Source: Mytilus trossulus (lineage: Eukaryota). Taken from it: a stretch of DNA of 64,000 bases. The notes below the pieces were generated by a model. It did no database searches and was not told where the DNA came from. It worked only from the letters and a program-made list of their open reading frames with translations. This document shows positions 1 through 64,000 of this stretch, one piece after another. Numbering within the stretch: position 1 is the stretch's first letter; every line of letters starts with the position of its first letter. The stretch covers positions 89,094,001-89,158,000 of the forward strand of contig NC_086375.1 in NCBI RefSeq assembly GCF_036588685.1. Reading direction: 5' to 3'. A program made the translations under genes and the position numbers.

Positions 1-18
1 GACACGAATTTAGAAGTA

Positions 19-200
19 GATATAGGAAGATGTGGTGTGAGTGCCAATAAGATAACTCTCCACCCAAACAACAATCTACAAAAGTAAACCACTATAGGTC
101 AACGTACGGCCTTCAACACGAAGCTTTGGCTCACATCGAACAAAAAAGCTTTAATGGGCCTCAAAATTACTAGTGTGAAACCATTCAAACGGAAAAACGG
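19..200 (+). repeat. High-copy interspersed repeat family A (AGATATAGGAAGATGTGGTGTGAGTGCCAATGAGACAACTCTC head), diverged partial copy
   Basis: Same sequence recurs at 61518 (+), 23746 (-), 29001 (+) and ~15550-15603 (-). Confidence 0.8.
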
Positions 201-2262
201 TCTGTTTTACTGACAGGTAAGACAAGAAAATTCAAGAATATGTTTAACTGACAGGAAAGACTTTTATACGAAGTGTCCGTTTCACTGACAAGGAAGAAAT
301 AATATTAAAGCATAAAGACAAGAATATGGTAGTATTTATTTTACTGGCAGTAAGATAGGAATAAATAAGGGTCTGTTTAACTGAGAGTAAAGAGAAGAAT
401 TTTGAAACGTCTGTTTATAGGAATACCTTTAACTGAAAATAAAGACAAGAAAATAGAAGCGTTTTTTACCTGACAGTAAGATTGCTTGTTTACTGACAAT
501 AAAGACAAGAATAAGGAAGTGTCTATTTTACAGACAGTAAGACAAGAATGAAGAAGTGTTTGGTTTACTTACAACAAAGACAAAAACATGGAGGTGTTCG
601 TTTTCCTGACAATAAAAACAAGAATATGGAAGTGTTTGTTTTACTGACAATTAAGACATAATATAGAAGTGTTAATTTTAATGACGATAAAGACAAGGAT
701 ATGGAAGTAATTGTTTTACTGACGATAAAAACAGGAATGTGGAAATATTTGTTTTACTGACGATAAAAACAGGAATGCGGAAGTGTTTGTTTTACTGACG
801 ATAAAAACAGGAATGTGGAAGTGTTGTTTTTACTGACGATAAAAACAGGAATGTGGAAATATTTGTTTTACTGACGATGAAAACAGGAATGTGGAAGTGT
901 TTGTTTTACTGAAGATAAAAACAGGAATGTGGAAATATTTGTTTTACTGACGATAAAAACAGGAATGCGGAAGTGTTTGTTTTACTGACGATAAAAACAG
1001 GAATGTGGAAGTGTTTGTTTTACTGACGATAAAAACAGGAATGTGGAAATATTTGTTTTACTGACGATAAAAACAGGAATGTGGAAGTGTTTGTTTTACT
1101 GAAGATAAAAACAGGAATGTGGAAGTGTTTGTTTTACTGACGATAAAAACAGGAATGTGGAAGTGTTTGTTTTACTGACGATAAAAACAGGAATGTGGAA
1201 GTGTTTGTTTTACTGACAATAAAAACAAAATTTGGAAGTGTTTGTTTTACTGACGATAAAAACAAAATTTGGAAGTGTTTGTTTTACTGACAATAAAAAC
1301 AAAATTTGGAAGTGTTTGTTTTACTGACGATAAAAACAGGAATGTGGAAGTGTTTGTTTTACTGACGATAAAAACAGGAATGTGGAAATATTTGTTTTAC
1401 TGACGATAAAAACAGGAATGTGGAAGTGTTTGTTTTACTGAAGATAAAAACAGGAATGTGGAAGTGTTTGTTTTACTGACGATAAAAACAGGAATGTGGA
1501 AGTGTTTGTTTTACTGACGATAAAAACAGGAATGTGGAAGTGTTTGTTTTACTGACAATAAAAACAGGAATGTGGAAGTGTTTGTTTTACTGACAATAAA
1601 AACAAAATTTGGAAGTGTTTGTTTTACTGACGATAAAAACAAAATTTGGAAGTGTTTGTTTTACTGACGATAAAAACAGGAATGTGGAAGTGTTTCTTTT
1701 ACTAAAAATAAAGACAAGAATATGGAAGCGTTTCTTGAACTGACAATTAGATAAACAAATATTAAAGTGCTTTTTTTATTTACAACAAAGTCAAGAATAT
1801 GGAAGTGTTTATTATACTGACAGTTAATTCAAAAATATAGAAGTGTCTATTATACTGACAACAAAGACAAGAATATAGAAGTGTCTACTATACTGACAAC
1901 AAAGACAAGAATATGGAAGTGTCTATTATACTGACAACAAAGACAAGAATATGGAAGTGTCTATTATACTGACAACAAAGTAAAAAATATGGAAGTGTCT
2001 ATTATTCTGACAGTTTCTTCAAGAATATGGAAGTGTCTATTATACTGAAAACAACGACGAGAATATGGAAGTGTTTATTATACTGACAGTTAATTCAAAA
2101 ATATGGAAGTGTCTACTATACTGACACCAAAGACAAGAATATGGAAGTGTCTATTATACTGACAACAAAGTCAATAATATGGAAGTGTCTATTATTCTGA
2201 CAGTTTCTTCAAGAATATGGAAGTGTCTATTATACTGAAAACAACGACGAGAATATGGAAGT
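200..2262. repeat. 38-bp tandem satellite/minisatellite array
   Basis: Unit ACTGACGATAAAAACAGGAATGTGGAAGTGTTTGTTTT with 38-bp spacing (e.g. 721 to 759). Homogeneous core ~720-1700, variant subarray ~1800-2262, degenerate left edge. Confidence 0.95.
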
Positions 2263-2397
2263 AGCAGTACATGAGATATGAGTGTCGATTGTGTTATTTG
2301 CCATAAAACATTAAGTCAAAAATATATTTATATTATTTTACGTTATCATAGTGTTTTACGTAATTAACACACGTTAATAAATGACTAGAGCGATGGT

Positions 2398-2552
2398 TTA
2401 AACAAGTCGTGGTTATTTTGACCTGCCGCCAGTCACTTCCGAACATCTTGTATTGTTATTCATTGCGGTGATTTTAACAAGTCGCGGTTATTTTGACCCG
2501 CCATCAGACACTTCCGTACATCTTGTATTATTATTCATTGCGGTGATTTAAC
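2398..2552. repeat. Direct tandem duplication of ~76 bp
   Basis: Two copies of AACAAGTCGYGGTTATTTTGACCYGCC...CACTTCCGWACATCTTGTATTRTTATTCATTGCGGTGATTT. Confidence 0.85.
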
Positions 2553-5190
2553 ACAGATCAAACTTCGTGATCTCCGTAAGACATGTCAACCAAATATGTA
2601 TGCACAAATAAAGTCAGGCTTGTTAAAAAATAAATCTCAGCTACTGATTGTGAATAGGGAAAGTTATAGGGAGAATCCCCATCATTAGAACCAAATCATT
2701 GTTGTAACTCATTTTGTATATAAAAAACAATTTAACGCTATCAAACTGTACAAGCACGTGTCAAACACTGAATGACAACTTTGATGTATTGACAAATGTA
2801 AAATGTCGACTCATCTTAATTGATTATTTTACATATATATAGGATTTTTCTTTTAAAATGAAATTAATGATTTAATATCTTTTAATGTAAACACTTACTT
2901 CCAACGTAAACATTGAAAAAAGGGATGGACACTCTCGGTGCATCTATATTGATAAGGATAAATAAACCCCAAAAAAGTAAACAAAATAGAGTGAAAATAA
3001 ACTTAAGTAACACTGTAGTGATTGCACACTTTCTCGCATTGGAGAGCAAAGCTGTGTTATTAACTAAAATGCATTTAAAACGGATGTACTATATACTAGT
3101 CGTCCAATCATCCTTAATCTTTTCGAAGATTATTTAAATAACAATAGGGAATACTTGTGGTCAGGGTTACCTTACCTACATTAAAATGTGTACCTTTATT
3201 TTTGCACCTTTTGTAGTAAATGACGATAAATTTCAGGCCATAATCATACTCAATATTAGATATGAAAAGAATAATAAAAGAACTCCTATCCATTTATACC
3301 CGTACCACAAATACTGTTTAACTTGGACTTCAAATACTTATTGTGTCATCCTCAATCCCCCATCCTTAGTCACATAGACAATGTCCATTTTTGTATACCC
3401 AAACAGTGTCAATTTGTTAAAAAAAAGAAAGCTACAACTTTAAAAGATATGTTTTAAAAACAAATGCTACATCTTGAAAATCACCATACATGAATTGCCT
3501 GTTTATAAGACAATTGCATGTCGGCTGCAACAGGTTCATTACAAAAATATAAGTCTAGTAGAATTTCGCTTTGCATATTAATTGTTAAAAATCTGGTAAA
3601 AGTACTTGTTTATTTTTTTCCCAAGCGTATTTGTCATTTCATCTTTATAGTTTTGTAACCAGACTCACGCTAGCGAACAATAAGCCAGAAAATGTACCAA
3701 AAGTTTCCCATGTTTTCCAATTTAAATAATTTTTGTTTCCATCGTTATAATAAATTTACAAAATAATAGATATAAGAATAAGAATAAGGATACGTATTGT
3801 CTTAAGTAAGGGCCATTGACGGGATGTATGAAAATTATACAAGGAGGACAATGCATTATGATTTGTATCCCAAAAAAATGTTCAAATTATCAGAAAATAC
3901 ATACATAAATCTTCAACTAATAATCAGCATGCGCATTTTATTACCACAGTACCGCAACCATAAAATCATTGCAATAGGAATCGTTATTACGTATATTAAT
4001 TTACGTTTCGACATCATCTAGCCATGAAATAACATAGTTCCCTAGATATTTTAGGATAAACACATTTTCATTAGTAAACAACCAAAATAATTGAGAGATT
4101 TGAAAAGTTATAACGAATATTGTTTATCCTCGAAAAATATTTCTCTATCCTCCTTCTATCCTTGACAACTTGTAATACAATGTTAATCATCTACAACCAT
4201 ATTAAGGGTACATTTCTTACAAAGTCTCTGATTTCTTTCTGTATATAAAGTTTTATGTCTGTTTCTTTTTAATTTAAGATCATGAGCACTGATTCTGATT
4301 TTGCATTTGACACTTCTAAATCGAAAATTGTTTAAAGATAGATAAATCTTTTTTTTGTTACTTGAAAATAAGTATATTATTTTGTGTCAGTTATTGTTGT
4401 GTTCTACAAATTTATAAAACTGTTACAAATATTTGCTAAATGACCTTGATTACAAAGTATGAATATTCCGCTTTTTAAAAATACTTGTACAACGTATTTA
4501 TGAATACCAACACTCGCTAATAGTAGTAAATATTTATTTGATTTTGTTCCATATTTTTTTTAATTCTAAACCAATTTTTCACTATTGATAATTCAACTGA
4601 AATTATATATATGGAATCTACCAGTTTACCAATTTTTCTAGCACAGCTAAGTTAGAGGACTTATTCTTTACACCTAAAATACTCTTTATTTATTGAGAAG
4701 TGAATTCATATTTAAAAAATAATGTTAATATGCTGTAGTAAATATTCATAAATATTAATTTTCTTTTTTATATACTGTAGAGCTAGTGATATTTATAACT
4801 GTAATTTAAGTAAACTTCTAGTGATGTTTTCTATAATTCTTTATTTCTGTCTTAAAAAGTCCACCAGATGAAAATTTCAAAACTAAACAGTCATAACTAT
4901 TAACACATTCTAAAGTATCATAATTGAAATATAAAACTTTCTCTAATTCTATGGAAATTTATCCCTTTTCGAACCCATTGTATAAAAAAATTTAATCAAC
5001 GTGTGGTTGCTGGTGATGTCAGAAGATCATTGGTTGATTTTAAGGGTCATGACCTTTTTGGCTGACTGGATGAACCAAAATATGATAACAGGTGTTAATG
5101 AAATTGACAACTTCGTGCAATGTGAAAGGCACTCGAAGGGGATTTTCGGTAAACAAAAAAAGAAAATGTCTTTTTAATCATTAGAGAAAC

Positions 5191-5353
5191 AGATTCTTAC
5201 ATAGTTACTCGTGGATTATCGGATTTATCCAATCTCGATAGTTAAATTATAAATTTTAAAGTACTCGCCGAGGCGGCTCGAACTTTAAAATTGATAATTT
5301 AACTATCTCGATTGGATAAATCCGATAATCCACTGGTATCAATGTAAGAATCT
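5191..5353. mobile_element. Fold-back (hairpin) MITE-like element
   Basis: AGATTCTTACAT...GTGGATTATCGGATTTATCCAATC...TTTTAAAGT [loop] ACTTTAAAA...GATTGGATAAATCCGATAATCCAC...ATGTAAGAATCT forms a ~75-bp near-perfect inverted repeat. Confidence 0.8.
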
Positions 5354-6224
5354 ATATATATCTTTTAATATCTGGTCATATATGCATGGTATACAAACGT
5401 TTTCTTTGATAAATTGACCCCATAACATATTTTAATACAAAAATGGAATAAAATAGAATGTTTTTTAAAGACTTGCATTTGAACTAGAAAAAAAAACCGA
5501 TATTATCTGCATACATAAGACAGTCAATTCTGCGGCCATTAGAATCAACAGCATCCGAACATTCCTCAAATGCATCCAGTTATTCATTTTTAGATCTTAA
5601 ATAGGGTGAAACTTAAAACATCCCCTCAAGAATGAAAACAAGAAATAGGCACATTATTTTTCAACAAATAATAGATAATCCTATAGATTTAATTTTCAAC
5701 CAAGTATTCACTGGTACTTGACAAAGACGCTTCACAATTCTGTAAAACTCTTTGAAAAAGCAGGTTGGCATCATATTTTATTTCCATTAAAATTCAATAA
5801 CTTTTGCAAAAGATTCATTTAAACAAACACCTCAGTATATTTTTCGTATCATTTGAATAATTGTCAAGTGTGTTATTGACCTTGATAACATGAATTCATT
5901 AACCTACTTAATTAAATTACTTGTCATTTATTTCAACATATATTGTCATTCATTAATGTTGTGGTTGGAAGATTGTTTTTATGACAATATTCAAATTCCC
6001 GGTGTTTTCCTTTCCCTTGTCTGTTGTTTTCTTAGAAATCTTGGTACAACCTATTTCATTTATCTTAGCATACCGATGTTATATTATATCTATAACCATG
6101 ATAACATTGAAATTCTAAACAGTACCATTGCTTATCAACTTATCTATCCCCAATTGATGTATTTAGTTAGATATTTGTAATTCTCATCGGATTTTGTCAA
6201 ATGTGTTGACATCTTTTTTTATCA

Positions 6225-7000
6225 TGATGTACACCTCTGAGGAGCCAAAAATTTCTAGAATTAAACTTTTTTTCTAAACCTGTTTTTTGTGTTCATATGA
6301 CTGTAAAAAAATAATTGGTGAAGAAAAAATCATACGGTGGTGCACTTCTTTTTTTGCTACGGCCCTTTGAAAGTACCCAATTTTCATGATTTTCCCATTT
6401 TTCATCAGTTTTTACCTATTTTTTGGCTCTAATCATGAAAAAAATCACATTTCCACAATTAAACTTTTTGTCATACTTTCAATAAAGATGAAGGGAACCA
6501 ATCTGAATAAATTTTAATTTCAAAAACTATAAGTAGGTGTTAATATAAGAAAGTTTTATCATATTTTGATGCTTTTTTGTGTCAAATTTACCATGTTGTC
6601 AATTTTGTCAATTTGTGATTTTTCTCCGTTTTAAGTACAAATTGCATATTTTTTCAACTTCTTTGTTATAAATGATTGAAAACATACATATCTAAGAAAT
6701 TTGAAAAGAAAAAAGGGATGTGGGATGTACATGTTTCTGGTAAAATCTTTTTTTGTATCTCTCACCTATTTTCTCGATATTTTGGCTAAAAAGACTGACT
6801 CGATTGGTAATAAAATTTGAAAAATGTATTACTCAAAAACTACTCATTGGAAATACCCAATTTTTTTACAGAGTTGAGTTTGATTATTACATTTTTTAAA
6901 TTCATTCATATTTTACACTTGTATCTCATGTTTAAGACATAATTCCAGAACGAGATTTCAACGAGACTGAACGAGACTGAAATGTCAGAAGAATACATCC
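6225..7000. mobile_element. Non-autonomous DNA transposon, Kolobok-like ends
   Basis: Left GATGTACACCTCTGA and right TCAGAAGAATACATCC|TTAA are imperfect TIRs; TTAA is present only on the right flank; no coding capacity. Confidence 0.45.
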
Positions 7001-7259
7001 TTAAGGTAAAGAAAATTAATCACCGCCTTCATTTATAAGATTTGATTTTGTTCAACGTAATCTATACGATGTGTTACGTTTGAAGTTGGATTCAAAACAA
7101 ACCGGACATTTCTATATAATAAAGTTGATTGCTACCTCAGTTTGCTATTAATAAGTATTGCAATGTGCATTGTTAATAAATGTAATATCAGTATTTAGCT
7201 CAAATATAATCTTAAATTAATCCGAATTCTATCTTATTTTTGAAATATAGTTTAAGTCA

Positions 7260-7420
7260 TTTAAGGAATGACTGTAATATTTTTTCTGTCTATGAAGTAA
7301 TAACATAAAAAAATTGGTGCACACTGAATAATGCGCGTAGCGGGTTATTTGACAGTGTGCAACACATTTTTTTTATGTTATTTCGAATAGACAGAAAAAA
7401 ATACAGTCATTTCTTATAAT
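7260..7420. mobile_element. Fold-back (hairpin) MITE-like element
   Basis: AAGGAATGACTGTA...TTTTTTCTGTCTAT...AATAACATAAAAAAA..TGCACACTG pairs with CAGTGTGCA...TTTTTTTATGTTATT...ATAGACAGAAAAAAATACAGTCATTTCTT. Confidence 0.75.
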
Positions 7421-7639
7421 TTAATTCTAAATTCCATTTTAAATCGTAGGAAACTATGAAAAAACGTGACTGAATTATGTCTATGGGCTCATAACAAAAT
7501 AACGTCAGCCAATCAGGAGACGCGTTACATCCAAAATCAAATTATTCAATTGTGACGTCGTTTTTGTGCTGTTTCAGAATTTAAAATGTGACGTTATGTT
7601 TGTGCCTTTTCACCATTTCGTAAGTGACGTCACTTTTCG

Positions 7640-8780
7640 TGTTGGTCTATGTAATGTATCCGGGTTTCGTTTTCTGTAATTGGTTAATACTTCAGTTTTA
7701 TCATGTATATCTTTTATATTCATTTGATAAAATTTACTGTTTGCAATAGCATAAATTGTTCTAAATAATAAAGATGTTCTTATCCTAAGCAGAAATCCCT
7801 AGCCGTATTTGGCACAACTTTTTTGAAATTTTGATCCTCAGTGATGTACAACTTTGTGCTGGTTTTGACTTCGAACTTTTATATCTGGCGTCACTGGTAA
7901 GTCTTGTGTGGACGAGGCGCGTTTCTGGCGTATTGAATTTTAAACCTGATGCCTTTTGTTAGCTACTATTCATATGTTGCTTTGTCAAAAATGTTCTATT
8001 TATTTGTATTGTAATCCTGTAATATTATGTTGTTAGTTTAATGTCATGCTGTTTCTTAATTTCATAAATTCAAATTGGCATAACGTTTCTGCCTTTTCGC
8101 CATCGTATGTGACGTCACAATTTTTTTAATTACGTTGACGCTTGGACTGATTCGGATGTGTGTCTATTTTGTGATAAACTTGGGTTTAGTTTTCTGTAAT
8201 AAGTTAATATTTCAGTTTCATTATGTATATCTCTTTCATATTCATTTGTTAAAATTTACTGTTTGCAATAGCATTAAGTATTCTATATAATAAGGATGTT
8301 CTTATCCCGTGCATAAAAACAATGCCGTATTTGTCAAAACCTTTTCAACTTTTGATCTTCAGTGTTGTACAACTTTGTACCTTTTTCACGTTCGATCTTT
8401 TATATCTAGGCGTTATGTATTCAGGTTTAGTTTTCTGTAATTAGTTAATACTTTAGTTTCTTTGTGTATATCTCTTTCATATTCATTTGATAAGATTTAC
8501 TGTTTGCAATAGCATGAAATAAGAATGTTCTTATCCCGGGCATAAAAACAATGCCGTATTTTGCGAAACCTTTTCTACTTTTGATCTTCAGTGCTGTACA
8601 ACTTTGTACTTTTTTCACTTTCGATCTTTTATATCTGTGCGTCGCTGGTGAGTCTTGTGTGGACAAGGCGCGTTTTTGGCGTATTGAATTTTAAACCTGA
8701 TGCTTTTTGTTATCTATTAATCATGTTTTTCTGTGTCTAATATGTTCTCCTATGTATTTGTATTGTAGTCCTGTAATATT
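7640..8780 (+). repeat. Three head-to-tail partial copies of interspersed repeat family B
   Basis: TTTTCTGTAATTRGTTAATA...TTTACTGTTTGCAATAGCAT...GTACAACTTTGT...CGTCRCTGGTRAGTCTTGTGTGGAC recurs near 7670, 8190 and 8430. Related pieces at 18290-18530, 24710-24970, 47805 and 57480. Confidence 0.75.
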
Positions 8781-8799
8781 ATGTTGTCATTTCAATGTT

Positions 8800-9702
8800 A
8801 TATTTAACTTTGCCATTAAAGTGCGAGGTTTGGCATGCCTTAAAACCAGGTTCAACCCACCACTTTTATTCCCTTTTAAAAGTGTCCTGTACCAAGTCAG
8901 GAAGATGGTCATTGTTTTAATATTGTTCGTTTCTCTTTGTGTTGCATTTTAACGTTGAGTCGTTTGTGTTTTCTCTTATTTTTGAGATATTGAGATAAGA
9001 CGTGGCACGGTACTTGTCTATCCCATATTCATGTATTTGGTTTTCATGTTACATTTGTTATTCTCGTGGTGTTTTGTCTGATGATTGGTCTGTTTCTGTG
9101 TGTGTTGTGTTTCGGTGTTGTGTCGTTGTTCTCCTCTTATATTTAATGCGTTTCGCTCGGTTTTGGTTTGTTACCCCGATTTTGTTTTTTGTCCATGGAT
9201 TTATGAGTTTTGAACAGCGGTATACTACTGTTGCCTTTATTTAATGTTATATTTAATATTGATATTAAAGTCCGAGGTTTGGCATGACACAATACCAGGT
9301 TCAACCCACCATTTTGTTCTTTAAAAATGTCTTGTACCAAGTCAGGAATATGGCCATTGTTATATTATAGTTCTTTTCTGTGTGTGTTACATTTTAACGT
9401 TGTGTTTTCGTTGTTTCGTTTGTTTTCTCTTATATTTGAGTGTGAATTCACATTATTAGAAGACGTGTCACGGTACTTTTCTACCCAAAATTCATGTATT
9501 TGGTTTGATTTTATATTTGTTATTCTCATCGGATTTTGTCTAATGTTTAGTCCGTTTCTGTGTGTGTTACATTTTAATGTTGTGTCGTTGTTCTCCTCTT
9601 ATATTTAATGTGTTTCCCTCAGTTTTAGTTTGTTATTCGATTTTGTTTTTTGTCCATGGATATACGAGTTTTGAACAGCGCTATACAACTGTGGCTTTTA
9701 TT
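8800..9702 (+). repeat. Two tandem copies of interspersed repeat family C (terminus TTTTGAACAGCGGTATACTACTGTTGCCTTTATTT)
   Basis: Copies end near 9242 and 9702. The same terminus occurs at 13350, 29636, 47213, 48205 and inverted at 39881, 43633 and 55504. Confidence 0.8.
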
Positions 9703-12700
9703 GCACCAGCCGATGATTGGTGACGCTACCTTGCATTCTATGCCGACGCGTTCATCGTTTGAAATTACAAAGTCTCCACTGACGTTGATAATGGCGGTGG
9801 ACATAAATACTAAGGTGTACAGCGACATTTCCCAAACTTCAAAAATCATAAAATAATAATAAGCGTATCCAACCCTAAACCTTAGATACACTTTTGTTAC
9901 TCTTGTATCAAACGTGAGTTTTCAGTTTGAATGCAAAATGTATCTGTAAAATTACCATTGTACAAGCCTTAGTATCTTACTCAATATCATACACATGGTA
10001 AGCCAAAAGATTACCAATGGGGAAGTTCCGGATTACCTCACTTGAAAGTAAAAACGTATGCATATGACTAAGTAGAATAAAAGGACACTTGGTGCATTTT
10101 TATTTTGTTGTATCGCAGTTTTCTATCAAAACATAGACATCATTGACCTTATAGAAATATATTGTTGTAAAGTAAAACTGTACCTTCTATTCTACGATTC
10201 ATTCCGATAATTTTTCAGACATCTACTTCAATTTAGATAAAAGTTGAACAATAATATTGAAAATGAAACAAGCTTTTCTATGAATTATGTTTTTTAAGAA
10301 TATTTCTTTATTCTGTCAGAGCAGCTGACGTCCATTCGACAGTTAATTTTTAACGAAATTGTTGTGTCAGTCATATTTTGTTGATTGCTTGAAATTAAGA
10401 TACAGAGATCATGAATACAAAGATTTATTTTGAAAATAAACAAAGTTCAATATTTCAACAATAATCAAACTTTTTTCTGTAAAACAACAAAAACAGTCGT
10501 TTACTGGTATCAAAGAATAGAGAAATGATTTATTTTTCATTGCTTTTGGTGTATGGCACACATCTACTAAACATCCATACTCAAGAGGAATTCCCGTACT
10601 TCTCTGTCTACCTTAGTAATGATAGGATTTTAACAAACCTGTCTATGTCCAATTTTGAATTTTGAAATTGTAAACAAACTATGATTTCTAATCTCTGTCT
10701 TTTGTCCTTTGTTTTCTCTTAGCTCTTCTTTTTTTTTTTTTTTTAATATTCAACATATTTTATTAACAATCACCTGTTACATCAACCCTCAGTTGCCCAG
10801 GGAAGCAAGTGTTTTCTCATAGCTCTTTAACTGTTACAGTTTTTATACATCCTCGCCTACTGGCTTTCAGCATTTACGATATGGTAAATACAGAATTGGC
10901 CTCCTGAAGCATGAAGTGTTGTGACCGAATTTATCGTTGGCTTAGTAGACAGCACTTTGGTACTAACAAGATTTATAACAAAAAAGGTAGAATAACAAAC
11001 ATACTAAACTCCTAAGAAAATTCAAAAAAGAAATTTCATTCGAATGGAAAATTTAACAACAGTAATATTTCTGACATTTCCTTGTGTAGATTGGGCCTGT
11101 TTTTACAGTTAGCTAAACCTCTAAAGGTCTCATATAATTCCATTATATTGACCAAAAAAAAAAAATCATAATAGGTGTGAATTGAAAACAATATGGGTAA
11201 AACATTCAACATTGTGTTAAAATCTTTATCACTATAAATATCAAATGACTATTTCAATTAGTATACAAACCAGAATGTCATGTAGATACTCTAAAGACAA
11301 AGTGTATTAACAAAATAAAATAAGTATACAAAAATAATCATGGCACAAAAACACAATAGCGGAAAGTATAAATACCGAACCACGCTAAAACAAATCTACC
11401 AAAAAGGGATTTAATAGTTACGAATAAGATATACAAAGACAAATAAAAAGAACACTTTAACATGCTATTTTAAAAGATGATAAAAACGTTAGTATCTAGA
11501 ATCTATACTTGAAGACCATAAAAAACTACAGGTAAAGTTGATATATTGCTGCTTCAATTGTGGACATTTATAATTTCTGAATTAAATTGTCTCATTAGTC
11601 ATATATTATGTTACTTAAATAAAATTACTAATTTGACCGCCAATTTCAAAATCGAAGTATGCGTTTAAAAATTAGGCGAAGAAAGCCGTGTCTGTTGTGT
11701 CTCTGATTTCTTATTCTAGATGATAAACGTATGGAACCCAATCAGAAAAGTTTTGATTGTTAATGGAGAGAACATGATCAATATAGCTGAACGTGAAGTG
11801 AAATGATCTGGTATTGCTTGTAGCTTTTATCTTGGAACAACAGTCTAAATAGACTTTGACTCATATGAAAATAAGACGATTCGGGAAGGAGAAGCCTACA
11901 ATTTGTTCCCATAGGAATTTACTGCAAAAGTCTGGATAAAAATTCAACAAATATACTGTCAATCAAAAAGTAAAATAATTAAGTCACTTGTTTTTCTGTA
12001 TAGCTTATTTTACTTTTTTGTTCAATATAAACAAAATAAGACAATAAACCATCTGCAAATATTACCAAAATCTACCACATATCCAATATTATGTTAAAGA
12101 ATGTGTGGTTACTACTGTATAACATAAGAGGCAGGTACTAAAGTGATACATGCAAGTATTTATAAAACTAAAGAAAAGAAGAGAAAAGACAAATAATGCC
12201 TCAATATCTCAACATAAATATTTTTTGTCAAATATTAAGGATATTCTAAAAAACGTGTATCGTATAAATACGACTAGAATCGTTTTGTTAATCTGTCTGG
12301 AAAGTCCGAGTTCATGAAGATCCTTATCAATATTATTTTCATATACAAATGTCACTCTCTTAAAAAAATTTAAATGAGTTAAATTCATAATCCCTCTTAT
12401 ACACCTGCATTCTTTACAAAGGATGACATTTAAGAAATCACAAATTCGTTTGGTTCACTTTTGTATATTTATCAAAAATATTCCTGTGTTATGTTTGATA
12501 ACTTAATTATTTAATATAAGAACATATTATGTCGTAACTTTCGTAATTTGCGAGGTCAAAATCAGGTATTTCTTAAATGAAATGGTATGAGTATAAGTGT
12601 GTGTATGAGTGTGCGAATTCGTAATCAGGAAGGGTTGGGTACGAATACACTGCATTGAAAAACAACCATTTTCCCTAATAATTGTTAAGTGTAGATTTGT

Positions 12701-13639
12701 CACAGAACCCACCTGCATGTCAACATGTGATAGTTTAGCACTCAAGTCTGAACTTGGTACTAATATAAATATACGTACGTCAAACACGAACGAAAGTACT
12801 ATGACTCTACAGGAATTATCTATCAAGGTTTATTGCCCGACCGAATGTAAACAATAAACAACTAATCGAGATTTAAAATCTATGGCCTCCAACTATCATT
12901 CACCTTCCCAATTTAAATATATACAAAAAGAAGCGACTACACATAAGTCAATAACAGAGACCATGATTTTATACCACTTACATAAGAAAAAATATCCAGT
13001 TGGAGATAAGCTAGAAATATTAGAAATTTGAAGTCTGAAAGAAGATTTGGAATAAGTAATCTAATTTTTATACAGGTGTACATATTTGTTGAGGTTCATA
13101 TGGTACCCCTAATGGATTAAACTATTATATGGCATTGCGTTCATTTACATTCAGTATGACTCTTGTCATATTTCTTAAATGCTGGCTTCATATCTGAAAG
13201 GTTGAGTTATGCCGCTTTGTACACATACTCTTTCAACATTGTTACTTTGACGATTATTTAAATCAAAATTAAAAATAAATATTACTGAGTTTATGATTAC
13301 TTTTGCCTCATTTATCTTCACATACCCCAATTTACCAGAATCCCATCGTTCGAACAGCGGTATACTACTGTTGCCTTTATTTAGACTGTTTGATACGGGA
13401 ATTAGTTATTGACAATTTACATGACTACCCTACTCTAATGACACTAACAAAGAGGAAATTATAAGCAATCCTTGTTACATTTCCATCAGAATAACAAATA
13501 AGGACAGAAAACTGGATCTTCTCTTAATCTTCTGAGTATCAAAATTAGATATCAAAAAGTTTAAACATTTCATGCGTCAAAACTGATCATCTTCATTTGT
13601 TTTCACTAATAAGAATTTTAACAAAGCCCTTCAAAGATC

Positions 13640-14215
13640 CTTTCGCTCAGTAGTCAGTACTTCGGTACTGGCATCATTTATAACAAACCTTTCTAGAATT
13701 ATCCGAAATTATAAAGAAACTATGGTTTCAACTCCCTCAGGCAATGTTAACTGTAGATTGATTTGGGTATATTTGACCTTTTTCACACATCTTTATAAAT
13801 ATAGTGTGTAACTGTCATACAAGTGAGAGGTTTGGCTTGCTATAAAAGCAAGTTTAAGCCCCTATTTTCTACATAAGATTAAGCATAAGAATTTTATTAG
13901 TTTGAATTATAAACAATAGGACTGTTACTAAATAAACCAACCCGTACAAAACAAACAAACAGACAGACGGACGGGCGGGCATATCAATGACAAAACGATA
14001 GTCACTAAACAATACACACATGTAGTATTGAAAAGAAAATAAAGATTATTTATATTTATTATAATACTATTTTTTACAGCATAAATTAGAAAATGTCTGT
14101 ACCAAATCAGGAATATCACAGTTGTCATCCATTCGTTTGATATGTTTAAGCTTTTGATTAGGTACCTGCCACTATTTGTTTTCCTCGGAGTTCGGTATTT
14201 TTGTGAATTAACTTT
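13640..14215 (+). repeat. Local duplication copy 1 (copy 2 at ~16105-16715)
   Basis: About 570 bp colinear from AGTAGTCARTACTTCGGTACTGGCATCATTTATAACAAACC onwards; the paralogous spurious ORFs 13928-14338 and 16375-16611 reflect it. Confidence 0.85.
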
Positions 14216-14556
14216 ATTCGATATTATACAAATACATGATAACCCTACTCTAATGACACTAACAAAGAGAAAATCATAAGCAATCCTTGTTACATTTCCA
14301 CCAGAATAACACACAAGGACAGAGACCTGGATCTTCATTAAATCTTCTAAGTATCCAAATTAAATATCAAAAAGTGTAAACATTTCATGCGTCAGAACTG
14401 ATTATCTTCATTTGTCCTTATTTAGAACGCTCAATTTAAAATAAAAATTGAAAGCCAATGATGTATAAGAACCGCAACAATTGAAGAGCGTTATGACTGA
14501 AAGGGACATACTAATAATAGCAAAATCCATCCACCATCAACTTAGGGAGTTGGAAC

Positions 14557-15823
14557 CATAGTTGGGGTAATTGTAATTGTAATCGTTAATCAGCTGTAAT
14601 TGATTACAATTTTTCAAGTAATCAGTGTAATCATTAATTAGCCTCAAATCTGTTTACATTTAATTTAATTTAATCAATTACTTTTCAAAATAGCCTGTAA
14701 TCCTGTAAAACTTTTTATTATTCATATTTATTAAATTACATGTTAAATTATTTTTGTTTACTTTAAGCATGCTGATTGATTTGCATACTTCAGCAAAAGG
14801 AATGTTACAGTATTGAAAATTCATCATAAGCCAAAGCAGAGACATATACTACAATTTTATGTCTCTGGCCTTTGAAAAAAGATATTGTACATATATTCAC
14901 AATTTACAGATGTACATATATACATTTGATAATAACTGTTACATTCAAGTAATACTTTTCTTTATAAACACTGAACTATATTTTTTGGTTAAAATTTTGA
15001 TTTTGTCAACTTTGAAATGACAAGTAGGAGACCAATTAAGATTTGTTTTATTGCAATTACCATTTGAGCATAGCTGTAGGGCAATGCATATGATAAAGGA
15101 TATAATTTGTCTTATTAGCACAAACTAAATATACAAATTTTGGTATGGATTTGGACTGGACATGTAAAATGCAATGTTTTAGTACTTATATTTCGTTTTC
15201 AATATAATGTAACAATTCTATTAAAAAAATTTGCACAGTTTTTAACTGGTAACTTTATTTCATTCATATTTTAACTTCCATACATTGCACCTTGTAATAC
15301 ATACAAAGTCTGGAAGAGACCAGAAGACAAGTTACCTCAAATCTTTCATAAAACTTTATTCATTAGTGTCAAAACTATTCAGAGATCAATGACGAAAATG
15401 AAAGATCATAACCAATGACACAATGTGCATGTACATGTATATATACATAACACTTTTGTGGTTTATTAAATTGATGACAATTGAAGTTACCATTTTATAA
15501 TAATTTTAAAAAAATCCTTTTTCATAAATGCTATACTTTTATAAATTGTAATTTGGATGGAGAGTTGTCTCATTTGCACTAACACCACATCTTCATATAT
15601 CTATATACTAGCTATATTAAACATTTGTTCATTGAAATCCATCAAAAATGTTATTTTCGTATTCATTGTAATCAGATATAATTATGATTACTTTGCCAAT
15701 GTAATCATTAATTCAATCAGATACTTTCAGAAATGATGTAATCGTTAATTTAATTTAATCGTATAATTGACAAAGTAATTGCAATTCAATCAATTACATT
15801 GAAAGTAATCAGACCCATCTCTG
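14557..15823. mobile_element. Non-autonomous hAT-type DNA transposon
   Basis: Ends CATAGTTGGG...CCCATCTCTG (imperfect TIR). 8-bp TSD GTTGGAAC (14549-14556) / GTTGCAAC (15824-15831), one mismatch. Dense GTAATY/RATTAC subterminal repeats at both ends. Confidence 0.8.
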
Positions 15824-16104
15824 GTTGCAACCTTACTTTCTATTTTTGTATAAGTTAGAAACAGACATTTGAAGAACCGATATTACTCATTGTAAACAAA
15901 GGTTCTGTCTACGTTTCAATCATCAATTAAAAAGGCAATTAAAATCATTCTTCTTACTCCACTACCACTATGAATCAGATGTGAATTCTAAAAAAATCCA
16001 AATAGAGAAAAGAATATGTGATATGGTTGCTAATGAGACAACTCTCCACAAGAGACCAGAACAGAAACTAACAACTATAGGTCGCCGTACAGCACAAAGT
16101 TCTC

Positions 16105-16715
16105 CAAAGACCCTTAGTCGGAGTAGTCAATACTTCGGTACTGGCATCATTTATAACAAACCTTTCTAAAATTATTCGAAATTATAAAGAAACTACGGTT
16201 ACAACTACCTCAGACAATGTTAACTGTAGATTGATTTGGGTATATTTTACCTTTTTCACACATCTTTATAAATATATTGTGTAACTGTTATACAAGTGAG
16301 AGGTTTGGCTTGCTTTAAAACCAAGTTTAAGCCCCTTTTTTCTACATAAGATTAAGAATAAGAATTTTGTTAGTTTAAAATCCAAACAATAGGATTTTTA
16401 CTAAAGAAACAAACCAGTACAAAACAAAAACAAAACAAAAAACAGACAGACAGAAAGACGGGCATATCAATGACAAAACGATAGTCATTAAACAATGCAA
16501 ACATGTAGAATTGAAAAGAAAATAAAGATTATTAATATTAATTATAATACTATTTTTGACAGCATACATAAGAAAATGTCTGTTCCAAACCAGGAATATC
16601 ACAGTTGTCATCCATTCGTTTGATGTGATTAAGCTTTTGATTTTGCCATTTGATTAGGTACTTGCCGTTTTTTATTTTCCTCAGTATTTTTGTGAATCAA
16701 TTCTATTCGGTATTA
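16105..16715 (+). repeat. Local duplication copy 2
   Basis: Colinear with 13640-14215. Confidence 0.85.
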
Positions 16716-16899
16716 TGGCTCTTCAACTGTTTCTGTTCTGAAACACGGTTTGCTTTCAAATTATTCGACTTTGAGTGTTCCTTATATGGTTAATCCAGAA
16801 AAAAGTTAAATCGTGCTGGGTTTTTTTTTAAGTACTTACTTTTAATGTCCCTTTCCTTCAATATCATAAATTTAATTCTCTTCTCTTTACAACCACTTT

Positions 16900-17570
16900 C
16901 TGAGTCTGGAAGATCGCTTTAAGAAATGAATACACTATTATCTTTAACAGGATTGACCAATATAGATTCAAATAAATTGATTTTGGGAGAAAATCATACT
17001 TTGTTTGAAAAACAAAATGTTTTAAACACATTATAATCTAAATTCGATCATGGTTAAGCTGCTTATATTTTGGTATTGAAATCATGTTTGAAACGACGTT
17101 TGTATAAGGTATACTTAAAAAATAAAATTGAAATTTCAACAGACACCATTGCTCCCTTAAAAGTAAGAAACTTCATATGAGATTCAGAGTGAACACAACA
17201 TTTCTTGAAAGCTTATCCATTAATAAAGAGTTTGTCTCCTCAAAGATTATCCCATCTATTCAATAGAACCTAAATGAAGGTTTTGATCGATAAATCTGTA
17301 CTATCATTATTTGCAAAGACACCCGGCAAAAGATAGTACATGTATTTCAATGTTTGCATTCTGAAATTTTCCTTCAAATTAGCATTCCTTGGATTATCTG
17401 TTTAACATATATTCCAATCGTCGATTCCACAGTTCTGTCCCTATTTTCCACGTATGTGGCCTACCGAATTGTAAACTTGGAGTAATCTCAGGTACATCAT
17501 TTGTGGAAGCTGTTATGATTTGATAGGCAGTTATAAGACACCTGTTTCACAGATGATAATTTGTATTGCC
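16900..17570 (+). mobile_element. Very decayed Penelope-like RT retroelement remnant
   Basis: Residual RT-like pieces (GRKSYFV; FQQT..IAP) among many stops and indels. Confidence 0.35.
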
Positions 17571-17587
17571 CACTTGTCGCCACTATT

Positions 17588-17962
17588 CATTCTCTTAGCT
17601 TTTGACAACGTCGAATGAGAATTATAATTGTAGATATGTAAGCACAATCCATTCTCTTAGCTTTTGACAACGTCGAATGAGAATTATAATTGTAGATATG
17701 TAAGCACAATCCATTCTCTTAGCTTTTGACAACGTCGAATGAGAATTATAATTGTAGATATGTAAGCACAATCCATTCTCTTAGCTTTTGACAACGTCGA
17801 ATGAGAATTATAATTGTAGATATGTAAGCACAATCCATTCTCTTAGCTTTTGACAACGTCGAATGAGAATTATAATTGTAGATATGTAAGCACAATCCAT
17901 TCTCTTAGCTTTTGACAACGTCGAATGAGAATTATAATTGTAGATATGTAAGCACAATCCAT
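17588..17962. repeat. 62-bp minisatellite, 6 identical copies
   Basis: CATTCTCTTAGCTTTTGACAACGTCGAATGAGAATTATAATTGTAGATATGTAAGCACAATC starts at 17588, 17650, 17712, 17774, 17836 and 17898. Confidence 0.97.
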
Positions 17963-20320
17963 GCCCATAAGTTAAACAGGATCCGCTGTGCCTTCCGTAA
18001 ACACTTTTTGGGTTTTCTATGTATTGCTATTATTTGCCTTTGGTATTTTTCTGCGTTATAATGTGTACCAGATATAACTTAATATTTGAAGTGATCAATT
18101 TCGTCATTATTTTCTTTTTATAATGATTTCACAATACACACTTAAAGTTAAACAATGTAAATTATCGTCTTTCTTAAATAAGACCTGATAGATACCATTT
18201 ACTTGTGGGGATTTATTTCCCCGAGAGTACCACTATCCCAGAAGTCAACACTTCTGGGTTGACTTGAGTTATCATTGATATGTTCATAATAATAAATTAA
18301 CTGTTAACAAAACTTTTAATATTTAAAATACTAAGGCTTTTCTACCTCAGGAATAAATTACCCTAGCTGTATTAAGCAAAACTTTCAGGAATTTTTGGTC
18401 TTCAATGCTTTTAAACTTCGTACTTTATTTGTCTTTTAAAACATTTTAATTCAAGCGACACTGGTGAGTCTTTTAAATGTGAAACGCCCGTCAGGAGTTA
18501 ATATAGAATGTTAATTCTGGTATCTATGATAAGTTTTTTTACGAACTTAAATAATCTAATACTAAAAAACTCTAATATTGTTTTGGTCTATGTTAGTCTT
18601 TCGTTGTTGTTTCGTTTATCAGTCTTGCTACTTTTTTCTCGTTCGTGTTTTTGAAACTGCATTTTGATATATTTTCCCTTTCGAAATATTCGTTGCCTCT
18701 TGCTACATTCTTAAATATTTTTACCTCGTCTCTGTTCGTTTCTAATTAAAGGCTGTCATTTTGTTTGATGTGTTTTATCATTTGATTTTGACATTTCATT
18801 AGGGACTTTCCTTTTTAAAATTTTCTTCGGAGTTCAGTATTTTTGTGATTTCACTTTTTTTTTTACAAGTCTTCACGAAAATAAAATTGAAATGAATGTT
18901 ATGTAACTTTTGTAGTATGTTGGTCTTTTGGGGTTGAAAATTTAAAGCTGATGTTTGAGGAAGTGTATTTTTCACTTGCATTTCAAGAAATTGTCGCAAA
19001 CTGCGATTTCCAGTACCTTCTTTTTTATATCAACATGAAACTGATGTTGTGTGAGATCATTCATACAAAACGTATTGGGGCAAATTCATTTGTCAATGCT
19101 GAACATAACTCATACTTAGTCAAAATACATGCCTAGTAAAATGTCACAAGAAAAGAAAATATCTGAGGTAGTAGAAGAACTAAAGACTATATTAATTTCA
19201 TACTTTGAACGACAAAATTATTTGATATCTCTATCTGTGTGATGTTTGCAAATTGACGTCGAACGCGCGTTTTTACTTTAGAGCCATATTGATCTTGCCA
19301 TTCGGTCCCAATGCTTGAAATATTTCAATCGTTTATGGGTGGATAACCAGGTTCAATCCACCATTTTCTACATTTGAACATGCCAGTACTAAGTCAGGGA
19401 TATGATAATTGTTGTCCATTCGTTTCGTGCGTTTATCATTTGATTTTGCCATTTGATTAGGGACTTCCCGTTTTGAATTTTCCTCTGAGTTCAGTATTTT
19501 GTAATGTTACTTTTTAATATACACAAATAAAATTCAAAAAGAAAGAAAAGAAAGCAATGAATGAGGTTGTTAAATTTGAAACATGCCTTTTTGGGCTTCT
19601 TTGATGAATATTTGTTTGTTTTTATTGTAATCGAGATGATTGAGGTACTTGTATTCTTGTTTTCCATTTTTGCTAATGTGCTTTTACATATGCCTTTTGG
19701 TGTTACTTCGAAAACTTGTTTGTTGCTTGTCTTTCATTTTTGTTTTGTACTTTGTCTATATACTTTTTCATTTTTCTTTATTACATACATTACGTGGCTC
19801 TTTACTTATACATCCCGTAAATGTGTTATTGTGCTATGGTAAATTTGTGTTTTCTTGTCTTAAATTCATGCTAATATGCTTGGTCTATATGCCATTTTTT
19901 GCTTCTTTGTTACAGAAGATTATGACACAATGTTGATTGCTGTATTTGTGTCATTTTGTCCAAATATGTCTGTTTGCTTTTGTTGACACATCGTTTTCTA
20001 TATAATGGAATTTCATGTGATTGTCATAAAAGTGAGAGGTTTAGTTAGAAGTAAAATAAGTTCAATCCCCCCTTTTCTAAATGACAAAATGTCTGTACCA
20101 AAACAGGAATATGACAGTCGTTATCCATTCGTTTGATAGGTTTAAGCTTTTGATTTTGCATTAGAATAATTTAAAATACAAGTTAATATTGTCATTTAAT
20201 ACGAATGATTTTGTTAAATATATAATAACATATACTCATAAAATCAATTTTATGTCACTATAGGTTTTGTTTTTATTATTTGTGTCATCAAGAGACAGGA
20301 ATGGAAGGGTGAATCTATAT

Positions 20321-21718
20321 TTAAGCGTCGGTACAGTTTATACCAGCAGGACAGGTCGCTAGGTCTGTATCCAAATAGTCCTGGATTGTTTTATCAACAG
20401 TGTCACAATTTCCTACAATCCTGAATCGTGTGCGAGTATGTCTGTCATTTTTAACATCAAAAAGCCATTTTAGTCCGCAATTGCATTCAATTTTATTGTT
20501 TGACAAATCGACAATAATGTATCCAGGTTGATGTCTTCGAATCATAGCCTCTAATGCACATGGTACACGCTTAATCTCGATACCTTTTAGTTCAAGTCGG
20601 CGAAGTTTTGTTTGATTAACGAACGCTTTATCAGAAATGTACAAAATAGGATTATTATTCAGTTTGAGGGTCAGAAGCTCAGCAGACTCCTTTAGGTCAT
20701 TGGTTTCTATTGCGTGTATACTGTTGTTTGACAGATCTAAAATGTTTAAATATGTTATGTCTTGAATTGCTCCCGGAATTCGAGTTATTCCAGAATGTTG
20801 AAGACTAAGGCTGGTAATTTGGGTAACAGATTTAGCCGACTTGTCACTTACGAATTTTAAGTTGTTTTCGTCCATGTTTAGTTGATCAAGTCGATCAAAA
20901 CTTTGCAGAACTTCTGGGAATGTGGTGATATTGTCGTCTTTGAGTGACATTTGATTGAGAAATGGTAGAAAACCTTTTATGAGAGGGATCCGAACTCCAT
21001 AATCTCCTACATTTTGGTTGTGGTCAAAATGTAAATCTTGTAGATATCGGAGTCTTGATATAGCCAATGGTACTGATCGAAGTTTGGTATTTGCTAATGT
21101 CAATCGAAGCAATGTTCCTTCAAATCCATGGAATGAGTTGGTTGGCATGATTGTAATGTCGGCAGCAGTAAGAATAAGCTCTTGTAATTTAACCAGATGT
21201 GTCAACGTTAATGGCCACTGCGAAAGCTCAGTTCCACCGATTTTTGTTCCAAAAGAAAATGATAATAATGAATCTCCTATATCACGTAAAACATCTTCGT
21301 TAAAATTATAGTGATGAATTGGATTTCCAGAAACGTCCAGTGTTTCTATGTTTGTGAATTTTGACAGAAAATTTGGGAGTCTAGTCAATTCATTGTCTTT
21401 TAAACTTAATAACCGCAAACTATTTTCCAAACCATTAAAATCGCCAGAATGAAAGCTGGAATCCGTAAGCTGACAATTTTCAAGAAGTATTTCAGTGAGC
21501 CCCCATCTATCAAATGAAGAAGCGTTAATTGATAAGTTACTGTTCCTTACTTCTAATCTTAGAAAATTACTGCCTCCAGTCTGTGTCGCTATGTAGTCAA
21601 GATCTTCACATTTAACGATATTACCTTGGCATTGGCATTTACCCTGCATTGCACCAGGTAAAGTGCATGTTGCACGGGTAATTGACGATACTAACTGACA
21701 CAGAGAAAGTGAAAGAAC
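20321..21718 (-). CDS. Secreted leucine-rich repeat protein (LRR-1), main coding exon; start exon not confidently located
   Basis: Multiple LxxLxLxxNxL repeats, N-terminal CQC..C cap and C-terminal CNC..C..C cap; no TM. The frame extends upstream of M21649 to an acceptor ctctctttttAG|GTT at 21718, adding hydrophobic VLSLSLCQLVSSITRA (phase 0). AATAAA at 20277-20272. Confidence 0.9.
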   Translation of the reverse strand, partial: VLSLSLCQLVSSITRATCTLPGAMQGKCQCQGNIVKCEDLDYIATQTGGSNFLRLEVRNSNLSINASSFDRWGLTEILLENCQLTDSSFHSGDFNGLENSLRLLSLKDNELTRLPNFLSKFTNIETLDVSGNPIHHYNFNEDVLRDIGDSLLSFSFGTKIGGTELSQWPLTLTHLVKLQELILTAADITIMPTNSFHGFEGTLLRLTLANTKLRSVPLAISRLRYLQDLHFDHNQNVGDYGVRIPLIKGFLPFLNQMSLKDDNITTFPEVLQSFDRLDQLNMDENNLKFVSDKSAKSVTQITSLSLQHSGITRIPGAIQDITYLNILDLSNNSIHAIETNDLKESAELLTLKLNNNPILYISDKAFVNQTKLRRLELKGIEIKRVPCALEAMIRRHQPGYIIVDLSNNKIECNCGLKWLFDVKNDRHTRTRFRIVGNCDTVDKTIQDYLDTDLATCPAGINCTDA

Positions 21719-22944
21719 CTAAAAAGAGAGCATAAATGATTATTAATAATATTAAACTTAAGAATGTTCGCAAATACCTCATGTAAATTACTCAAAATGT
21801 TATATAAAATCCGGATGAACTTTTGATATAAACTCAGATGTCCTCTTTAAACTATCAATTTTCTTCACGATAGCAGCAACATACGAACAGTGTATTTATA
21901 TTTTGTATACTCAAACAATCATGAACCTACTTTTCAGACTTTGTAAAACGTTATCGTTGTCTTATCAACAATAAATGAGCCAGACCAATAAAAGATAAAT
22001 ATTCAGTGTCTTCTTTACAAATAATAGACGGTCTTAAGACATCGATAATAGGTGCTAGCTCCAGACCTCAATTCAACTAATTGAAGATTACGTCTATATC
22101 ATTTGACAATCAAGCACATTTATTCTGGTTGAGGGTTTAGTATCATCCCGTCATAAAATATTTGAGAAGAACATAGTTCGTATGATGCCCATAACTGGTT
22201 TTAGAATAAATGTGCTTGAATGTATAAATGACGCTAAGGTTTCTCCCTGCGTTATTGATTGCTAATGAAACCAGAGGATTTGATTAGCAACATGGATCTT
22301 ATATTTATATTTTGTGTTAGTTGCATTTTACAAAGTATTCATACGAGCACTCATTACATATACATTATTCAGTAATCCTATGTATAATCTATCATAAAAG
22401 AAGAAAAAACGGATTTCTGTCCATCATTTGTTTTGAAATGGAAAAAAACTAGTTTTAAACGGAATGTAGAATTTCTCATACAAGCATTGCTGGCCACATG
22501 GCTCGACACATATTTTCATGAAATGATGAGTAGTTTATTATAGTCATTAAGTCACTTATCAAAAGGTCAAATTTTGGAACATAGAATAATCGAATATTTT
22601 AGATGAAGGAAAGAGCAATTGATTGAATCTTTGTTATTTAAATACTTTAGTTTTATTCAAGGTAGAATTCTCATAAAACAATACATATAATCAAAGTTCT
22701 TATATAATTTTCTTTGAAATTTTCTCAAAAACAGACCATCTGGATGATATAACATTTGTGTTTCAATTTAATTTTTTGGAACCGACAACATATTCACAAA
22801 AATAATTCTGATAAATAAAAACAATTATAACTCACAAAACAAATAGTTATAATTCAATATTTCAATTTTTTTAGACAAAATACATGAATAAAAAAAAAAT
22901 GAATAAAATTATTACTTTTGGAACAAAGATTTTTTACTATTAAT

Positions 22945-23746
22945 TGGTTTTGGCTTTTAACTAGCTGTCAGTAACTGCGAGTACTCTCAAATCGTATTTT
23001 CTTGTTAATTCGTTCTGTTGATACTGTTTATAATGCTTTTTTGTTATTTTTTATTTATATGGATCTTGTCTGTACACCAGCTTTGATTATTTGTAATATC
23101 TTCAATTTTTCACTTATTCTTACAACATTTGTATAAACTTCAAGATTATAAAAAACCGTTTTTTTTCTAAAGTGAACATTGATTGGTTAAATATTTCTCA
23201 GTGATGTCCTGTGTTTGAATTTGTTTGTTAGCTTTTTGGTCATGAATGTTTGTCTCTAATATTTAATTAACTGTGCATTTGTATTCAGATATCGGAGATC
23301 AAATTTATTCGTTCATTGTGTAATCATACGTTTTTTGATTGAGTTAAGTCTGCCAATTGATATTTTATCGTATGTTTTTCTATGTTGTGATGTTCTGCTA
23401 TTGTTTCAGAAAAAGGGAGAAGGTTTGGATCCATTAAAACGTTTAATCCCGCTTCAAATGTTTGCACCTGCCGTAAGTCAGGAATCTGATGTACAGTAGT
23501 TGTCGTTTGTTTATGTAATATATACGTGTTTCTCGTTTCTCGTTTTGTTTATATAGATTAGACCGTTGGTTTTCCCGTTTGAATGGTTTTACACTAGTAA
23601 TTTTGGGGCCCTTTATAGCTTGTTGTTCGGTGTGAGCCAAGGCTCCGTGTTGAAGGCCGCACTTTAACCTATAATGGTTTACTTTTTAAATTGTTATTTG
23701 GATGGAGAGTTGTCTCATTGGCACTCACACCACATCTTCCTATATC
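22945..23746 (-). mobile_element. Long (~800 bp) copy of interspersed repeat family A inserted in a LINE remnant
   Basis: 23493-23746 is nearly the reverse complement of 61518-61771, and the insertion truncates the LINE zinc-finger frame at ...NNPNCVI. Confidence 0.75.
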
Positions 23747-25320
23747 AAATCACACAATTTGGATTATTAGATATTTTGCAATGGTACAAATTATGAGTAA
23801 TTGCTATAATGTCATGCAATAATTTGCATCTTAACATTTTCATTCGATTATCTTTTAAAAAATGGAATTTAAAAGTAAGGTTCTTCTTTATAAAATAAAC
23901 AACGTTTTCAAAAGTGAAACGATTTTTCCATACATACAATCCTACTTGGGGCTCTTTATTAGATTTAATTATAATATCATATAGTTTTTGCTTGAATGAA
24001 ATTTTGTCCAGATTGTAATACAATTCTTGGCAATTCATCTTTATGTCTTGTTGAAAATGAATTTAAGTATTTATTGATGTTTTATTGTTTAATTTTTCTT
24101 TCCACGATTTAGGTATAGCTTTTCAGAAAAGTACATGTCTATGCTGTCCTATTTTGTTTCTATTTTAGTTTATCTGAGTTTTAAGAAATTTCTTCTTTAT
24201 CGTCATTTATGTCGTTATTAAAAATTATATCTTCTTCTACCCAATGTTTAAAATACAAACATGTGCCTTGATTCTTAATATATTGATTACTCCATATTAC
24301 TTCTTTCCAAATATCTTTATAGTTTTCTGGGTTGTTTTTGTTTTTGTCTTCTCGCCTCCACTTTTAATCCAGCCATTTAGGATTTCTAGGTAAAAAGTGG
24401 GCCGTTTTATTTTTTCTAATGATTTATGAGAACTCAGATTCATTTCAGATATTAGGTTTTAACCCAAAAATCACTGAAACAGTAGGTTGGAATGATTTTT
24501 CAGTTTGTCAAAATTTTATCTGTAATTCTTTTAACTCAATTTATTTCCAATGCTTGAATGTAAGAATCAAGATCAGTCATTTTTAACCCCACTTCTAAAT
24601 AATCTTTTCTTAGCACTGAACGTTAACTTTCTCACTACCACCCTCTCACAAAAAAAAATATATTTAAACTTAGATATAGTTTCTTTAATTGAATTATTTG
24701 TCCTTGATATGGTTATATTTATGAATTTACTGTTTGCAAAATTTTGAATTTTTGAAATACTAAGGCTTTTCTACCTCAAGCATAGATAACCTTAGCTGTA
24801 TTTGGCAAAACGTTTAGAAATTTTGGTCCTCAATGCTCTTCAACTTCGTACTCTATTTGACCTTTTTAACCCCTTTTTGGATTCGAGCGTCACTGATGAG
24901 TCTTTTGTAGACGAGACGCGCGTCTGGCGTATATTCTAAATTTAGTCCTGGTATCTATAATGAGTTTATTTACACAGATTTTAGTGATGCAATATATATT
25001 GTATTATGTATAATCAGTGCTTTGATAATAGTTGCTTATTTTCCCATCATTATTTATTTTCTATTATTTTACAACTGTTTTCTATATTAAGTATTTGACA
25101 TTCTTTCTTGTCAGAGACAAAAACAATACCGAGGCTTCTTACATAATATTTCCAATTAAAGTTTTCAAATTTGTCCTTGAAAAATACCTTCTATTTTGTT
25201 TCTATCGAGTTTGAGTCCAGAGAGCGATCCAAAGGTTTCAATAATATTATGTGAATGCTTAATTCCCGTTAAGACTTTAAGAAAAGGCGTTTTATCATCT
25301 GCTAATTGTGAGATTTATAT
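23747..25320 (-). mobile_element. Decayed L1/Tx1-clade LINE ORF2 (RT C-terminal half to zf-RVT)
   Basis: Minus-strand fragments ISQLADDKTPFLK (~25315), IIETFGSLSGLKL, GLKMTDLDSYIQALEIN*VKRI (~24590), VIWSNQYIKNQGTCLYFKHWV and KLLHDIIAITHNLYHCKISNNPNC. Interrupted by repeat B at ~24710-24975. Confidence 0.8.
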
Positions 25321-25459
25321 TCATGAATGATGTCCTTTTGACATGACTTGGTTGGTATTTATGCATCAAGCTATCAGTTTTTCTGGTGCAGTTGGTTATT
25401 TCTGTGCGATTCGGATACAAAAGTTTTTTTTCCAAATGTTTCATTTTTGTGTGCCCTTG

Positions 25460-27409
25460 TGTTTAAGAAATAGTAAGGAGATAAAGGGTATTACTATAGA
25501 TGATACAGAGTTTGTAATTTCTCAATATGCGGATGATACATCAGTGATATTAGATGGCTCGCCAGAATCGCTCGATGCATCTCTTCGTGTTCTCCAATTG
25601 TATGCTGAAATCTCGGGACTTAAGATTAATATAGAAAAACAAGTGTTATTTGAATAGGTAGCAAAAAACATAGCAAGGATCAAATTTATGTAAAGTGGGG
25701 ATTGAAATGGGGCTCTAGTATATTTAAGCTACTTGGAATTACGTTTTCAGTCGACCTAGATAGAATGATTAATTTAAAATATAGGCCAGTTTTAGATAAT
25801 ATAGACAACACTTTTAAAAAATGGTCAAAACAGTATCTCACCCCCTTTGGAAAGATTACCATCTTAAAAACTTAAAAACTTTGGTCATAGCTAAATTAAA
25901 TCATCTGTTTCTATCTTTTCCTACTCCAGATGAGAATATGTTACGTAATTTAACAAATAAAATGTATGCTTTTATCTGGGATAATAAACCAGATAAACGA
26001 GATCTTGTATGCCAAGATTATTATAAGGGTGGTTTAAAAATGCTAAATTTAAAGGCATTTATACAAGGACTCAAACTTACATGGGTAAGACGTCTATATA
26101 ATTCGAATTCATAGTGGGTGAGATTAGTCTCTATTGTGGAGCAATTAAATTTAATGGAATTAAGTTATATTAGGCCTATTTAAAGGTCATCAAATACATT
26201 TTGGCAAGAGGTTTTTGATGCTTGGAAAACCCTTAATCAAAATAGAAAACCAAGATGTATTGATGAAATTCTATCGTATTCTTTATGGGAGGTAGAAAAC
26301 TTTAGAATTGGTGGTTCAAGAGTCTACTATAAAAATTGGGCAAATGCGGGAATTTGGACAGTCAAGATTTGTTAGATGACCAAGGCAAAGTTATGTCATT
26401 TCAAAATTTCCAACAATTATATCAATTAAGGCCAACTATTTTACATTATTATGGAATAGCGCACTCGCTTAATGAGGGGTTAAACATGATCAATATTGAA
26501 GTAAAGGAGAAAAAAAATCATGCAATACTACCTTTTAACATAAGTATCTTTTTTGAATCAAAAAAAGGTTCAAGGGAAATTTACAAAATATTGAAGGAAA
26601 AATATGTTACATTTGCTGCAAAAGAAAAAATGGGAGAACCATCTTAATATGACTGGTATTAACTGCAAACAAATACACACTTCGTGTACAAAATATAGTA
26701 AAAGCACTAAGCTTAGCTGGTTCCAATATAGAATTATCCATAGAATTTTGAGAACTAATTCACTACTTTACAAGATGAAAATAAATAGTAACAACATATG
26801 TACATTTTGTTAAGAAGGACCAAAGACCATAGAACATTTATTTTGGAGCTGTCCGATGGTCGCCAGTATCTGGCATGCACTAAACATTTGGATTTTTGAA
26901 ATGACAAATATTGAACTGCCTTTGAATATTATGATTATTTTATTTGGAATGTACGAAAATGTTAAATTGAATTTTGTTAAAAATAAGATTATTCTACTTT
27001 CAAAATACTATATTTACCGAACAAAACTTCAAGAAGTTGTGCCAAATTTAAATGCTTTAAAAAACTATTTAAAGGAACACTTGAATTAAGAAAAATACAT
27101 TTCATTTAAAAACCTCTCTGTAGAGGAAAATAACAAGTACTGGAGTCCCTGGGCCCCTATCATAGAATAAATAATAAATGTTAAAATTTGATTGAAAAAC
27201 CACTTATGTATATTGCAAGAACACATAAGATTTCAATGTTATAAGATATTTATTTATGTTCAACCTATTATTGCACCATCATACATATTAATTTGTTGTT
27301 TTATTATTTAATACTTCTTTTGTGTGAAAATACCAATCTGTATACCTTTGTTCATACATGTTGTGCTAGTCTATTTGTTACAATAAAGAAAATTCATCAT
27401 AAAAAAAAA
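25460..27409 (+). mobile_element. 5'-truncated L1/Tx1-clade LINE with pseudogenised ORF2
   Basis: ISQYADDT RT motif, SGLKINIEK, YYKGGLKMLNL, FQYRIIHRIL.TN...CTFC*..TIEHLFWSC zf-RVT. Stops and frameshifts; AATAAA at 27382 then an A-run at 27401-27409. Confidence 0.92.
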
Positions 27410-30382
27410 TATAATGGCACTTTGTATAACTGCGATACATATACTAGTAGGAGGTCTAAGTAGCTGTTAAACAAGGCTGAACCCCAAATTTGCATCGGAT
27501 TCGTTCCGTTGTAGGGTAAAGTCAATCGTTTGATTTTGTCAGTTTTACGGTCTTCATCGTTTTGAATTTACAATAGAATTCCGTGTTTTATACTTTTTAC
27601 ACAAAATAAAACATACACCAACGCTTACCTTACCTGCATTTGACAAATCCTTTATAGAATTTTGTGTCCTCGATGGTTGACAGTTTCATTCTATATATAA
27701 GGTTTTTATCTTGATTTATTCGAACGTCACTAATGAGTCTTTTGCAGACATACGAGTTTATCATACAAAATTAAAATGCTGACATCAAAGACACATATTT
27801 CTCTTTTTTTAAATTAAATGAAACGATCGTACTCACTTTTAATATTATTTATACTCATTGAGTCTATACTTATGTCTCTTTGTTAAGACTATACACTCAT
27901 ATATCTTAGACTTTGCTATATGTCTCTTACCACAATAAAAGTCTTCATTCTGTTTCTGAAAATACATGAACATATACCTTAATGCTTCGTTGTACATATT
28001 CTTTTCAAACAGCAGAGTTGAACTCACGTATATTAAATTTATTGTCGAGATACATAAAGCATCTTTAAAATTTAGTCCTGGTATCTATGATGAGTTAATT
28101 TATAATATTTCCAAAACCTTTTGTAATAAGTCTCTCGATCGAAATTCGTTTTATTCTTTTTTTAGAACTAATGCTATGTCGATAAACCTGACTTTAGTCT
28201 GAATATATAATTTTAACTATTGAAACATAATTTGTCGTTCATTAGAAAAGTATTAGTTCAATAAAAAAAATGAAAAAATAACAAAAATGTGATTGATGAA
28301 TCTAACTGACATTTGTGAGCATGCTTTATTTTCTTTTTTTTTTATTAATTTTTGAAATGCTCGCATGCGTTTTATACTTTTAGCTCAGCGAATTATTTCC
28401 GCAATTTTTTTTTAATTTTTATCGTGGACAATCAAATAGTCCATTTGTGTCTTAACTTCTAAAATTGCTTCCCTACCTTTCACAGATCTGTCCAATTTAC
28501 CAAGTTGGACTTCCTGTAAGATATGCAGGGCCAATACATTTGTGCTGATAAGTATAACATTTGATAGTCTTCCCAGCACGTAGACAGGGAAACTACTTAG
28601 ATAATCCGGTCAATGTAATCTGGTTTGGGCTGCATGTCTAACTTGCACAGCAGGTACAATTCACATCTGACATTTATTGATTTTGTTTTCGTTTTCGTTT
28701 TTAATTTGATATTCATCATTTCTGCTTTCGCCCCTTATAAGTCGATCTACAATGTCAACAGAGATAAGCGCGATATATGGTTCCACCTTCATCTAGAAGC
28801 GTGTTTTATGAAACGTATTCCACAACTTGCATTGTATCTCTAAAGAGTATACTGTTGAACATTTTCTTCCCTGCTGATACATTGTTTAACATTTGAAGGT
28901 TCATATTCGCACGAAGTACAAGATGGAAACTCTTAATAACGAAAAGTAAAAATAACAGGGTTTTTCAAAAATATTTTTGAATTTGATAGAATGTTATAAT
29001 AGATATAGGAAGATGTGGTGTGTGTGTGCCAATGAGACAACTCTCCGTCCAAATATTCAATTCAAAAATGTAAACTATTATAGGTCAATGTACGTCCTTT
29101 GAAAATGATTTTTTTGGTCGTTTTGCGTTTACCGTTCCCGATTTATTTGTACATAATTGACGGTGAAAAATTGATAATATGAAACATTTCAATTGAGAAT
29201 AATATTAAAGAATTATGACAAATACAATCAAAACAACTACAGGCTCCTGACAGGCTTATATAGAATGGGGCGGGGTTGAACTAGTTTGAAGGGAGGTATT
29301 TTTTGATAAAGTTGAAGTTCTATCAACTTGAAACTTAGTACACATGTTTCCGATGATATAATCTTTCTAATTTAATTGCCGAATAAGGGATTACCCCCCA
29401 TTTTCACAGTCCACTGAACATAGAATATGATAGTGTAGACGGGGAATCCGTGTACTGGGGTCACATTCTTGTTATATCATCAGATCAATACACAGAAAAA
29501 AAACATCACACAAAAGTCAGACCGAACATGATATGGTATTTATTCATCAATAAAACAAGAGCGACACAACGTACAGCTCCATCGCTTTTGGTTTATGACC
29601 TGCATTTTGTTTTTTTTCTATCGATTTATGAGTTTTGAACATCGGTATACTACTGTTGCCTTTATTTACAGACCTGAGAGTTATCTGAATGGATTTCACC
29701 TTGAGTGTTTTTAACTGCTAGTGAACAATGTGACACTGTGCAAGGTAAAACATAAGTATCGACAGATTGCAGTACCGTGGCAGTTCATTTGTGTATAAAA
29801 GTAATATTGTGTATGTGTTTATTTTAATTAAATCAATCAGTTGACCAAGTGGTGCTCTTGAGCTGTTTTCTTCGATGTGGTCTGGTTGTTGTCTCATTTT
29901 CAATTTCCATTATCATTTTTTTTTATCAATACTTATACCAAAAGAAACAATATTCAAAGATTTTTTTAAAAGCAATAGTAAATATTTACCAGAACAAAAC
30001 TAAGAAAATACCAACCAAAACATAACATGTTACCGAAACAAATTTAACACGTAATTAATGTTTTAAAAAAACCCACTTAATTGAAATATATCAAAACAAA
30101 ACCAGGTGAGCGTTATCTAAGACAAGCGTAGAAACATTAACAAAATACCTGGTTGACATATATTAAAACAATACTTAAAAAAGATGAACCAAAATACTCT
30201 GAAAGAAAATGGAAATGTTTATAGGTAAAATTGTAAATCTTGGTCATTTCATAAAAGATAAGGTCAAAGATATTTTCAGAATAAGACGACATAAACGCCA
30301 CCTATCTTTAAGATAGCTCAAGATAACATAGTGCAGTCTGACAGACTTCTGTTGGAATTTAAGTGAACAAGAGACAATTCCA

Positions 30383-33095
30383 ATGGTAAGTTTATTAAAA
30401 ACGTTGTGTTAATGTTTATTTCTGTAACTTATTATTCTGGTTAATTATCAAAACTGCTTCTGATACTTGAGCTTAGTCTGTAGTAAATCTTCACAATAGT
30501 GGTCAGTTATATAAATTGTGATATTCAAATTACTTACATCAGTGCTACACATCAACAGAAAATCGGATAAAATCAATTAATTTTAGAAACAAAAAAACAT
30601 TGTTAACACTCAACTTGGTTGTTTGTTGATAACTGTATACCTCTAAAAGATTCATTGTGAAGTATTAATTTGTAAATACAAACCAGTATCCTCGAGGGTG
30701 TTTTCGTTTATTTTCTTATTGAGACGGTCACAAAAAACATGGGATCTAGATTTTTTTATCTTATTAATATAAGAAAAGAGATTGTCAATGAGACTATTCT
30801 CCAAAACAGATCAAATGACACAGAAATTAACTACTGTAGGTCATCGTACGGCCTTTAATAATGAACAAAGCTCATACGTCATAGTCAGCTATAAAATGCC
30901 TCGAAATGATTTGTGATATTTAGGACAAATTAGAAAGAAACATACTTTTTACCTGCCAAATAAGTGTTTTCAATTCATGCACAAGGATATGTTTGACTCT
31001 ATCTATTTTGTTGCATATATAAATAAGATGTGTATATTCTTCACTCATACCATCACAATAAAGTGATTCACTGGTTTATTGACATAATTTAATTATATCA
31101 AACTGAGGTTACTTCTCCTTTATTGAACAGGCTATGAGTTCCGATGCTCAGACATTATTTTAGAGAGTATATTGTTTTGTACCTTTTATCTCGACCACAG
31201 GGTAACAATTTATTTTTTTGGTGGAAGATAGATAGTCCCAGTCCAATGAAACTTTCTATAAGGTCTACACAGTTCACCCAATGAATTTTCATGGTAAAAC
31301 ATATACACTGTTATGAAAAATTCCTATGCACAACATTGCATTATTTTACGCTACTTTTTAGTTGATACAAGATGTGTGTATTGCCCTTCATTTTCTTTGA
31401 GTCTTACAGAGAAACTTCTTTGATCGTTCTCTGAATCATTGATATGTTATCCCTGCATTCGAACTGACATATATATGTATTTTAGTTATTGTATCTTACA
31501 TTTTATGCTGAGGTGATTTTATCCTAGCGTTACAGTACTATTTCACCTAAGTTTTGGTATGGTTTTTATATATATTTCTTTTCTGTATCTAACATAATTT
31601 TTATATCATTTATTACTCGCTTTATATAAAGAATTTTAATAAGATTGCTGGAACGGAATGTGCATTTTACCTCTTTCTTTTACTTTAATTTCAGAGGTAC
31701 CTACCGTTTATTCTAGTGGTGATTTGTAGTTTTGCTACCGTACACACGTGTCCAAGTTTGTGTACATGCATTGCAGATACAATATCATGCAATAACCGAG
31801 GTCTTACCGTTGTTCCCTCTTTCAGTAGTGCCGATATGTCAGGTGTCAAATTATTAGACCTAAGTCACAATAACTTTACTACGTTACCAGTGAATGCTTT
31901 TCCGAATAGTCATTTCGAAACACTCAAGCTAGACTATAATCGACTCCGGACACTACCAAATGGTACCTTTCAAGGTGTTGCTAGTGATATAAAGAACCTT
32001 GACTTAAGCAATAATGAGTTTTTAACCCTTCCAGACGCACTTGCGGCTCTAGATCACTTAATATCATTGAACGTGTCCAATAACTATCAAGGGACAAGTG
32101 ATATTAACTTGCAAAACAATGTAATGAGGGCCTTAGGGGATACATTGGAAGAGTTTACATTCGGTAGTATTAAACAGAAGGATTGGCCAAGAACTCTCAA
32201 CCATTTCCAGAACCTACATCGCTTAGAGATCACATCTCTACATCCGAACTTGATTATACTTCCACCAACAGGTTTCCATGGCTTCGAAACAACTCTTGTT
32301 GAATTGTCTATTCATGATACAAACCTGCTAACTGTTCCAATTGGTATTTCAAAGTTACGCAATTTACTTACGCTGAACTACGACAACAATCGAAATACTG
32401 GTGACAGTGGAATCCTTCTACAATCATTCCCGACAAGCAGTAATTCAAAACTTTCAACATTATCGCTAAAAGGCGACTCACTCACAGTTTTTCCTCTTGT
32501 ATTGAAATATCTTCAGAAATTGACCAAGTTTAGCATTGATAATAATCCTCTTGATTTCTTAAGCGAAACGTCTGTGGAGGGACTACATACTCTCCGTGAA
32601 TTAACAATAAGGAATTGTTCTTTGGAGCGAATACCGGCTGCTTTGGCCACAATCGCAGCATTAGGCTCTATTGACTTCTCATTTAATGCAATAGAGACGG
32701 TAGAGAAACGTGACTTACAAGGCTTCACCAATATACAAAAGCTAACTCTTTCAAATATGCCGCTGAAATATATTTCAAGGGACTCCTTAGCGCCATTGCA
32801 TAATCTACAAGTGCTTGAGCTAAATAATACTGCCCTCACAGAAGTACCACTTGCACTTAATTTCACAGATAGTCTTGCGAACGTTAGCATTGGACATAAC
32901 CGTATTGACTGTATGTGTGAAAACATGGTCTGGCTATTCCACAAGGCAGTCGAGTGTAACCCAACTGGAGTCCATGGGTTTCAGGTCATCGGTACATGTG
33001 ATACAATTCATGCCACTATTGAAGAATATTTGACGAATTTTGTAAAGAGATGCCCGGGCTACAAAGAAATCTGTAATATCATGCCGTATGGCTAA
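30383..33095 (+). CDS. Secreted leucine-rich repeat protein (LRR-2), join(30383..30385,31695..33095), ~467 aa
   Basis: CCA ATG|GTAAGT at 30383-30385 spliced to ttaatttcAG|AGG at 31695 gives MRYLPFILVVICSFATVHT-CPSLCTC (signal peptide plus LRRNT). LRR array, CMC..C..C cap, no TM; AATAAA at 33152. Confidence 0.92.
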
Positions 33096-33364
33096 AACCA
33101 TGCTTTATGGTTACTATCTGACCCGTTCTTTTATATTAAAATCAAAATTGAAATAAACTTTTTCGTATAAATATTAACACAATTGAATTGTTTGTGATTA
33201 TCATTCTCTAGTATTTTTATACTTATGTTTTAGTAATCTTCACCAATCATTTAATAAAGTACAATGCATACATAAAGAATTTCAACAATGGTTATGAATG
33301 ACAATAGGTATGACCAAGTAAATTTAACTTCAATCAACATTATTTTACCACTCGAATCTATTGC

Positions 33365-33690
33365 ACTTTAGGCAACAGTAGTTTACCTCATACATTAATT
33401 TAACTTTAGGCAACAGCAGTTTACCTCTAAACTCTTGAATTTGAGGCAAATATTAGTTACCCCATGAATCTCTGACACTTCAGGCAATAGTAGTCTACCT
33501 CACAAATATATCTAACTTTAGGCAACAGAAGTTTACCTCATTAAACTTTTGATCTTTAAGCAACAATTGATAATATTTTATAGATCAATCAAACACTACG
33601 CAACAGAAATTCACATCCTAGATCCATTGCGTTTAGGCGAATAGTAGTTTTACTCATAAACCCATAACACAGGCAACAGTAGTTTAACTC
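33365..33690. repeat. Degenerate ~38-40-bp tandem array (AGGCAACAGTAGTTTACCTC core)
   Basis: The core motif recurs near 33370, 33408, 33444, 33482, 33520, 33600, 33635 and 33671. Confidence 0.75.
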
Positions 33691-36494
33691 AATGGCGCAG
33701 TTTAAAATTATCTCTCTTAAAATTGTCCCCGTTCTTTTTTACATGTAACTAGATATTCACAAGTATAAGTCATTAGCTGACATAACCTGTTACTTACAGT
33801 TCATTATCTTATTTAATCAGGTGTTTACAAGCATCTAAGCAGCAAATGATTCACTCGTTAAATAAAATCAAAAACCTTGATAATATGTTTGAGACAAAAT
33901 AATATGCAAAGTTATTTGAATGGTTATCAAGCATAAACAATATGTTTTTGAAAGCTTGGAAAATAAGATTAAATGCATGTTTAGTTTTGAAAACATAGTC
34001 TGAGAACACATGTCACATTGTTCGTGGTCCATCTTATTCATAGTTGGTTGTTGATTGATGCCATTATCTGGAAGAATCATAAGACAATAGTATTTTCAAG
34101 GTAACTATTCAATCACAAGATTTCACAAAATATTCTACACTGCATTACATACACATGAATATAAAATTGAGAATCAAAATGGGAAATGTGTCAAAGAGAC
34201 AACAACTCGACCAAGGGGAAGAAGTCTATGCATTTGTTAATGTACAAATTGGAATTAATTAGTACCTATAACCCTCCTCGTTTACGCATGTATTGAAGTT
34301 GTTTCTGGTGTATTGCATTCGAATTATTACCTATATTGACAAAAATCCAGCTTGCTTATATTTCTAGTATAGGATCATCCTATATTGTACTGCATGAACA
34401 TATATTTGTAAATAGATTATTATAATAAAAAATCATCTTTAATCTGAAATAACTGTTTTAATTTCTTGATGTAATAAAAATGAAAAATAATATTAATAAT
34501 AGATCATCTGCATTCCTTCAAGGTAATACTTATAAGAGATTACGTTGTGGTTAGAGTTAGAGTAACTATTCAACTTGTTCTTAACACATTATTGTGTGAG
34601 TGTGACAGGTTGCAAATATTCATAAAATAAATAAAATAAAATAAGACAATCATTGGACTCAACACCAATAAAGTATCTCAGGAAAGCCTTTTGTTGATTC
34701 GGCCATCAGAAGTAATCGAATCTCGCTAAAATTATTGCAACAGGTTTTTAAATTAAACATGCTTGAAGGGTCAAATTCAGGTTAAAATTACTACAATGGA
34801 GATGATATTCCTGAACTTAACTCATCTTCGATTGTCAGGTGGTCATTTAGAATTGGTATTTGAATTGGTACTTTTGTCCTTAAACTGTGGCATTTAGGGT
34901 TCATAGCAAAGACGGATTCAGAGAAGTACATCTGATCAATTCTGTAACATGCAATAAGTACATTTGTACAATGATGCCCGATTTAATTAGCACATACTTA
35001 CAACTTCTCGTCCAATCAAATTGCTGGAATTTGCCTTCTAATTTTCATATTACATACTTTTTCCGTGTACTAAGTAACTACGCATGAATGACCACAAGGG
35101 TAAGATTTCATTGTATCGTAATCAAGATATTGAAATACAAACTGCTACTGGCTATTTTGAAATAAATTTTGTGTTCCAAATTTAACTAAATAGTTTGTAA
35201 TTAGTTTTCAAACAGATTTTTAACATCCTACTAATCAATCTTTTGATCTTAATTTAATTTTGACTTTCATTTAAATAAAGAGTAATAATTATGGTGCTTT
35301 ATACCTTGATTACAGTACAACTCAATCTAAAATTTGTAATCCTTTATCTTCCATGCAATTACTTTGTACACAAAAAGAGTCAACCATGTTTCTTTTGAAG
35401 GGAAATTATTAATAAAGCAATTTGATATATTTAGTCATAAATTGGTCGATAATTGGTTGCCTAATGTCCAGTGACAAATATTTCATGCATATAAACTATC
35501 CACTAGACTACCTATGGGTACATACCAGGGGCAGATCCAGCCATTTTTAAAAGGTGTTTCAACCAAAGATGTGGGAGGGGGATCCAACTGTTTGTACACA
35601 TTCAAAAGCATTTTCAAGATAGTTTTAGATTTTAAGTGAAATTAAAAAAATGTTTTCAAGAATGTAAAGCTTTCACTGCAATTTAAGAATTGTCTGCTCT
35701 TGGTCAATTCATTTTGTCATCTTACCATGTAAACAAGTACATGTACAGTAAAACAACGCTTCGTTTATATCAATAAACATACTTACACCAGCAGCTACCT
35801 TCTTTACATTCTAAAGTCAAGGGCCTTTTGAAATCCCATTTTTACAATGATATTATAGTGAGTAGATTTACAAAACTACGTAAATGAGCTACATCCAGTC
35901 AGCCAAAACATATCAATAGACTAGTTACAGGATTACTCAAGTTGTAAATATGTGCTAAATTGGATATTGTATAGAAAGGCTATGAAAATAAGAGTTTGGG
36001 GCAAAGCCCCGCGCTCTAATTTTCATAGTATATACCTTTTCAAAATTCCTTTAACACATACATAATGAGCAGGGGTTGTTACAGACAAACGTTCACCTAA
36101 TCTGTTCCAGTCAATGGGATAATTTAGGTCGTCAATCAATGGCCACAGCCACACTGTTTTGAATATGATTCTATTGTAATCCTGGAAGTTCATATTATTT
36201 GTCATTGATTTTGCTTTCTTACTTATCCATAACGAAACAACCCCAGTACGATATACAATCATATTATGTACAGTTTGGAAAATTCAAAAATCGAATGTAC
36301 TGGAAACTTAGCACAATCACAAATTAACCTGATACAAATCTTGACATCCAGAGTTCTGCCAGTTGTTAGTGTATATCATGTTTGTGACAGAAAGATTCGT
36401 GATCACAATTGTCTTTATAATTTAAAATTGTTTCTTACTTGAATGGCACTAACTTAAGAACAATATTTTCTTTCAAATTGAATTCTTGTATGAT

Positions 36495-37092
36495 TCATTT
36501 CTTCTTTCCTTTCTTTGGTTTAATTTTTGGTTCTACGTCCTCATATTCTTCGCTTGATGCTATTTTTTCCTCTTCAAGTTTTAGATATAAGTGTGTTCTA
36601 CTTAGATGTTCCACCGGTTCTTCGTAGCCTAGCACTTCCAGTTCTTGGACATTCTGATAAGCGTCCGTATTTTCACTGTTATCCCTGCTGTTTATTACAC
36701 GTTGTTTTTTAATTATATCTTCATATTCCTTTTGTCCTTCATTACTGTATAAACTGCCAGTATGTTTGCCTGTTTGTTCGTCCTCCATAGCCACATATTC
36801 CATTTGAGGTTCCACGTTTTTGTCGTTATTCATATTGCTCTGGCCTTCCATTGGCATGTACTCTGCGTCAAGTGTATTGTCTGATATCACTGTATCCGCC
36901 TCGTTTTGATAAGTTGTACATGTATTTAATGACTTCTCTTCATCTTTATTACAAATGGTTTGCTCAGTGTGCTCATAATGGTTTGGCTTTGATTTCCGTC
37001 CAGTTTTGAAAACATCTTTGTTGGTGCTATTCACTTCTTCACTTTTGAGAGCTTCGTGAGTTGGAACGGGATCGAATCTTCGTCTATGAAAT
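36495..37092 (-). CDS. Receptor A exon 6: cytoplasmic Tyr-motif tail
   Basis: catttcAG acceptor, in frame with ORF 36495-37034; motifs YQNE, YMPM, YVAM, YSNE, YEDI, YQNV, YEEP, YLKL, YEDV. Confidence 0.85.
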
Positions 37093-40000
37093 CTGAAATG
37101 ATTTTGTTAATATGCAGGTTAATAATTTCGCTCCGATATGGTACCCTAAAACTGTTTATTTTCTATTCTGAAAAATAAGACTGTTTTATTGTTATAATAT
37201 CAGTTTGTCTTCTCGGTTGAATGTTTCCCATATTTCGCGTTATCGCGTTATCGATTTTGATCATTATCTTAAGTCAAACAGTGACGTGGAGTGTATGTGT
37301 TGTGAACCAATTGGGGAAAATATGAAGCAACACTCCTTATTCTTATCTAAAAAAAAAATTATTACAACTTGATTTTTTCTGACTAAGTATATTTTATATG
37401 TTTTCATAAATCCAACCAAAACTTTTATCCTATACATATGCATACCTTTTGTAGATGATCATTGTCATGGTAACTATAAAAACCATGAAAACTAAGATAC
37501 TTCCTGCCACTGCAGCTACTAATGTAACTAAAAATGTAATAACATTAAGTTACAATTAACCTTCTAAAATTGGACGAAGTTACAATTAACCTTCTTTTTA
37601 AAAGCGGATGATCTTTCATTGACAAAGAGAAAATCAAAATATCAATCACATATAAATCAAGTTTATGATATTAATGGAAATAATAGAATTAACACATACG
37701 TTTGTACTAACTCTATAGCCGACAATACGTTATTTCTCATTACAGAAGGCCGTACGGTTGCCTAACTTAGATCTACTTCATTTCTACCTTGGTGACAGTT
37801 GTCGCTTTGCCACATCTCCATATTTTGATAGAGTATGAGATACCTGTCATGTATAAATACAATAACGATATTCGTTTTAAGGTTTATGCAATTAACAAAA
37901 GTTATGTGTTCCACGACACCGCGATATTTTTTCGTTGTATGATGTCATCGTTTCATTTTTTGTAAAAAAAATAAAATTGCTGAGTTTGTCAGTCAAAATT
38001 GATTTCGTACGTGTACTATGCAGTACAACTTCTTAACATGTTCATCTGTTTACGTAGAGGACTACATACACTTCTGACACCTGCTCATACGTCAGGCGTA
38101 CTACATCGAAAGCGTAATTTAGCTGATTATTTTGTTTATCCATAACGTTGTACTTACTATTTATTGCGTCTTGATGATTGTTGTCTGTGAAGAATAGTAC
38201 AAATAATAGAATTATATACAACCAAAGATTATTCAGATTTTTTTGTGAAATTGATATTTATTCGAAATCTGATTATTCACAACTTTTAAAGAGCTATATT
38301 GTCCTGACGTATATCGTGGACTATGTGATACCCTTTAGATACAATTAATCCATAATTTATGTATTATTTAGGTCCATCAGCATCTGTTATAAATTAATAA
38401 ATTTACCTTTGGCTTTTGGGATTTTGCCAGTCCATATATTCCTTATCTGGATGACTTTTTATATTTTTTAAAAAGACAATGTGGTTAGGGAACAAGTATA
38501 CAAATTATATGTACCTGTTCCGATCAACATCCTCCTGATCCGTCTGAGATTCTACCTTATAATACTGAATTGACTGCAATCAAACGTTATGAACAGTACT
38601 GTATTTACCGCAGTAGAAAAGTTTGAAAATTGCCTGAAAAGCTGAACAAGAATGCATAATCCATTGTTCAAACTTTTCAGATCATAAACAACTCTAAATG
38701 AACGTTAAAGACTAAAATAATTTATTTGTGTATATGGAAAGTACACATACCGTCTTGAACTACACTGTACATTGACACAAATGTTGTATTTTGACCCCCA
38801 CATGTTTCATTTCCATTTCCTGGGCAAGGTGAATTACAGAATGTTTCGTTGATTTCAGTATGGGCTGGTTCTTTACTGCAGCAACACTTAGCGACATTAT
38901 GTGAGTCCAAAATATCTCCATCCACGTGACCCTTCAAAGAAATATATTGAGTGCTCTCTTTCTTTCTGTCATATTTCTAGTATATAACTTGAATTAATAA
39001 TAAATCAAATAATAGACTGCCTTTAAACTACTTCCTATACATATCATATTTTGTAACTTGGCCCCTGCTATTCTGATTTGATGCATTTCATGTAAAATTA
39101 TCAGAAAGAAACAATTAAATGTACCTTACTCAAATATAGTATCATAATATCCGATTGTAGTTCGTATGGTGACCAATACTTTTTACGTCTATGTCCTTTT
39201 GTTTCGAATGAAAACTTGTCTCTTTGGCAGTAATACCACATCTTCTGATTTCTAAACTAACTATAATTACTGCTTACAATAGATAACTTGGAAATGAAAA
39301 CTTCCAAATTTTGAACTTCTCTTTTCTTTGTAGCAACACTCAAACAGCGCCTGCATGTAAAGTATACATCTCCAAGGAATCGATAACCTTATTTGTATGA
39401 AGTTAAGTCTTTCGGAATTTTAGGTCCTCAAAGCCCTGTGGCCTTTTAATACATTTTATTCGAGCGTTACTGAAAGCTAGTTCAAAGCCTTTAACAACTA
39501 ATATAAAAGCCATACATCTGAATTATATAACATATAGATAGAGAGAAGCGTGAGAGCAAATTAAAATAAAACAACCTACCGAAGTTGCTGCCCAGGTATA
39601 ATGCTGTTCATCACAAAATTTAGAACACATTTCAATCGACATATAGCTACTCATAAAGGAAATGTTAGAATCAAAACCAGTGAAGCATCCATGAAATAGG
39701 GACAGGAAACCTGTAGTACAAAACAAAACAAAAACAGTTTGCAATCATCTTTTAATTGTTTAGTATTTGGAACAGATATATCATTTTTAAAAGGAGGTCG
39801 AGAGTAGCATTTTTTGTTTTGGAATTAGAATGTTGAGATTTTCCAAATGAATTCGTTATATGTACATAATATTGTAAATACAGGCAACAGTAGTATACCG
39901 CTGTTCAAACTCATAAATCCATGGACAAAAAACAAAATCGGTATAACAAACTAAAACCGAGGGAAACGCATTAAATATAAGAGGAGAACAACGACACAAC

Positions 40001-42846
40001 ACTAAAATGTAACACACAAGGAAACGGACCAAACATCCGTTAATCGTGCTATCTATATTATATATAGCTAGATTGGACTCCTTTTTCCGACGTAGTCGGT
40101 ATAGTTTCGGTTTGAGCACTTTGAACTTAAGGACGCTTCACTATGGCAACAGACTTCGCATGCTCGAAAATCTTTTCTGTGATTGGACAAAATGATGGCA
40201 TGGCGGGTGATTTGGTTGTGTTTGAAAAAACGTCTCGAAAATTATATCGTGATGGAAAGCAAGTGAAAAACTATAAATATTTGAACTAGATTTTTCAAAG
40301 ATTTATATTTTTATTAAAATAATTGTTTCTCCAATAGCTCTTTGCATCCATGACAGCTGTTTATTCGGGACAATAATATAATTATATAATTTTTAATTTA
40401 AACTTTGTTGTACGAACGTACATGACTTTTAGAACGCACCTATGCATCTAAGATTTCCGCGGGCTTTTGGTGAATGTAAACAGAAAGATACTACTTATAC
40501 TACCAATAGTTTCTAGCTTTGTTAACCATGAATTAAGTTTAATGTAAACAGTAGTAAATGTATATTTGGTTTTTTTATTTGTACTAGATTTTTTGACAAA
40601 TAAAATATTTAGGTGTCATCACAATATTCTTATATATTATTGCCTAAATATAACCAGACTTAGGGAGCTACCATTTGATTTTTAGGGGGGGTGGGGGGTG
40701 GGGGCTAGGATGACAAATTTTGTCCTGCATTTTTTTTAGCTGTAATCTCTGTCCTGCCTTTTTATCAAGCTTTCACTTTGTTCGGTCCTGCCTTTTTTTT
40801 TTTTTTATCCTGATTTTTTTTTTTTGCAAGTGTCTCATCCTGCCTTTTTTTTTTACTAAAAACTCCTGTCCTTCCTATTTTTATCAAATTTCATCCTAGC
40901 CCCCCCCCCCCCTAAAAATCAAATGGTAGCTCCCTTAGTAAAGAATTTCTTGTAGTTACATTCAGATGGAGATTGTATTAAAGAGGTCCTGCATCATTAA
41001 GTCATTGTGCTTCTGAAGGTTAACGAAATGATAGTTTTAAACATATACTCAAATTTAAATACGTCGGATATCTTTTTTAAAGATAGTTCTTGTTTATCAG
41101 TAGGGCGAGATTGAATGTTTTGTTCCATTGGGTTTGCTCAATTTCCTTTTCTCAGTGGTCGAGTTTGCAAGGTATGCATCAGTGGGATTGAACTTCGTTT
41201 TATGATTCGGTCAGTCTTTATTCATCATGAATTAACTGCTGCTCACGATAGTACCTAGCTTATCAAATTGGCGACTTTGCGTTAAGCGGTATTGCCCTCC
41301 TTTTATCAGTAGCGGAAGTTGGTTAGTAAACGTTTGATAAGTTGCATGCTGGGCGTGGAAATTGTCGAGCAAGTTCATTTTCACTTATATTGCATTGAAT
41401 GTTTTCTCCTTTTAAGAATTATACGCAATAGGGAGGTTTCGCGTAAAACGATATTTACACGCAAGCAAAATAGAGAGTTATACAATGGCGGAAATTGACA
41501 GTGTGACCTTGCAGCAGGCTGCTAAAGGAACACACTTTTGCAGGATGAAAGATATAAGCCAAAAAAACATATATAGGCTAAACGTTAGCCGCGTCGTCAA
41601 TTATTTTCAATTTTTGTTGCGAATTTATTTTTTCCCAAAAAGTGACTGAGGGGCAACTGCATCCCTTGTCCCTATCCATCTAGTTTGAAACAAAAGAGGG
41701 GCAAAAGATATCAGCCAAACTTATAAATAGAAAATAAACTGACATTGCCATGTATAAAAATTAAAAAGACAAACAGACAAAAAATAGTAAAAGAGACACA
41801 ACATAGAAAACTAAATTAAGCAACAAGAACCCCAAAAAAAATTGGGGTGATCTCAAGTGCACCTCAATTTATATCCCTGAAGTTTTTAGATAAAAAAAAA
41901 TTTCTTGATATTTAATATGCTTTACATCAGGAAGTTTGAAGGTTACATATATCCTTTTCCAGATATAACAATCAGTTTGTTAAGCTTTAGTTGAAAGAAA
42001 AATGTCATACAAATCCGTGAAATAGGTCATATATGTAGCATTTATAATAAATAGTCTATATTTTTGGACTGAAAATTTCCATATTATCATGCATAGTCTG
42101 ACATAAAGTCAAACTTTATTTATATACCGTAGTCCGTGTTTTGATAGACTGAAGAAAACAATTCGAAGGGGAATCGTCTTTCTCTTTACTCTATTTTCAA
42201 AGTTTAATAATTCAAACAAATCTAGTAGAAATAGGACTTCTCTTGACATTTCACACCTTATTTGTAAAGAAGGCTGATTGATTGACTTTTGCATTACAGT
42301 GAACAATATTTTAAGAATTTGTAGGACGGAAAAAAATGAAAATTAAAGTTGCTTCAAAGTGAATTGACCAGGATAAAAAGTGGAGATTAGGACTACCACA
42401 GGAAAAATGAAGACATGGACTGGAATTGCTCTTGCAACATGGCACCCATGTAGACCTATCAAAGAGCGGTTGCAACAGTTCCCGAATGTGCAGAGACCGT
42501 GGCATTCACAATACACAAGCCATTGCATTTCATATTCTGACAAGACGTGGCTTCGTATTTATACATCCTGTACAACCAAGACGTCTCTCTTTTGACAGTT
42601 TTATTCCCAGATGAGAGTATCCAGTGAAGACATAATATCTATACCTAACCAAGCCTTTTTTATTTCAAAGGAAAAGTGGCGTCGGCTACAGTAATTAGGA
42701 ACATTACGTAATCTACTTTTTTATTCTTTTTCTTTTAAACTGACAGTGATAACAATAACCCTAAATACAATACTATACTCACATTTAGACTGTCCCGTAT
42801 AAAAAAATAATAATATCAAAGCAACAACATAACCATTCCTTTCCAT
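36495..42846 (-). CDS. WSC-domain type I transmembrane receptor A (~375 aa): complement join(42846-42783, 39710-39580, 38976-38751, 38184-38158, 37527-37446, 37092-36495)
   Basis: All introns GT-AG with phases 1,0,1,1,2; total 1128 nt in frame. SP MERNGYVVALILLFFYTGQSKC; WSC FHGCF..MSIEMCSKFC..YTWAAT..CCCS..CNSPCPGNGNETCGG..SMYSV; TM LVAAVAGSILVFMVFIVTMTMIIY; Tyr-rich acidic tail. Confidence 0.85.
37446..37527 (-). CDS. Receptor A exon 5: transmembrane helix
   Basis: ttttAG|...TLVAAVAGSILVFMVFIVTMTMIIYK AG|GTATG. Confidence 0.85.
38158..38184 (-). CDS. Receptor A exon 4: 27-bp microexon
   Basis: cttcacAG|ACAACAATCATCAAGACGCAATAAATA|GTAAGT, phase 1-1; same size and position as in paralog B. 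Confidence 0.7.
38751..38976 (-). CDS. Receptor A exon 3: WSC C-terminal half
   Basis: CCCS..CNSPCPG..CGG..SMYSV; donor G|GTATGT. The acceptor at 38976 is the nearest in-frame AG (less certain). Confidence 0.8.
39580..39710 (-). CDS. Receptor A exon 2: WSC N-terminal half
   Basis: actacAG|..FHGCFTG..MSIEMCSKFCDEQHYTWAATS|GTAGGT. Confidence 0.85.
40663..40934. mobile_element. PIF/Harbinger-type MITE in intron 1 of receptor A
   Basis: TIR GGGAGCTACCATTTGATTTTTAGGGGGG / CCCCCTAAAAATCAAATGGTAGCTCCC; TTA TSD at 40660-40662 and 40935-40937; internal TCCTGCCTTTTT repeats. Confidence 0.9.
42783..42846 (-). CDS. Receptor A exon 1: signal peptide
   Basis: ATG..MERNGYVVALILLFFYTGQSK T|GTGAGT; phase 1 matches exon 2. 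Confidence 0.75.
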
Positions 42847-43429
42847 AATTATCACAATCGAGTTTTTTCAGTTTAAAGTCGTCAAAACACACCAATATCG
42901 TGTTCCTTTTGGAGTGTTTTAAAAATAACCTATTCGACAAAAAATTGATATATTTATTTTATTGCGATGTCACCTATTGCGTGTGTTGTGTATAAAAGGT
43001 AAATTTGTAAAACGCTAACGATACTGGTATGGTATCCGGTCAATTTAAGAAAGTTTTGGAGAATGTAAGGTTTTATTAATTAATGATATATTCTCGTTTG
43101 TTCATTATAAAAGATATATAATGTATATGTTGTCAAAACTACTACGGATTCTCTAGACTCTGGGTGTGTCTCCCTATGGTCAGGTAATTATTGCAGATCT
43201 TTATAAAGTCCATTTAACCATACAATTTAACAAAAATTAAATTGAATTTATGTATAAAGAAAAAACGCGTCAAATGAATTGTGTAAGTTTAACGTTTCTG
43301 ATATATAAAGTATGTGACCTTTCTAATAGATAATATAGATTAGTATGTCAATGATGTTCGGTTTTCGTTTGACCAAAAGGTCAATAACACTATGTACAAA
43401 AGTACGTTGACAGTAGACTACGATGTCAT

Positions 43430-43630
43430 ATGTGGTTTTGTGTAAGTGTCAATATTCCTAATATGTGTACACTACTTTATTTGTAGTTTCTGTTAGAGTG
43501 TCATTATTCCTCATTTGTGTAGACTACTACGTTTGTAGTTTCTTTTAAAGTGTCAATATTCCTCATATATATGCACCACTTTATTTGTAGTTTCTGTTAG
43601 AGTGCCAATATTCCTCATTTGTGTGCACAA
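43430..43630. repeat. ~50-bp tandem repeat, ~4 copies, interrupted by nested insertions
   Basis: TTTGTAGTTTCTGTTAGAGTGTCAATATTCCTCATTTGTGT..ACTACT units; the motif resumes near 44436. Confidence 0.75.
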
Positions 43631-43734
43631 AATAAAGGCAACAGTAGTATACCGCTGTTCGAAATTCATAAATCGATAGAGAAAAAACTAATCCGGGTAA
43701 CAAACTAAAACTGAGGGAAACGCATCAAATTTAA

Positions 43735-44125
43735 CGTCGCTGGGCTTCAAATAACATTTTTTGTCGAAAAAAAATTTGGTCAAAATACATGCTTCAAAAA
43801 AGTGTCGTATGTGACTTTGCAAAACTTTTATAAATTGCAGTGAAATAAAAACTTTGACATTTCTTAATTACTTTCACAGTAATAAAGAAATGTACATGTG
43901 TTTGATTCCAAAAGCCATTATACATTTTCATACAACATTTCGGAACCAAACTTAACAAACAACTGACATTGGAAATTTTGTAACATGTCTTATTTCAAAT
44001 GTTTAATTTGGTCTAATTGTATGCTTCTTTGGAATATCAGAGATGTCATCCAGCCAAGACTATTTGTGTCAAAAAGTATTTTTAGCCACAAAAGTCATAT
44101 ATGACATTTTGGAAGCCCAGTGACG
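43735..44125. mobile_element. MITE nested in an inverted family C repeat
   Basis: TIR CGTCGCTGGGCTTC / GAAGCCCAGTGACG. The host sequence CGCATCAAAT..ATAAG..AACTACGACAC rejoins across it. Confidence 0.75.
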
Positions 44126-46173
44126 ATAAGAAAACTACGACACAATACAATACAATACAATACAATATTTTTATTGTCAATCAAGGACGCCCTAAAAGAG
44201 CAATATAATTACAAGCAATTTGTTACAATGATTATTATTAATTCTTAATGATATGACACACAGACACACAACACCAAAAAGTAACACACACAGAAACGAA
44301 CTATAACGTAACAATGGCCATTTTCCTGACTTGGTACAGGTCATTTTATGAAAAAATGGTGACAATGTTAATTATTACATTAAATTGACAACATTACACG
44401 ACAGGGCTACAAAAAATAAATGGGAGAAAATATTTATTTGTAGTTTCTGTTTAAGCACCAGAATTATTATCTTTGCAATCTAACTGTTGATGAAGATGAT
44501 TTAAATTATCACAGGAATGCTGTCTCTTTACTGTGATGTCGTTAACCGATACTGCTTTGTATTGATCTGATGAGTTAAGCCTTTTCCAAATGATTTTTAT
44601 AGTTTGTTCTCATTGTGTGCTATGTCAACTTTAAGCAAAGGAGGATTGAAAATGTTTAACCACGACAAATTGTATAATGGCTTGTCCTAAATCATGAGCC
44701 TGTAGTTCAGTGGTTGGCGTCGGTTCATGTCAGTCATATTTAATTTTCGCGAATTGTTTTGTAATAAAACAGGCCGAAAGTTTTCTCAGTTGCATTGCCT
44801 AGAATTAGCATGTCGGGGTCTTTTGTAATCGATTATACGGTATGTTGAGGTTTTTCTTTATTTTAAAAAGTGGTACGATTGCCTATAACTGCTTTCATCC
44901 ACTTAATTTGAATATGAGTACAAATGAGACATTGCTTCGACCAAATAAAATGTGTAAAAAGTAGATTATTAGTCAAAGAACGGATTTCAACACTGATCCC
45001 ATCATCAACCCGAACATCAGGCTATAATTATTATAAAGGGCCCAAAAATGGCTGGTGAAAAACAATTCAACAAGGACAACCTACGGTCTAATTGATATAA
45101 AAACGAGAAACACTTATCAACCACATCCACAAACGACAACCACTGAACAAGAGCTGCAACCAAATGATGCGGGGTTAAACGTTCACCATAACTTGAAATA
45201 GTTTTGTAACCTTAAAACATAGAAAGACAAATGCCCTAAATTCCTGATAGTTTCCATTTGAGCATTTTAACTTTTTCTTGTATAACCACAATCGTGTAGT
45301 CATTACGGATAAGATTTTATCGACCCAATTTTAATTTTAACGACATTTGATCACTCATCTTTGACTTCGTGCAGGAATGTTATTGCCAGACCATACGCTG
45401 AAAATGAACATTTCTGACGAGATATATTGTCGTTGGTGTGTGGTGTTTATGTAGTGATGCTGCAGAGGTTAAAGACAGGAACATATTAAGAGATTCAGTC
45501 GTTGTCATTTTATTTTATTTTTAAATTGTATTCCTCCACGAAGTTGAATTGGTTCTTTTAAATAAAATACATCCAAGGCAAAGTATCACAAAATATTTTT
45601 TTTTATCATTTTCTCTCATTTTCGCCATAACTAGCACGTATTTTAAATACAGTAACACATTCATTATACACCAATCAATCATGTTAGTGTTATACACAAG
45701 GACAATGGCTTCCTTTTCGTAACTCGAATTTGTCAAAAGAAGTAACATCATGATTTCTTTTGAATTAACATAATGAATTATTTGTGTTGTTCGTTTTATC
45801 TGCACACAAGTCAAGTATTTTTAATTCGTCCTTCGTCTTTTCTGTACATTTGTCCGGTTTCTTGTTCTTTCCGTATGTTTGTCCCGTTTTTTGGGTTTTT
45901 TTTTTTTTACATTTGTCACGTTTCTTGTTCTTCTTGTATGTTTGTCTAGTGGTTTTTGATTTGTCCGTTTATGACTCCTTGTTAACATAATAGGATAGCT
46001 CTTTTTCTATCCGCTATTTAACACACTCCTAAATGATTTGTCTATCGTTATGATTGATATTTTTGAGGGAATGAACTTGTTTTTGGTTCAATTCAGATAT
46101 TCAAAAGAATTGCATTGGCAAATAATTGTAAGCAAAACAATATCATGATGCTTATTTCTAGTCTTTTCAATGT

Positions 46174-46765
46174 TTACTGTGACATCATAAATTCATATTC
46201 TTTCTCTGTCTTTTCAAGAACTTGTGTATCACTTTTGATGGCATCTTTCTCAGAGTAAGCATTAAGCTTTGAATAAAGATGTGGTTCGCTTTCTGTTCTC
46301 ATGGGGATTTCATATTCTTGAGAGTTTTGTTCGTCAATGTTGTAATACAGCTCAACATTGTCATTTGACTTCTGATTTAAATTTCTTTCGACTTTATTAG
46401 AGTTTTCAATAATATTTATATATTGCTGGTTAATTTCGTTCCTGTTTGTATTTCTGGCAGGTCTATCCCTTAAGGTTTCCTCCACGGTTTCATATTTGAC
46501 GTCGTCTTCGTCATCAGTTTCAATCTTCATCTCTGATTCATCAGTACATTTGTTGATCGACTGATTAGTTTCACTTTTGTTCTGATATCCAACAGTCTCA
46601 TAAAGTTCCCTTTCGCTTATATTACTATTACTGTGATCAGTATCGACATAATAATTAAGCTTTCCTTTATTATCTGATTTCATGTTACGTGACTTCATTT
46701 CATTGTTTTTGTTTAATATCAAACTCTTACATTTAATGTTAGATGCTGTAGAACATGTTTGATAT
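46174..46765 (-). CDS. Receptor B exon 6: cytoplasmic Tyr-motif tail
   Basis: ctttctttcAG acceptor in frame with ORF 46174-46722; motifs YETV x2, YQNK, YINI, YYNI, YEIP, YSKL, YEFM. Confidence 0.85.
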
Positions 46766-49700
46766 CTGAAAGAAAGTGAGAAAATGAAGAAACAGCAGTG
46801 ACTGAAAATGAATAAGGTACTGAAACAGAACGTTCACCCTTATTCATATATCTTTTTTAGTTTCTTCCTCTATTTCTTTCTAAATTTACATAATCCAGCC
46901 CAGAAATATTGAAATAGAAGATGGTTTACATGTGTTTGATTTTGATTTCATTTTGATTTTATATTATGATATTGTAATGCACTATTATATATTATTATAA
47001 CATTGTCATATAAACAGGAGATTTGACTAGGCGTTAAAAAAAGGTTTAATCCCCTATTTGTTCTAAATGTCCTGTATCCAGTCAAGAATATGACAGTAGT
47101 TATCAAATAGCCCGTTTCTAAGTATGTTAGCATTTTCTTTTGTTGCAGTTTAGTGCTTCTGATATTCAGTTGTAACCCGGTTTTGTTTTCCCTTAAACGA
47201 TTTATACCTTATGAACAGCGGTATACTAGTTTGAAAGTTTTCTAATATTTTGTTGATATTCTTTAAAAATGAGGGGAAATATTGCCGTTTTTGGTTTATA
47301 TATATGTTATATATTATACAATTTTGTAAATTTCCAGTAACAAATAACCCAGGTTTCGTTGACCACCCTGCACTGTGACAGCGACCTAGACAGTGTTCGA
47401 GTGATAAATTATTAATTTCTAACTATTTTCTATCATGTTTCTTACCTTCTGCAAATAATCAAAATAACAACGGCTACCACCATGACACAAATAACTGCAA
47501 AGATTGCTCCTACCACTATACCAATAGTATTGCCTGAAGTAAATACGATTACTTCAAATATTAAGAAACAACATACACGGATTCTTTCGCATCAGTATTT
47601 AGACTTATACCTCGAATTTGACATACACAGTCATCTCAGTACGAGATTCTATGACATACGAGATGATTTTTGTTTTGAAATTATCGACTTCCCCATATTA
47701 GTAGCACTATACTAACTTCACCTACACATGAGATATACATTTCCAAGCTTATTCGGTGTTCAGGTTGCTGCAGATACTTCTCCGACTTTCTTAAACGTCA
47801 TTTTATAAAATTTACTGTTTGCAAAAGTATAAATTATTCTAAATAATAAGAAAACCCTGGCCGTATTGTGCACGACTTTTTTTTAACTTTGGTCCTCGGT
47901 GCTGTTCAACTTTGTACTTGTTTTGGCTTTCAAACTTTTTTATTTGGGCGTCTCTTATATTTGACTGTGAATTCACATTACTATAAGACGTGCCACGTTA
48001 CTTTTCTATCCCAAGTTCATGTATTTAGTTTTGATGTTATATTTTTTTTTCACATCGGATTTTGTCTAATGCCTATTTCGTTTCTGTGTATGTGACATTT
48101 TAAAGTTGTGTCGTTGTTCTCCTCTTATATTCAATGCGTTTCCCTGAGTTTTAGTTTTTACCCGGATTTGTTGGGGGTCTTTTTTTTTATCGATTTATGG
48201 GTTTCGAACAGCGATGTACTACTGTAGCCTTTATTTGTACAATTGACCAAAAATATGCCATTTCTATTTAAAACAAAGCGTAGATGGAAATCCGAAAAAC
48301 AAGATTCGGTAAATGCCTGTTGTTTCCTTGGTTGATAAATTTCATAAAAAGTTTTATTTTATCAGTTTTTATGAACTTTACCCTGTTTAAATGTACCTTG
48401 GAATTCGATATTTTGAAAAATTGTTTTTTCTACAATATGTATTATGACATCGTTCAAAGTGCTATGACTTATAACTTTATTTTATTGTTTTCCGTGCATA
48501 CTTATAAACAGGATATTATCATTAAAAATCACTTACGATTATTATGTCCTGTGTTCTTGTAACCTATAAAACATAATTATTAGAATGGTTATTTTTCCCT
48601 ATAAACTCTTATATTCTTCTCTTCACACTACACAAAAGAGAAATTTTCTACAATAATCTTTGATATGAAAACCAAATCAGCTCCCAACAAAACATAAGTT
48701 GCTATAAAGCAAATGATGTCACTAATATGTATACTTTAATGCTTGAAAATTTCGTAAAAAGGGAAATAAATAAGACAATAAATAAAAAGATGACATCTTT
48801 ATGCTATCAACGACAGAGCTTCACTTCTACTAATTACTCTCAACCAAAAGTTGAACTGTTTGGGTATATGCTTTTGATTTGTGTCAAATAATGCAGTTTC
48901 CCTGTGGTGTGTTGTTTACAAGATAGACAGAAAAAAGGTTTATCTATATATTCAAAGAGTAGTTTGAAAATACTCAAAAATGATTATCAACCGGCGTCGT
49001 ATCCGCTGATCCCTTTACACACGAATAAACTGTAAAACACGTAGTCAGCTGCTTCCAACGTCATTTGACACTATTTATGACAATAAATATTAATGTACAT
49101 ACCACCCATAGCTATACCATAAACAGAGAAAATTGTTTGGTTGTAGCCACCGCATATTTCATCCGGACTTTTTGGACATGGAAAACTGCATAAACTTTCG
49201 TTCACTTTATTCATAAGAGTTTCATTACTACAACTACAAATGATATATGCCTCATAAGCATTTGTCAGAAAAAGTGCGCCAGTTATCTTGATCTAAAATT
49301 AAGAAAAAACAGATTACTAATATTTATGAAGTTATATGAATGTTTCTGTTAAAAGTTCCAACCTAGATTTTTATGAGAACAAAACATAAATTAAAATATT
49401 GAAGACGTTTGATTATACCAGCACTGCAAATGATCATACTGAAGTTATGTATGAATTTATACAATTAAAAAAGAAAAAATCATATCACAGATTATCATAC
49501 AATTACATGGCACAGACCATATTTATCTTTCAACAAATCATGAATATTTTATAAACTGATGCAGTGTTTATATCATTTTATTGACAATTTAATGACTATC
49601 CAGTCTTAAACTGTTTCAAAAGTGTCATCAATCAACTTATTGGTAAATGGTTACTTACAGATAACGCAGCCAGGCTATAGTGACCTATTTTACAATATTC

Positions 49701-50901
49701 TATACATATGGAACTGGACATAAATGTTTTATTTACATACGAGATATTTTCTTTAACACTCATGTAACATCCATAGTACTCAAAACTTGATCCTGTTCAA
49801 AAGAAATATAAAAAATCATAAATGAATATTGTTCCATTTAAAGTATTTTTTACTACACTTTCTTTTTCTCTGTTCCCGATAAAATAGTGAACAGCAAAGT
49901 AATATTTTTTAATGCGTTAAATCTTTTCGTTTTGTTGTCTCGGTTTAAGTACCGATTCCTGTTTGTACAGTTTGCAATGAGTCACATGTTTTATAATTTT
50001 GTTCCTTTCCCACTAATTTAACGATTGGCATTATTTAGTGCTGCAGTCCGACTACACCAACACTCAATTCAAATTTGATTTGCGAAAATATAGGACAGTT
50101 GGCATCGTTATTTGTTTTTCATACTTTCTTTGTGTATGCATGATGACAGTTGATATCCATTCGTTAGACGTGTTTGGGCTGTTGATTTTTTCCTTTGATT
50201 AGGGACTCTACATTTTGAATTTTTCCTCTGAGTTCAGTTTTTTTATGATTTTATTTTTTCGATACAGATAGCCGTTTTATTTGTATTTATTTTTCTCCTA
50301 ATATTTTGTCCTTTCCGGTATTTTTGGCGGCGTTGGCAGATTTCTAGTGGTTCTTATACAATTTATTTTCAAAGTGTCTGGACTCGTACTGCATGTTGTA
50401 AGCAATACAGAAAGCGTGTGCAGCAGGTTTTGGCATGTTTTATCGTCTTTAACGTTAGTTGTTCTACCACGGAAAGATGAGTGCTACTGGTTGACCGACA
50501 CATGGCCATCATAAACAAGGTGTATGCATATGACTACATTACATATAATTTATAAGATATCCTAAGAATAAAAGAATAGCACGCAAATGTTTAAATTATT
50601 TTTTGTCTAATACGTTGAACCGGATACGAAATAAATAAAATAAGATAAGATAAAAAATTGAAAAGGCGACACCAAGTCGTGAATTTCATGGGATCAACGA
50701 GAAAGTAGCAAAGACCTAAATATTTAGACTGGAGGAAGAGTTTATGTATTTCTATGATCCATCAATGATAAGCCTATTCTTTTGAATTCAACTATAATCT
50801 GAGACGTACATTTATAAAGTAGTGTAAATTTATCCAATCTTACCTTGTACGAAAATTACACAACATAAGTAGAACGTACACAACTTGAAGATGAAAGTCA
50901 T
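46174..50901 (-). CDS. WSC-domain type I transmembrane receptor B (~362 aa): complement join(50901-50844, 49792-49659, 49292-49103, 48563-48537, 47533-47446, 46765-46174)
   Basis: All introns GT-AG with phases 1,0,1,1,2, identical to A; 1089 nt in frame. SP MTFIFKLCTFYLCCVIFVQG; WSC YYGCY..MSSSICIEYC..YSLAAL..CSCS..CSFPCPKSPDEICGG..FSVY; TM IGIVVGAIFAVICVMVVAVVILIIC-RR; Tyr-rich tail. Confidence 0.87.
47446..47533 (-). CDS. Receptor B exon 5: transmembrane helix
   Basis: tacttcAG|..NTIGIVVGAIFAVICVMVVAVVILIICR AG|GTAAGA. Confidence 0.88.
47575..47800 (+). mobile_element. Penelope-like RT fragment (intronic)
   Basis: YLDLYLEFDIHSHLSTRFYDIRDDFCFEIIDFP followed by frameshifted ..TSP...IYISKLIR; RT C-terminal signature. 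A smaller piece lies at ~39310-39385. Confidence 0.7.
48537..48563 (-). CDS. Receptor B exon 4: 27-bp microexon
   Basis: ttttatAG|GTTACAAGAACACAGGACATAATAATC|GTAAGT, phase 1-1. Confidence 0.7.
49103..49292 (-). CDS. Receptor B exon 3: WSC C-terminal half
   Basis: taattttAG|IKITG..CSCSNE..CSFPCPKSPDEICGGYNQTIFSVY..G|GTATGT. Confidence 0.85.
49659..49792 (-). CDS. Receptor B exon 2: WSC N-terminal half
   Basis: gaacAG|..FEYYGCYM..MSSSICIEYCKIGHYSLAALS|GTAAGT. Confidence 0.85.
50844..50901 (-). CDS. Receptor B exon 1: signal peptide
   Basis: CAA ATG..MTFIFKLCTFYLCCVIFVQ G|GTAAGA. Confidence 0.8.
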
Positions 50902-51779
50902 TTGTTCTCAATTTTGTAAAATTTATCCGTTGTACTATACATTAGTCAATTGTACACACAAATTTGTATTATTATTTAATTTGAAAACACAAACGATGAC
51001 AGTACATTACACTTGTTTATGTCTAAAATAATCGTACGCATAAAAAACACACTTCAAAAACTTAAACGTTGATCGTTAATATATGTCAAAGCTCAACGGA
51101 ATAGGTAATCGTGAATAATACAGTGTACTTTATGACTTGTTTTATATATGTTTTGATGGTTGACAGGATGTAATTACTATCACAGTATTTCTTTTGTGCT
51201 ATTGTCTCCGGTATTTTGAAACTTTATAAGGTTTTTTAAGTTATTTTTGTCATATTAATCTTCTTTAGCGACGGATCTGTTGCAAGTTTGAGCATTCCCC
51301 CTAGTTATACAACCAAATACATGTTTAATTAGTATACTTTTCTGATTTTTTTTACCTGCACTTGTTTAATTAGCCCCTCTGCCTGCATCCTCTTCTCCCT
51401 CCCAAAAAAACATCAAATTCCCGAATCCGTTAATATTCAAATGATCGCTACTAAAAAGGGAGATTAGAGATATAAAAACATGTGTATTGCATTTGTACCC
51501 ATTTGTATTTCATTTGCTCCAGTCACCATACATCATTTGCGTCAAAATCATATCTTCCATTTCCACAACAATTGGTAAACGTATAAACAATGCAAATTTA
51601 AAGGTAACACATGTGTGCTATTCAGTTTATATTATTTAAAAGGTATAAATTGCATACCAACCACCAAAAAGGACGCCTCTATAGGTATTTGGCATTGCGT
51701 TAAATTCACACTATATAGTATAAACTATTAGCTATAAAGTCTACTACATGACAAATTGTTTCAATATATAAAAAGGCGG

Positions 51780-52370
51780 ATTAAGCCTGGTTTTATAGCT
51801 CAGCTAGTTAACCCTCACTTGTATGACAGTCGCATCAAATTCAATAATATAATAGTTTAAACTGATAACAATTGTGTGAACAAAACAAACAGACATAACC
51901 GGTTAAAATTTCACAAAAAGAGGTACAGCAGTCAACATCGTGTTATAATCTTAATCACTGTAAAAGCAAACAAAAAGCAAAAAGACAAAAAGACAATTAG
52001 ACAAAGATTATTAGCTAAACTGAAAGACAAGAATACAAAAACTATCATAGAACAACAACACAATGATGGGATGTATAAGTGCACAGCCACGTCATGTGTA
52101 TTAAAAAAACAAAACAAAAAGACACATGGACAAAGCTTATTAGCAAAAGTTAAAGTAAAACATTCAACAATTATCAGAGTACAATAACACAATGACGGGA
52201 TGTTTGAGTACAGCCACGTCTGATGGATATCACCAAAACAGACTTAACAGTAAAAGTAATATTCATAAAGACAAATTAAAGAATACATAGTAAGTATATA
52301 TAACACGGTTTTAAGGTGATGAACAACGTCAGTACCAATAATCTATACTTCAAAGACCATTGTGTATTAT
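51780..52370 (+). repeat. Interspersed repeat family D
   Basis: CCTCACTTGTATGACAGTCGCATC...ATCTATACTTCAAGACCAT is similar to ~11095-11520, and to ~19570-20050 in inverted orientation. Confidence 0.6.
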
Positions 52371-55300
52371 TGGAAACGACAACCACGGATTAAAGGCGTC
52401 TGTCAGGTCTGTTTGGTTATAAGTCATTGAACAAACACTATGTAAATCTGCAGTATACCTGTAGGAGATATATTAAGTGTTGGCCAAATAATTCACCAGG
52501 TAGTAGGTTTCTCGCATGGATAATCACCAGGCAGAGTAAAAAGAAGCTGATTACGAAAACCACAAATAATTCAACTAAATGGTTTTTCGTGTTGGCTCCC
52601 TTTTTCATTTTCAATTTTGATCTTCTTTACTTTTTGATAACTGAAAATGTATGAGTATATCATCTCCAACCTACTTAAGCGTTACATGTATATCAAAAAT
52701 TGCATACGTACCCGTACGTGGACCCAGACGTTGTTACACTATTGACTGTTTTTAAAATACGAACTATTAAACAAAAAAATATATTTTAGTCTTGAAACCA
52801 TTTAATTGACTTTTGAGTTGGTCTCCGAAGAGCTCCGATGGTCATATAAGCGTAATAAACATAAATATTAATAAAAATAGAAAGCGGAGTCGTCCAATTT
52901 ATTTTTTCTAGGTCTATTTAATTTCATATTGTAAGTTAAGAAAAAAATATATGTTAATCGGCGTTTTTACCTGTATAAGAATGATTTTTTGATCGATTGA
53001 ATTGGTCAATAAATGATTCCTTTGTTTTACTTTCAATGTTCTTTTAGTTAGAATAACCGAACGCGCATAATTCATTCGTTCTCCATCCATGACTAAGGGG
53101 TTAAATTGAAGGTCACATGAATACAGATTCAATGAGGTTGAATTATTCACTTGAAATTGAATAATTCATCATCAATGTTGTTTGGCTTAATTTGACAAAA
53201 TTGAACCATACTGGCTGCCAAAAGCGAATTATTATTTCTCTATCATTAATCTGACTACGAAAAAAAATCATAATTTAGATTTTGCATATGTCTCGTTGCT
53301 AGTGCCTCTCTAAATCGTTTACAAGGTTTAACTTATGGTGATCACTGAAATCTAATAGGACACTACTAACACGGGAATAGCTAACGAGTTGAGGAAATAT
53401 ACATATGCTAAGCAGTGGGCATTTCGTCTCTTTTGCATTCAATTTTCGTATTCATTTCCCCGTGTGAAACAAATATGTATAAATTTAGAAAAGGACAATT
53501 CCAATTATAATTGCATTAATATATTTGAGCATGTAATGAGATATGATTTTTTCTGTATATAAGAATAATTCTTAAATAGGAACGGACATTTATTATGAGG
53601 AATTGTACGGTTATAGTGACTTTCAGATCTGTTTGACATGTGCACTTTATAGCAAACCAATAAAATCTTCGGTACACTTTGAACACAGACAAGGAATAAA
53701 TCGGGGTCACTTTAACATCATGTCAGTTCTCAGACATCTAACCAGGAAATAAACTGACATTATCATTGGTCAGATTTCATCCAATCATATCAAAATACAA
53801 AATCTGTTGAGAGAAAGACAGACTTCGTAGCATGACTTTACTGCCCTTGGTCACGTCTCAGATAAAGTTTTGGAACTTTTATCATGCATTTCGCAAAGCA
53901 CTGCATAGGAAAGTCGACAAGGAAAACCCAAGTTATTATTTTAGAATAATCTTACTGGTGACGATTGATCGTATTTGTTGACACTGCTTTGCAACATATG
54001 TTAAATTTATTTCTGTATTGAAATTTGGTGGGCTTGTTTTGACAATCAGACAACATCTATTAATCGTGCATTTACTCAAACAAAAAGATCAAACTTAACT
54101 TTATGTTGCTGCATCTAAAGAGCTTACCTGTATTACCTGCATTAGGATCGCACAATCAAGGTCTTAGTGACTTAAAAGTTAAAATCATTTAAAGTAAAGA
54201 TCATGTTCAATACTTTTACAAAATCCGAAATAAAAATTTAATGTTTTTTTAGCCTGTTTCGCTTACCTAGAACTAGATGCATCTTCAACATTGAACACTT
54301 TAGAACAGAACTCCTTTTAAATATTGATCTTGATGTATTGACCAAGGCATCAGTTTTTAGTTTTTCTTTATCTGCTTCAATAGTTTTTGTCTCACGCGTA
54401 AAACAAAAAGGACAACGATCGTCGTTTCCAGGCAATAACTAATATAATGAGTCGACTGGCATTTCGAAAAAAATGACTTATTTAAAAATCTTGTCTGGAT
54501 CATCATTTTAGCCTTTAAACAGTTCCTCTCTATCTATGATATGATTTTTTTTTAACTGTGTTATTAGAAATATACATTCAAATATAAGATGTTTTATGTT
54601 CAGTATTTACCGAGGTACAGTAATTGCTTTGGAAGCTTGTAAAACTTAATTTTAAAAAGTTCCAATCTTTACTGCATATTGATTCAAAACCGGAAAAAAA
54701 TCATTTACTAACAAAATCAAAAGATCTTTCGAGTCACCATTTTTTGGAGTGTTTCAAAATGTCCCTCAAATGTTAAAATTTCCCAAAGTAGGCCTATTTT
54801 TCTCAAACCTATTTTACAATAGTCTTACTTCGAGAATACCGCACATAATTGTACAAAACTTGAGACGTTAACATTAAAGTTATCGAGCACCAGTGTCTGT
54901 TCTTGTCACATTTACATTTATTAGAGAAGTACTGTCTTCTCGTAACATAAAGAAATAAAAGTCAGTCCGGTGCAGGTTGAATAAATAAGATTACTATTTT
55001 TATAGAGAATATATCTTTCTACTATTTTGTAAAAATTTAAAGAAAAGGTCGTCTCGAGTTTTGTACAGGTATTTGCGGTCTTTTCGATCTATTCATATTC
55101 AATGTTGTAATCGAGATAAGGTCGTTTTGAATTTGCTAAGTAACTTAATTTCATAATTGCCAATCTTTGCTACATATCAATTGATTCCTTTCCTTTTCCA
55201 AAAAAATCCCTGACTTTTTCTGATCTAGCTGTATATGTATACGAATGATAAGTATGTTCCAGAGAGATATACAGACTGTAAAAAAAATCATTGAAGGTAG

Positions 55301-55914
55301 TACTACAGGAACTTATTCGCAAAGCAATATTTTAAACCAATTTTACACCCAGCTTCTTTAGCCTGCTGTACTTGTTGTTTACTACCTAAGAGTAAAATGA
55401 TAGCATTGTTGTTTTGTTTTTGTTTCAGCTTACTAGTATTTCCATTTTTAATATTTGCGAGATCGTTTTTCCGTGAATCCATAATGGATAGCGACCTTGC
55501 TTAATAAAGGCAACAGTAGTGTTCAAAACTCATAAATCCATGGACAAAAAACAAAATCGGGGTAACAAACCAAAACTGAGGAAAACCGAGGATAACGCAT
55601 TAAATATAAGAGGAGAACAACGACACAACACCGAAACGCAACACACACAGAAACGGACCAAGCATCAGACAAAACACCAGAAGAATAACAAATATAACAT
55701 GAAAACCAAATACATGAATTTGCTTAAGTGAGACAATATTGAGAATAACTAGCTTTCAGTGTTTACAGGGGAGAATATATTTTGTCAATAAATGATTTAC
55801 ATTAACCAATGTTAATTTTATGTACTTTATAATTTGTACCATTTAAGGAATTATTTAATTAACAATATTACAATGTAAACCAGTGAAGTATCGCAACTGA
55901 ACGTTAATACTACA

Positions 55915-56770
55915 TGTTATAGACAGAATACCCTTGAGTTTTAAATATCATAGACAGAATGCCCTTGAGGACTTACTGTTATCAGCAAAATACCCTTGAG
56001 AACCTAATATTATAGACAATTTGCACTTGGGTACTTAATATTAAAGACAAACTGACCTTGAGTACTTAATATTATAGACAGAATCCCATTGAGTACTTAA
56101 TATTAAAGACAGAATGTCGTTGAGTACCTAATAGTATAGACAGAAAAGTCTAGAGTACTTAATAGTATAGACAATTTGCACTTGAGTACTTAATATTATA
56201 GACAATTTGCACTTGAGTACTTAATGTTATAGACAGAATGCTCTTGAGAACTTAATATAGGAAGAATGTCATTGCGGACTTAATACTATAGACAGAATGT
56301 CATTGAGGACTTTACACTATAGACATAAGGTCCTTGAGAACTTAATATTACAGACATGATGTTCTTGAGAACTTAATATTATAGACAGAATGTCCTTGAG
56401 AACTGAATACTATAGACAGAATGCCCTTGAGTACTTTATATTATAGACAGAATGTCCTTGAGAACTGAATACTATAGACAGAATGCCCTTGAGAACTTAA
56501 TATTATAGACAGAATGCCCTTGAGAACTTAATATAATAGACAGAATGCCCTTGAGGACTTAATAGTATAGACAGAATGTCCTTGATAACTAAATACTATA
56601 GACAGAATGCCCTTGAGTACTTAATATTATAGATAGAATGCCCTCGAGAACTTAATACTATAGACATAATGTCCCTAAGAACTTAATATTATAGACAGAA
56701 TGTCCTTGAGTACTTAATATTATAGATAGAATGTCATTGAGGACTTAATACTATAGACATAATGCCCTTG
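55915..56770. repeat. 31-bp tandem satellite, left arm
   Basis: Unit ATAGACAGAATGCCCTTGAGTACTTAATATT with 31-bp spacing (56411 to 56442). Confidence 0.95.
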
Positions 56771-59700
56771 TAGTCCAGCAGCTAAGTCCAATATTTTTTG
56801 GAAATTGATCACTTTATGGAAAAAGCATGAAACTTTGCACAGTGTTAGTTATAATGCTTATACAAATTTTTGGATACGGAGCCATCACAAAATATTCCAC
56901 AATGGCCGCCAACTGTCATGAAGCCAAAAATATAGTATAATTTATCATTTGAAAATAAAAGCACAAAACTGCTAGTTAGGATAATTATTAATCTTTTCTG
57001 AATATGGAACAATAAAACAAAATCCATAATGGCCGCCAACAGTCATGAGGCAGATTCCCAAAATATGGTATTATTTATCATTTGAAAATAAAAGCACAAC
57101 ACTTTGCATATTGCTAGTTATGGTGCTTATTAATTTTTAATGAATATGGAAAAATAAAAAATTATTCCAAAATGGCCGACAAATTCAAAATGGCCGCCAA
57201 CAGTCATGAGTCCAATAAAAAATGATATAATTGATTATTTGAAAATAAAAGCACAAAACTTAGCATCTTGCTAGTTATTATGCTAACTAATCTTTTCCGA
57301 ATATGGAACAATCAAAAATAATTCCTTAATGGCCGAAAAAAGTCTTATTATCAGAAACTATATCGTGTATATCTAGAAAGCTATTAAAAATCAACAAATA
57401 TTTGTGCTTTGTAAAACTTTCAGGATTTCAGGTCATTAAATCTTGAATTACATACTTTTTGTTTCTCTTTTTAACTTTTTCGATTAAAGCGTCACTGATA
57501 CGTCATTTGTAGACGAGACACGCGTCTGGCATACAGAAGTTATCCACAATGAATATATAAATCAATTAACGATCATGGTTCTTACAACATGGCTACTGAA
57601 AAGACATTCAGGGTATCAAGTGTAGAAAATGACAAACCGGCTTAATCAAATAATATTGATTGAGCAAATTGCATCCTATGCAAAGAAGTTATAGATGAAA
57701 AACTTATATGCCCATTTGATTCTAAACGTCTCAATGTTGGTGCTGTTTATCAATCTTTAGCTGACAATATTAAGAAGTTATATGAATTACGATTGATGCC
57801 TGAAGGCATTAATGTGTGCATTGAAAACTTAGATGAGGGATCTGGAATAGCACAGTCTTCTATTGACAAAAAAGGCATGTTGGCACAAATCTTGCAATTT
57901 AAAACTGAACGGGACAAAGTTGAAAAGAGCAGAAATACGAACCTCACATGAGAGAAAAGATGATAAAGCAACCACATCTAAAAAGAAAACTAGACATAGC
58001 TTTTCCGTTCAGTCCACCAGTAACCCGTCTGTGTGCTTTTTTCTGTAATGAAAATGACCAAGAAGCCCTTCATGAGTCCTTTACCTTGGGACAAGATACA
58101 CATGTGAGAGAATGCGCAGTAAAATTAAATGAAATTTTGTTACTTGCAAAGTTAAGTGCTGGTGATCTAATTGCACAGGAAGCAAAGTACCACTCTAAAT
58201 GTTTAGTTTCCTTATATAATCGTGCATCTCGAATTAAAATGAAAAATGATGATATCGAAACAAAGAAGGAAAGTCTAATCCATGGTATTGAATTTTCAGA
58301 ACTAGTCTCTTATATAAATGAAACAAGGTCATGCGATGAGACCATAAGTGTTTACAAGTTGTCAGATCTATGTAAACTTATACGGAAAGAATAACTTGTC
58401 TAGGTGCAGATGTTTCATCTCGAGTTAATAGTACACGACCAAAACACAGAATTGTATCTGATTTCCCTAACTTAGAAGCATACAAACAAGGCCGTGAAAA
58501 CATTCTTGCTTTCAAAGATGACATTGGTCCTGCATTGAAGAGTCTGCTTAGAAGACTTTAATAATGAGTTTGTCAAAAAATCAAAAGCAGCTAGGTTTGT
58601 TCGTAAAGATATTTTCGCATCAAATTCAGAATTTAAAGGAACCTTTCCAAAGGGATGTCAGGAAGCTTCTGTACCCCAGTCATTGCCTTCTTTGGTCAGT
58701 ATGATTCAGTTTGGACCCAAAATTCAGGATCGTTCATAATCTCAGTCGACATTAACAATATCACAGCTTCTGATGTATATCTGTACAAAGAAACTATCCA
58801 ACCGTCATAGAAAGACCATGAACCTCCAGTTTTCGCTTATTTGGGAATCATGATTCCCTGTTAGACTAGAAAACGTGATCTAGTAGATACTTTCTTCAAA
58901 CTTGGACTGTCTGTCTCCTACGACCATGTGTGAGAAATTTCTACTACCATGGCCAATGATGCTTGTCGTCATTATGTCCAAGAAGGTATTGTTTATCCTA
59001 CCAATCTACTACAAAATGTATTTACTTCATCTGCTGTACACAACATCAATCATAATTCAAGCAGTATGTCTTTAAAGATTCATAAAATGGTACAGGTATA
59101 TCTTTATTCCAACATATTTCCGAGGATGTTCAAGGCGTTGTTGAAACATTTGACCAATCTGAACCTATGTTGAAATGCCTGTCAAAGAGTGTCTCTTTTA
59201 CCATAAGTTATTCAAATCTTTCACCAGCTGTACTAAGATTCAGCAAACCATATAGCCCATTATAGTTAAAGGAGAACTTTCAATTGATATGTCCTCATTC
59301 CCAGGTGCATTAAAAGTGGAATTCATATGGCTGAAAAGCTGTGGATAGGATTTGGCACTGGAAAGAACTTCCGATATAATTCAATTTATGGATTGTGCCT
59401 TGCTCTAGGACCATTGAAATTGAAAGTCTTTCCACTGTTCCATTCATTTACCGGTTGTGACACAGTCCCAGCTTTTTCTGGGAAAGGTAAGAAATCTGCT
59501 TGGGACACATGGTTCGTATATGGGGAGTTGTCAGAAGCATTTCTGCAGCTTATTGAGAATCCAAATGAAGTGGAACTTTTAAAAGAGTTAAAAGTAATAA
59601 AACGATAAGTTGTGCTTTTGTATGATCGGTTACCTGTTACATTAAATAAAACATATGTTTGTATATACGTGCTTGTAGTGAAATAATTGATCCATTACTT

Positions 59701-60198
59701 TTTTTTACCATATTTAAAACAAACTTCAAATTTTGCCTTGTTAAACGGCGCCATTTTGAATATTGCCGCCATTTTGAAAATATTATCTATGCACCCAGGT
59801 ATTAATGATACATTGTAGGCCTTTGTCGATATCAAATGATCAGTTTCACGGATTTGGTAACTTTCCATCACACAATGATGGTGTATACATATGAATACTG
59901 TCAAACTTAGACATTTTGACGCGCCATTTCGAATTTGGACACCATTTTGTTGATTTCTGTATTATAATGTTTAAAATTAATAATAATTGACATATCTTTA
60001 TTGTATTTCCTTAAGTTTGTGATAACTTCTGAACTCATTAAAATTGGAAGACTTCATCAAGTGAATTATGTTATACTTATGTCGGCCTTCTCGAATTTGG
60101 CGGCTCCATATCTGAATTTTGTCTATACCCCTTTCACTATGCCAAGTTTCATGCTTTTACCATAAAGTGATCAATTATTCTGATATCCGCTGGACATA
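56771..60198 (+). mobile_element. Decayed Academ-type (AcademX-like) DNA transposon
   Basis: Ends TAGTCCAGC / GCTGGACATA with inner TIR AATTGATCACTTTATGGWAAAAGCATGAAACTTKGCAYAGTG. AAAATGGCCGCC subterminal repeats are inverted at the two ends. Broken ORF with XPG/H3TH-like FHSFTGCDTVPAFSGKGKK. Confidence 0.8.
57650..59630 (+). pseudogene. Transposase pseudogene with XPG-like (H3TH) segment; frameshifts, stops and an internal deletion
   Basis: Fragments ACWHKSCNLKLN, LAKLSAGDLIAQEAKYHSKCLVSLYNRA, FKLGLSVSYDHV, VFTSSAVHNINHNSSS and LWIGFGTGKNFRY..FHSFTGCDTV. Confidence 0.8.
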
Positions 60199-60420
60199 TA
60201 AACAGAATGCACACGAGAATAAATGTATTGCCAGAATGCCTGTGTGAACTAAAAGGTATAGGCAGAAAGACTTTGAATACCAAATGATATCGGAAGAAAG
60301 GCTTTGGTTTCTAAAAAGTATAGACAGAAAGGCTTTAAATTATATATTGTATAAACAATATGCCCTAGAGTACTTCATATTATAAGCAGAAAGGCATAGC
60401 GTACTAAATATTATACACAG
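60198..60420. repeat. 31-bp satellite, degenerate right arm
   Basis: TATARRCAGAAWG.C..GAGTACT-like units continue at about 31-bp period. Confidence 0.7.
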
Positions 60421-61517
60421 AGTTTGTTTTGTTCATACATTGTTTTCCTTGTAATTGAATTTTATGCGACTGTCATACAAGTCAGAGGTTCAGCTAGCTA
60501 TAAAACCATTTTTAATCCACCAATTTCTACATCAGAAAATGCATGTTCCAAGTCAGGAATATGAAATTTGTTGTCCATTCGTGCAATGGCTTTGTGCATT
60601 TCATTTTGCCATTTGATTTGGGACTTTCTGTTTTGAATTTTCCTTGGAATTCAGTATTTTAGTTATTTTACTTTATTTTGGTAATAGCAGACATATAATA
60701 TCTCTGGTACTACAATAAAGAGATATTGAACTTCTTCATATACACTTATTGAAATAGCATTGGTTATATGTGAATTCGTGGAAACTGTGTATCTTTAATA
60801 CTTGGTCAGTGAATGTAATTTATTTTGTTATTCGTTAAGTGGCAGTTTTACGTCCCTTTACCAACAAAATATGACTTTGAATACAAAATTTAATCCTGGT
60901 ATCTATGATGATTTTTTTTATTAACGACACAGACAACAGATGGAAAAAAATTTAGATTCATGATAAACGATTGAATCTAAATGCAGAAAACACATTATAG
61001 CTAACAAATTGTTATAATGAATATTTGTATAGACCAATGGATGCATGTTCTAGAGGTCGAAGACATGATCACTATAAAAGGTAAAAAGATTAATTTCCAC
61101 ATATTAAGAGAGTCATTACGATGAATAATCTACACAGTATGCTAGAGGCGTTTAATACTATTTATCATATATTTAGACTGAATAACATATGATTTTTACT
61201 GTATGATAGTAGCATTAAATTAACGTAAATTTCATATTTTTCGAATTAGTACTCAGCGGGCTGATATGAAAAGTTTATCGCATGCTTCGATTGTTATCAC
61301 ATGTCTTTCCGTAACGTTATCGCATGGCATTCCGGTGATACTCTGCAAATGCCGGAAAATACACCTTAATGCTACGTTTTCAGTGAAAAACATCAATTTA
61401 CAAAGTAGTGTACAAAACAATATTTGGATACTTAAAAGTATATTTTGTTAAATAATAAGAAAAAAAAACAAAAACAACAAAATTTCAAACATAATTTGGA
61501 AAGTTACTTTAAACAAT

Positions 61518-61771
61518 AGATATAGGAAGATGTGGTGTGAGTGCCAATGAGACAACTCTCCATCCAAATAACAATTTAAAAATTAAACCATTATAGGTTA
61601 AAGTACGGCCTTCAACACGGAGCCTTGGCTCACACCGAACAACAAGCTATAAAGGGCCCCAAAATTACTAGTGTAAAACCATTCAAACGGGAAAACCAAC
61701 GGTCTAATCTATATAAACAAAACGAGAAACGAGAAACACGTATATATTACATAAACAAACGACAACTACTG
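61518..61771 (+). repeat. Interspersed repeat family A, young truncated copy
   Basis: Near-identical to the reverse complement of 23493-23746 (same spurious ORF MAHTEQQAIKGPK...). Confidence 0.85.
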
Positions 61772-62042
61772 TTCACTTTTCAACATGTCCAAAACAGTGT
61801 TCATTATGTATATTGTGGAATTATTTTTTTTGTCGATTCGTCCATAATAAAATATTTTTTTCTTCTCTGTTGACGCATATAATAGAAAGATTTCATGTCG
61901 AATGAACTAAATTTGGAGTCCGACGTCCGTGAACTTTTCACTCTTTGAACTTCTATTTGGGAATCACGTAAAAGGATCAATATATGATTCTAGTTGTTAT
62001 TTTTCTCCATTGTTGAAGCATAAGATAAAAATATCATAAAAT

Positions 62043-62158
62043 GCCATTTTTCATATCGCATGTATTATCAGCCCTCAATCAATATCAGCCATCGAGCCAT
62101 TCGGCTCTTGGGCTGATATTGAACCTAGGGCTGATAATACAAGCGATATGAAAATGCC
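62043..62158. mobile_element. Fold-back (hairpin) MITE-like element
   Basis: TTTTCATATCGCATGTATTATCAGCCCT..CAATATCAGCC..GAGCC / GGCTC..GGCTGATATTG..AGGGCTGATAATACAAGCGATATGAAAA. Confidence 0.8.
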
Positions 62159-62447
62159 TTGTAATAATCTGATAATATACGGGGTCAGTATTATCGCTCG
62201 AGCCTCATATGGAATTTACCGACCACATATAAGGTTATTAGCACATCGTGTAACTAATAATATAACCGTCTATCAAATAATATAAACCGATAATGAAGTT
62301 CCTACCAATTCACCCTGAACAAACCAAACAATCGTGAATAGCGAAGTATGCAACAGTAGGTATCTGATTTCGTGACGTGACAATTTCACGGGATGATACT
62401 ATGTCATCCAAATATAAATAAACAAACTAAATATTCAAATATATTTA

Positions 62448-63821
62448 TTAACGCCTTTTAGGACAGGTTGGAACGCGTGACTGTATATAAGTTTCAACAG
62501 GTTGTTCAATAGTTTCACAAGTCCCAAGAAATGTTTTTGCGGGGAGACGGGAATTTAATATCCACGTCAAATCACAGGTGCATTCGATAAGACAATGAGA
62601 CAAGTCTAAAGTCGTAAGCGCGGGGGTATTTAAGATTGCTCTCGGAATCTGAGTCATGGCTGTGGATGAGAAATCAATTACTCCTAATTTCGGCAATGAC
62701 TGGAATGCTTCCGTAGAAATGTATGCCAGAGGGTTGTGAGAGACGTTCAAGTGAGTAATAGTTGTCTGGTTACTCATATCATACCGCTCAATACTTTGTA
62801 TATTATTGTTCGATACATCAAGCTCTGCCATGCTGGGTAGTTTAAGTAAAGCTTGTGGTATTCTGTCAAGATGGCATCCACTTAACCCCATTTTTGTAAT
62901 AGAAGCATTAATCAGAAGTGATAGCGCATCATCGGCGACGTACCATAAGCTGTTCCTACCCATATTTAAGTCTTTAAGATTAACAAGATTTCTCAAAACT
63001 GCAGGAAATCGCGATAATCCGTCATTTTGAAGACTTAACACGCGAAGTGGACTAGTTGTATGAGTTAATGTGGCAAAAGCTTGCGCAAAAATTCCACTGT
63101 CATGTACAAAAACATTATCATCAAAATATAGTTCTTGAAGCTGCGTTAGTTGTGATATTGCCAGTGGTATTTGTCTAAGCTGTGTGTGTGATATGTGCAA
63201 CTTTTCTAATGTGTGTTCAAACCCATGAAATCCATCATAGGGTATATTGGCTAGATATCCTCCTTCATAGTTCAAGGTATTTAATTTCGGGAAATGGGTT
63301 AAGGCAACTCTCGGCCAAGTGGCAATGTTTTTTCCTCCAAAGTGAAATTCTGTTATAGAGTCCCCGATTAGACGGAAAACATTATCAGTAGGACCTCTAT
63401 CCAACGTTGTTCCATCTGGAAAATCGTTCTCCTTCAGGTCTAAATACGACAGCTTATTCAATTTACCAATATCCTGGGCATGTGACAAATCCGTCAAATT
63501 ATTATTTCTAAGTGTGAGTTTTGTAAGGGTATCGTAAACAGCATCAAATGCGCCATCCTGAATGGATGTTATCCGATTCTGATCTAAATTTATTTCTAAA
63601 TCTTTGTGTGTTAATCCATTAAATGCATGCGCTGAAATGTTTCTTAAGATATTGTTATTAAGGTTTACAGTTGTTATTGAACCAGGACTTGGGATAGATG
63701 TAAAATCTGGTAGTGAAGTAAGTCCTGAGTTTGAGCAATCGTACACACTTCCAATCGTTTTACATGCTCCTTCCACTCTCACAGTGTTACTCAACAACAC
63801 TAATACCAATAACAGCAACAT
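62448..63821 (-). CDS. Secreted leucine-rich repeat protein (LRR-3), ~457 aa from the ATG at 63821
   Basis: Acceptor ttttgtttcAG lies immediately before ATG 63821; SP MLLLLVLVLLSNTVRVEG. LRR array; CTC..C..C cap ending CPKRR; no TM. The ORF-track TTG start at 63830 is probably intronic. Confidence 0.92.
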   Translation of the reverse strand: MLLLLVLVLLSNTVRVEGACKTIGSVYDCSNSGLTSLPDFTSIPSPGSITTVNLNNNILRNISAHAFNGLTHKDLEINLDQNRITSIQDGAFDAVYDTLTKLTLRNNNLTDLSHAQDIGKLNKLSYLDLKENDFPDGTTLDRGPTDNVFRLIGDSITEFHFGGKNIATWPRVALTHFPKLNTLNYEGGYLANIPYDGFHGFEHTLEKLHISHTQLRQIPLAISQLTQLQELYFDDNVFVHDSGIFAQAFATLTHTTSPLRVLSLQNDGLSRFPAVLRNLVNLKDLNMGRNSLWYVADDALSLLINASITKMGLSGCHLDRIPQALLKLPSMAELDVSNNNIQSIERYDMSNQTTITHLNVSHNPLAYISTEAFQSLPKLGVIDFSSTAMTQIPRAILNTPALTTLDLSHCLIECTCDLTWILNSRLPAKTFLGTCETIEQPVETYIQSRVPTCPKRR

Positions 63822-64000
63822 CTGAAACAAAATGTTTGATATAAATAATTACTGAACTAACATACCGATCAGTATAGCAGAATTCATAACCACTATTGTG
63901 TTGATATCTGCATCGTTTTTGAAAATGCTGAAAAAGTACTCGAACTCATTTACACTGTGTAAAGTGTAGTAAGTAATAAAGGGGTTTCATATAAAAAGAG

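Follow-up and report, generated by a model that had tools for sequence, protein, structure and literature searches.

Gene Content and Gene Models of the Locus

The window, which is the whole 64-kb stretch of Mytilus trossulus DNA that was analysed, carries five genes in the order LRR-1(-), LRR-2(+), WSC-A(-), WSC-B(-), LRR-3(-). All five are real. Their order and strands, as given in a first-pass annotation, are confirmed by open reading frames (ORFs), spliced models and sequence records, and orthology and linkage within Mytilus are likewise shown. Three long leucine-rich repeat (LRR) ORFs are present, at 20321-21718(-), 31695-33095(+) and 62448-63821(-), and two of the genes, LRR-1 and LRR-2, need short 5′ coding exons that the first-pass models lacked. 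Among the 121 other ORFs of at least 58 amino acids, none reaches a Pfam curated cut-off and five have weak matches below it.

Coding exon 1 of LRR-1 (27931..27948, minus strand) consists of the ATG and five codons of the predicted signal peptide, ends at a GT donor in phase 0, and agrees with how the M. trossulus record P0306 begins. Exon 2 (20321..21718, minus strand) completes a 471-aa LRR-only protein that is likely secreted and is the orthologue of scallop leucine-rich repeat protein 4. The first coding exon of LRR-2 (30383..30385, plus strand) is the ATG only, as in record P0121, and the bases upstream match a loose end of RNA from run X2. Its second exon (31695..33095, plus strand), covered by an X2 RNA contig spanning 31694-33123, yields a 467-aa LRRNT-LRR-LRRCT protein that is likely secreted. 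The start codons of these two genes lie head-to-head across an interval of ~2.4 kb (27949..30382) that is a candidate shared promoter and holds no notable repeats. LRR-3 (62448..63821, minus strand) encodes a 457-aa LRR-only protein, also likely secreted, and an upstream exon is suggested because a splice acceptor immediately precedes the ATG.

The WSC genes have six exons each. WSC-A (36495..42846, minus strand; 360 aa) is assembled from 42846-42783, 39710-39580, 38931-38751, 38184-38158, 37527-37446 (the transmembrane, or TM, exon) and 37092-36495 (the Tyr-rich tail), and WSC-B (46174..50901, minus strand; 362 aa) from 50901-50844, 49792-49659, 49292-49103, 48563-48537, 47533-47446 (TM) and 46765-46174 (Tyr-rich tail). 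Intron phases (1,0,1,1,2) are identical in the two genes. For WSC-B, RNA contigs from runs X1 and X2 show a joint at each of the five introns. The WSC-A model agrees with 360-aa records of M. edulis and M. galloprovincialis; its RNA contig pieces stop at the 37092 acceptor, and no WSC-A intron joint is among the RNA-contig matches listed. Contigs of X1 cover WSC-A and WSC-B but not LRR-2, and parts of all three genes are found in those of X2, X4 and X11, in a comparison spanning 20 kb that excludes LRR-1 and LRR-3 and whose gaps and depths can neither rank genes nor show co-expression. DNA similarity between WSC-A and WSC-B is limited to one intronic stretch of 166 nt (80%); recent duplication was considered as its source and rejected, and the stretch is most likely a dispersed repeat.

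Likely Secreted LRR-only Proteins and Their Bivalve Relatives

Only LRR families are detected by Pfam in LRR-1, LRR-2 and LRR-3 (LRR_8, E 2e-19 to 7e-36), and the proteins have the LRR-only architecture of LRR motifs with caps and no other domain. Their N-termini are hydrophobic and no later hydrophobic 19-mer exceeds 1.5, so that, judged by hydropathy alone, all three are likely secreted. These observations bear out the earlier description of the LRR proteins as having neither membrane anchor nor signalling domain. The TM helix and TIR domain that define Toll-like receptors (TLRs) are absent from all three. The proteins share an LRRNT-LRR-LRRCT solenoid with TLR ectodomains and shrimp LvCD14L, but differ from them in having no TM helix, TIR domain or hydrophobic GPI-type tail, and Foldseek identity between TLR chains and the window LRRs is just 15-21%. 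The Foldseek matches listed are 15-22% identical, with no close solved homologue, and Atlas and fold matches are to generic extracellular LRR proteins, including Tsukushi, LINGO-1 and LGR4. A record joining an LRR-3-type sequence to a cadherin (VDI01819) has no cadherin counterpart in the window and was taken as a probable merged model.

One of the closest known systems is found in scallops. CfLRRop-4, -5 and -6 of Chlamys/Azumapecten farreri share with the mussel proteins the LRR-only architecture with a hydrophobic N-terminus, and CfLRRop-4 is probably the orthologue of LRR-1. CfLRRops are described with one to four 'LRR domains', and scallop LRR-only proteins are reported to bind pathogen-associated molecular patterns (PAMPs) as well as to respond to microbes, with CfLRRop-4 binding LPS, PGN, glucan and poly I:C (PMC5877582, section 4.2). 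By contrast with the locus described here, no genomic cluster, partner or dimer is reported for them (PMC5877582). The A. farreri record AIL02132.1, 'leucine-rich repeat protein 4', scores 335 bits to LRR-1, 206 to LRR-2 and 196 to LRR-3; it is 41% identical to LRR-1 over 97% of the length of LRR-1 and falls in the same 100/100 clade. By its record name, AIL02132.1 is probably the pattern-binding CfLRRop-4, and this orthology strengthens the immune interpretation of the LRR genes.

In a tree of 29 selected rows, the LRR-1 clade (support 100/100) includes scallop, oyster and Pinctada rows, and the LRR-2 clade (100/99) includes oyster and Pinctada rows; LRR-2 and LRR-3 fall in clades separate from LRR-1. 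No scallop LRR-2-type protein was found in a search that scored 7,999 candidates. The LRR proteins are ~90% identical to their M. coruscus counterparts (89-90%) with mostly single-copy orthology, in contrast to rapidly diversifying immune families. LRR-1 has local duplicates in one assembly of M. galloprovincialis and also in M. gigas. LRR-1/LRR-2 orthologues are neighbours in M. gigas (XP_011448487/488/489, consecutive accessions that are all LRR proteins) and in C. virginica (XP_022293977-79/980), in S. cucullata the orthologues XP_062601055/061 lie on one 204,687-bp contig, and both types occur on one 155,912-bp contig. LRR-1 and LRR-2 are thus likely neighbours in oysters too, as judged by accession order and contig sharing rather than by the DNA around the genes, a measure that gives no orientation. 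The deeply conserved linkage is that of LRR-1 with LRR-2, which is a better-supported unit than LRR with WSC. Among 131 pattern matches, a metagenome scan yielded six loci, every one of them short or distant (25-29%) and without genomic context.

WSC-A and WSC-B as Tyrosine-Rich Membrane Proteins

WSC-A and WSC-B are spliced type I membrane proteins with an acidic, multi-Tyr cytoplasmic tail of 200 aa. The WSC Pfam family (PF01822) matches with E values of 1e-4 to 1e-5 over profile positions 1-82, with scores under the curated 27.8 bits (23.0 for WSC-B, 25.8 for the M. edulis WSC-A orthologue). Each WSC-like domain has eight Cys, and eight cysteines are the hallmark of the WSC domain (PMC9024836). 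The structure model of WSC-B, at pLDDT 32, is unusable, and an Atlas search with WSC-B gave one mollusc cluster at 0.80, a lead only. Against PDB sequences the WSC profile produced only weak TM-level matches, and no Kremen match at E≤10. With yeast Wsc1, vertebrate Kremen and the insect Wsck-type kinase, the mussel proteins share a layout of one WSC-like domain with eight Cys, one TM helix and a tail on the cytoplasmic side. In Kremen, kringle and CUB domains flank the WSC domain. WSC-A and WSC-B differ in that neither has a kringle, CUB, FN3 or kinase domain, and, unlike Wsc1, they lack a Ser/Thr-rich stalk, the stretch in question being 24-27 aa with 15-25% Ser+Thr, so that the first-pass comparison with Wsc1 and Kremen does not extend to family membership.

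Compared with the LRR genes, the WSC genes show much faster divergence, WSC-A and WSC-B being 74-76% identical to their M. coruscus counterparts versus 89-90% for the LRR proteins. Within the tails, however, 22 of 23 Tyr residues are kept against M. coruscus, versus 262/372 other residues (p=0.007) and 72/97 hydrophobic, aromatic, Pro, Cys or His residues (p=0.025), a conservation that strengthens the proposal that the tails signal through tyrosine. Non-catalytic tyrosine-phosphorylated receptors form a class with a type I TM topology, no enzyme domain and conserved Tyr motifs. WSC-A and WSC-B have no enzyme domain and have conserved Tyr motifs, with no ITAM or ITSM and one ITIM-like site in WSC-B; by these motifs they would be non-catalytic receptors or adaptors. 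A cytoplasmic tyrosine kinase would phosphorylate the tails, and SH2 proteins would then dock at YxN and YxxM. The locus would also define a family of WSC receptors or adaptors in Mytilus, so far undescribed, whose tyrosine motifs are under selection.

A WSC profile search of 1.84 billion representatives gave 44 matches. Four, all of Mytilus WSC-A/B types, reach E≤1e-30, and the remainder are short fragments or generic WSC/TM proteins (four of the 41 new ones were looked up). No full-length relative outside Mytilus was recognised among these representatives, which is weak evidence of absence because the WSC genes evolve so much faster, and beyond mussels any orthologues could have diverged past recognition.

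A Predicted LRR-1:LRR-2 Contact and the Relation Between the Two Families

A complex model of LRR-2 (residues 19-467) with LRR-1 (residues 22-471) has an ipSAE of 0.65 in three of three runs, against 0.33 for the best of three controls; contacts agree by at least 96%, and partner pLDDT is at least 86. The pass mark is reached by 51/78 solved and 2/108 mismatched microbial pairs and by 39/65 solved and 2/126 unrelated eukaryote pairs, with the provisos that close cousins also pass, that blind neighbour pairs pass in 7 of 44 cases, and that the proteins' own alignments were not fed in. LRR-1 and LRR-2 are paralogues (32% identical), and a pass therefore does not tell which family member binds. 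In the model the two solenoids would lie alongside one another, each contributing the same flank (repeats 10-13), with an invariant Arg, Asp and Tyr, and would dimerise without a coiled coil; the concave faces would consequently stay free for ligand. TLR dimers resemble this predicted arrangement. Arg313 is invariant in 35/35 family rows, and Asp341 and Tyr360 in the 34/34 rows covering them; the combined interface motif occurs in 26/32 family proteins and in 0/103 unrelated LRR matches. These residues could instead be structural within one chain. At the level of repeats, interface conservation is not significant (permutation p 0.06, 0.14, 0.14), and 11 of 246 N-glycosylation sequons lie at columns of the interface, among them one at position 346 in three scallop proteins.

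Secreted LRR-only immune proteins are known from bivalves, and what is new is that two members, kept as a pair, are predicted to dimerise with no coiled coil. We favour, with some reserve, dimerisation of the LRR family through the predicted flank surface; a specific LRR-1:LRR-2 heterodimer is a more tentative proposal, and homodimers and heterodimers may both form. That each LRR protein forms homodimers only, or none, and that LRR-1:LRR-2 passes as an echo, between paralogues, of a surface through which the family self-associates, we consider somewhat unlikely, although the interface is pseudo-symmetric (19/22 LRR-2 interface positions map to LRR-1 interface positions) and the motif residues are common to LRR-3 and Potamilus rows. 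The failure to find a scallop LRR-2 type is evidence against an obligate heterodimer, and the predicted contact surface may accordingly be a homodimer surface. Against this, the head-to-head layout and the oyster linkage suggest co-expression of the pair. The earlier parallel with mosquito LRIM1/APL1C, secreted LRR paralogues paired in invertebrate immunity, holds as functional analogy only. The hydrophobic N-termini agree, by hydropathy, with the LRIM signal peptide, but family membership fails: no CC occurs in any window LRR, so that the C-CC double-cysteine motif is absent, and the 3, 6 and 4 residues that follow the last Cys leave no C-terminal coiled coil of the Long and Short LRIM kind, as judged by tail length, a crude coiled-coil score being uninformative. 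LRIM1/APL1C is disulphide-bridged, with coiled coils (PMC3020904), whereas the contact predicted here is through the LRR flank.

As to function, binding of microbial patterns by the LRR proteins is marginally favoured. LRR-1 and LRR-2 would likely act as soluble binders, with LPS, peptidoglycan or glucan as putative ligands by orthology. The LRR proteins could instead be secreted non-immune proteins of gut, mucus or matrix, or growth-factor modulators like Tsukushi and the small leucine-rich proteoglycans, with the linkage a residue of old tandem duplication. High conservation, mostly single-copy orthology and the generic extracellular matches fit such a role, and inertia keeps tandem paralogues adjacent. 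Yet the probable scallop orthologue reportedly binds PAMPs and responds to microbes, LRR-1 shows the local duplications noted above, and the complex model passes its controls, which makes a non-immune role rather unlikely. Bivalve LRR-only proteins are reported pattern binders, and for their mechanism the locus offers a testable model that names a partner, places the interface at the level of residues and includes a conserved pair of genes; the pair model would be applicable to farmed mussels and oysters.

The first-pass annotation had proposed one system, in which secreted LRR proteins capture a microbial ligand and pass it to WSC-A/B, whose tyrosine tails transduce. The microsynteny behind it stands within Mytilus: LRR-1, LRR-2, WSC-A and WSC-B keep their order in both M. 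edulis (CAG2222960-63) and M. coruscus (CAC5411961-58), and LOC143066926-30 are found in M. galloprovincialis. The architectures are complementary, the tail tyrosines are conserved, and shrimp LvCD14L, a secreted LRR-only protein reported to work through membrane receptors, the Tolls (PMC10178686), is a precedent. Linkage among congeners, however, is expected of any neighbouring genes, and beyond the genus oysters (by accession) and Pinctada keep the LRR pair with no WSC-A/B orthologue recognised, the run of three adjoining M. gigas accessions consists of LRR proteins only, and the WSC genes diverge much faster. Nothing but linkage within a single genus speaks for the sensor-transducer idea; it is unsupported rather than refuted, because the absence of WSC relatives outside Mytilus is weak evidence, and we regard it as improbable. 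If true, the link would be a new innate signalling route, for which evidence is thin.

The two families are probably functionally independent, an old bivalve family of likely secreted LRR-only proteins lying beside a fast-evolving WSC membrane pair that would signal through its tail tyrosines independently of the LRR proteins, its ligand being, most likely, some protein or glycan and not one of these three. As a whole, the explanation we prefer, a dimerising LRR pair as microbe-pattern binders and a separate WSC pair signalling through tail tyrosines, is finely balanced. Still less probable than the sensor-transducer idea is a TIR-independent pathway encoded at one locus, in which the LRR trio would form combinatorial homo- and heterodimers through one flank, as a TLR-like soluble sensor kept as a linked pair since the mussel-oyster split, with the WSC proteins as kinase-less phosphotyrosine transducers. 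Its dimer half alone, a soluble TLR-like LRR sensor kept as a linked pair, is a possibility we hold tentatively. A literature search mostly outside subscription journals turned up no publication about this locus.

Two gene families interleaved in the window

The window is mussel DNA with a GC content of 32%, in which an ORF scan and Pfam identified three long ORFs for likely secreted LRR-only proteins; the Pfam cut-off was reached by none of the 121 other ORFs of at least 58 aa. LRR-1 (minus strand, exon 2 at 20321-21718) encodes 471 aa and begins with an 18-bp coding exon at 27948-27931, and LRR-2 (plus strand, exon 2 at 31695-33095) encodes 467 aa and begins with a bare ATG at 30383-30385, the bases upstream of which are matched by a loose end in the RNA. 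Because of the positions of these short 5′ exons, the two genes are arranged head-to-head with ~2.4 kb between them. LRR-3 (62448-63821, minus strand) encodes 457 aa, and pairwise identity among the three proteins is 32-33%. LRR-2 is modelled with confidence (pLDDT 90.7) as a capped solenoid, and a fold search with this model returned generic matches only.

Between LRR-2 and LRR-3 lie WSC-A (36495-42846, minus strand; 360 aa) and WSC-B (46174-50901, minus strand; 362 aa), which are 30% identical and have six exons each with identical intron phases; all five WSC-B introns are present in RNA contigs of runs X1 and X2. Both proteins consist of a hydrophobic N-terminus, an eight-Cys WSC-like domain, a short stalk, a TM helix and a 200-aa tail. 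The five genes described in the first-pass annotation, three LRR-only ORFs and two WSC-TM-tail genes, are thus confirmed.

Selection acts on the tyrosines of the tails: in the comparison with M. coruscus 22 of 23 are retained, as against 262 of the 372 remaining residues (p=0.007). Each tail has three YxN sites, and YxxM occurs twice in WSC-A and once in WSC-B; neither tail has an ITAM, and a single ITIM-like site is found in WSC-B. Under motif rules that we assume to link YxN and YxxM sites to SH2 docking, the tails would be docking platforms for SH2 domains.

The first 12-13 residues of exon 3 in WSC-A (38931) and WSC-B (49292) lie outside the Pfam WSC profile match and are a putative insertion common to both at the exon 2/3 junction. 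WSC-A in the window has a ninth ectodomain Cys at 38886-38878 (minus strand), where it reads CCC and its counterparts in M. edulis, M. galloprovincialis and M. coruscus read CSC. In a M. trossulus WSC-A record (P0183) translation continues past exon 4 (38184-38050, minus strand) and gives 172 aa without a TM helix; the record is either a soluble isoform or a mis-model. Two further records (P0209, P0221) are tails of a third WSC-family type in which the aligned tyrosines are kept.

Conservation within and beyond Mytilus

By accession order, an approximate proxy from which the M. galloprovincialis LOC order shows departures relative to the window gene order, the block is intact in M. edulis (CAG2222960-63 and CAG2257019/18/17/15), M. 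coruscus (CAC5411961-58) and M. galloprovincialis (LOC143066926-30), a linkage that is expected of congeners. A 231,674-bp M. galloprovincialis contig (VDI66924-31) carries at least four LRR-1 copies (VDI66924, 66925, 66928, P0250), and a WSC-A model is missing there between LRR-2 (VDI66929) and a split WSC-B (VDI66930/31), a pattern of possible copy-number and presence/absence variation, or of annotation gaps. In the same species a plain LRR-3 (VDI01818) adjoins a 1068-aa model (P0172, VDI01819.1) in which cadherin repeats and a TM helix are added to an LRR-3 copy; the window has no cadherin, and P0172 is probably a merged model, or possibly a real LRR-cadherin receptor.

Outside the genus, the LRR family extends to oysters, Pinctada, scallops and Potamilus. 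In a carefully built tree restricted to 29 selected rows, with which a 58-row quick tree agrees, the LRR-1 clade (support 100/100) and the LRR-2 clade (100/99) each include mussels and oysters, and LRR-3 has no more than a long-branch sister. LRR-1 and LRR-2 types are adjacent by accession order in M. gigas (XP_011448487/488/489) and C. virginica (XP_022293977-79/980), lie together on one 204,687-bp contig in S. cucullata (XP_062601055/061) and on a further contig of 155,912 bp, and in C. angulata, O. edulis, S. echinata and Pinctada are linked only as far as a common chromosome-sized contig. Orientation apart, accession order and common contigs make it likely that the two types are neighbours in oysters. 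LRR-1 types occur in five named scallops, and the LRR family homologue search returned no scallop LRR-2 type.

A WSC profile search of 1.84 billion representatives gave 44 hits, of which the four with E<=1e-30 are all Mytilus WSC-A/B types; the remainder include several short look-alike fragments, the others being generic WSC or TM proteins. A 361-aa WSC-TM-tail protein with 25% identity (P0242) could be a distant relative. With an identity to M. coruscus of 74-76% for WSC-A/B and of 89-90% for LRR-1/2, oyster orthologues of the WSC pair could lie beyond detection, so that no absence can be claimed.

Among individual LRR records, the 833-aa model P0276 (M. gigas XP_065927529) contains a tandem of two LRR-1-type units, and P0313 (O. 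edulis), labelled 'toll-like receptor 7', is an LRR-1 orthologue whose 475 aa leave no room for a full TLR. Two short metagenome contigs (L001:173-1474, L002:43-1149) encode LRR-only relatives with 29% identity on a long tree branch.

LRR function and a predicted LRR-1:LRR-2 complex

The A. farreri 'leucine-rich repeat protein 4' (AIL02132.1) falls inside the LRR-1 clade and, by name match, is probably CfLRRop-4, which is reported to respond to microbes, to induce immune effectors and to have LPS, PGN, glucan and poly I:C as ligands (review PMC5877582, section 4.2). LRR-1:LRR-2 was chosen for complex modelling as the deeply linked pair, and it passes: each of three runs gives an ipSAE of 0.65, the best control reaching 0.33, with contact agreement of at least 96% and partner pLDDT of at least 86. 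The same mark is passed by 51 of 78 solved and 2 of 108 mismatched microbial pairs, by 39 of 65 solved and 2 of 126 unrelated eukaryotic pairs, and by 7 of 44 blind neighbour pairs, and a pass is also open to paralogue echo.

In each chain the predicted contact positions come after the strands in repeats 10-13, and 19 of 22 are equivalent. No family row that covers Arg313, Asp341 or Tyr360 departs from these residues; of the 32 family proteins, 26 carry the combined interface motif, which none of 103 other LRR hits has. At the interface offsets, sequons are rarer in the interface repeats (3 over 32 columns versus 40 over 88, in rows that are related and not independent); the interface columns nevertheless hold 11 of 246 sequons, which counts against the interface, and a repeat-level test of interface conservation was not significant (p 0.06-0.14). 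The model supports a dimer surface of the LRR family without specifying partners.

We give roughly even chances to an old secreted LRR-only family, with LRR-1/LRR-2 dimers as pattern binders, beside an independent WSC phosphotyrosine pair. LRR-1 and LRR-2 would likely be co-regulated and are predicted to dimerise flank to flank, acting as soluble pattern binders, with WSC-A/B as independent, fast-evolving phosphotyrosine receptors or adaptors. That the LRRs form homodimers only is doubtful and overlaps with this reading. It is unlikely that they are non-immune secreted proteins, a proposal to be set beside the scallop protein in the LRR-1 clade. The interpretation in the first-pass annotation, soluble LRR sensors relaying to WSC transducers, held in part: that scallop protein favours an immune role of the LRRs, and the retained tail tyrosines favour signalling by the WSC tails. 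For the relay itself LvCD14L with Tolls is a precedent in kind (PMC10178686, in the portion available), but what backs it here is congeneric linkage alone, and it is quite improbable.

The LRRs would work like other bivalve LRRops and, by analogy, resemble the mosquito LRIM1/APL1C pair. LRIM membership was rejected, the C-CC motif and coiled coil being absent (criteria from the accessible part of PMC3020904), as were TLR membership and, for WSC-A/B, identity with Kremen or with Wsc1-type proteins, since the Ser/Thr stalk of the latter is missing. According to the accessible part of PMC9024836, a single WSC domain may lack high-affinity glycan binding and the Kremen WSC acts within a protein complex, and 'carbohydrate sensor' is therefore not the default for WSC-A/B. 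No literature on this locus was found in a search of main texts that was thin in subscription journals, and the available portions of PMC4581086, bioRxiv 2023.01.19.524809 and PMC12551460 are not about these genes. The locus is a variation on known secreted bivalve LRR-only proteins, a modest surprise, and the question of how such proteins act now becomes a residue-level test.

Repeats and transposon remnants

Tandem arrays are found at 489-2262 (38 bp, 46.8 copies), 17581-17962 (62 bp, 6.2 copies, 99% match), and 55917-56770 and 60248-60340 (31 bp), with a 157-bp doublet at 57019-57340. A broken non-LTR retrotransposon-like remnant (25331-27086, plus strand; RVT_1 E 6.5e-5, below cut-off) lies inside the LRR-1 intron, and fragmented ORFs at 57600-60100 (plus strand), with no Pfam hit, resemble a decayed DNA transposon.

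Follow-up and report, generated by a model that had tools for sequence, protein, structure and literature searches.

Two tandem WSC-like receptor genes of the mussel Mytilus trossulus share a conserved three-tyrosine block in predicted docking tails

The window analysed here is a 64,000-nucleotide stretch of Mytilus trossulus DNA (contig NC_086375.1, positions 89,094,001 to 89,158,000). It carries two head-to-tail tandem paralogues, genes A and B, which are read from the minus strand. Each gene has six exons with the same intron phases, all introns are of the GT-AG type, and the proteins are 360 and 362 amino acids in length. Both proteins show a predicted signal peptide, a divergent WSC-like domain that forms an ectodomain of ~110 residues, one membrane helix and a polar tail of ~197 residues.

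In gene A, exon 1 (42783..42846) contains the start codon and the predicted signal peptide and matches the N-terminus of database proteins P0001-P0003 and P0026. The two halves of the WSC-like domain are encoded by exon 2 (39580..39710; Pfam WSC E 0.00037), which matches the same four proteins, and by exon 3 (38751..38931; E 0.001), which is found in contigs. A 27-nt stalk exon follows (exon 4, 38158..38184), and then exon 5 (37446..37527), where the predicted transmembrane helix has a hydropathy peak of 2.79 at residue 135 and is the sole confident AlphaFold segment. Exon 6 (36495..37092) encodes the whole cytoplasmic tail of 198 amino acids, with 10 tyrosines, and the stop codon; there are contigs that end at the 37092 splice site, and the tail lies within P0025.

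Gene B follows the same plan. Its exon 1 (50844..50901) supplies the start codon and a predicted signal peptide and agrees with the N-terminal ends of P0014 and P0016. The WSC-like domain is divided between exon 2 (49659..49792; Pfam WSC E 0.0011, with splice joints) and exon 3 (49103..49292, found in contigs). The stalk exon is again 27 nt (exon 4, 48537..48563) and is defined by contig joints, AG/GT ends and an open frame. Splice joints also delimit exon 5 (47446..47533), with a predicted transmembrane helix whose hydropathy peak is 3.51 at residue 146, and contigs cover exon 6 (46174..46765), which encodes the whole tail of 196 amino acids, with 13 tyrosines, and the stop codon.

Splicing was read from contigs of four public runs over positions 36200-51100; that runs X1 and X2 represent RNA is a guess only. 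All five introns of gene B are joined at GT-AG borders in X1 and X2 contigs and four of them in X15, and one 2611-nt contig covers B from upstream of the start codon to 44851. A 3′ UTR of ~1.3 kb is seen in one contig (44851-46173, minus strand). For gene A, two X16 contigs run from exon 3 into exon 6 across 109 intervening letters, the combined length of exons 4 and 5. Exons 1 and 2 of A rest on the 360-amino-acid database proteins P0001-P0003, and the joints of introns 1 and 2 are not among the matches listed. The RefSeq-named M. trossulus proteins P0025 and P0026 correspond to residues 149-360 and to the first 134 residues of A, respectively. The RefSeq annotation thus splits gene A in two, LOC134711128 (a read-through after exon 4) and LOC134712778; the contigs and the other species favour one gene of 360 amino acids. 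A frame artefact or a non-coding open reading frame is ruled out by the splicing and by annotated orthologues.

With the WSC Pfam profile (PF01822), P0001, P0016 and P0021 score 25.8, 22.3 and 22.2 bits over model positions 1 or 2 to 82, values that are below the gathering cut-off of 27.8. The ectodomain match covers almost all 82 model positions (E 1e-05 to 2e-04), and database labels for P0001, P0021 and P0022 read WSC domain-containing. The tails are polar, with 65-70% D/E/K/R/N/Q/S/T/G/P, and have neither a hydrophobic segment by hydropathy nor a Pfam domain above cut-off. Mean AlphaFold pLDDT values of 31.8 for full-length A and 34.3 for its ectodomain are both uninformative, and therefore it is from composition that the A and B tails are judged to be likely disordered. 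A PDB sequence search gave one match, at E 0.68, which was disregarded. The ectodomains are better conserved than the tails: between A and P0001 and between B and P0016, 98/104 and 99/107 ectodomain residues are identical, vs 171/198 and 169/196 tail residues. Such a pattern is unlike that of receptors under diversifying pressure outside the cell.

A tblastn search of the window recovers A and B only, with no third copy. Three single-exon LRR genes of ~465 amino acids flank the receptor pair, at 20321-21718 (minus strand), 31689-33095 (plus strand) and 62448-63848 (minus strand). Their proteins have hydrophobic N-termini without an obvious membrane helix, and possibly are secreted LRR-only proteins. 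A degenerate tandem repeat with a unit of ~31 bases lies at about 55950-56750 and gives recurring peptides in all minus-strand frames. High-copy interspersed repeats are found in introns and intergenic regions (39182-41169, 41667-42163, 43158-44648, 47631-48127 and 50116-50612), with a contig depth of hundreds- to thousands-fold. Broken open reading frames at 23745-27089 are presumably the remains of a decayed non-LTR retroelement, and those at 57664-59608 are taken by us to be a decayed DNA-element-like gene.

The three-tyrosine blocks that are the subject of this analysis are both in the terminal coding exon of their gene. In receptor A, the block is at 36576..36659 (minus strand) and consists of Y307 (YxNV), Y318 (YExP) and Y331 (HLYxKL); in receptor B, it is at 46264..46347 (minus strand) and consists of Y306 (YxNI), Y317 (YExP) and Y330 (HLYxKL). 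The tyrosines, termed Y1, Y2 and Y3 here, are spaced by 11 and 13 residues in both proteins. Translation of the minus strand over these two intervals reproduces exactly the 28-residue peptides of the original prediction, and the gap-free consensus that it proposed, YxN[VI]xE-x5-YExP-x4-S-x2-HLYxKL, matches both window sequences. A further EYE near the C-terminus of both tails is also present, 14 residues from the third tyrosine in A and 26 in B. The best gap-free 28-residue window between the two tails has 12 identities, a value reached by 1/1000 shuffles of tail B. The description of the tails as otherwise hard to align needs correction, as they are colinear end to end. The local alignment score is 144, compared with a maximum of 108 in 5000 shuffles, BLASTP finds 43/149 identities (E 2e-06), and more tyrosines are in register upstream of the block.

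A-type proteins were found in M. edulis, M. galloprovincialis, M. coruscus and M. californianus, and B-type proteins in M. edulis, M. galloprovincialis and M. coruscus. In three species the A-type and B-type accessions are consecutive, an indication of an old tandem pair. Two sets of tails were used for counting, one of 12 (six A and six B tails) and one of 13 full tails that includes P0029. Left out of the 13-tail counts were P0024 (which stops before the block), P0030 (which breaks after Y1) and P0025 (identical to window A), together with the partial or near-duplicate sequences P0004-P0012, P0015, P0017-P0019, P0022, P0026, P0028 and P0031.

With the A tail against proteins of 344-2000 amino acids, homologues were found in 1/965 candidates, with the B tail in 3/75, and with a full-length profile in 11/4511, where all named matches are from Mytilus. 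A nine-tail profile searched against 1.84 billion representatives gave five matches at E up to 0.001, all of them homologous tails; the 28-residue motif alone would probably fall below the threshold of this whole-tail profile. The protein searches found no named homologue from oyster, scallop, clam or gastropod, which does not prove absence because low-complexity tails lose signal fast. Among metagenome contigs, 594 pattern matches were obtained and none was confirmed.

One of the five matches is P0029, a partial protein of 183 amino acids that begins near the end of the membrane helix and matches the tail profile at E 3.7e-17. Its identity of ~34% to either paralogue (55/161 vs A, 53/158 vs B) makes it a third lineage. 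P0029 matches the full original consensus, including the E, the S and the HLYxKL, and the fixed pattern occurs in 0/200000 shuffles of its tail. The proposed pattern predicted an unseen homologue. It should be pointed out that P0029 is not wholly independent evidence, because the search profile contained the block. A second protein, P0030, matched through an upstream block alone (E 8.7e-06), is identical to P0029 at 90/105 positions and breaks off after the first tyrosine; thus the homology does not depend on the three-tyrosine block. By eye, the C-terminal 22 residues of P0030 resemble what its upstream block would encode on the reverse strand, which suggests an inverted assembly chimera, and its N-terminus resembles a translated intron, a hint that the tail has an additional intron in that organism.

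A check of the orthologues for lost motifs or altered spacing did not refute the proposal, as YxN[VI]-x7-YExP-x9-YxxL is kept in 13/13 full tails, including P0029. In its relaxed YxxL form the proposed consensus holds in 12/12 A and B tails, but two of its elements are not invariant. The strict pattern that ends in YxKL is found in 9/12 tails (K is replaced by T in three B tails), and the x4-S element is found in 10/12 (S is replaced by G in two A tails). Over the 13 full tails there are 21 invariant columns, nine of which are within the block (Y, N, Y, E, P, H, L, Y, L). The invariant block residues are the motif residues themselves, and the linkers differ between lineages. Together these data support the view that the block is a selected motif cluster and probably the best-kept part of the tail.

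The original prediction also spoke of a fixed geometry. As an observation this stands, as the spacings of 11 and 13 are identical in 13/13 tails from three lineages, while the linkers that flank the block vary (22, 24, 25 and 26 residues upstream; 14, 21 and 26 downstream) and the distance of the C-terminal EYE sites from the block is not fixed. Selection for the spacing is another matter, and the indel count is compatible with chance. In three MAFFT modes the alignment has 15 distinct gap blocks, or 9-10 sites after merging, none of them inside the 24 residues from Y1 to Y3, and the chance probability of this is 0.14-0.31. Other gap-free stretches of the tail alignment are 41 and 28 columns long, and an upstream tyrosine pair 8 residues apart is fixed in spacing as well. 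Among the anchors tabulated, linkers of up to 13 residues are all fixed and longer ones all vary between lineages, and length alone could account for this.

The block is one part of a wider array of 10 tyrosines in A and 13 in B that also bears YxxM and further YxN sites. In the A tail, 9/10 tyrosines have N at +2 or M/P/L/I/V at +3, a count found in 1/20000 shuffles; in the B tail the figure is 8/13 (256/20000 shuffles). Over five A sequences with five Mytilus species labels, 10/10 tyrosines are invariant vs 115/179 other residues (Fisher p 0.014). The B orthologues keep 10/13 tyrosines vs 111/183 other residues, which is not significant (p 0.19), and one of the lost sites is a YxN. The A tail has two YxxM and three YxN sites, and both B and P0029 have a C-terminal YxxM, which in B is YEFM (46186-46197, within exon 6). 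The first YxxM of A, Y240 (YMPM; 36849..36860, minus strand), is a predicted PI3K p85 site that is absent from B and P0029; the second, Y261 (YVAM; 36786..36797, minus strand), aligns with Y257 of B, which reads YETV. The 8-residue pair consists of Y277 (YxNE) and Y285 (YEDI) at 36714..36749 (minus strand), and is gap-free with the pattern YxN-x5-Y[EIM][DN][IV]. Both of its tyrosines are present in P0029 and in the M. coruscus-type B proteins P0021 and P0013; the first is lost from window B and from the B proteins of M. edulis and M. galloprovincialis. The C-terminal EYE site of A is Y345 (YEDV; 36534..36545, minus strand), which forms a loose ITAM-like pair with Y331. No PxxP is found in window A and B. 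A lysine-rich patch at the C-terminus of A (36498-36524, minus strand) is basic in P0029 too and absent from B; it might tether the end of the tail to the membrane. A also fits a KxKxx retrieval pattern, and P0029 does not.

A non-canonical immunoreceptor cassette had been proposed for the block, with its YxxL likened to an ITAM or ITIM half-site. The ITSM consensus is TxYxx[V/I], and it is found in 0/12 tails. The ITAM consensus is Yxx[I/L]-x(6-9 or 6-12)-Yxx[L/I] (PMC9546547, PMC9052152). In its strict form it too is found in 0/12 tails, as Y2 has P and not L/I at +3. A loose ITAM that allows V, YxxL-x10-YxxV from Y331 to Y345, is present in 6/6 A tails and 0/6 B tails and reaches beyond the block. 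The hemITAM, [E/D]3xYxxL (PMC12582321), is likewise seen in 0/12 tails. The ITIM pattern [I/L/V/S]xYxx[I/V/L] is found within the block in 1/12 tails (P0027, at Y1), with Y3 carrying H at -2 in all tails; outside the block it is found in 4/6 B tails, at the YET[VL] site. These counts over 12 tails lead to rejection of a canonical ITAM or ITIM identity, as the consensus sequences are given in PMC9546547, PMC12582321, PMC6994640 and PMC9052152. A stand-alone cassette is not supported either. In the whole-tail profile search, where the motif alone would probably be below threshold, the block was met only in homologous tails (the five matches among 1.84 billion representatives), and it is among other tyrosines that are equally well kept (10/10 in the A orthologues).

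The best explanation, to which a probability of about 60% may be attached, is that the block is the most conserved core of a predicted multi-site SH2 docking tail on a kinase-less WSC-like receptor, comparable to Gab/IRS proteins or to transmembrane adaptors. The trigger would be a ligand bound, or receptors clustered, via the WSC-like domain, upon which a non-receptor tyrosine kinase would phosphorylate the likely disordered tail. Y1 (YxN[VI]) would recruit Grb2, Y2 (YExP) adaptors of the Crk/Nck type, and Y3 (Yx[KT]L) an SH2 domain of the SHP2, PLC-gamma or Syk type; the YxxM sites elsewhere in the tail would recruit PI3K. The partners named for Y3 are putative, and Y2 resembles the Vav site of CD19, a likeness not used as evidence. 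A literature search for YEEP with CD19 and Vav found no paper. All SH2 partner assignments for the A and B tyrosines use vertebrate consensus rules, in which YxxP sites bind Crk/Nck and YxxM sites PI3K (PMC13435814), and YxN sites bind Grb2 and YxxM sites PI3K p85 (PMC13694759).

Language-model neighbours of the membrane helix plus tail are poxvirus A36 (0.85), SCIMP (0.84), and LIME1 and GAPT (both 0.78); all are below the 0.9 line and serve as leads only. With the whole protein, the ESM Atlas gave one molluscan cluster at 0.80, which is uninformative. A separation of ~10-12 residues between phosphotyrosines has been hypothesized as the minimum for two adjacent SH2 domains, and avidity over 120 residues is also reported in the same source (PMC13681993). 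The spacings of 11 and 13 are near this minimum and deletions would thus be disfavoured, yet short linkers escape indels by chance too. Several points count against the docking interpretation, among them the non-significant retention of tyrosines in B. Simple SH2 rules do not explain why Y3 is always preceded by H-L, nor the frequent S, and the block has its Grb2-type site before its Nck-type site. Vaccinia A36 was sensitive to the order of its Nck and Grb2 sites, with a weaker actin output when Grb2 came before Nck, and insensitive to a lengthening of the linker (PMC9333988).

Three other explanations have to be weighed. In one of them, the likeness of the blocks reflects nothing more than their origin by gene duplication, or a conversion tract, and no particular constraint acts on them. 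In its favour, the two genes are tandem duplicates that agree in their six exons and intron phases, and chance could account for the absence of gaps. At the DNA level, the two 84-base modules are identical at 44/84 positions and use the same codon at 5/12 shared residues, and blastn of one tail exon against the other gives no significant match; this is evidence of conservation at the protein level, not of conversion, and recent gene conversion is rejected. In addition, 9/21 invariant columns fall in 28/145 gap-free columns (P 0.006, with the window picked after the fact), and the third lineage, P0029, retains the same residues. Plain ancestry is thus largely refuted for the residues, and is highly improbable overall. 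It is also possible, if distinctly unlikely, that the block is mainly a trafficking or non-phosphorylated element, in which HLYx[KT]L would act as a sorting signal of the YxxL type or be bound as a short linear motif by one folded partner, with the upstream tyrosines part of the same surface. The tyrosine-based sorting consensus covers YxxL/V/I, which the site matches, and H-L-Y-x-x-L is invariant in 13/13 tails, more than a simple SH2 rule requires. A sorting signal does not explain why Y1 always has N at +2 or why Y2 is followed by E and P, nor does it account for the YxxM sites and the enrichment of motif contexts over the whole tail.

The third alternative retains the idea of a spacing-constrained cassette, a non-canonical immunoreceptor motif read by a tandem-SH2 enzyme, with Syk/Shark across Y1-Y2 (11 residues) or Syk/SHP2 across Y1-Y3 (24 residues). 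The constant block spacing next to variable flanking linkers speaks for it, and the x7 between Y1 and Y2 is inside the ITAM range (PMC9546547). SCIMP recruits Syk via the non-ITAM tyrosines Y96 and Y120, which are 24 residues apart, the Y1-Y3 distance (PMC9052152). Activation of SHP2 depends on linker length (PMC10231330, PMC7078208), and oyster CgIgR is reported to signal via ITAM and Syk (PMC6994640). Against these points, P at +3 of Y2 leaves no strict ITAM in 12 tails and H at -2 of Y3 leaves it neither an ITIM nor an ITSM; the no-indel result is not significant, gap-free blocks of at least this length and a fixed 8-residue linker are found elsewhere, and the block appears on no unrelated protein in the whole-tail profile search, where the motif alone would probably be below threshold. 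Tandem SH2 binding is also described as spacing-tolerant (PMC9052152, PMC13681993). A constrained cassette is therefore considered rather unlikely. Slightly less likely again is a bolder form, in which a mussel family of WSC-domain receptors signals via a new motif, YxN[VI]-x7-YExP-x7-HLYxxL. Its tight 11 + 13 packing would be kept by selection because a tandem-SH2 enzyme (Syk/Shark or SHP2) together with an adaptor recognizes the motif as a single unit. The motif would then be a molluscan counterpart of the ITAM, with the other sites (the PI3K YxxM and the C-terminal EYE) having diverged between the paralogues.

With respect to the docking-tail interpretation, several known systems offer comparisons. 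SCIMP, LIME1, GAPT, LAT and vaccinia A36 are similar to A and B in having one helix and a polar non-catalytic tail with several tyrosines in SH2-type contexts, and no sequence homology to the transmembrane adaptors or A36 was found in the profile search of 1.84 billion representatives. The pTRAP criteria include a non-catalytic multi-tyrosine tail, which A and B have (9/10 and 8/13 tyrosines in motif context and no tail domain above cut-off), and a short leaderless outside part, in place of which A and B have a predicted signal peptide and a WSC-like ectodomain. Kremen and the fungal Wsc sensors differ from A and B in carrying different domains or a long S/T stalk. SCIMP has three tyrosines for Grb2, Csk and SLP65, and two of these tyrosines are also used by Syk (PMC9052152). 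Gab1 and IRS1/2 resemble the A/B tail in their YxxP, YxxM and YxN sites and in distal tyrosines that could take SHP2 (PMC13435814, PMC13694759); A has the YMPM and a second YxxM. The likeness is an analogy only, as the Gab/IRS proteins are cytosolic scaffolds (Gab1 with a PH domain, PMC13435814), whereas the A/B array is fused to a receptor-like protein.

Oyster CgIgR, Hydractinia Alr and Botryllus FcoR are, as A and B, type I membrane proteins with tyrosine-motif tails and often with clustered genes, and FcoR has non-canonical paired motifs at a near-constant spacing of 29-33 (PMC12582321). These receptors differ from A and B in having Ig-type ectodomains and canonical ITAM, hemITAM or ITIM sequences, whereas A and B are WSC-like and lack the canonical motifs. 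An oyster study (10.1101/2023.01.19.524809) counts WSC among the carbohydrate-binding domains. This label and the flanking LRR genes are no more than suggestive of an immune link. No mussel WSC receptor with such a tail was found in the mostly non-subscription literature covered. PMC4581086 has a single table entry, and PMC4704728 is unrelated. A and B seem to be an undescribed and seemingly narrow mussel family of WSC-like proteins with a familiar design, the kinase-less receptor with a multi-tyrosine tail, and for that reason general interest may be limited.

The observation itself is real, conserved and expressed. Two paralogues and a third lineage pinpoint the selected residues in a fast-changing tail, which makes the design of Y-to-F and linker-length changes easy. 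Molluscan tyrosine-motif receptor signalling is known from few cases, e.g. the oyster CgIgR-Syk system, and A and B provide a small, expressed example. If the spacing proves functional, the pair would allow one to ask, in a natural system, if the spacing of phosphotyrosines in disordered tails matters besides their order.

What the first reader, a model, noticed from the sequence alone, without database searches (positions are those of the whole stretch)
36495..50901. Tandem pair of cryptic single-WSC type I receptors with identical six-exon architecture
Both genes can be assembled by eye with GT-AG introns, phases 1,0,1,1,2 and an intact frame (1128 and 1089 nt), although most exons are absent from the ORF track. 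The architecture is SP, WSC, very short stalk, TM and a ~200-aa disordered Tyr-rich tail. It lacks the kringle/CUB domains of Kremen, the sulfotransferase of WSCD1/2 and the Ser/Thr stalk of yeast Wsc1. I do not recognise a named gene with this layout. Strong sequence divergence with retained Cys pattern and exon structure suggests an old duplication with both copies under constraint.
Basis: partly seen in the sequence, partly recalled or inferred. Interest (0 to 1): 0.78.

Follow-up and report, generated by a model that had tools for sequence, protein, structure and literature searches.

The report
Paired mussel WSC-domain membrane receptor genes
Two neighbouring mussel genes each encode a small cell-surface protein with one sugar-binding-type (WSC) domain outside the cell and a tyrosine-motif tail inside; the genes are real and kept across Mytilus species, but nobody has studied them and their function is only inferred.

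Summary
On the minus strand of this Mytilus trossulus window lie two tandem six-exon genes with GT-AG introns and phases 1,0,1,1,2. Gene A is 1083 nt (360 aa), not 1128.

Each encodes a signal peptide, a divergent WSC domain split by a phase-0 intron, a 9-10 residue stalk, a transmembrane helix and an acidic tail of about 198 aa.

A spliced contig in a public run, and RefSeq proteins of 360 and 362 aa in M. edulis and M. galloprovincialis, support the models. They are only partly "cryptic". M. trossulus RefSeq splits gene A into two loci, and I found no M. trossulus protein for gene B.

WSC homology is solid: hhalign gives 97% against canonical mussel WSC domains, and gene A passes Pfam's cut-off. 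Gene B stays below that cut-off.

The family is tiny. There are two genes in this genome and 18 hits among 1.84 billion representatives; every family member with a species name is a Mytilus protein.

The tails share 26% identity, yet 8 of 9 aligned tyrosines are kept. They sit in YxN, YExP, HLYxKL and EYExV/M motifs with fixed spacing.

My best reading is a kinase-less glycan-sensing receptor that docks SH2 proteins. That function is inferred and untested.

The parts
42783..42846 (-). Gene A exon 1: start codon and signal peptide (21 codons + 1 base), donor GTGAGT, phase 1
   Evidence: Identical to the N-terminus of RefSeq XP_063427642.1 (P0008). The last 86 letters of X15 contig 9 account exactly for the depth of 2.57 in bin 42700-42899 (5.98 x 86/200); this last point is inferred.
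39580..39710 (-). Gene A exon 2: N-terminal half of the WSC domain (3 Cys, one NxS sequon), ends in a phase-0 intron
   Evidence: Pfam WSC 21.1 bits, profile positions 2-51.. X15 contig 9 piece 39579-39708.
38751..38931 (-). Gene A exon 3: family-specific loop plus C-terminal half of the WSC domain (6 Cys, three N-glycosylation sequons)
   Evidence: Pfam WSC 19.7 bits, profile positions 47-82.. X15 contig 9 piece 38751-38930.
38158..38184 (-). Gene A exon 4: 27-nt stalk exon, phase 1 to 1
   Evidence: The 27 letters between 37527 and 38751 in X15 contig 9 match it at 25 of 27 positions, compared by eye (table 5c). Present in P0008 and P0033.
37446..37527 (-). Gene A exon 5: transmembrane helix followed by basic residues
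   Evidence: mean Kyte-Doolittle 2.11. Joint 37092->37446 in one contig each of X1 and X15. The RefSeq 212-aa model P0004 starts at a Met inside this exon.
36495..37092 (-). Gene A exon 6: 198-aa acidic cytoplasmic tail with 10 Tyr, plus stop codon
   Evidence: 100% identical to XP_063430701.1 (P0004).
36116..36494 (-). Gene A 3' UTR (extent inferred)
   Evidence: X1 contig 1 (1073 nt) has 784 letters before window position 36900. X1 holds 0.89 of the sampled words of 36300-37100.
50844..50901 (-). Gene B exon 1: start codon and signal peptide (19 codons + 1 base), donor GTAAGA, phase 1
   Evidence: 17 of 19 residues identical to the N-termini of XP_076095904.1 and XP_071165869.1 (P0023, P0025).
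49659..49792 (-). Gene B exon 2: N-terminal half of the WSC domain
   Evidence: Pfam WSC 15.5 bits, profile positions 19-46..
49103..49292 (-). Gene B exon 3: loop insertion plus C-terminal half of the WSC domain
   Evidence: Pfam WSC 15.2 bits, profile positions 64-82; in the whole genome this exon finds only itself and gene A (E 2.3e-6)..
48537..48563 (-). Gene B exon 4: 27-nt stalk exon, phase 1 to 1
   Evidence: 7-8 of 8 whole codons identical to P0023 and P0025.
47446..47533 (-). Gene B exon 5: transmembrane helix
   Evidence: mean Kyte-Doolittle 2.66. 27 of 28 residues identical to P0023 and P0025.
46174..46765 (-). Gene B exon 6: 196-aa acidic cytoplasmic tail with 13 Tyr, plus stop codon
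   Evidence: 166-169 of 196 residues identical to the M. galloprovincialis and M. edulis orthologues.

Best explanation
These are two intact paralogous genes in tandem and in the same orientation. The family has two members in M. trossulus, and every member with a species name is a Mytilus protein.

Each gene encodes a type I membrane protein. A cleavable signal peptide is followed by one divergent, N-glycosylated WSC domain that keeps the 8-Cys pattern and carries a 14-column loop insertion at the phase-0 intron. Then come a 9-10 residue stalk, one transmembrane helix, and an acidic, probably disordered cytoplasmic tail of about 198 aa.

Shown here:
- the gene structure;
- a spliced transcript for gene A;
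- orthologues of equal length in sister species;
- WSC homology;
- preferential conservation of Tyr and Asn in the tails.

Inferred:
- The WSC domain binds a carbohydrate outside the cell (microbial, algal or self matrix).
- Clustering lets a Src-type kinase phosphorylate the conserved tyrosines.
- The phosphorylated motifs dock SH2 proteins: YxN for the Grb2 class, then YExP, YxxM and HLYxKL.
- So the protein would act as a kinase-less receptor or transmembrane docking protein.

My confidence is about 0.95 for the gene models and architecture, and about 0.4 for the signalling mechanism.
For: Gene models:
- GT-AG introns, phases 1,0,1,1,2, no stop codons.
- X15 contig 9 (1453 nt) carries E6-E5-E4-E3-E2 spliced, and its last 86 letters fit exon 1. 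X1 contig 1 differs at 2 of 193 letters and shows the E5/E6 joint.
- P0008 equals E1-E4. P0033, P0034 and P0035 are 360 aa. P0023 and P0025 are 362 aa. The consecutive accessions LOC143066929/930 and XP_071165869/870 suggest the pair is adjacent in sister species too.

WSC homology:
- P0008 scores 29.7 bits against the 27.8-bit cut-off.
- hhalign of the family against 9 canonical mussel WSC domains gives probability 97.1%, E 7.5e-11.
- phmmer with P0003 hits bona fide multi-WSC proteins P0012, P0017 and P0019 at whole-library E-values of 4.3e-7 to 1.3e-4.
- 110 of 120 WSC matches in this genome are half-domain pieces, so the mid-domain intron looks common in mussel WSC genes.

Topology:
- TM hydropathy 2.1-2.7; sequons occur only in the ectodomain exons; the tails have mean hydropathy of about -1.4 and net charge -13/-14.

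Tail:
- A and B share 46 of 178 aligned residues, but 8 of 9 Tyr against 38 of 169 other residues (Fisher p 8.8e-5).
- Asn is also preferentially kept (9 of 16, p 0.0067). A against the third type P0011 keeps 8 of 8 Tyr (p 3.4e-4).
- Tyr-to-Tyr spacing of 11 then 13 residues is identical in types A, B and P0011. YxN occurs 3, 3 and 4 times; YxxPhi occurs 6 and 6 times in A and B (shuffle p 0.0065 and 0.018).
- (passages of PMC9783222): pY-x-N is the Grb2-class motif.
- (abstract and one passage of PMC8211107): amphioxus BbLcLRR, a kinase-less receptor with a WSC domain in its ectodomain, signals through Lck-phosphorylated tail tyrosines.
Against: - There is no direct evidence of ligand binding, phosphorylation or SH2 docking.
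- Gene B's WSC is below Pfam's cut-off: 22.2-24.2 bits in its orthologues and 15.5 + 15.2 bits exon-wise.
- Motif enrichment in single tails is modest. YxN in B is 3 against 1.7 expected, p 0.24. YxxP is at chance.
- There is no ITAM, and ITIM is at chance level.
- Within type B the tyrosines are no better kept than other residues against M. galloprovincialis and M. edulis (11 and 10 of 13; p 0.68 and 0.91).
- Alignment scoring itself favours Tyr-Tyr columns.
- Raw RNA-seq run X23 (about 19% of it read) gave no cover of gene A's exons. Expression therefore looks low or tissue-restricted, and the kind of runs X1 and X15 is not on record.
- No reads were laid on gene B.
- M. trossulus RefSeq models gene A as two loci, which could reflect real transcript ends.
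Confidence: 0.55

Rival explanations
1. Endocytic or scavenger-type lectin receptor. The WSC domain captures a glycan and the tail's YxxPhi motifs act as AP-2 sorting signals for uptake, without phosphotyrosine signalling.
For: YxxPhi is enriched in both tails: 6 against 1.8 and 2.4 expected, p 0.0065 and 0.018. There is no kinase domain and no ITAM or ITIM.
Against: Eight conserved tyrosines with fixed spacing are far more than sorting needs (this rests on my own knowledge). The preferentially conserved Asn at +2 and the conserved YExP are not explained by YxxPhi sorting.
Confidence: 0.2
2. Non-signalling adhesion or anchoring protein. The WSC domain tethers mucus, byssal or matrix polysaccharide to the membrane, and the acidic tail is a spacer or binds the cytoskeleton.
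For: WSC domains are abundant in this genome: 120 matches or more. The tails are acidic and of low hydropathy. The tails diverge fast between congeners, about 86% identity.
Against: The selective retention of Tyr and Asn, and the exact 11/13 spacing across three types that are otherwise 26-40% identical, argues for specific linear motifs rather than a spacer.
Confidence: 0.12
3. Decaying, lineage-specific genes or annotation noise: the frames are open by chance or only recently released from constraint.
For: The family is very small, with 18 hits among 1.84 billion representatives. Expression evidence is weak. M. trossulus RefSeq breaks gene A in two and seems to lack gene B.
Against: Both frames are intact, with the same lengths as the orthologues in M. 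edulis and M. galloprovincialis. Both types are also present in M. coruscus, and type A in M. californianus. All 8 WSC cysteines are kept. A spliced transcript exists.
Confidence: 0.05
4. The two units are exons of one larger known gene, for example a multi-domain WSC/LRR receptor that includes the neighbouring LRR ORFs.
For: Three LRR ORFs flank the pair. The amphioxus receptor BbLcLRR combines LRR and WSC.
Against: Each unit has its own start codon with a signal peptide and its own stop codon. RefSeq orthologues are separate proteins of 360 and 362 aa. X15 contig 9 ends about 22 nt upstream of gene A's ATG (inferred). The nearest LRR ORF, 31716-33095, is on the other strand.
Confidence: 0.03

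Closest known systems
Fungal Wsc1/Wsc2/Wsc3 cell-wall integrity sensors
   Same: The overall layout is the same: signal peptide, one N-terminal 8-Cys WSC domain, a single TM and a cytoplasmic tail without an enzyme domain. The fungal layout is recalled. The WSC homology of the mussel proteins was tested.
   Different: There is no long Ser/Thr-rich O-mannosylated stalk; the stalk here is 9-10 residues. The tail is acidic with conserved Tyr motifs instead of the fungal Rom2-binding tail (recalled). The host is an animal. Nothing indicates orthology rather than independent assembly around a shared domain.
Amphioxus BbLcLRR (PMC8211107; abstract and one passage read)
   Same: A kinase-less type I receptor with a WSC domain in its ectodomain, whose function depends on tail tyrosines phosphorylated by a Src-family kinase (Lck).
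   Different: BbLcLRR is 699 aa with LRRNT, LRRs, WSC and LRRCT, and it uses ITIM-like motifs that recruit SHIP1 and SHP1/2. The mussel proteins have WSC alone, no ITIM above chance, and YxN, YExP and YxxM-type motifs. I did not test sequence homology between the tails.
Kremen1/2, WSCD1/2 and polycystin-1 (animal WSC proteins)
   Same: They contain a WSC domain (PF01822). Kremen is also a type I membrane protein (recalled).
   Different: Pfam finds no kringle, CUB, sulfotransferase or PKD/REJ domains on the full-length orthologues. The tail is unrelated.
Transmembrane adaptor and docking proteins with multiple pYxN sites (LAT, Gab and IRS-type scaffolds; recalled)
   Same: A disordered tail carries several Grb2-class YxN motifs plus YxxM-type motifs, with no catalytic domain.
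   Different: Those adaptors lack a folded lectin-type ectodomain. No sequence similarity was found: Pfam shows none and the big search returned none.

Membership tests
WSC domain (Pfam PF01822) | HMM score at or above the gathering cut-off of 27.8 bits | tested here: met
   Gene A: P0008 (RefSeq XP_063427642.1) is identical to window exons E1-E4 and scores 29.7 bits, E 7.9e-7, profile 2-82. Exon-wise the halves score 21.1 and 19.7 bits. Its orthologues P0033-35 score only 25.8-25.9 bits.
WSC domain (Pfam PF01822) | HMM score at or above the gathering cut-off, gene B type | tested here: not met
   P0023 scores 24.2 bits, P0025 22.3, P0029 22.2 and P0003 20.3. Window exons score 15.5 and 15.2 bits. 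E-values of 3.8e-5 to 6.4e-4 are still significant, and the full profile 1-82 is covered.
WSC domain (Pfam PF01822) | Profile-level homology to canonical WSC domains, with the eight-cysteine pattern | tested here: met
   hhalign of A5 (3 type A + 3 type B proteins) against A4 (9 canonical single-exon WSC domains of this genome): probability 97.1%, E 7.5e-11, 74 aligned columns, with one 14-column insertion in the family. The 8 Cys are invariant in A5. phmmer hits to multi-WSC proteins reach E 4.3e-7.
WSC domain (Pfam PF01822) | WSC/PAN-like fold and carbohydrate binding | not testable with these tools
The PDB sequence search gave only one chance-level hit. There is no binding assay.
Kremen family | Kringle + WSC + CUB ectodomain | tested here: not met
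   Pfam at E <= 0.01 on 6 full-length orthologues shows WSC only, plus sub-threshold TM-region hits.
WSCD1/2 | Sulfotransferase domain after the WSC domains | tested here: not met
   No such Pfam hit. The proteins are only 360 and 362 aa.
Fungal Wsc-type sensors | Long Ser/Thr-rich stalk between WSC and TM | tested here: not met
   The stalk is one 27-nt exon, 9-10 residues between WSC and TM.
ITAM/ITIM immunoreceptors | ITAM (YxxL/I x6-12 YxxL/I) or ITIM ([ILVS]xYxx[ILV]) in the tail | tested here: not met
   ITAM: 0 in all three tails. ITIM: 0 in A, 1 in B and 1 in P0011, at shuffle expectation.
Phosphotyrosine docking tail (works-like claim, not a family) | Conserved tyrosines in SH2-class motifs | tested here: inconclusive
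   Tyr and Asn are preferentially conserved. YxN, YExP, YxxM and YxxPhi are present. Phosphorylation and binding are untested.

The most novel reading that the evidence does not exclude
A receptor class, so far named only in Mytilus, wires a lectin-type WSC domain directly, through a 9-10 residue stalk and one helix, to a multi-site SH2 docking tail. That tail has three to four Grb2-class YxN sites, a YExP site and YxxM sites, with a rigidly spaced Tyr-11-Tyr-13-Tyr module. This would be a kinase-less glycan-to-phosphotyrosine sensor. It has the same layout as fungal Wsc wall sensors, built independently in an animal. The two paralogues, which differ in the WSC loop insertion and in the A-only YMPM/YVAM sites, would read different glycans or recruit different effectors.
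Probability: 0.3. Interest if true: 0.55.

Novelty: new variant of a known kind. Interest (0 to 1): 0.36.

Why it matters
It corrects the M. trossulus annotation: gene A is one gene rather than two loci, and gene B appears to lack a protein model.

It also defines a very small family with an architecture not described for animal WSC proteins: a single WSC domain, a minimal stalk, a TM helix and a conserved tyrosine-motif tail. Every family member that carries a species name is a Mytilus protein.

Bivalves rely on expanded innate recognition repertoires. A lectin-type domain coupled directly to SH2-class docking motifs would be a compact, testable model of how invertebrate kinase-less receptors signal.

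The matter is modest. The genes are already predicted in sister species, the family is small, and the function is not demonstrated.

Tried and rejected
1. Proximal exon 1 for gene A (39914..39866, weak donor GTACAT). I rejected it. It lies in a high-copy repeat (depth in the thousands in all runs), and P0008 and P0033 use the distal exon at 42846..42783.

3. Profile from exon fragments plus database proteins (A2 and A3). MAFFT misplaced the short pieces, so I did not use these alignments and ran the big search with the single protein P0003.

4. PDB sequence search with P0003. It returned one chance-level hit (E 0.37, Nop2 methyltransferase), which I dismissed.

5. Sub-threshold Pfam hits over the TM and juxtamembrane region: Protocadherin, EphA2_TM, PMP1_2, RCR and Rv3627c_N. 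I judge them compositional.

6. ITAM, ITIM, ITSM, NPxY and hemITAM readings of the tail. They are absent or at chance level.

7. More paralogues in the genome. Searches with A-E2, B-E3, A-E6, B-E6 and P0011 found only the two genes. The one extra hit, on C12, had E 0.099 and I dismissed it. The WSC/C-type-lectin receptor family noted elsewhere in this genome is therefore not detectably related in its tail.

8. Literature. Four searches found no description of this family. Their terms were: WSC domain with Mytilus; with transmembrane and bivalve; with SH2 and tyrosine phosphorylation; with hemocytes. The WSC mentions in PMC4581086 and bioRxiv 10.1101/2023.01.19.524809 concern 'WSC domain-containing protein 2' (passages only). 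I asked for no supplementary files, so expression tables there could still hold these genes.

9. Cluster members P0036-P0042 and P0026-P0028. They are single-exon ORFs and were not used as evidence of isoforms.

10. dN/dS. Not done, because no orthologue coding DNA was within reach.

Full report
**What the window is.** The window is AT-rich, with GC of 0.28-0.37. The last exon of the first gene is 100% identical to RefSeq 'uncharacterized protein LOC134712778 [Mytilus trossulus]'. The genome is therefore M. trossulus, and the window is G000:C3:89094001-89158000.

**Observation.** Three-frame translations and the raw sequence let me place every exon. A script then translated each exon separately.

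| Exon | Gene A | nt | Gene B | nt |
|---|---|---|---|---|
| E1 | 42846..42783 | 64 | 50901..50844 | 58 |
| E2 | 39710..39580 | 131 | 49792..49659 | 134 |
| E3 | 38931..38751 | 181 | 49292..49103 | 190 |
| E4 | 38184..38158 | 27 | 48563..48537 | 27 |
| E5 | 37527..37446 | 82 | 47533..47446 | 88 |
| E6 | 37092..36495 | 598 | 46765..46174 | 592 |
| Total | 360 aa | 1083 | 362 aa | 1089 |

- All ten introns are GT..AG, the phases are 1,0,1,1,2 in both genes, and no split codon is a stop.
- Its 1128 nt for the other gene is 45 nt too long. A scan for phase-1 first exons found none of 109 nt.

All searches with window sequence were exon by exon, and full-length comparisons used proteins that the databases returned.

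**Independent support for the models.**

RefSeq and other database proteins:
- RefSeq XP_063427642.1 (P0008, 172 aa, M. trossulus LOC134711128) is gene A's E1-E4 followed by read-through into intron 4.
- XP_063430701.1 (P0004, 212 aa, LOC134712778) starts at a Met inside the TM exon and runs through E6. M. trossulus RefSeq thus cuts gene A into two loci.
- Sister species have it whole at 360 aa: CAG2222962.1 and XP_071165870.1/871.1 (M. edulis), and XP_076095905.1 (M. galloprovincialis LOC143066930).
- Gene B has 362-aa orthologues: XP_076095904.1 (LOC143066929) and XP_071165869.1. A 349-aa M. coruscus model also exists.
- The consecutive locus and accession numbers suggest the pair is tandem there too.
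- Exon by exon, the window is 80-100% identical to these proteins, apart from the 8-codon stalk exon of gene A at 5 of 8. The tail exons score 169-170 of 198 for A and 166-169 of 196 for B.
- No M. trossulus protein of 120-383 aa for gene B appeared.

Reads (stretch 36900-42899):
- Contig 9 of run X15 (1453 nt) carries E6, E5, 27 letters that match E4 at 25 of 27 positions (by eye), then E3 and E2, all spliced.
- Its remaining 86 letters account exactly for the depth of 2.57 in bin 42700-42899 (5.98 x 86/200). That is E1 plus about 22 nt of 5' UTR. This last point is an inference, because the joint itself was among the rows not shown.
- Contig 1 of X1 differs at 2 of 193 letters and shows the E5/E6 joint 37092->37446.
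- The kind of runs X1 and X15 is not on record.
- Raw RNA-seq run X23, of which about a fifth was read, did not cover the exons. Expression therefore looks low or tissue-restricted.
- No reads were laid on gene B.

**The ectodomain is a divergent WSC domain.**
- Exon-wise, Pfam WSC hits the two halves in order. Gene A scores 21.1 bits (profile 2-51) and 19.7 bits (47-82). Gene B scores 15.5 and 15.2 bits.
- P0008, which equals the window's gene A, passes the gathering score at 29.7 against 27.8 bits.
- Type A orthologues score 25.8-25.9 bits, and type B proteins 20.3-24.2 bits, all below the cut-off.
- A profile of three A and three B proteins against nine canonical single-exon WSC domains of the same genome gives hhalign probability 97.1%, E 7.5e-11. 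The alignment shows one 14-column insertion in the family, between the 'Y..AA.S' stretch and the 'C.CS' motif. That is exactly at the phase-0 intron.
- The eight cysteines are invariant.
- phmmer with P0003 against 1.84 billion representatives also reaches bona fide multi-WSC proteins. P0012, P0017 and P0019 have Pfam WSC scores of 170-194 bits and were hit at E 4.3e-7 to 1.3e-4.
- In this genome 110 of the 120 listed WSC matches are half-domain pieces. A mid-domain intron thus looks usual for mussel WSC genes.
The PDB sequence search gave only a chance-level hit.

**Rest of the architecture.**
- N-glycosylation sequons occur only in E2 and E3: four in gene A and five in gene B.
- The stalk is a 27-nt exon in both genes.
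- The TM exons have mean hydropathy of 2.1 and 2.7 and are followed by basic residues.
- The tails have mean hydropathy of about -1.4 and net charge -14 and -13. That lies on the disordered side of the charge-hydropathy boundary.
- Pfam finds no other domain.

**Family size.**
- In the genome, searches with five exon or tail queries find only these two genes.
- In 1.84 billion representatives only 18 proteins reach E <= 0.001.
- Of those 18, seven I take as family members from their sequences: P0001, P0002, P0005 and P0008-P0011. P0015 is a possible eighth. Of the other ten I checked five with Pfam: P0012, P0014, P0017 and P0019 are canonical WSC proteins, and P0013 shows no WSC hit. The rest were not examined.
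- Every family member that carries a species name is a Mytilus protein: trossulus, edulis, galloprovincialis, coruscus or californianus.
- P0011 and P0031 form a third tail type from an unknown Logan sample. It matches only gene A's tail in this genome (40% identity, E 2.6e-7), so it comes from another taxon or lineage.

**The tails.**
- A and B tails share 46 of 178 aligned residues. Yet 8 of 9 aligned tyrosines of A are kept in B, against 38 of 169 other residues (Fisher p 8.8e-5).
- Asn is the only other residue type preferentially kept (9 of 16, p 0.0067).
- A against P0011 keeps 8 of 8 Tyr (p 3.4e-4).
- Nineteen columns are invariant across 3 A, 4 B and P0011. They spell NxY..T, YxN sites, YExP, HLYxxL and EYE.
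- The last module has identical spacing in all three types, Tyr-11-Tyr-13-Tyr.
- Type A alone has YMPM and YVAM.

Against a strong claim:
- Single-tail motif enrichment is modest.
- There is no ITAM, and ITIM is at chance level.
- Within type B, tyrosines are no better conserved than the rest against the closest species.
- Alignment scoring favours Tyr-Tyr columns.

**Mechanism.**
- pY-x-N is the Grb2-class SH2 motif (PMC9783222, passages).
- pYxxM for PI3K p85 and pYxxP for Crk/Nck are recalled, not checked here.
- A kinase-less receptor with a WSC domain in its ectodomain, signalling through Src-family phosphorylation of tail tyrosines, exists in amphioxus: BbLcLRR (PMC8211107, abstract and one passage).
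- I therefore read the pair as glycan-sensing, kinase-less receptors or docking proteins. That step is inferred.
- The main rival is an endocytic lectin receptor that uses YxxPhi signals.

**Known or new.**
- The genes are already predicted in sister species, as uncharacterized proteins or under the automatic name 'WSC domain-containing protein'.
- Four full-text searches found no description of the family.
- The layout differs from Kremen, WSCD1/2 and polycystin-1. It also differs from fungal Wsc sensors, because there is no Ser/Thr stalk.
- I class it as a new variant of a known kind, of moderate interest.

**Earlier notes of this scan.** The scan noted this stretch before as part of a putative LRR/WSC cluster (s1-823653). 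It also noted, on other DNA of this genome, a different WSC/C-type-lectin receptor family with tyrosine-motif tails (s1-826726). My genome searches found no detectable relation between those tails and these.

Noticed in passing
window 20321-21649 (-), 31716-33095 (+), 62448-63830 (-): Three single-ORF leucine-rich-repeat proteins of 442-460 aa flank the WSC pair. Pfam LRR_8 scores 70-122 bits, and one has a sub-threshold LRRNT hit. They were noted earlier by the scan as a possible recognition cluster.
   Followed up: partly
window 39100-39300, 39700-41100, 41700-41900 (intron 1 of gene A); related ORF fragment at 43688-43822: High-copy repeats with summed contig depth in the hundreds to thousands in X1, X2 and X15, and 20-70x in raw RNA-seq X23. 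They carry many fixed differences from the window copy. The proximal false 'exon 1' candidate lies inside one of them.
   Followed up: partly
window 40491->41005: Raw RNA-seq reads of X23 (12 + 11 reads from 21 starts) and one X15 contig skip 513 bases inside the intronic repeat. This is probably a shorter transcribed copy of the repeat elsewhere in the genome.
   Followed up: no
window 38045-38157 (intron 4 of gene A): RefSeq XP_063427642.1 reads through the exon 4 donor for 39 codons to a stop. That would give a 172-aa secreted WSC-only form. Whether this is a real isoform or an artefact of a split gene model is open.
   Followed up: partly
window 43445-43628, 33335-33565, 51985-52220: Tandem repeats: 52 nt x 3.5, 38 nt x 6.1 and 129 nt x 1.8. 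The first lies between the two genes.
   Followed up: no
window 57948-58394 (+): A 148-aa ORF with no Pfam hit at E <= 0.001.
   Followed up: partly
G000:C3:28.0-29.0 Mb (loci L006, L008-L013): A large cluster of WSC half-domain exons about 60 Mb away on the same chromosome accounts for many of the 120 WSC matches. Several show in-match stop codons, which are probably intron boundaries.
   Followed up: no
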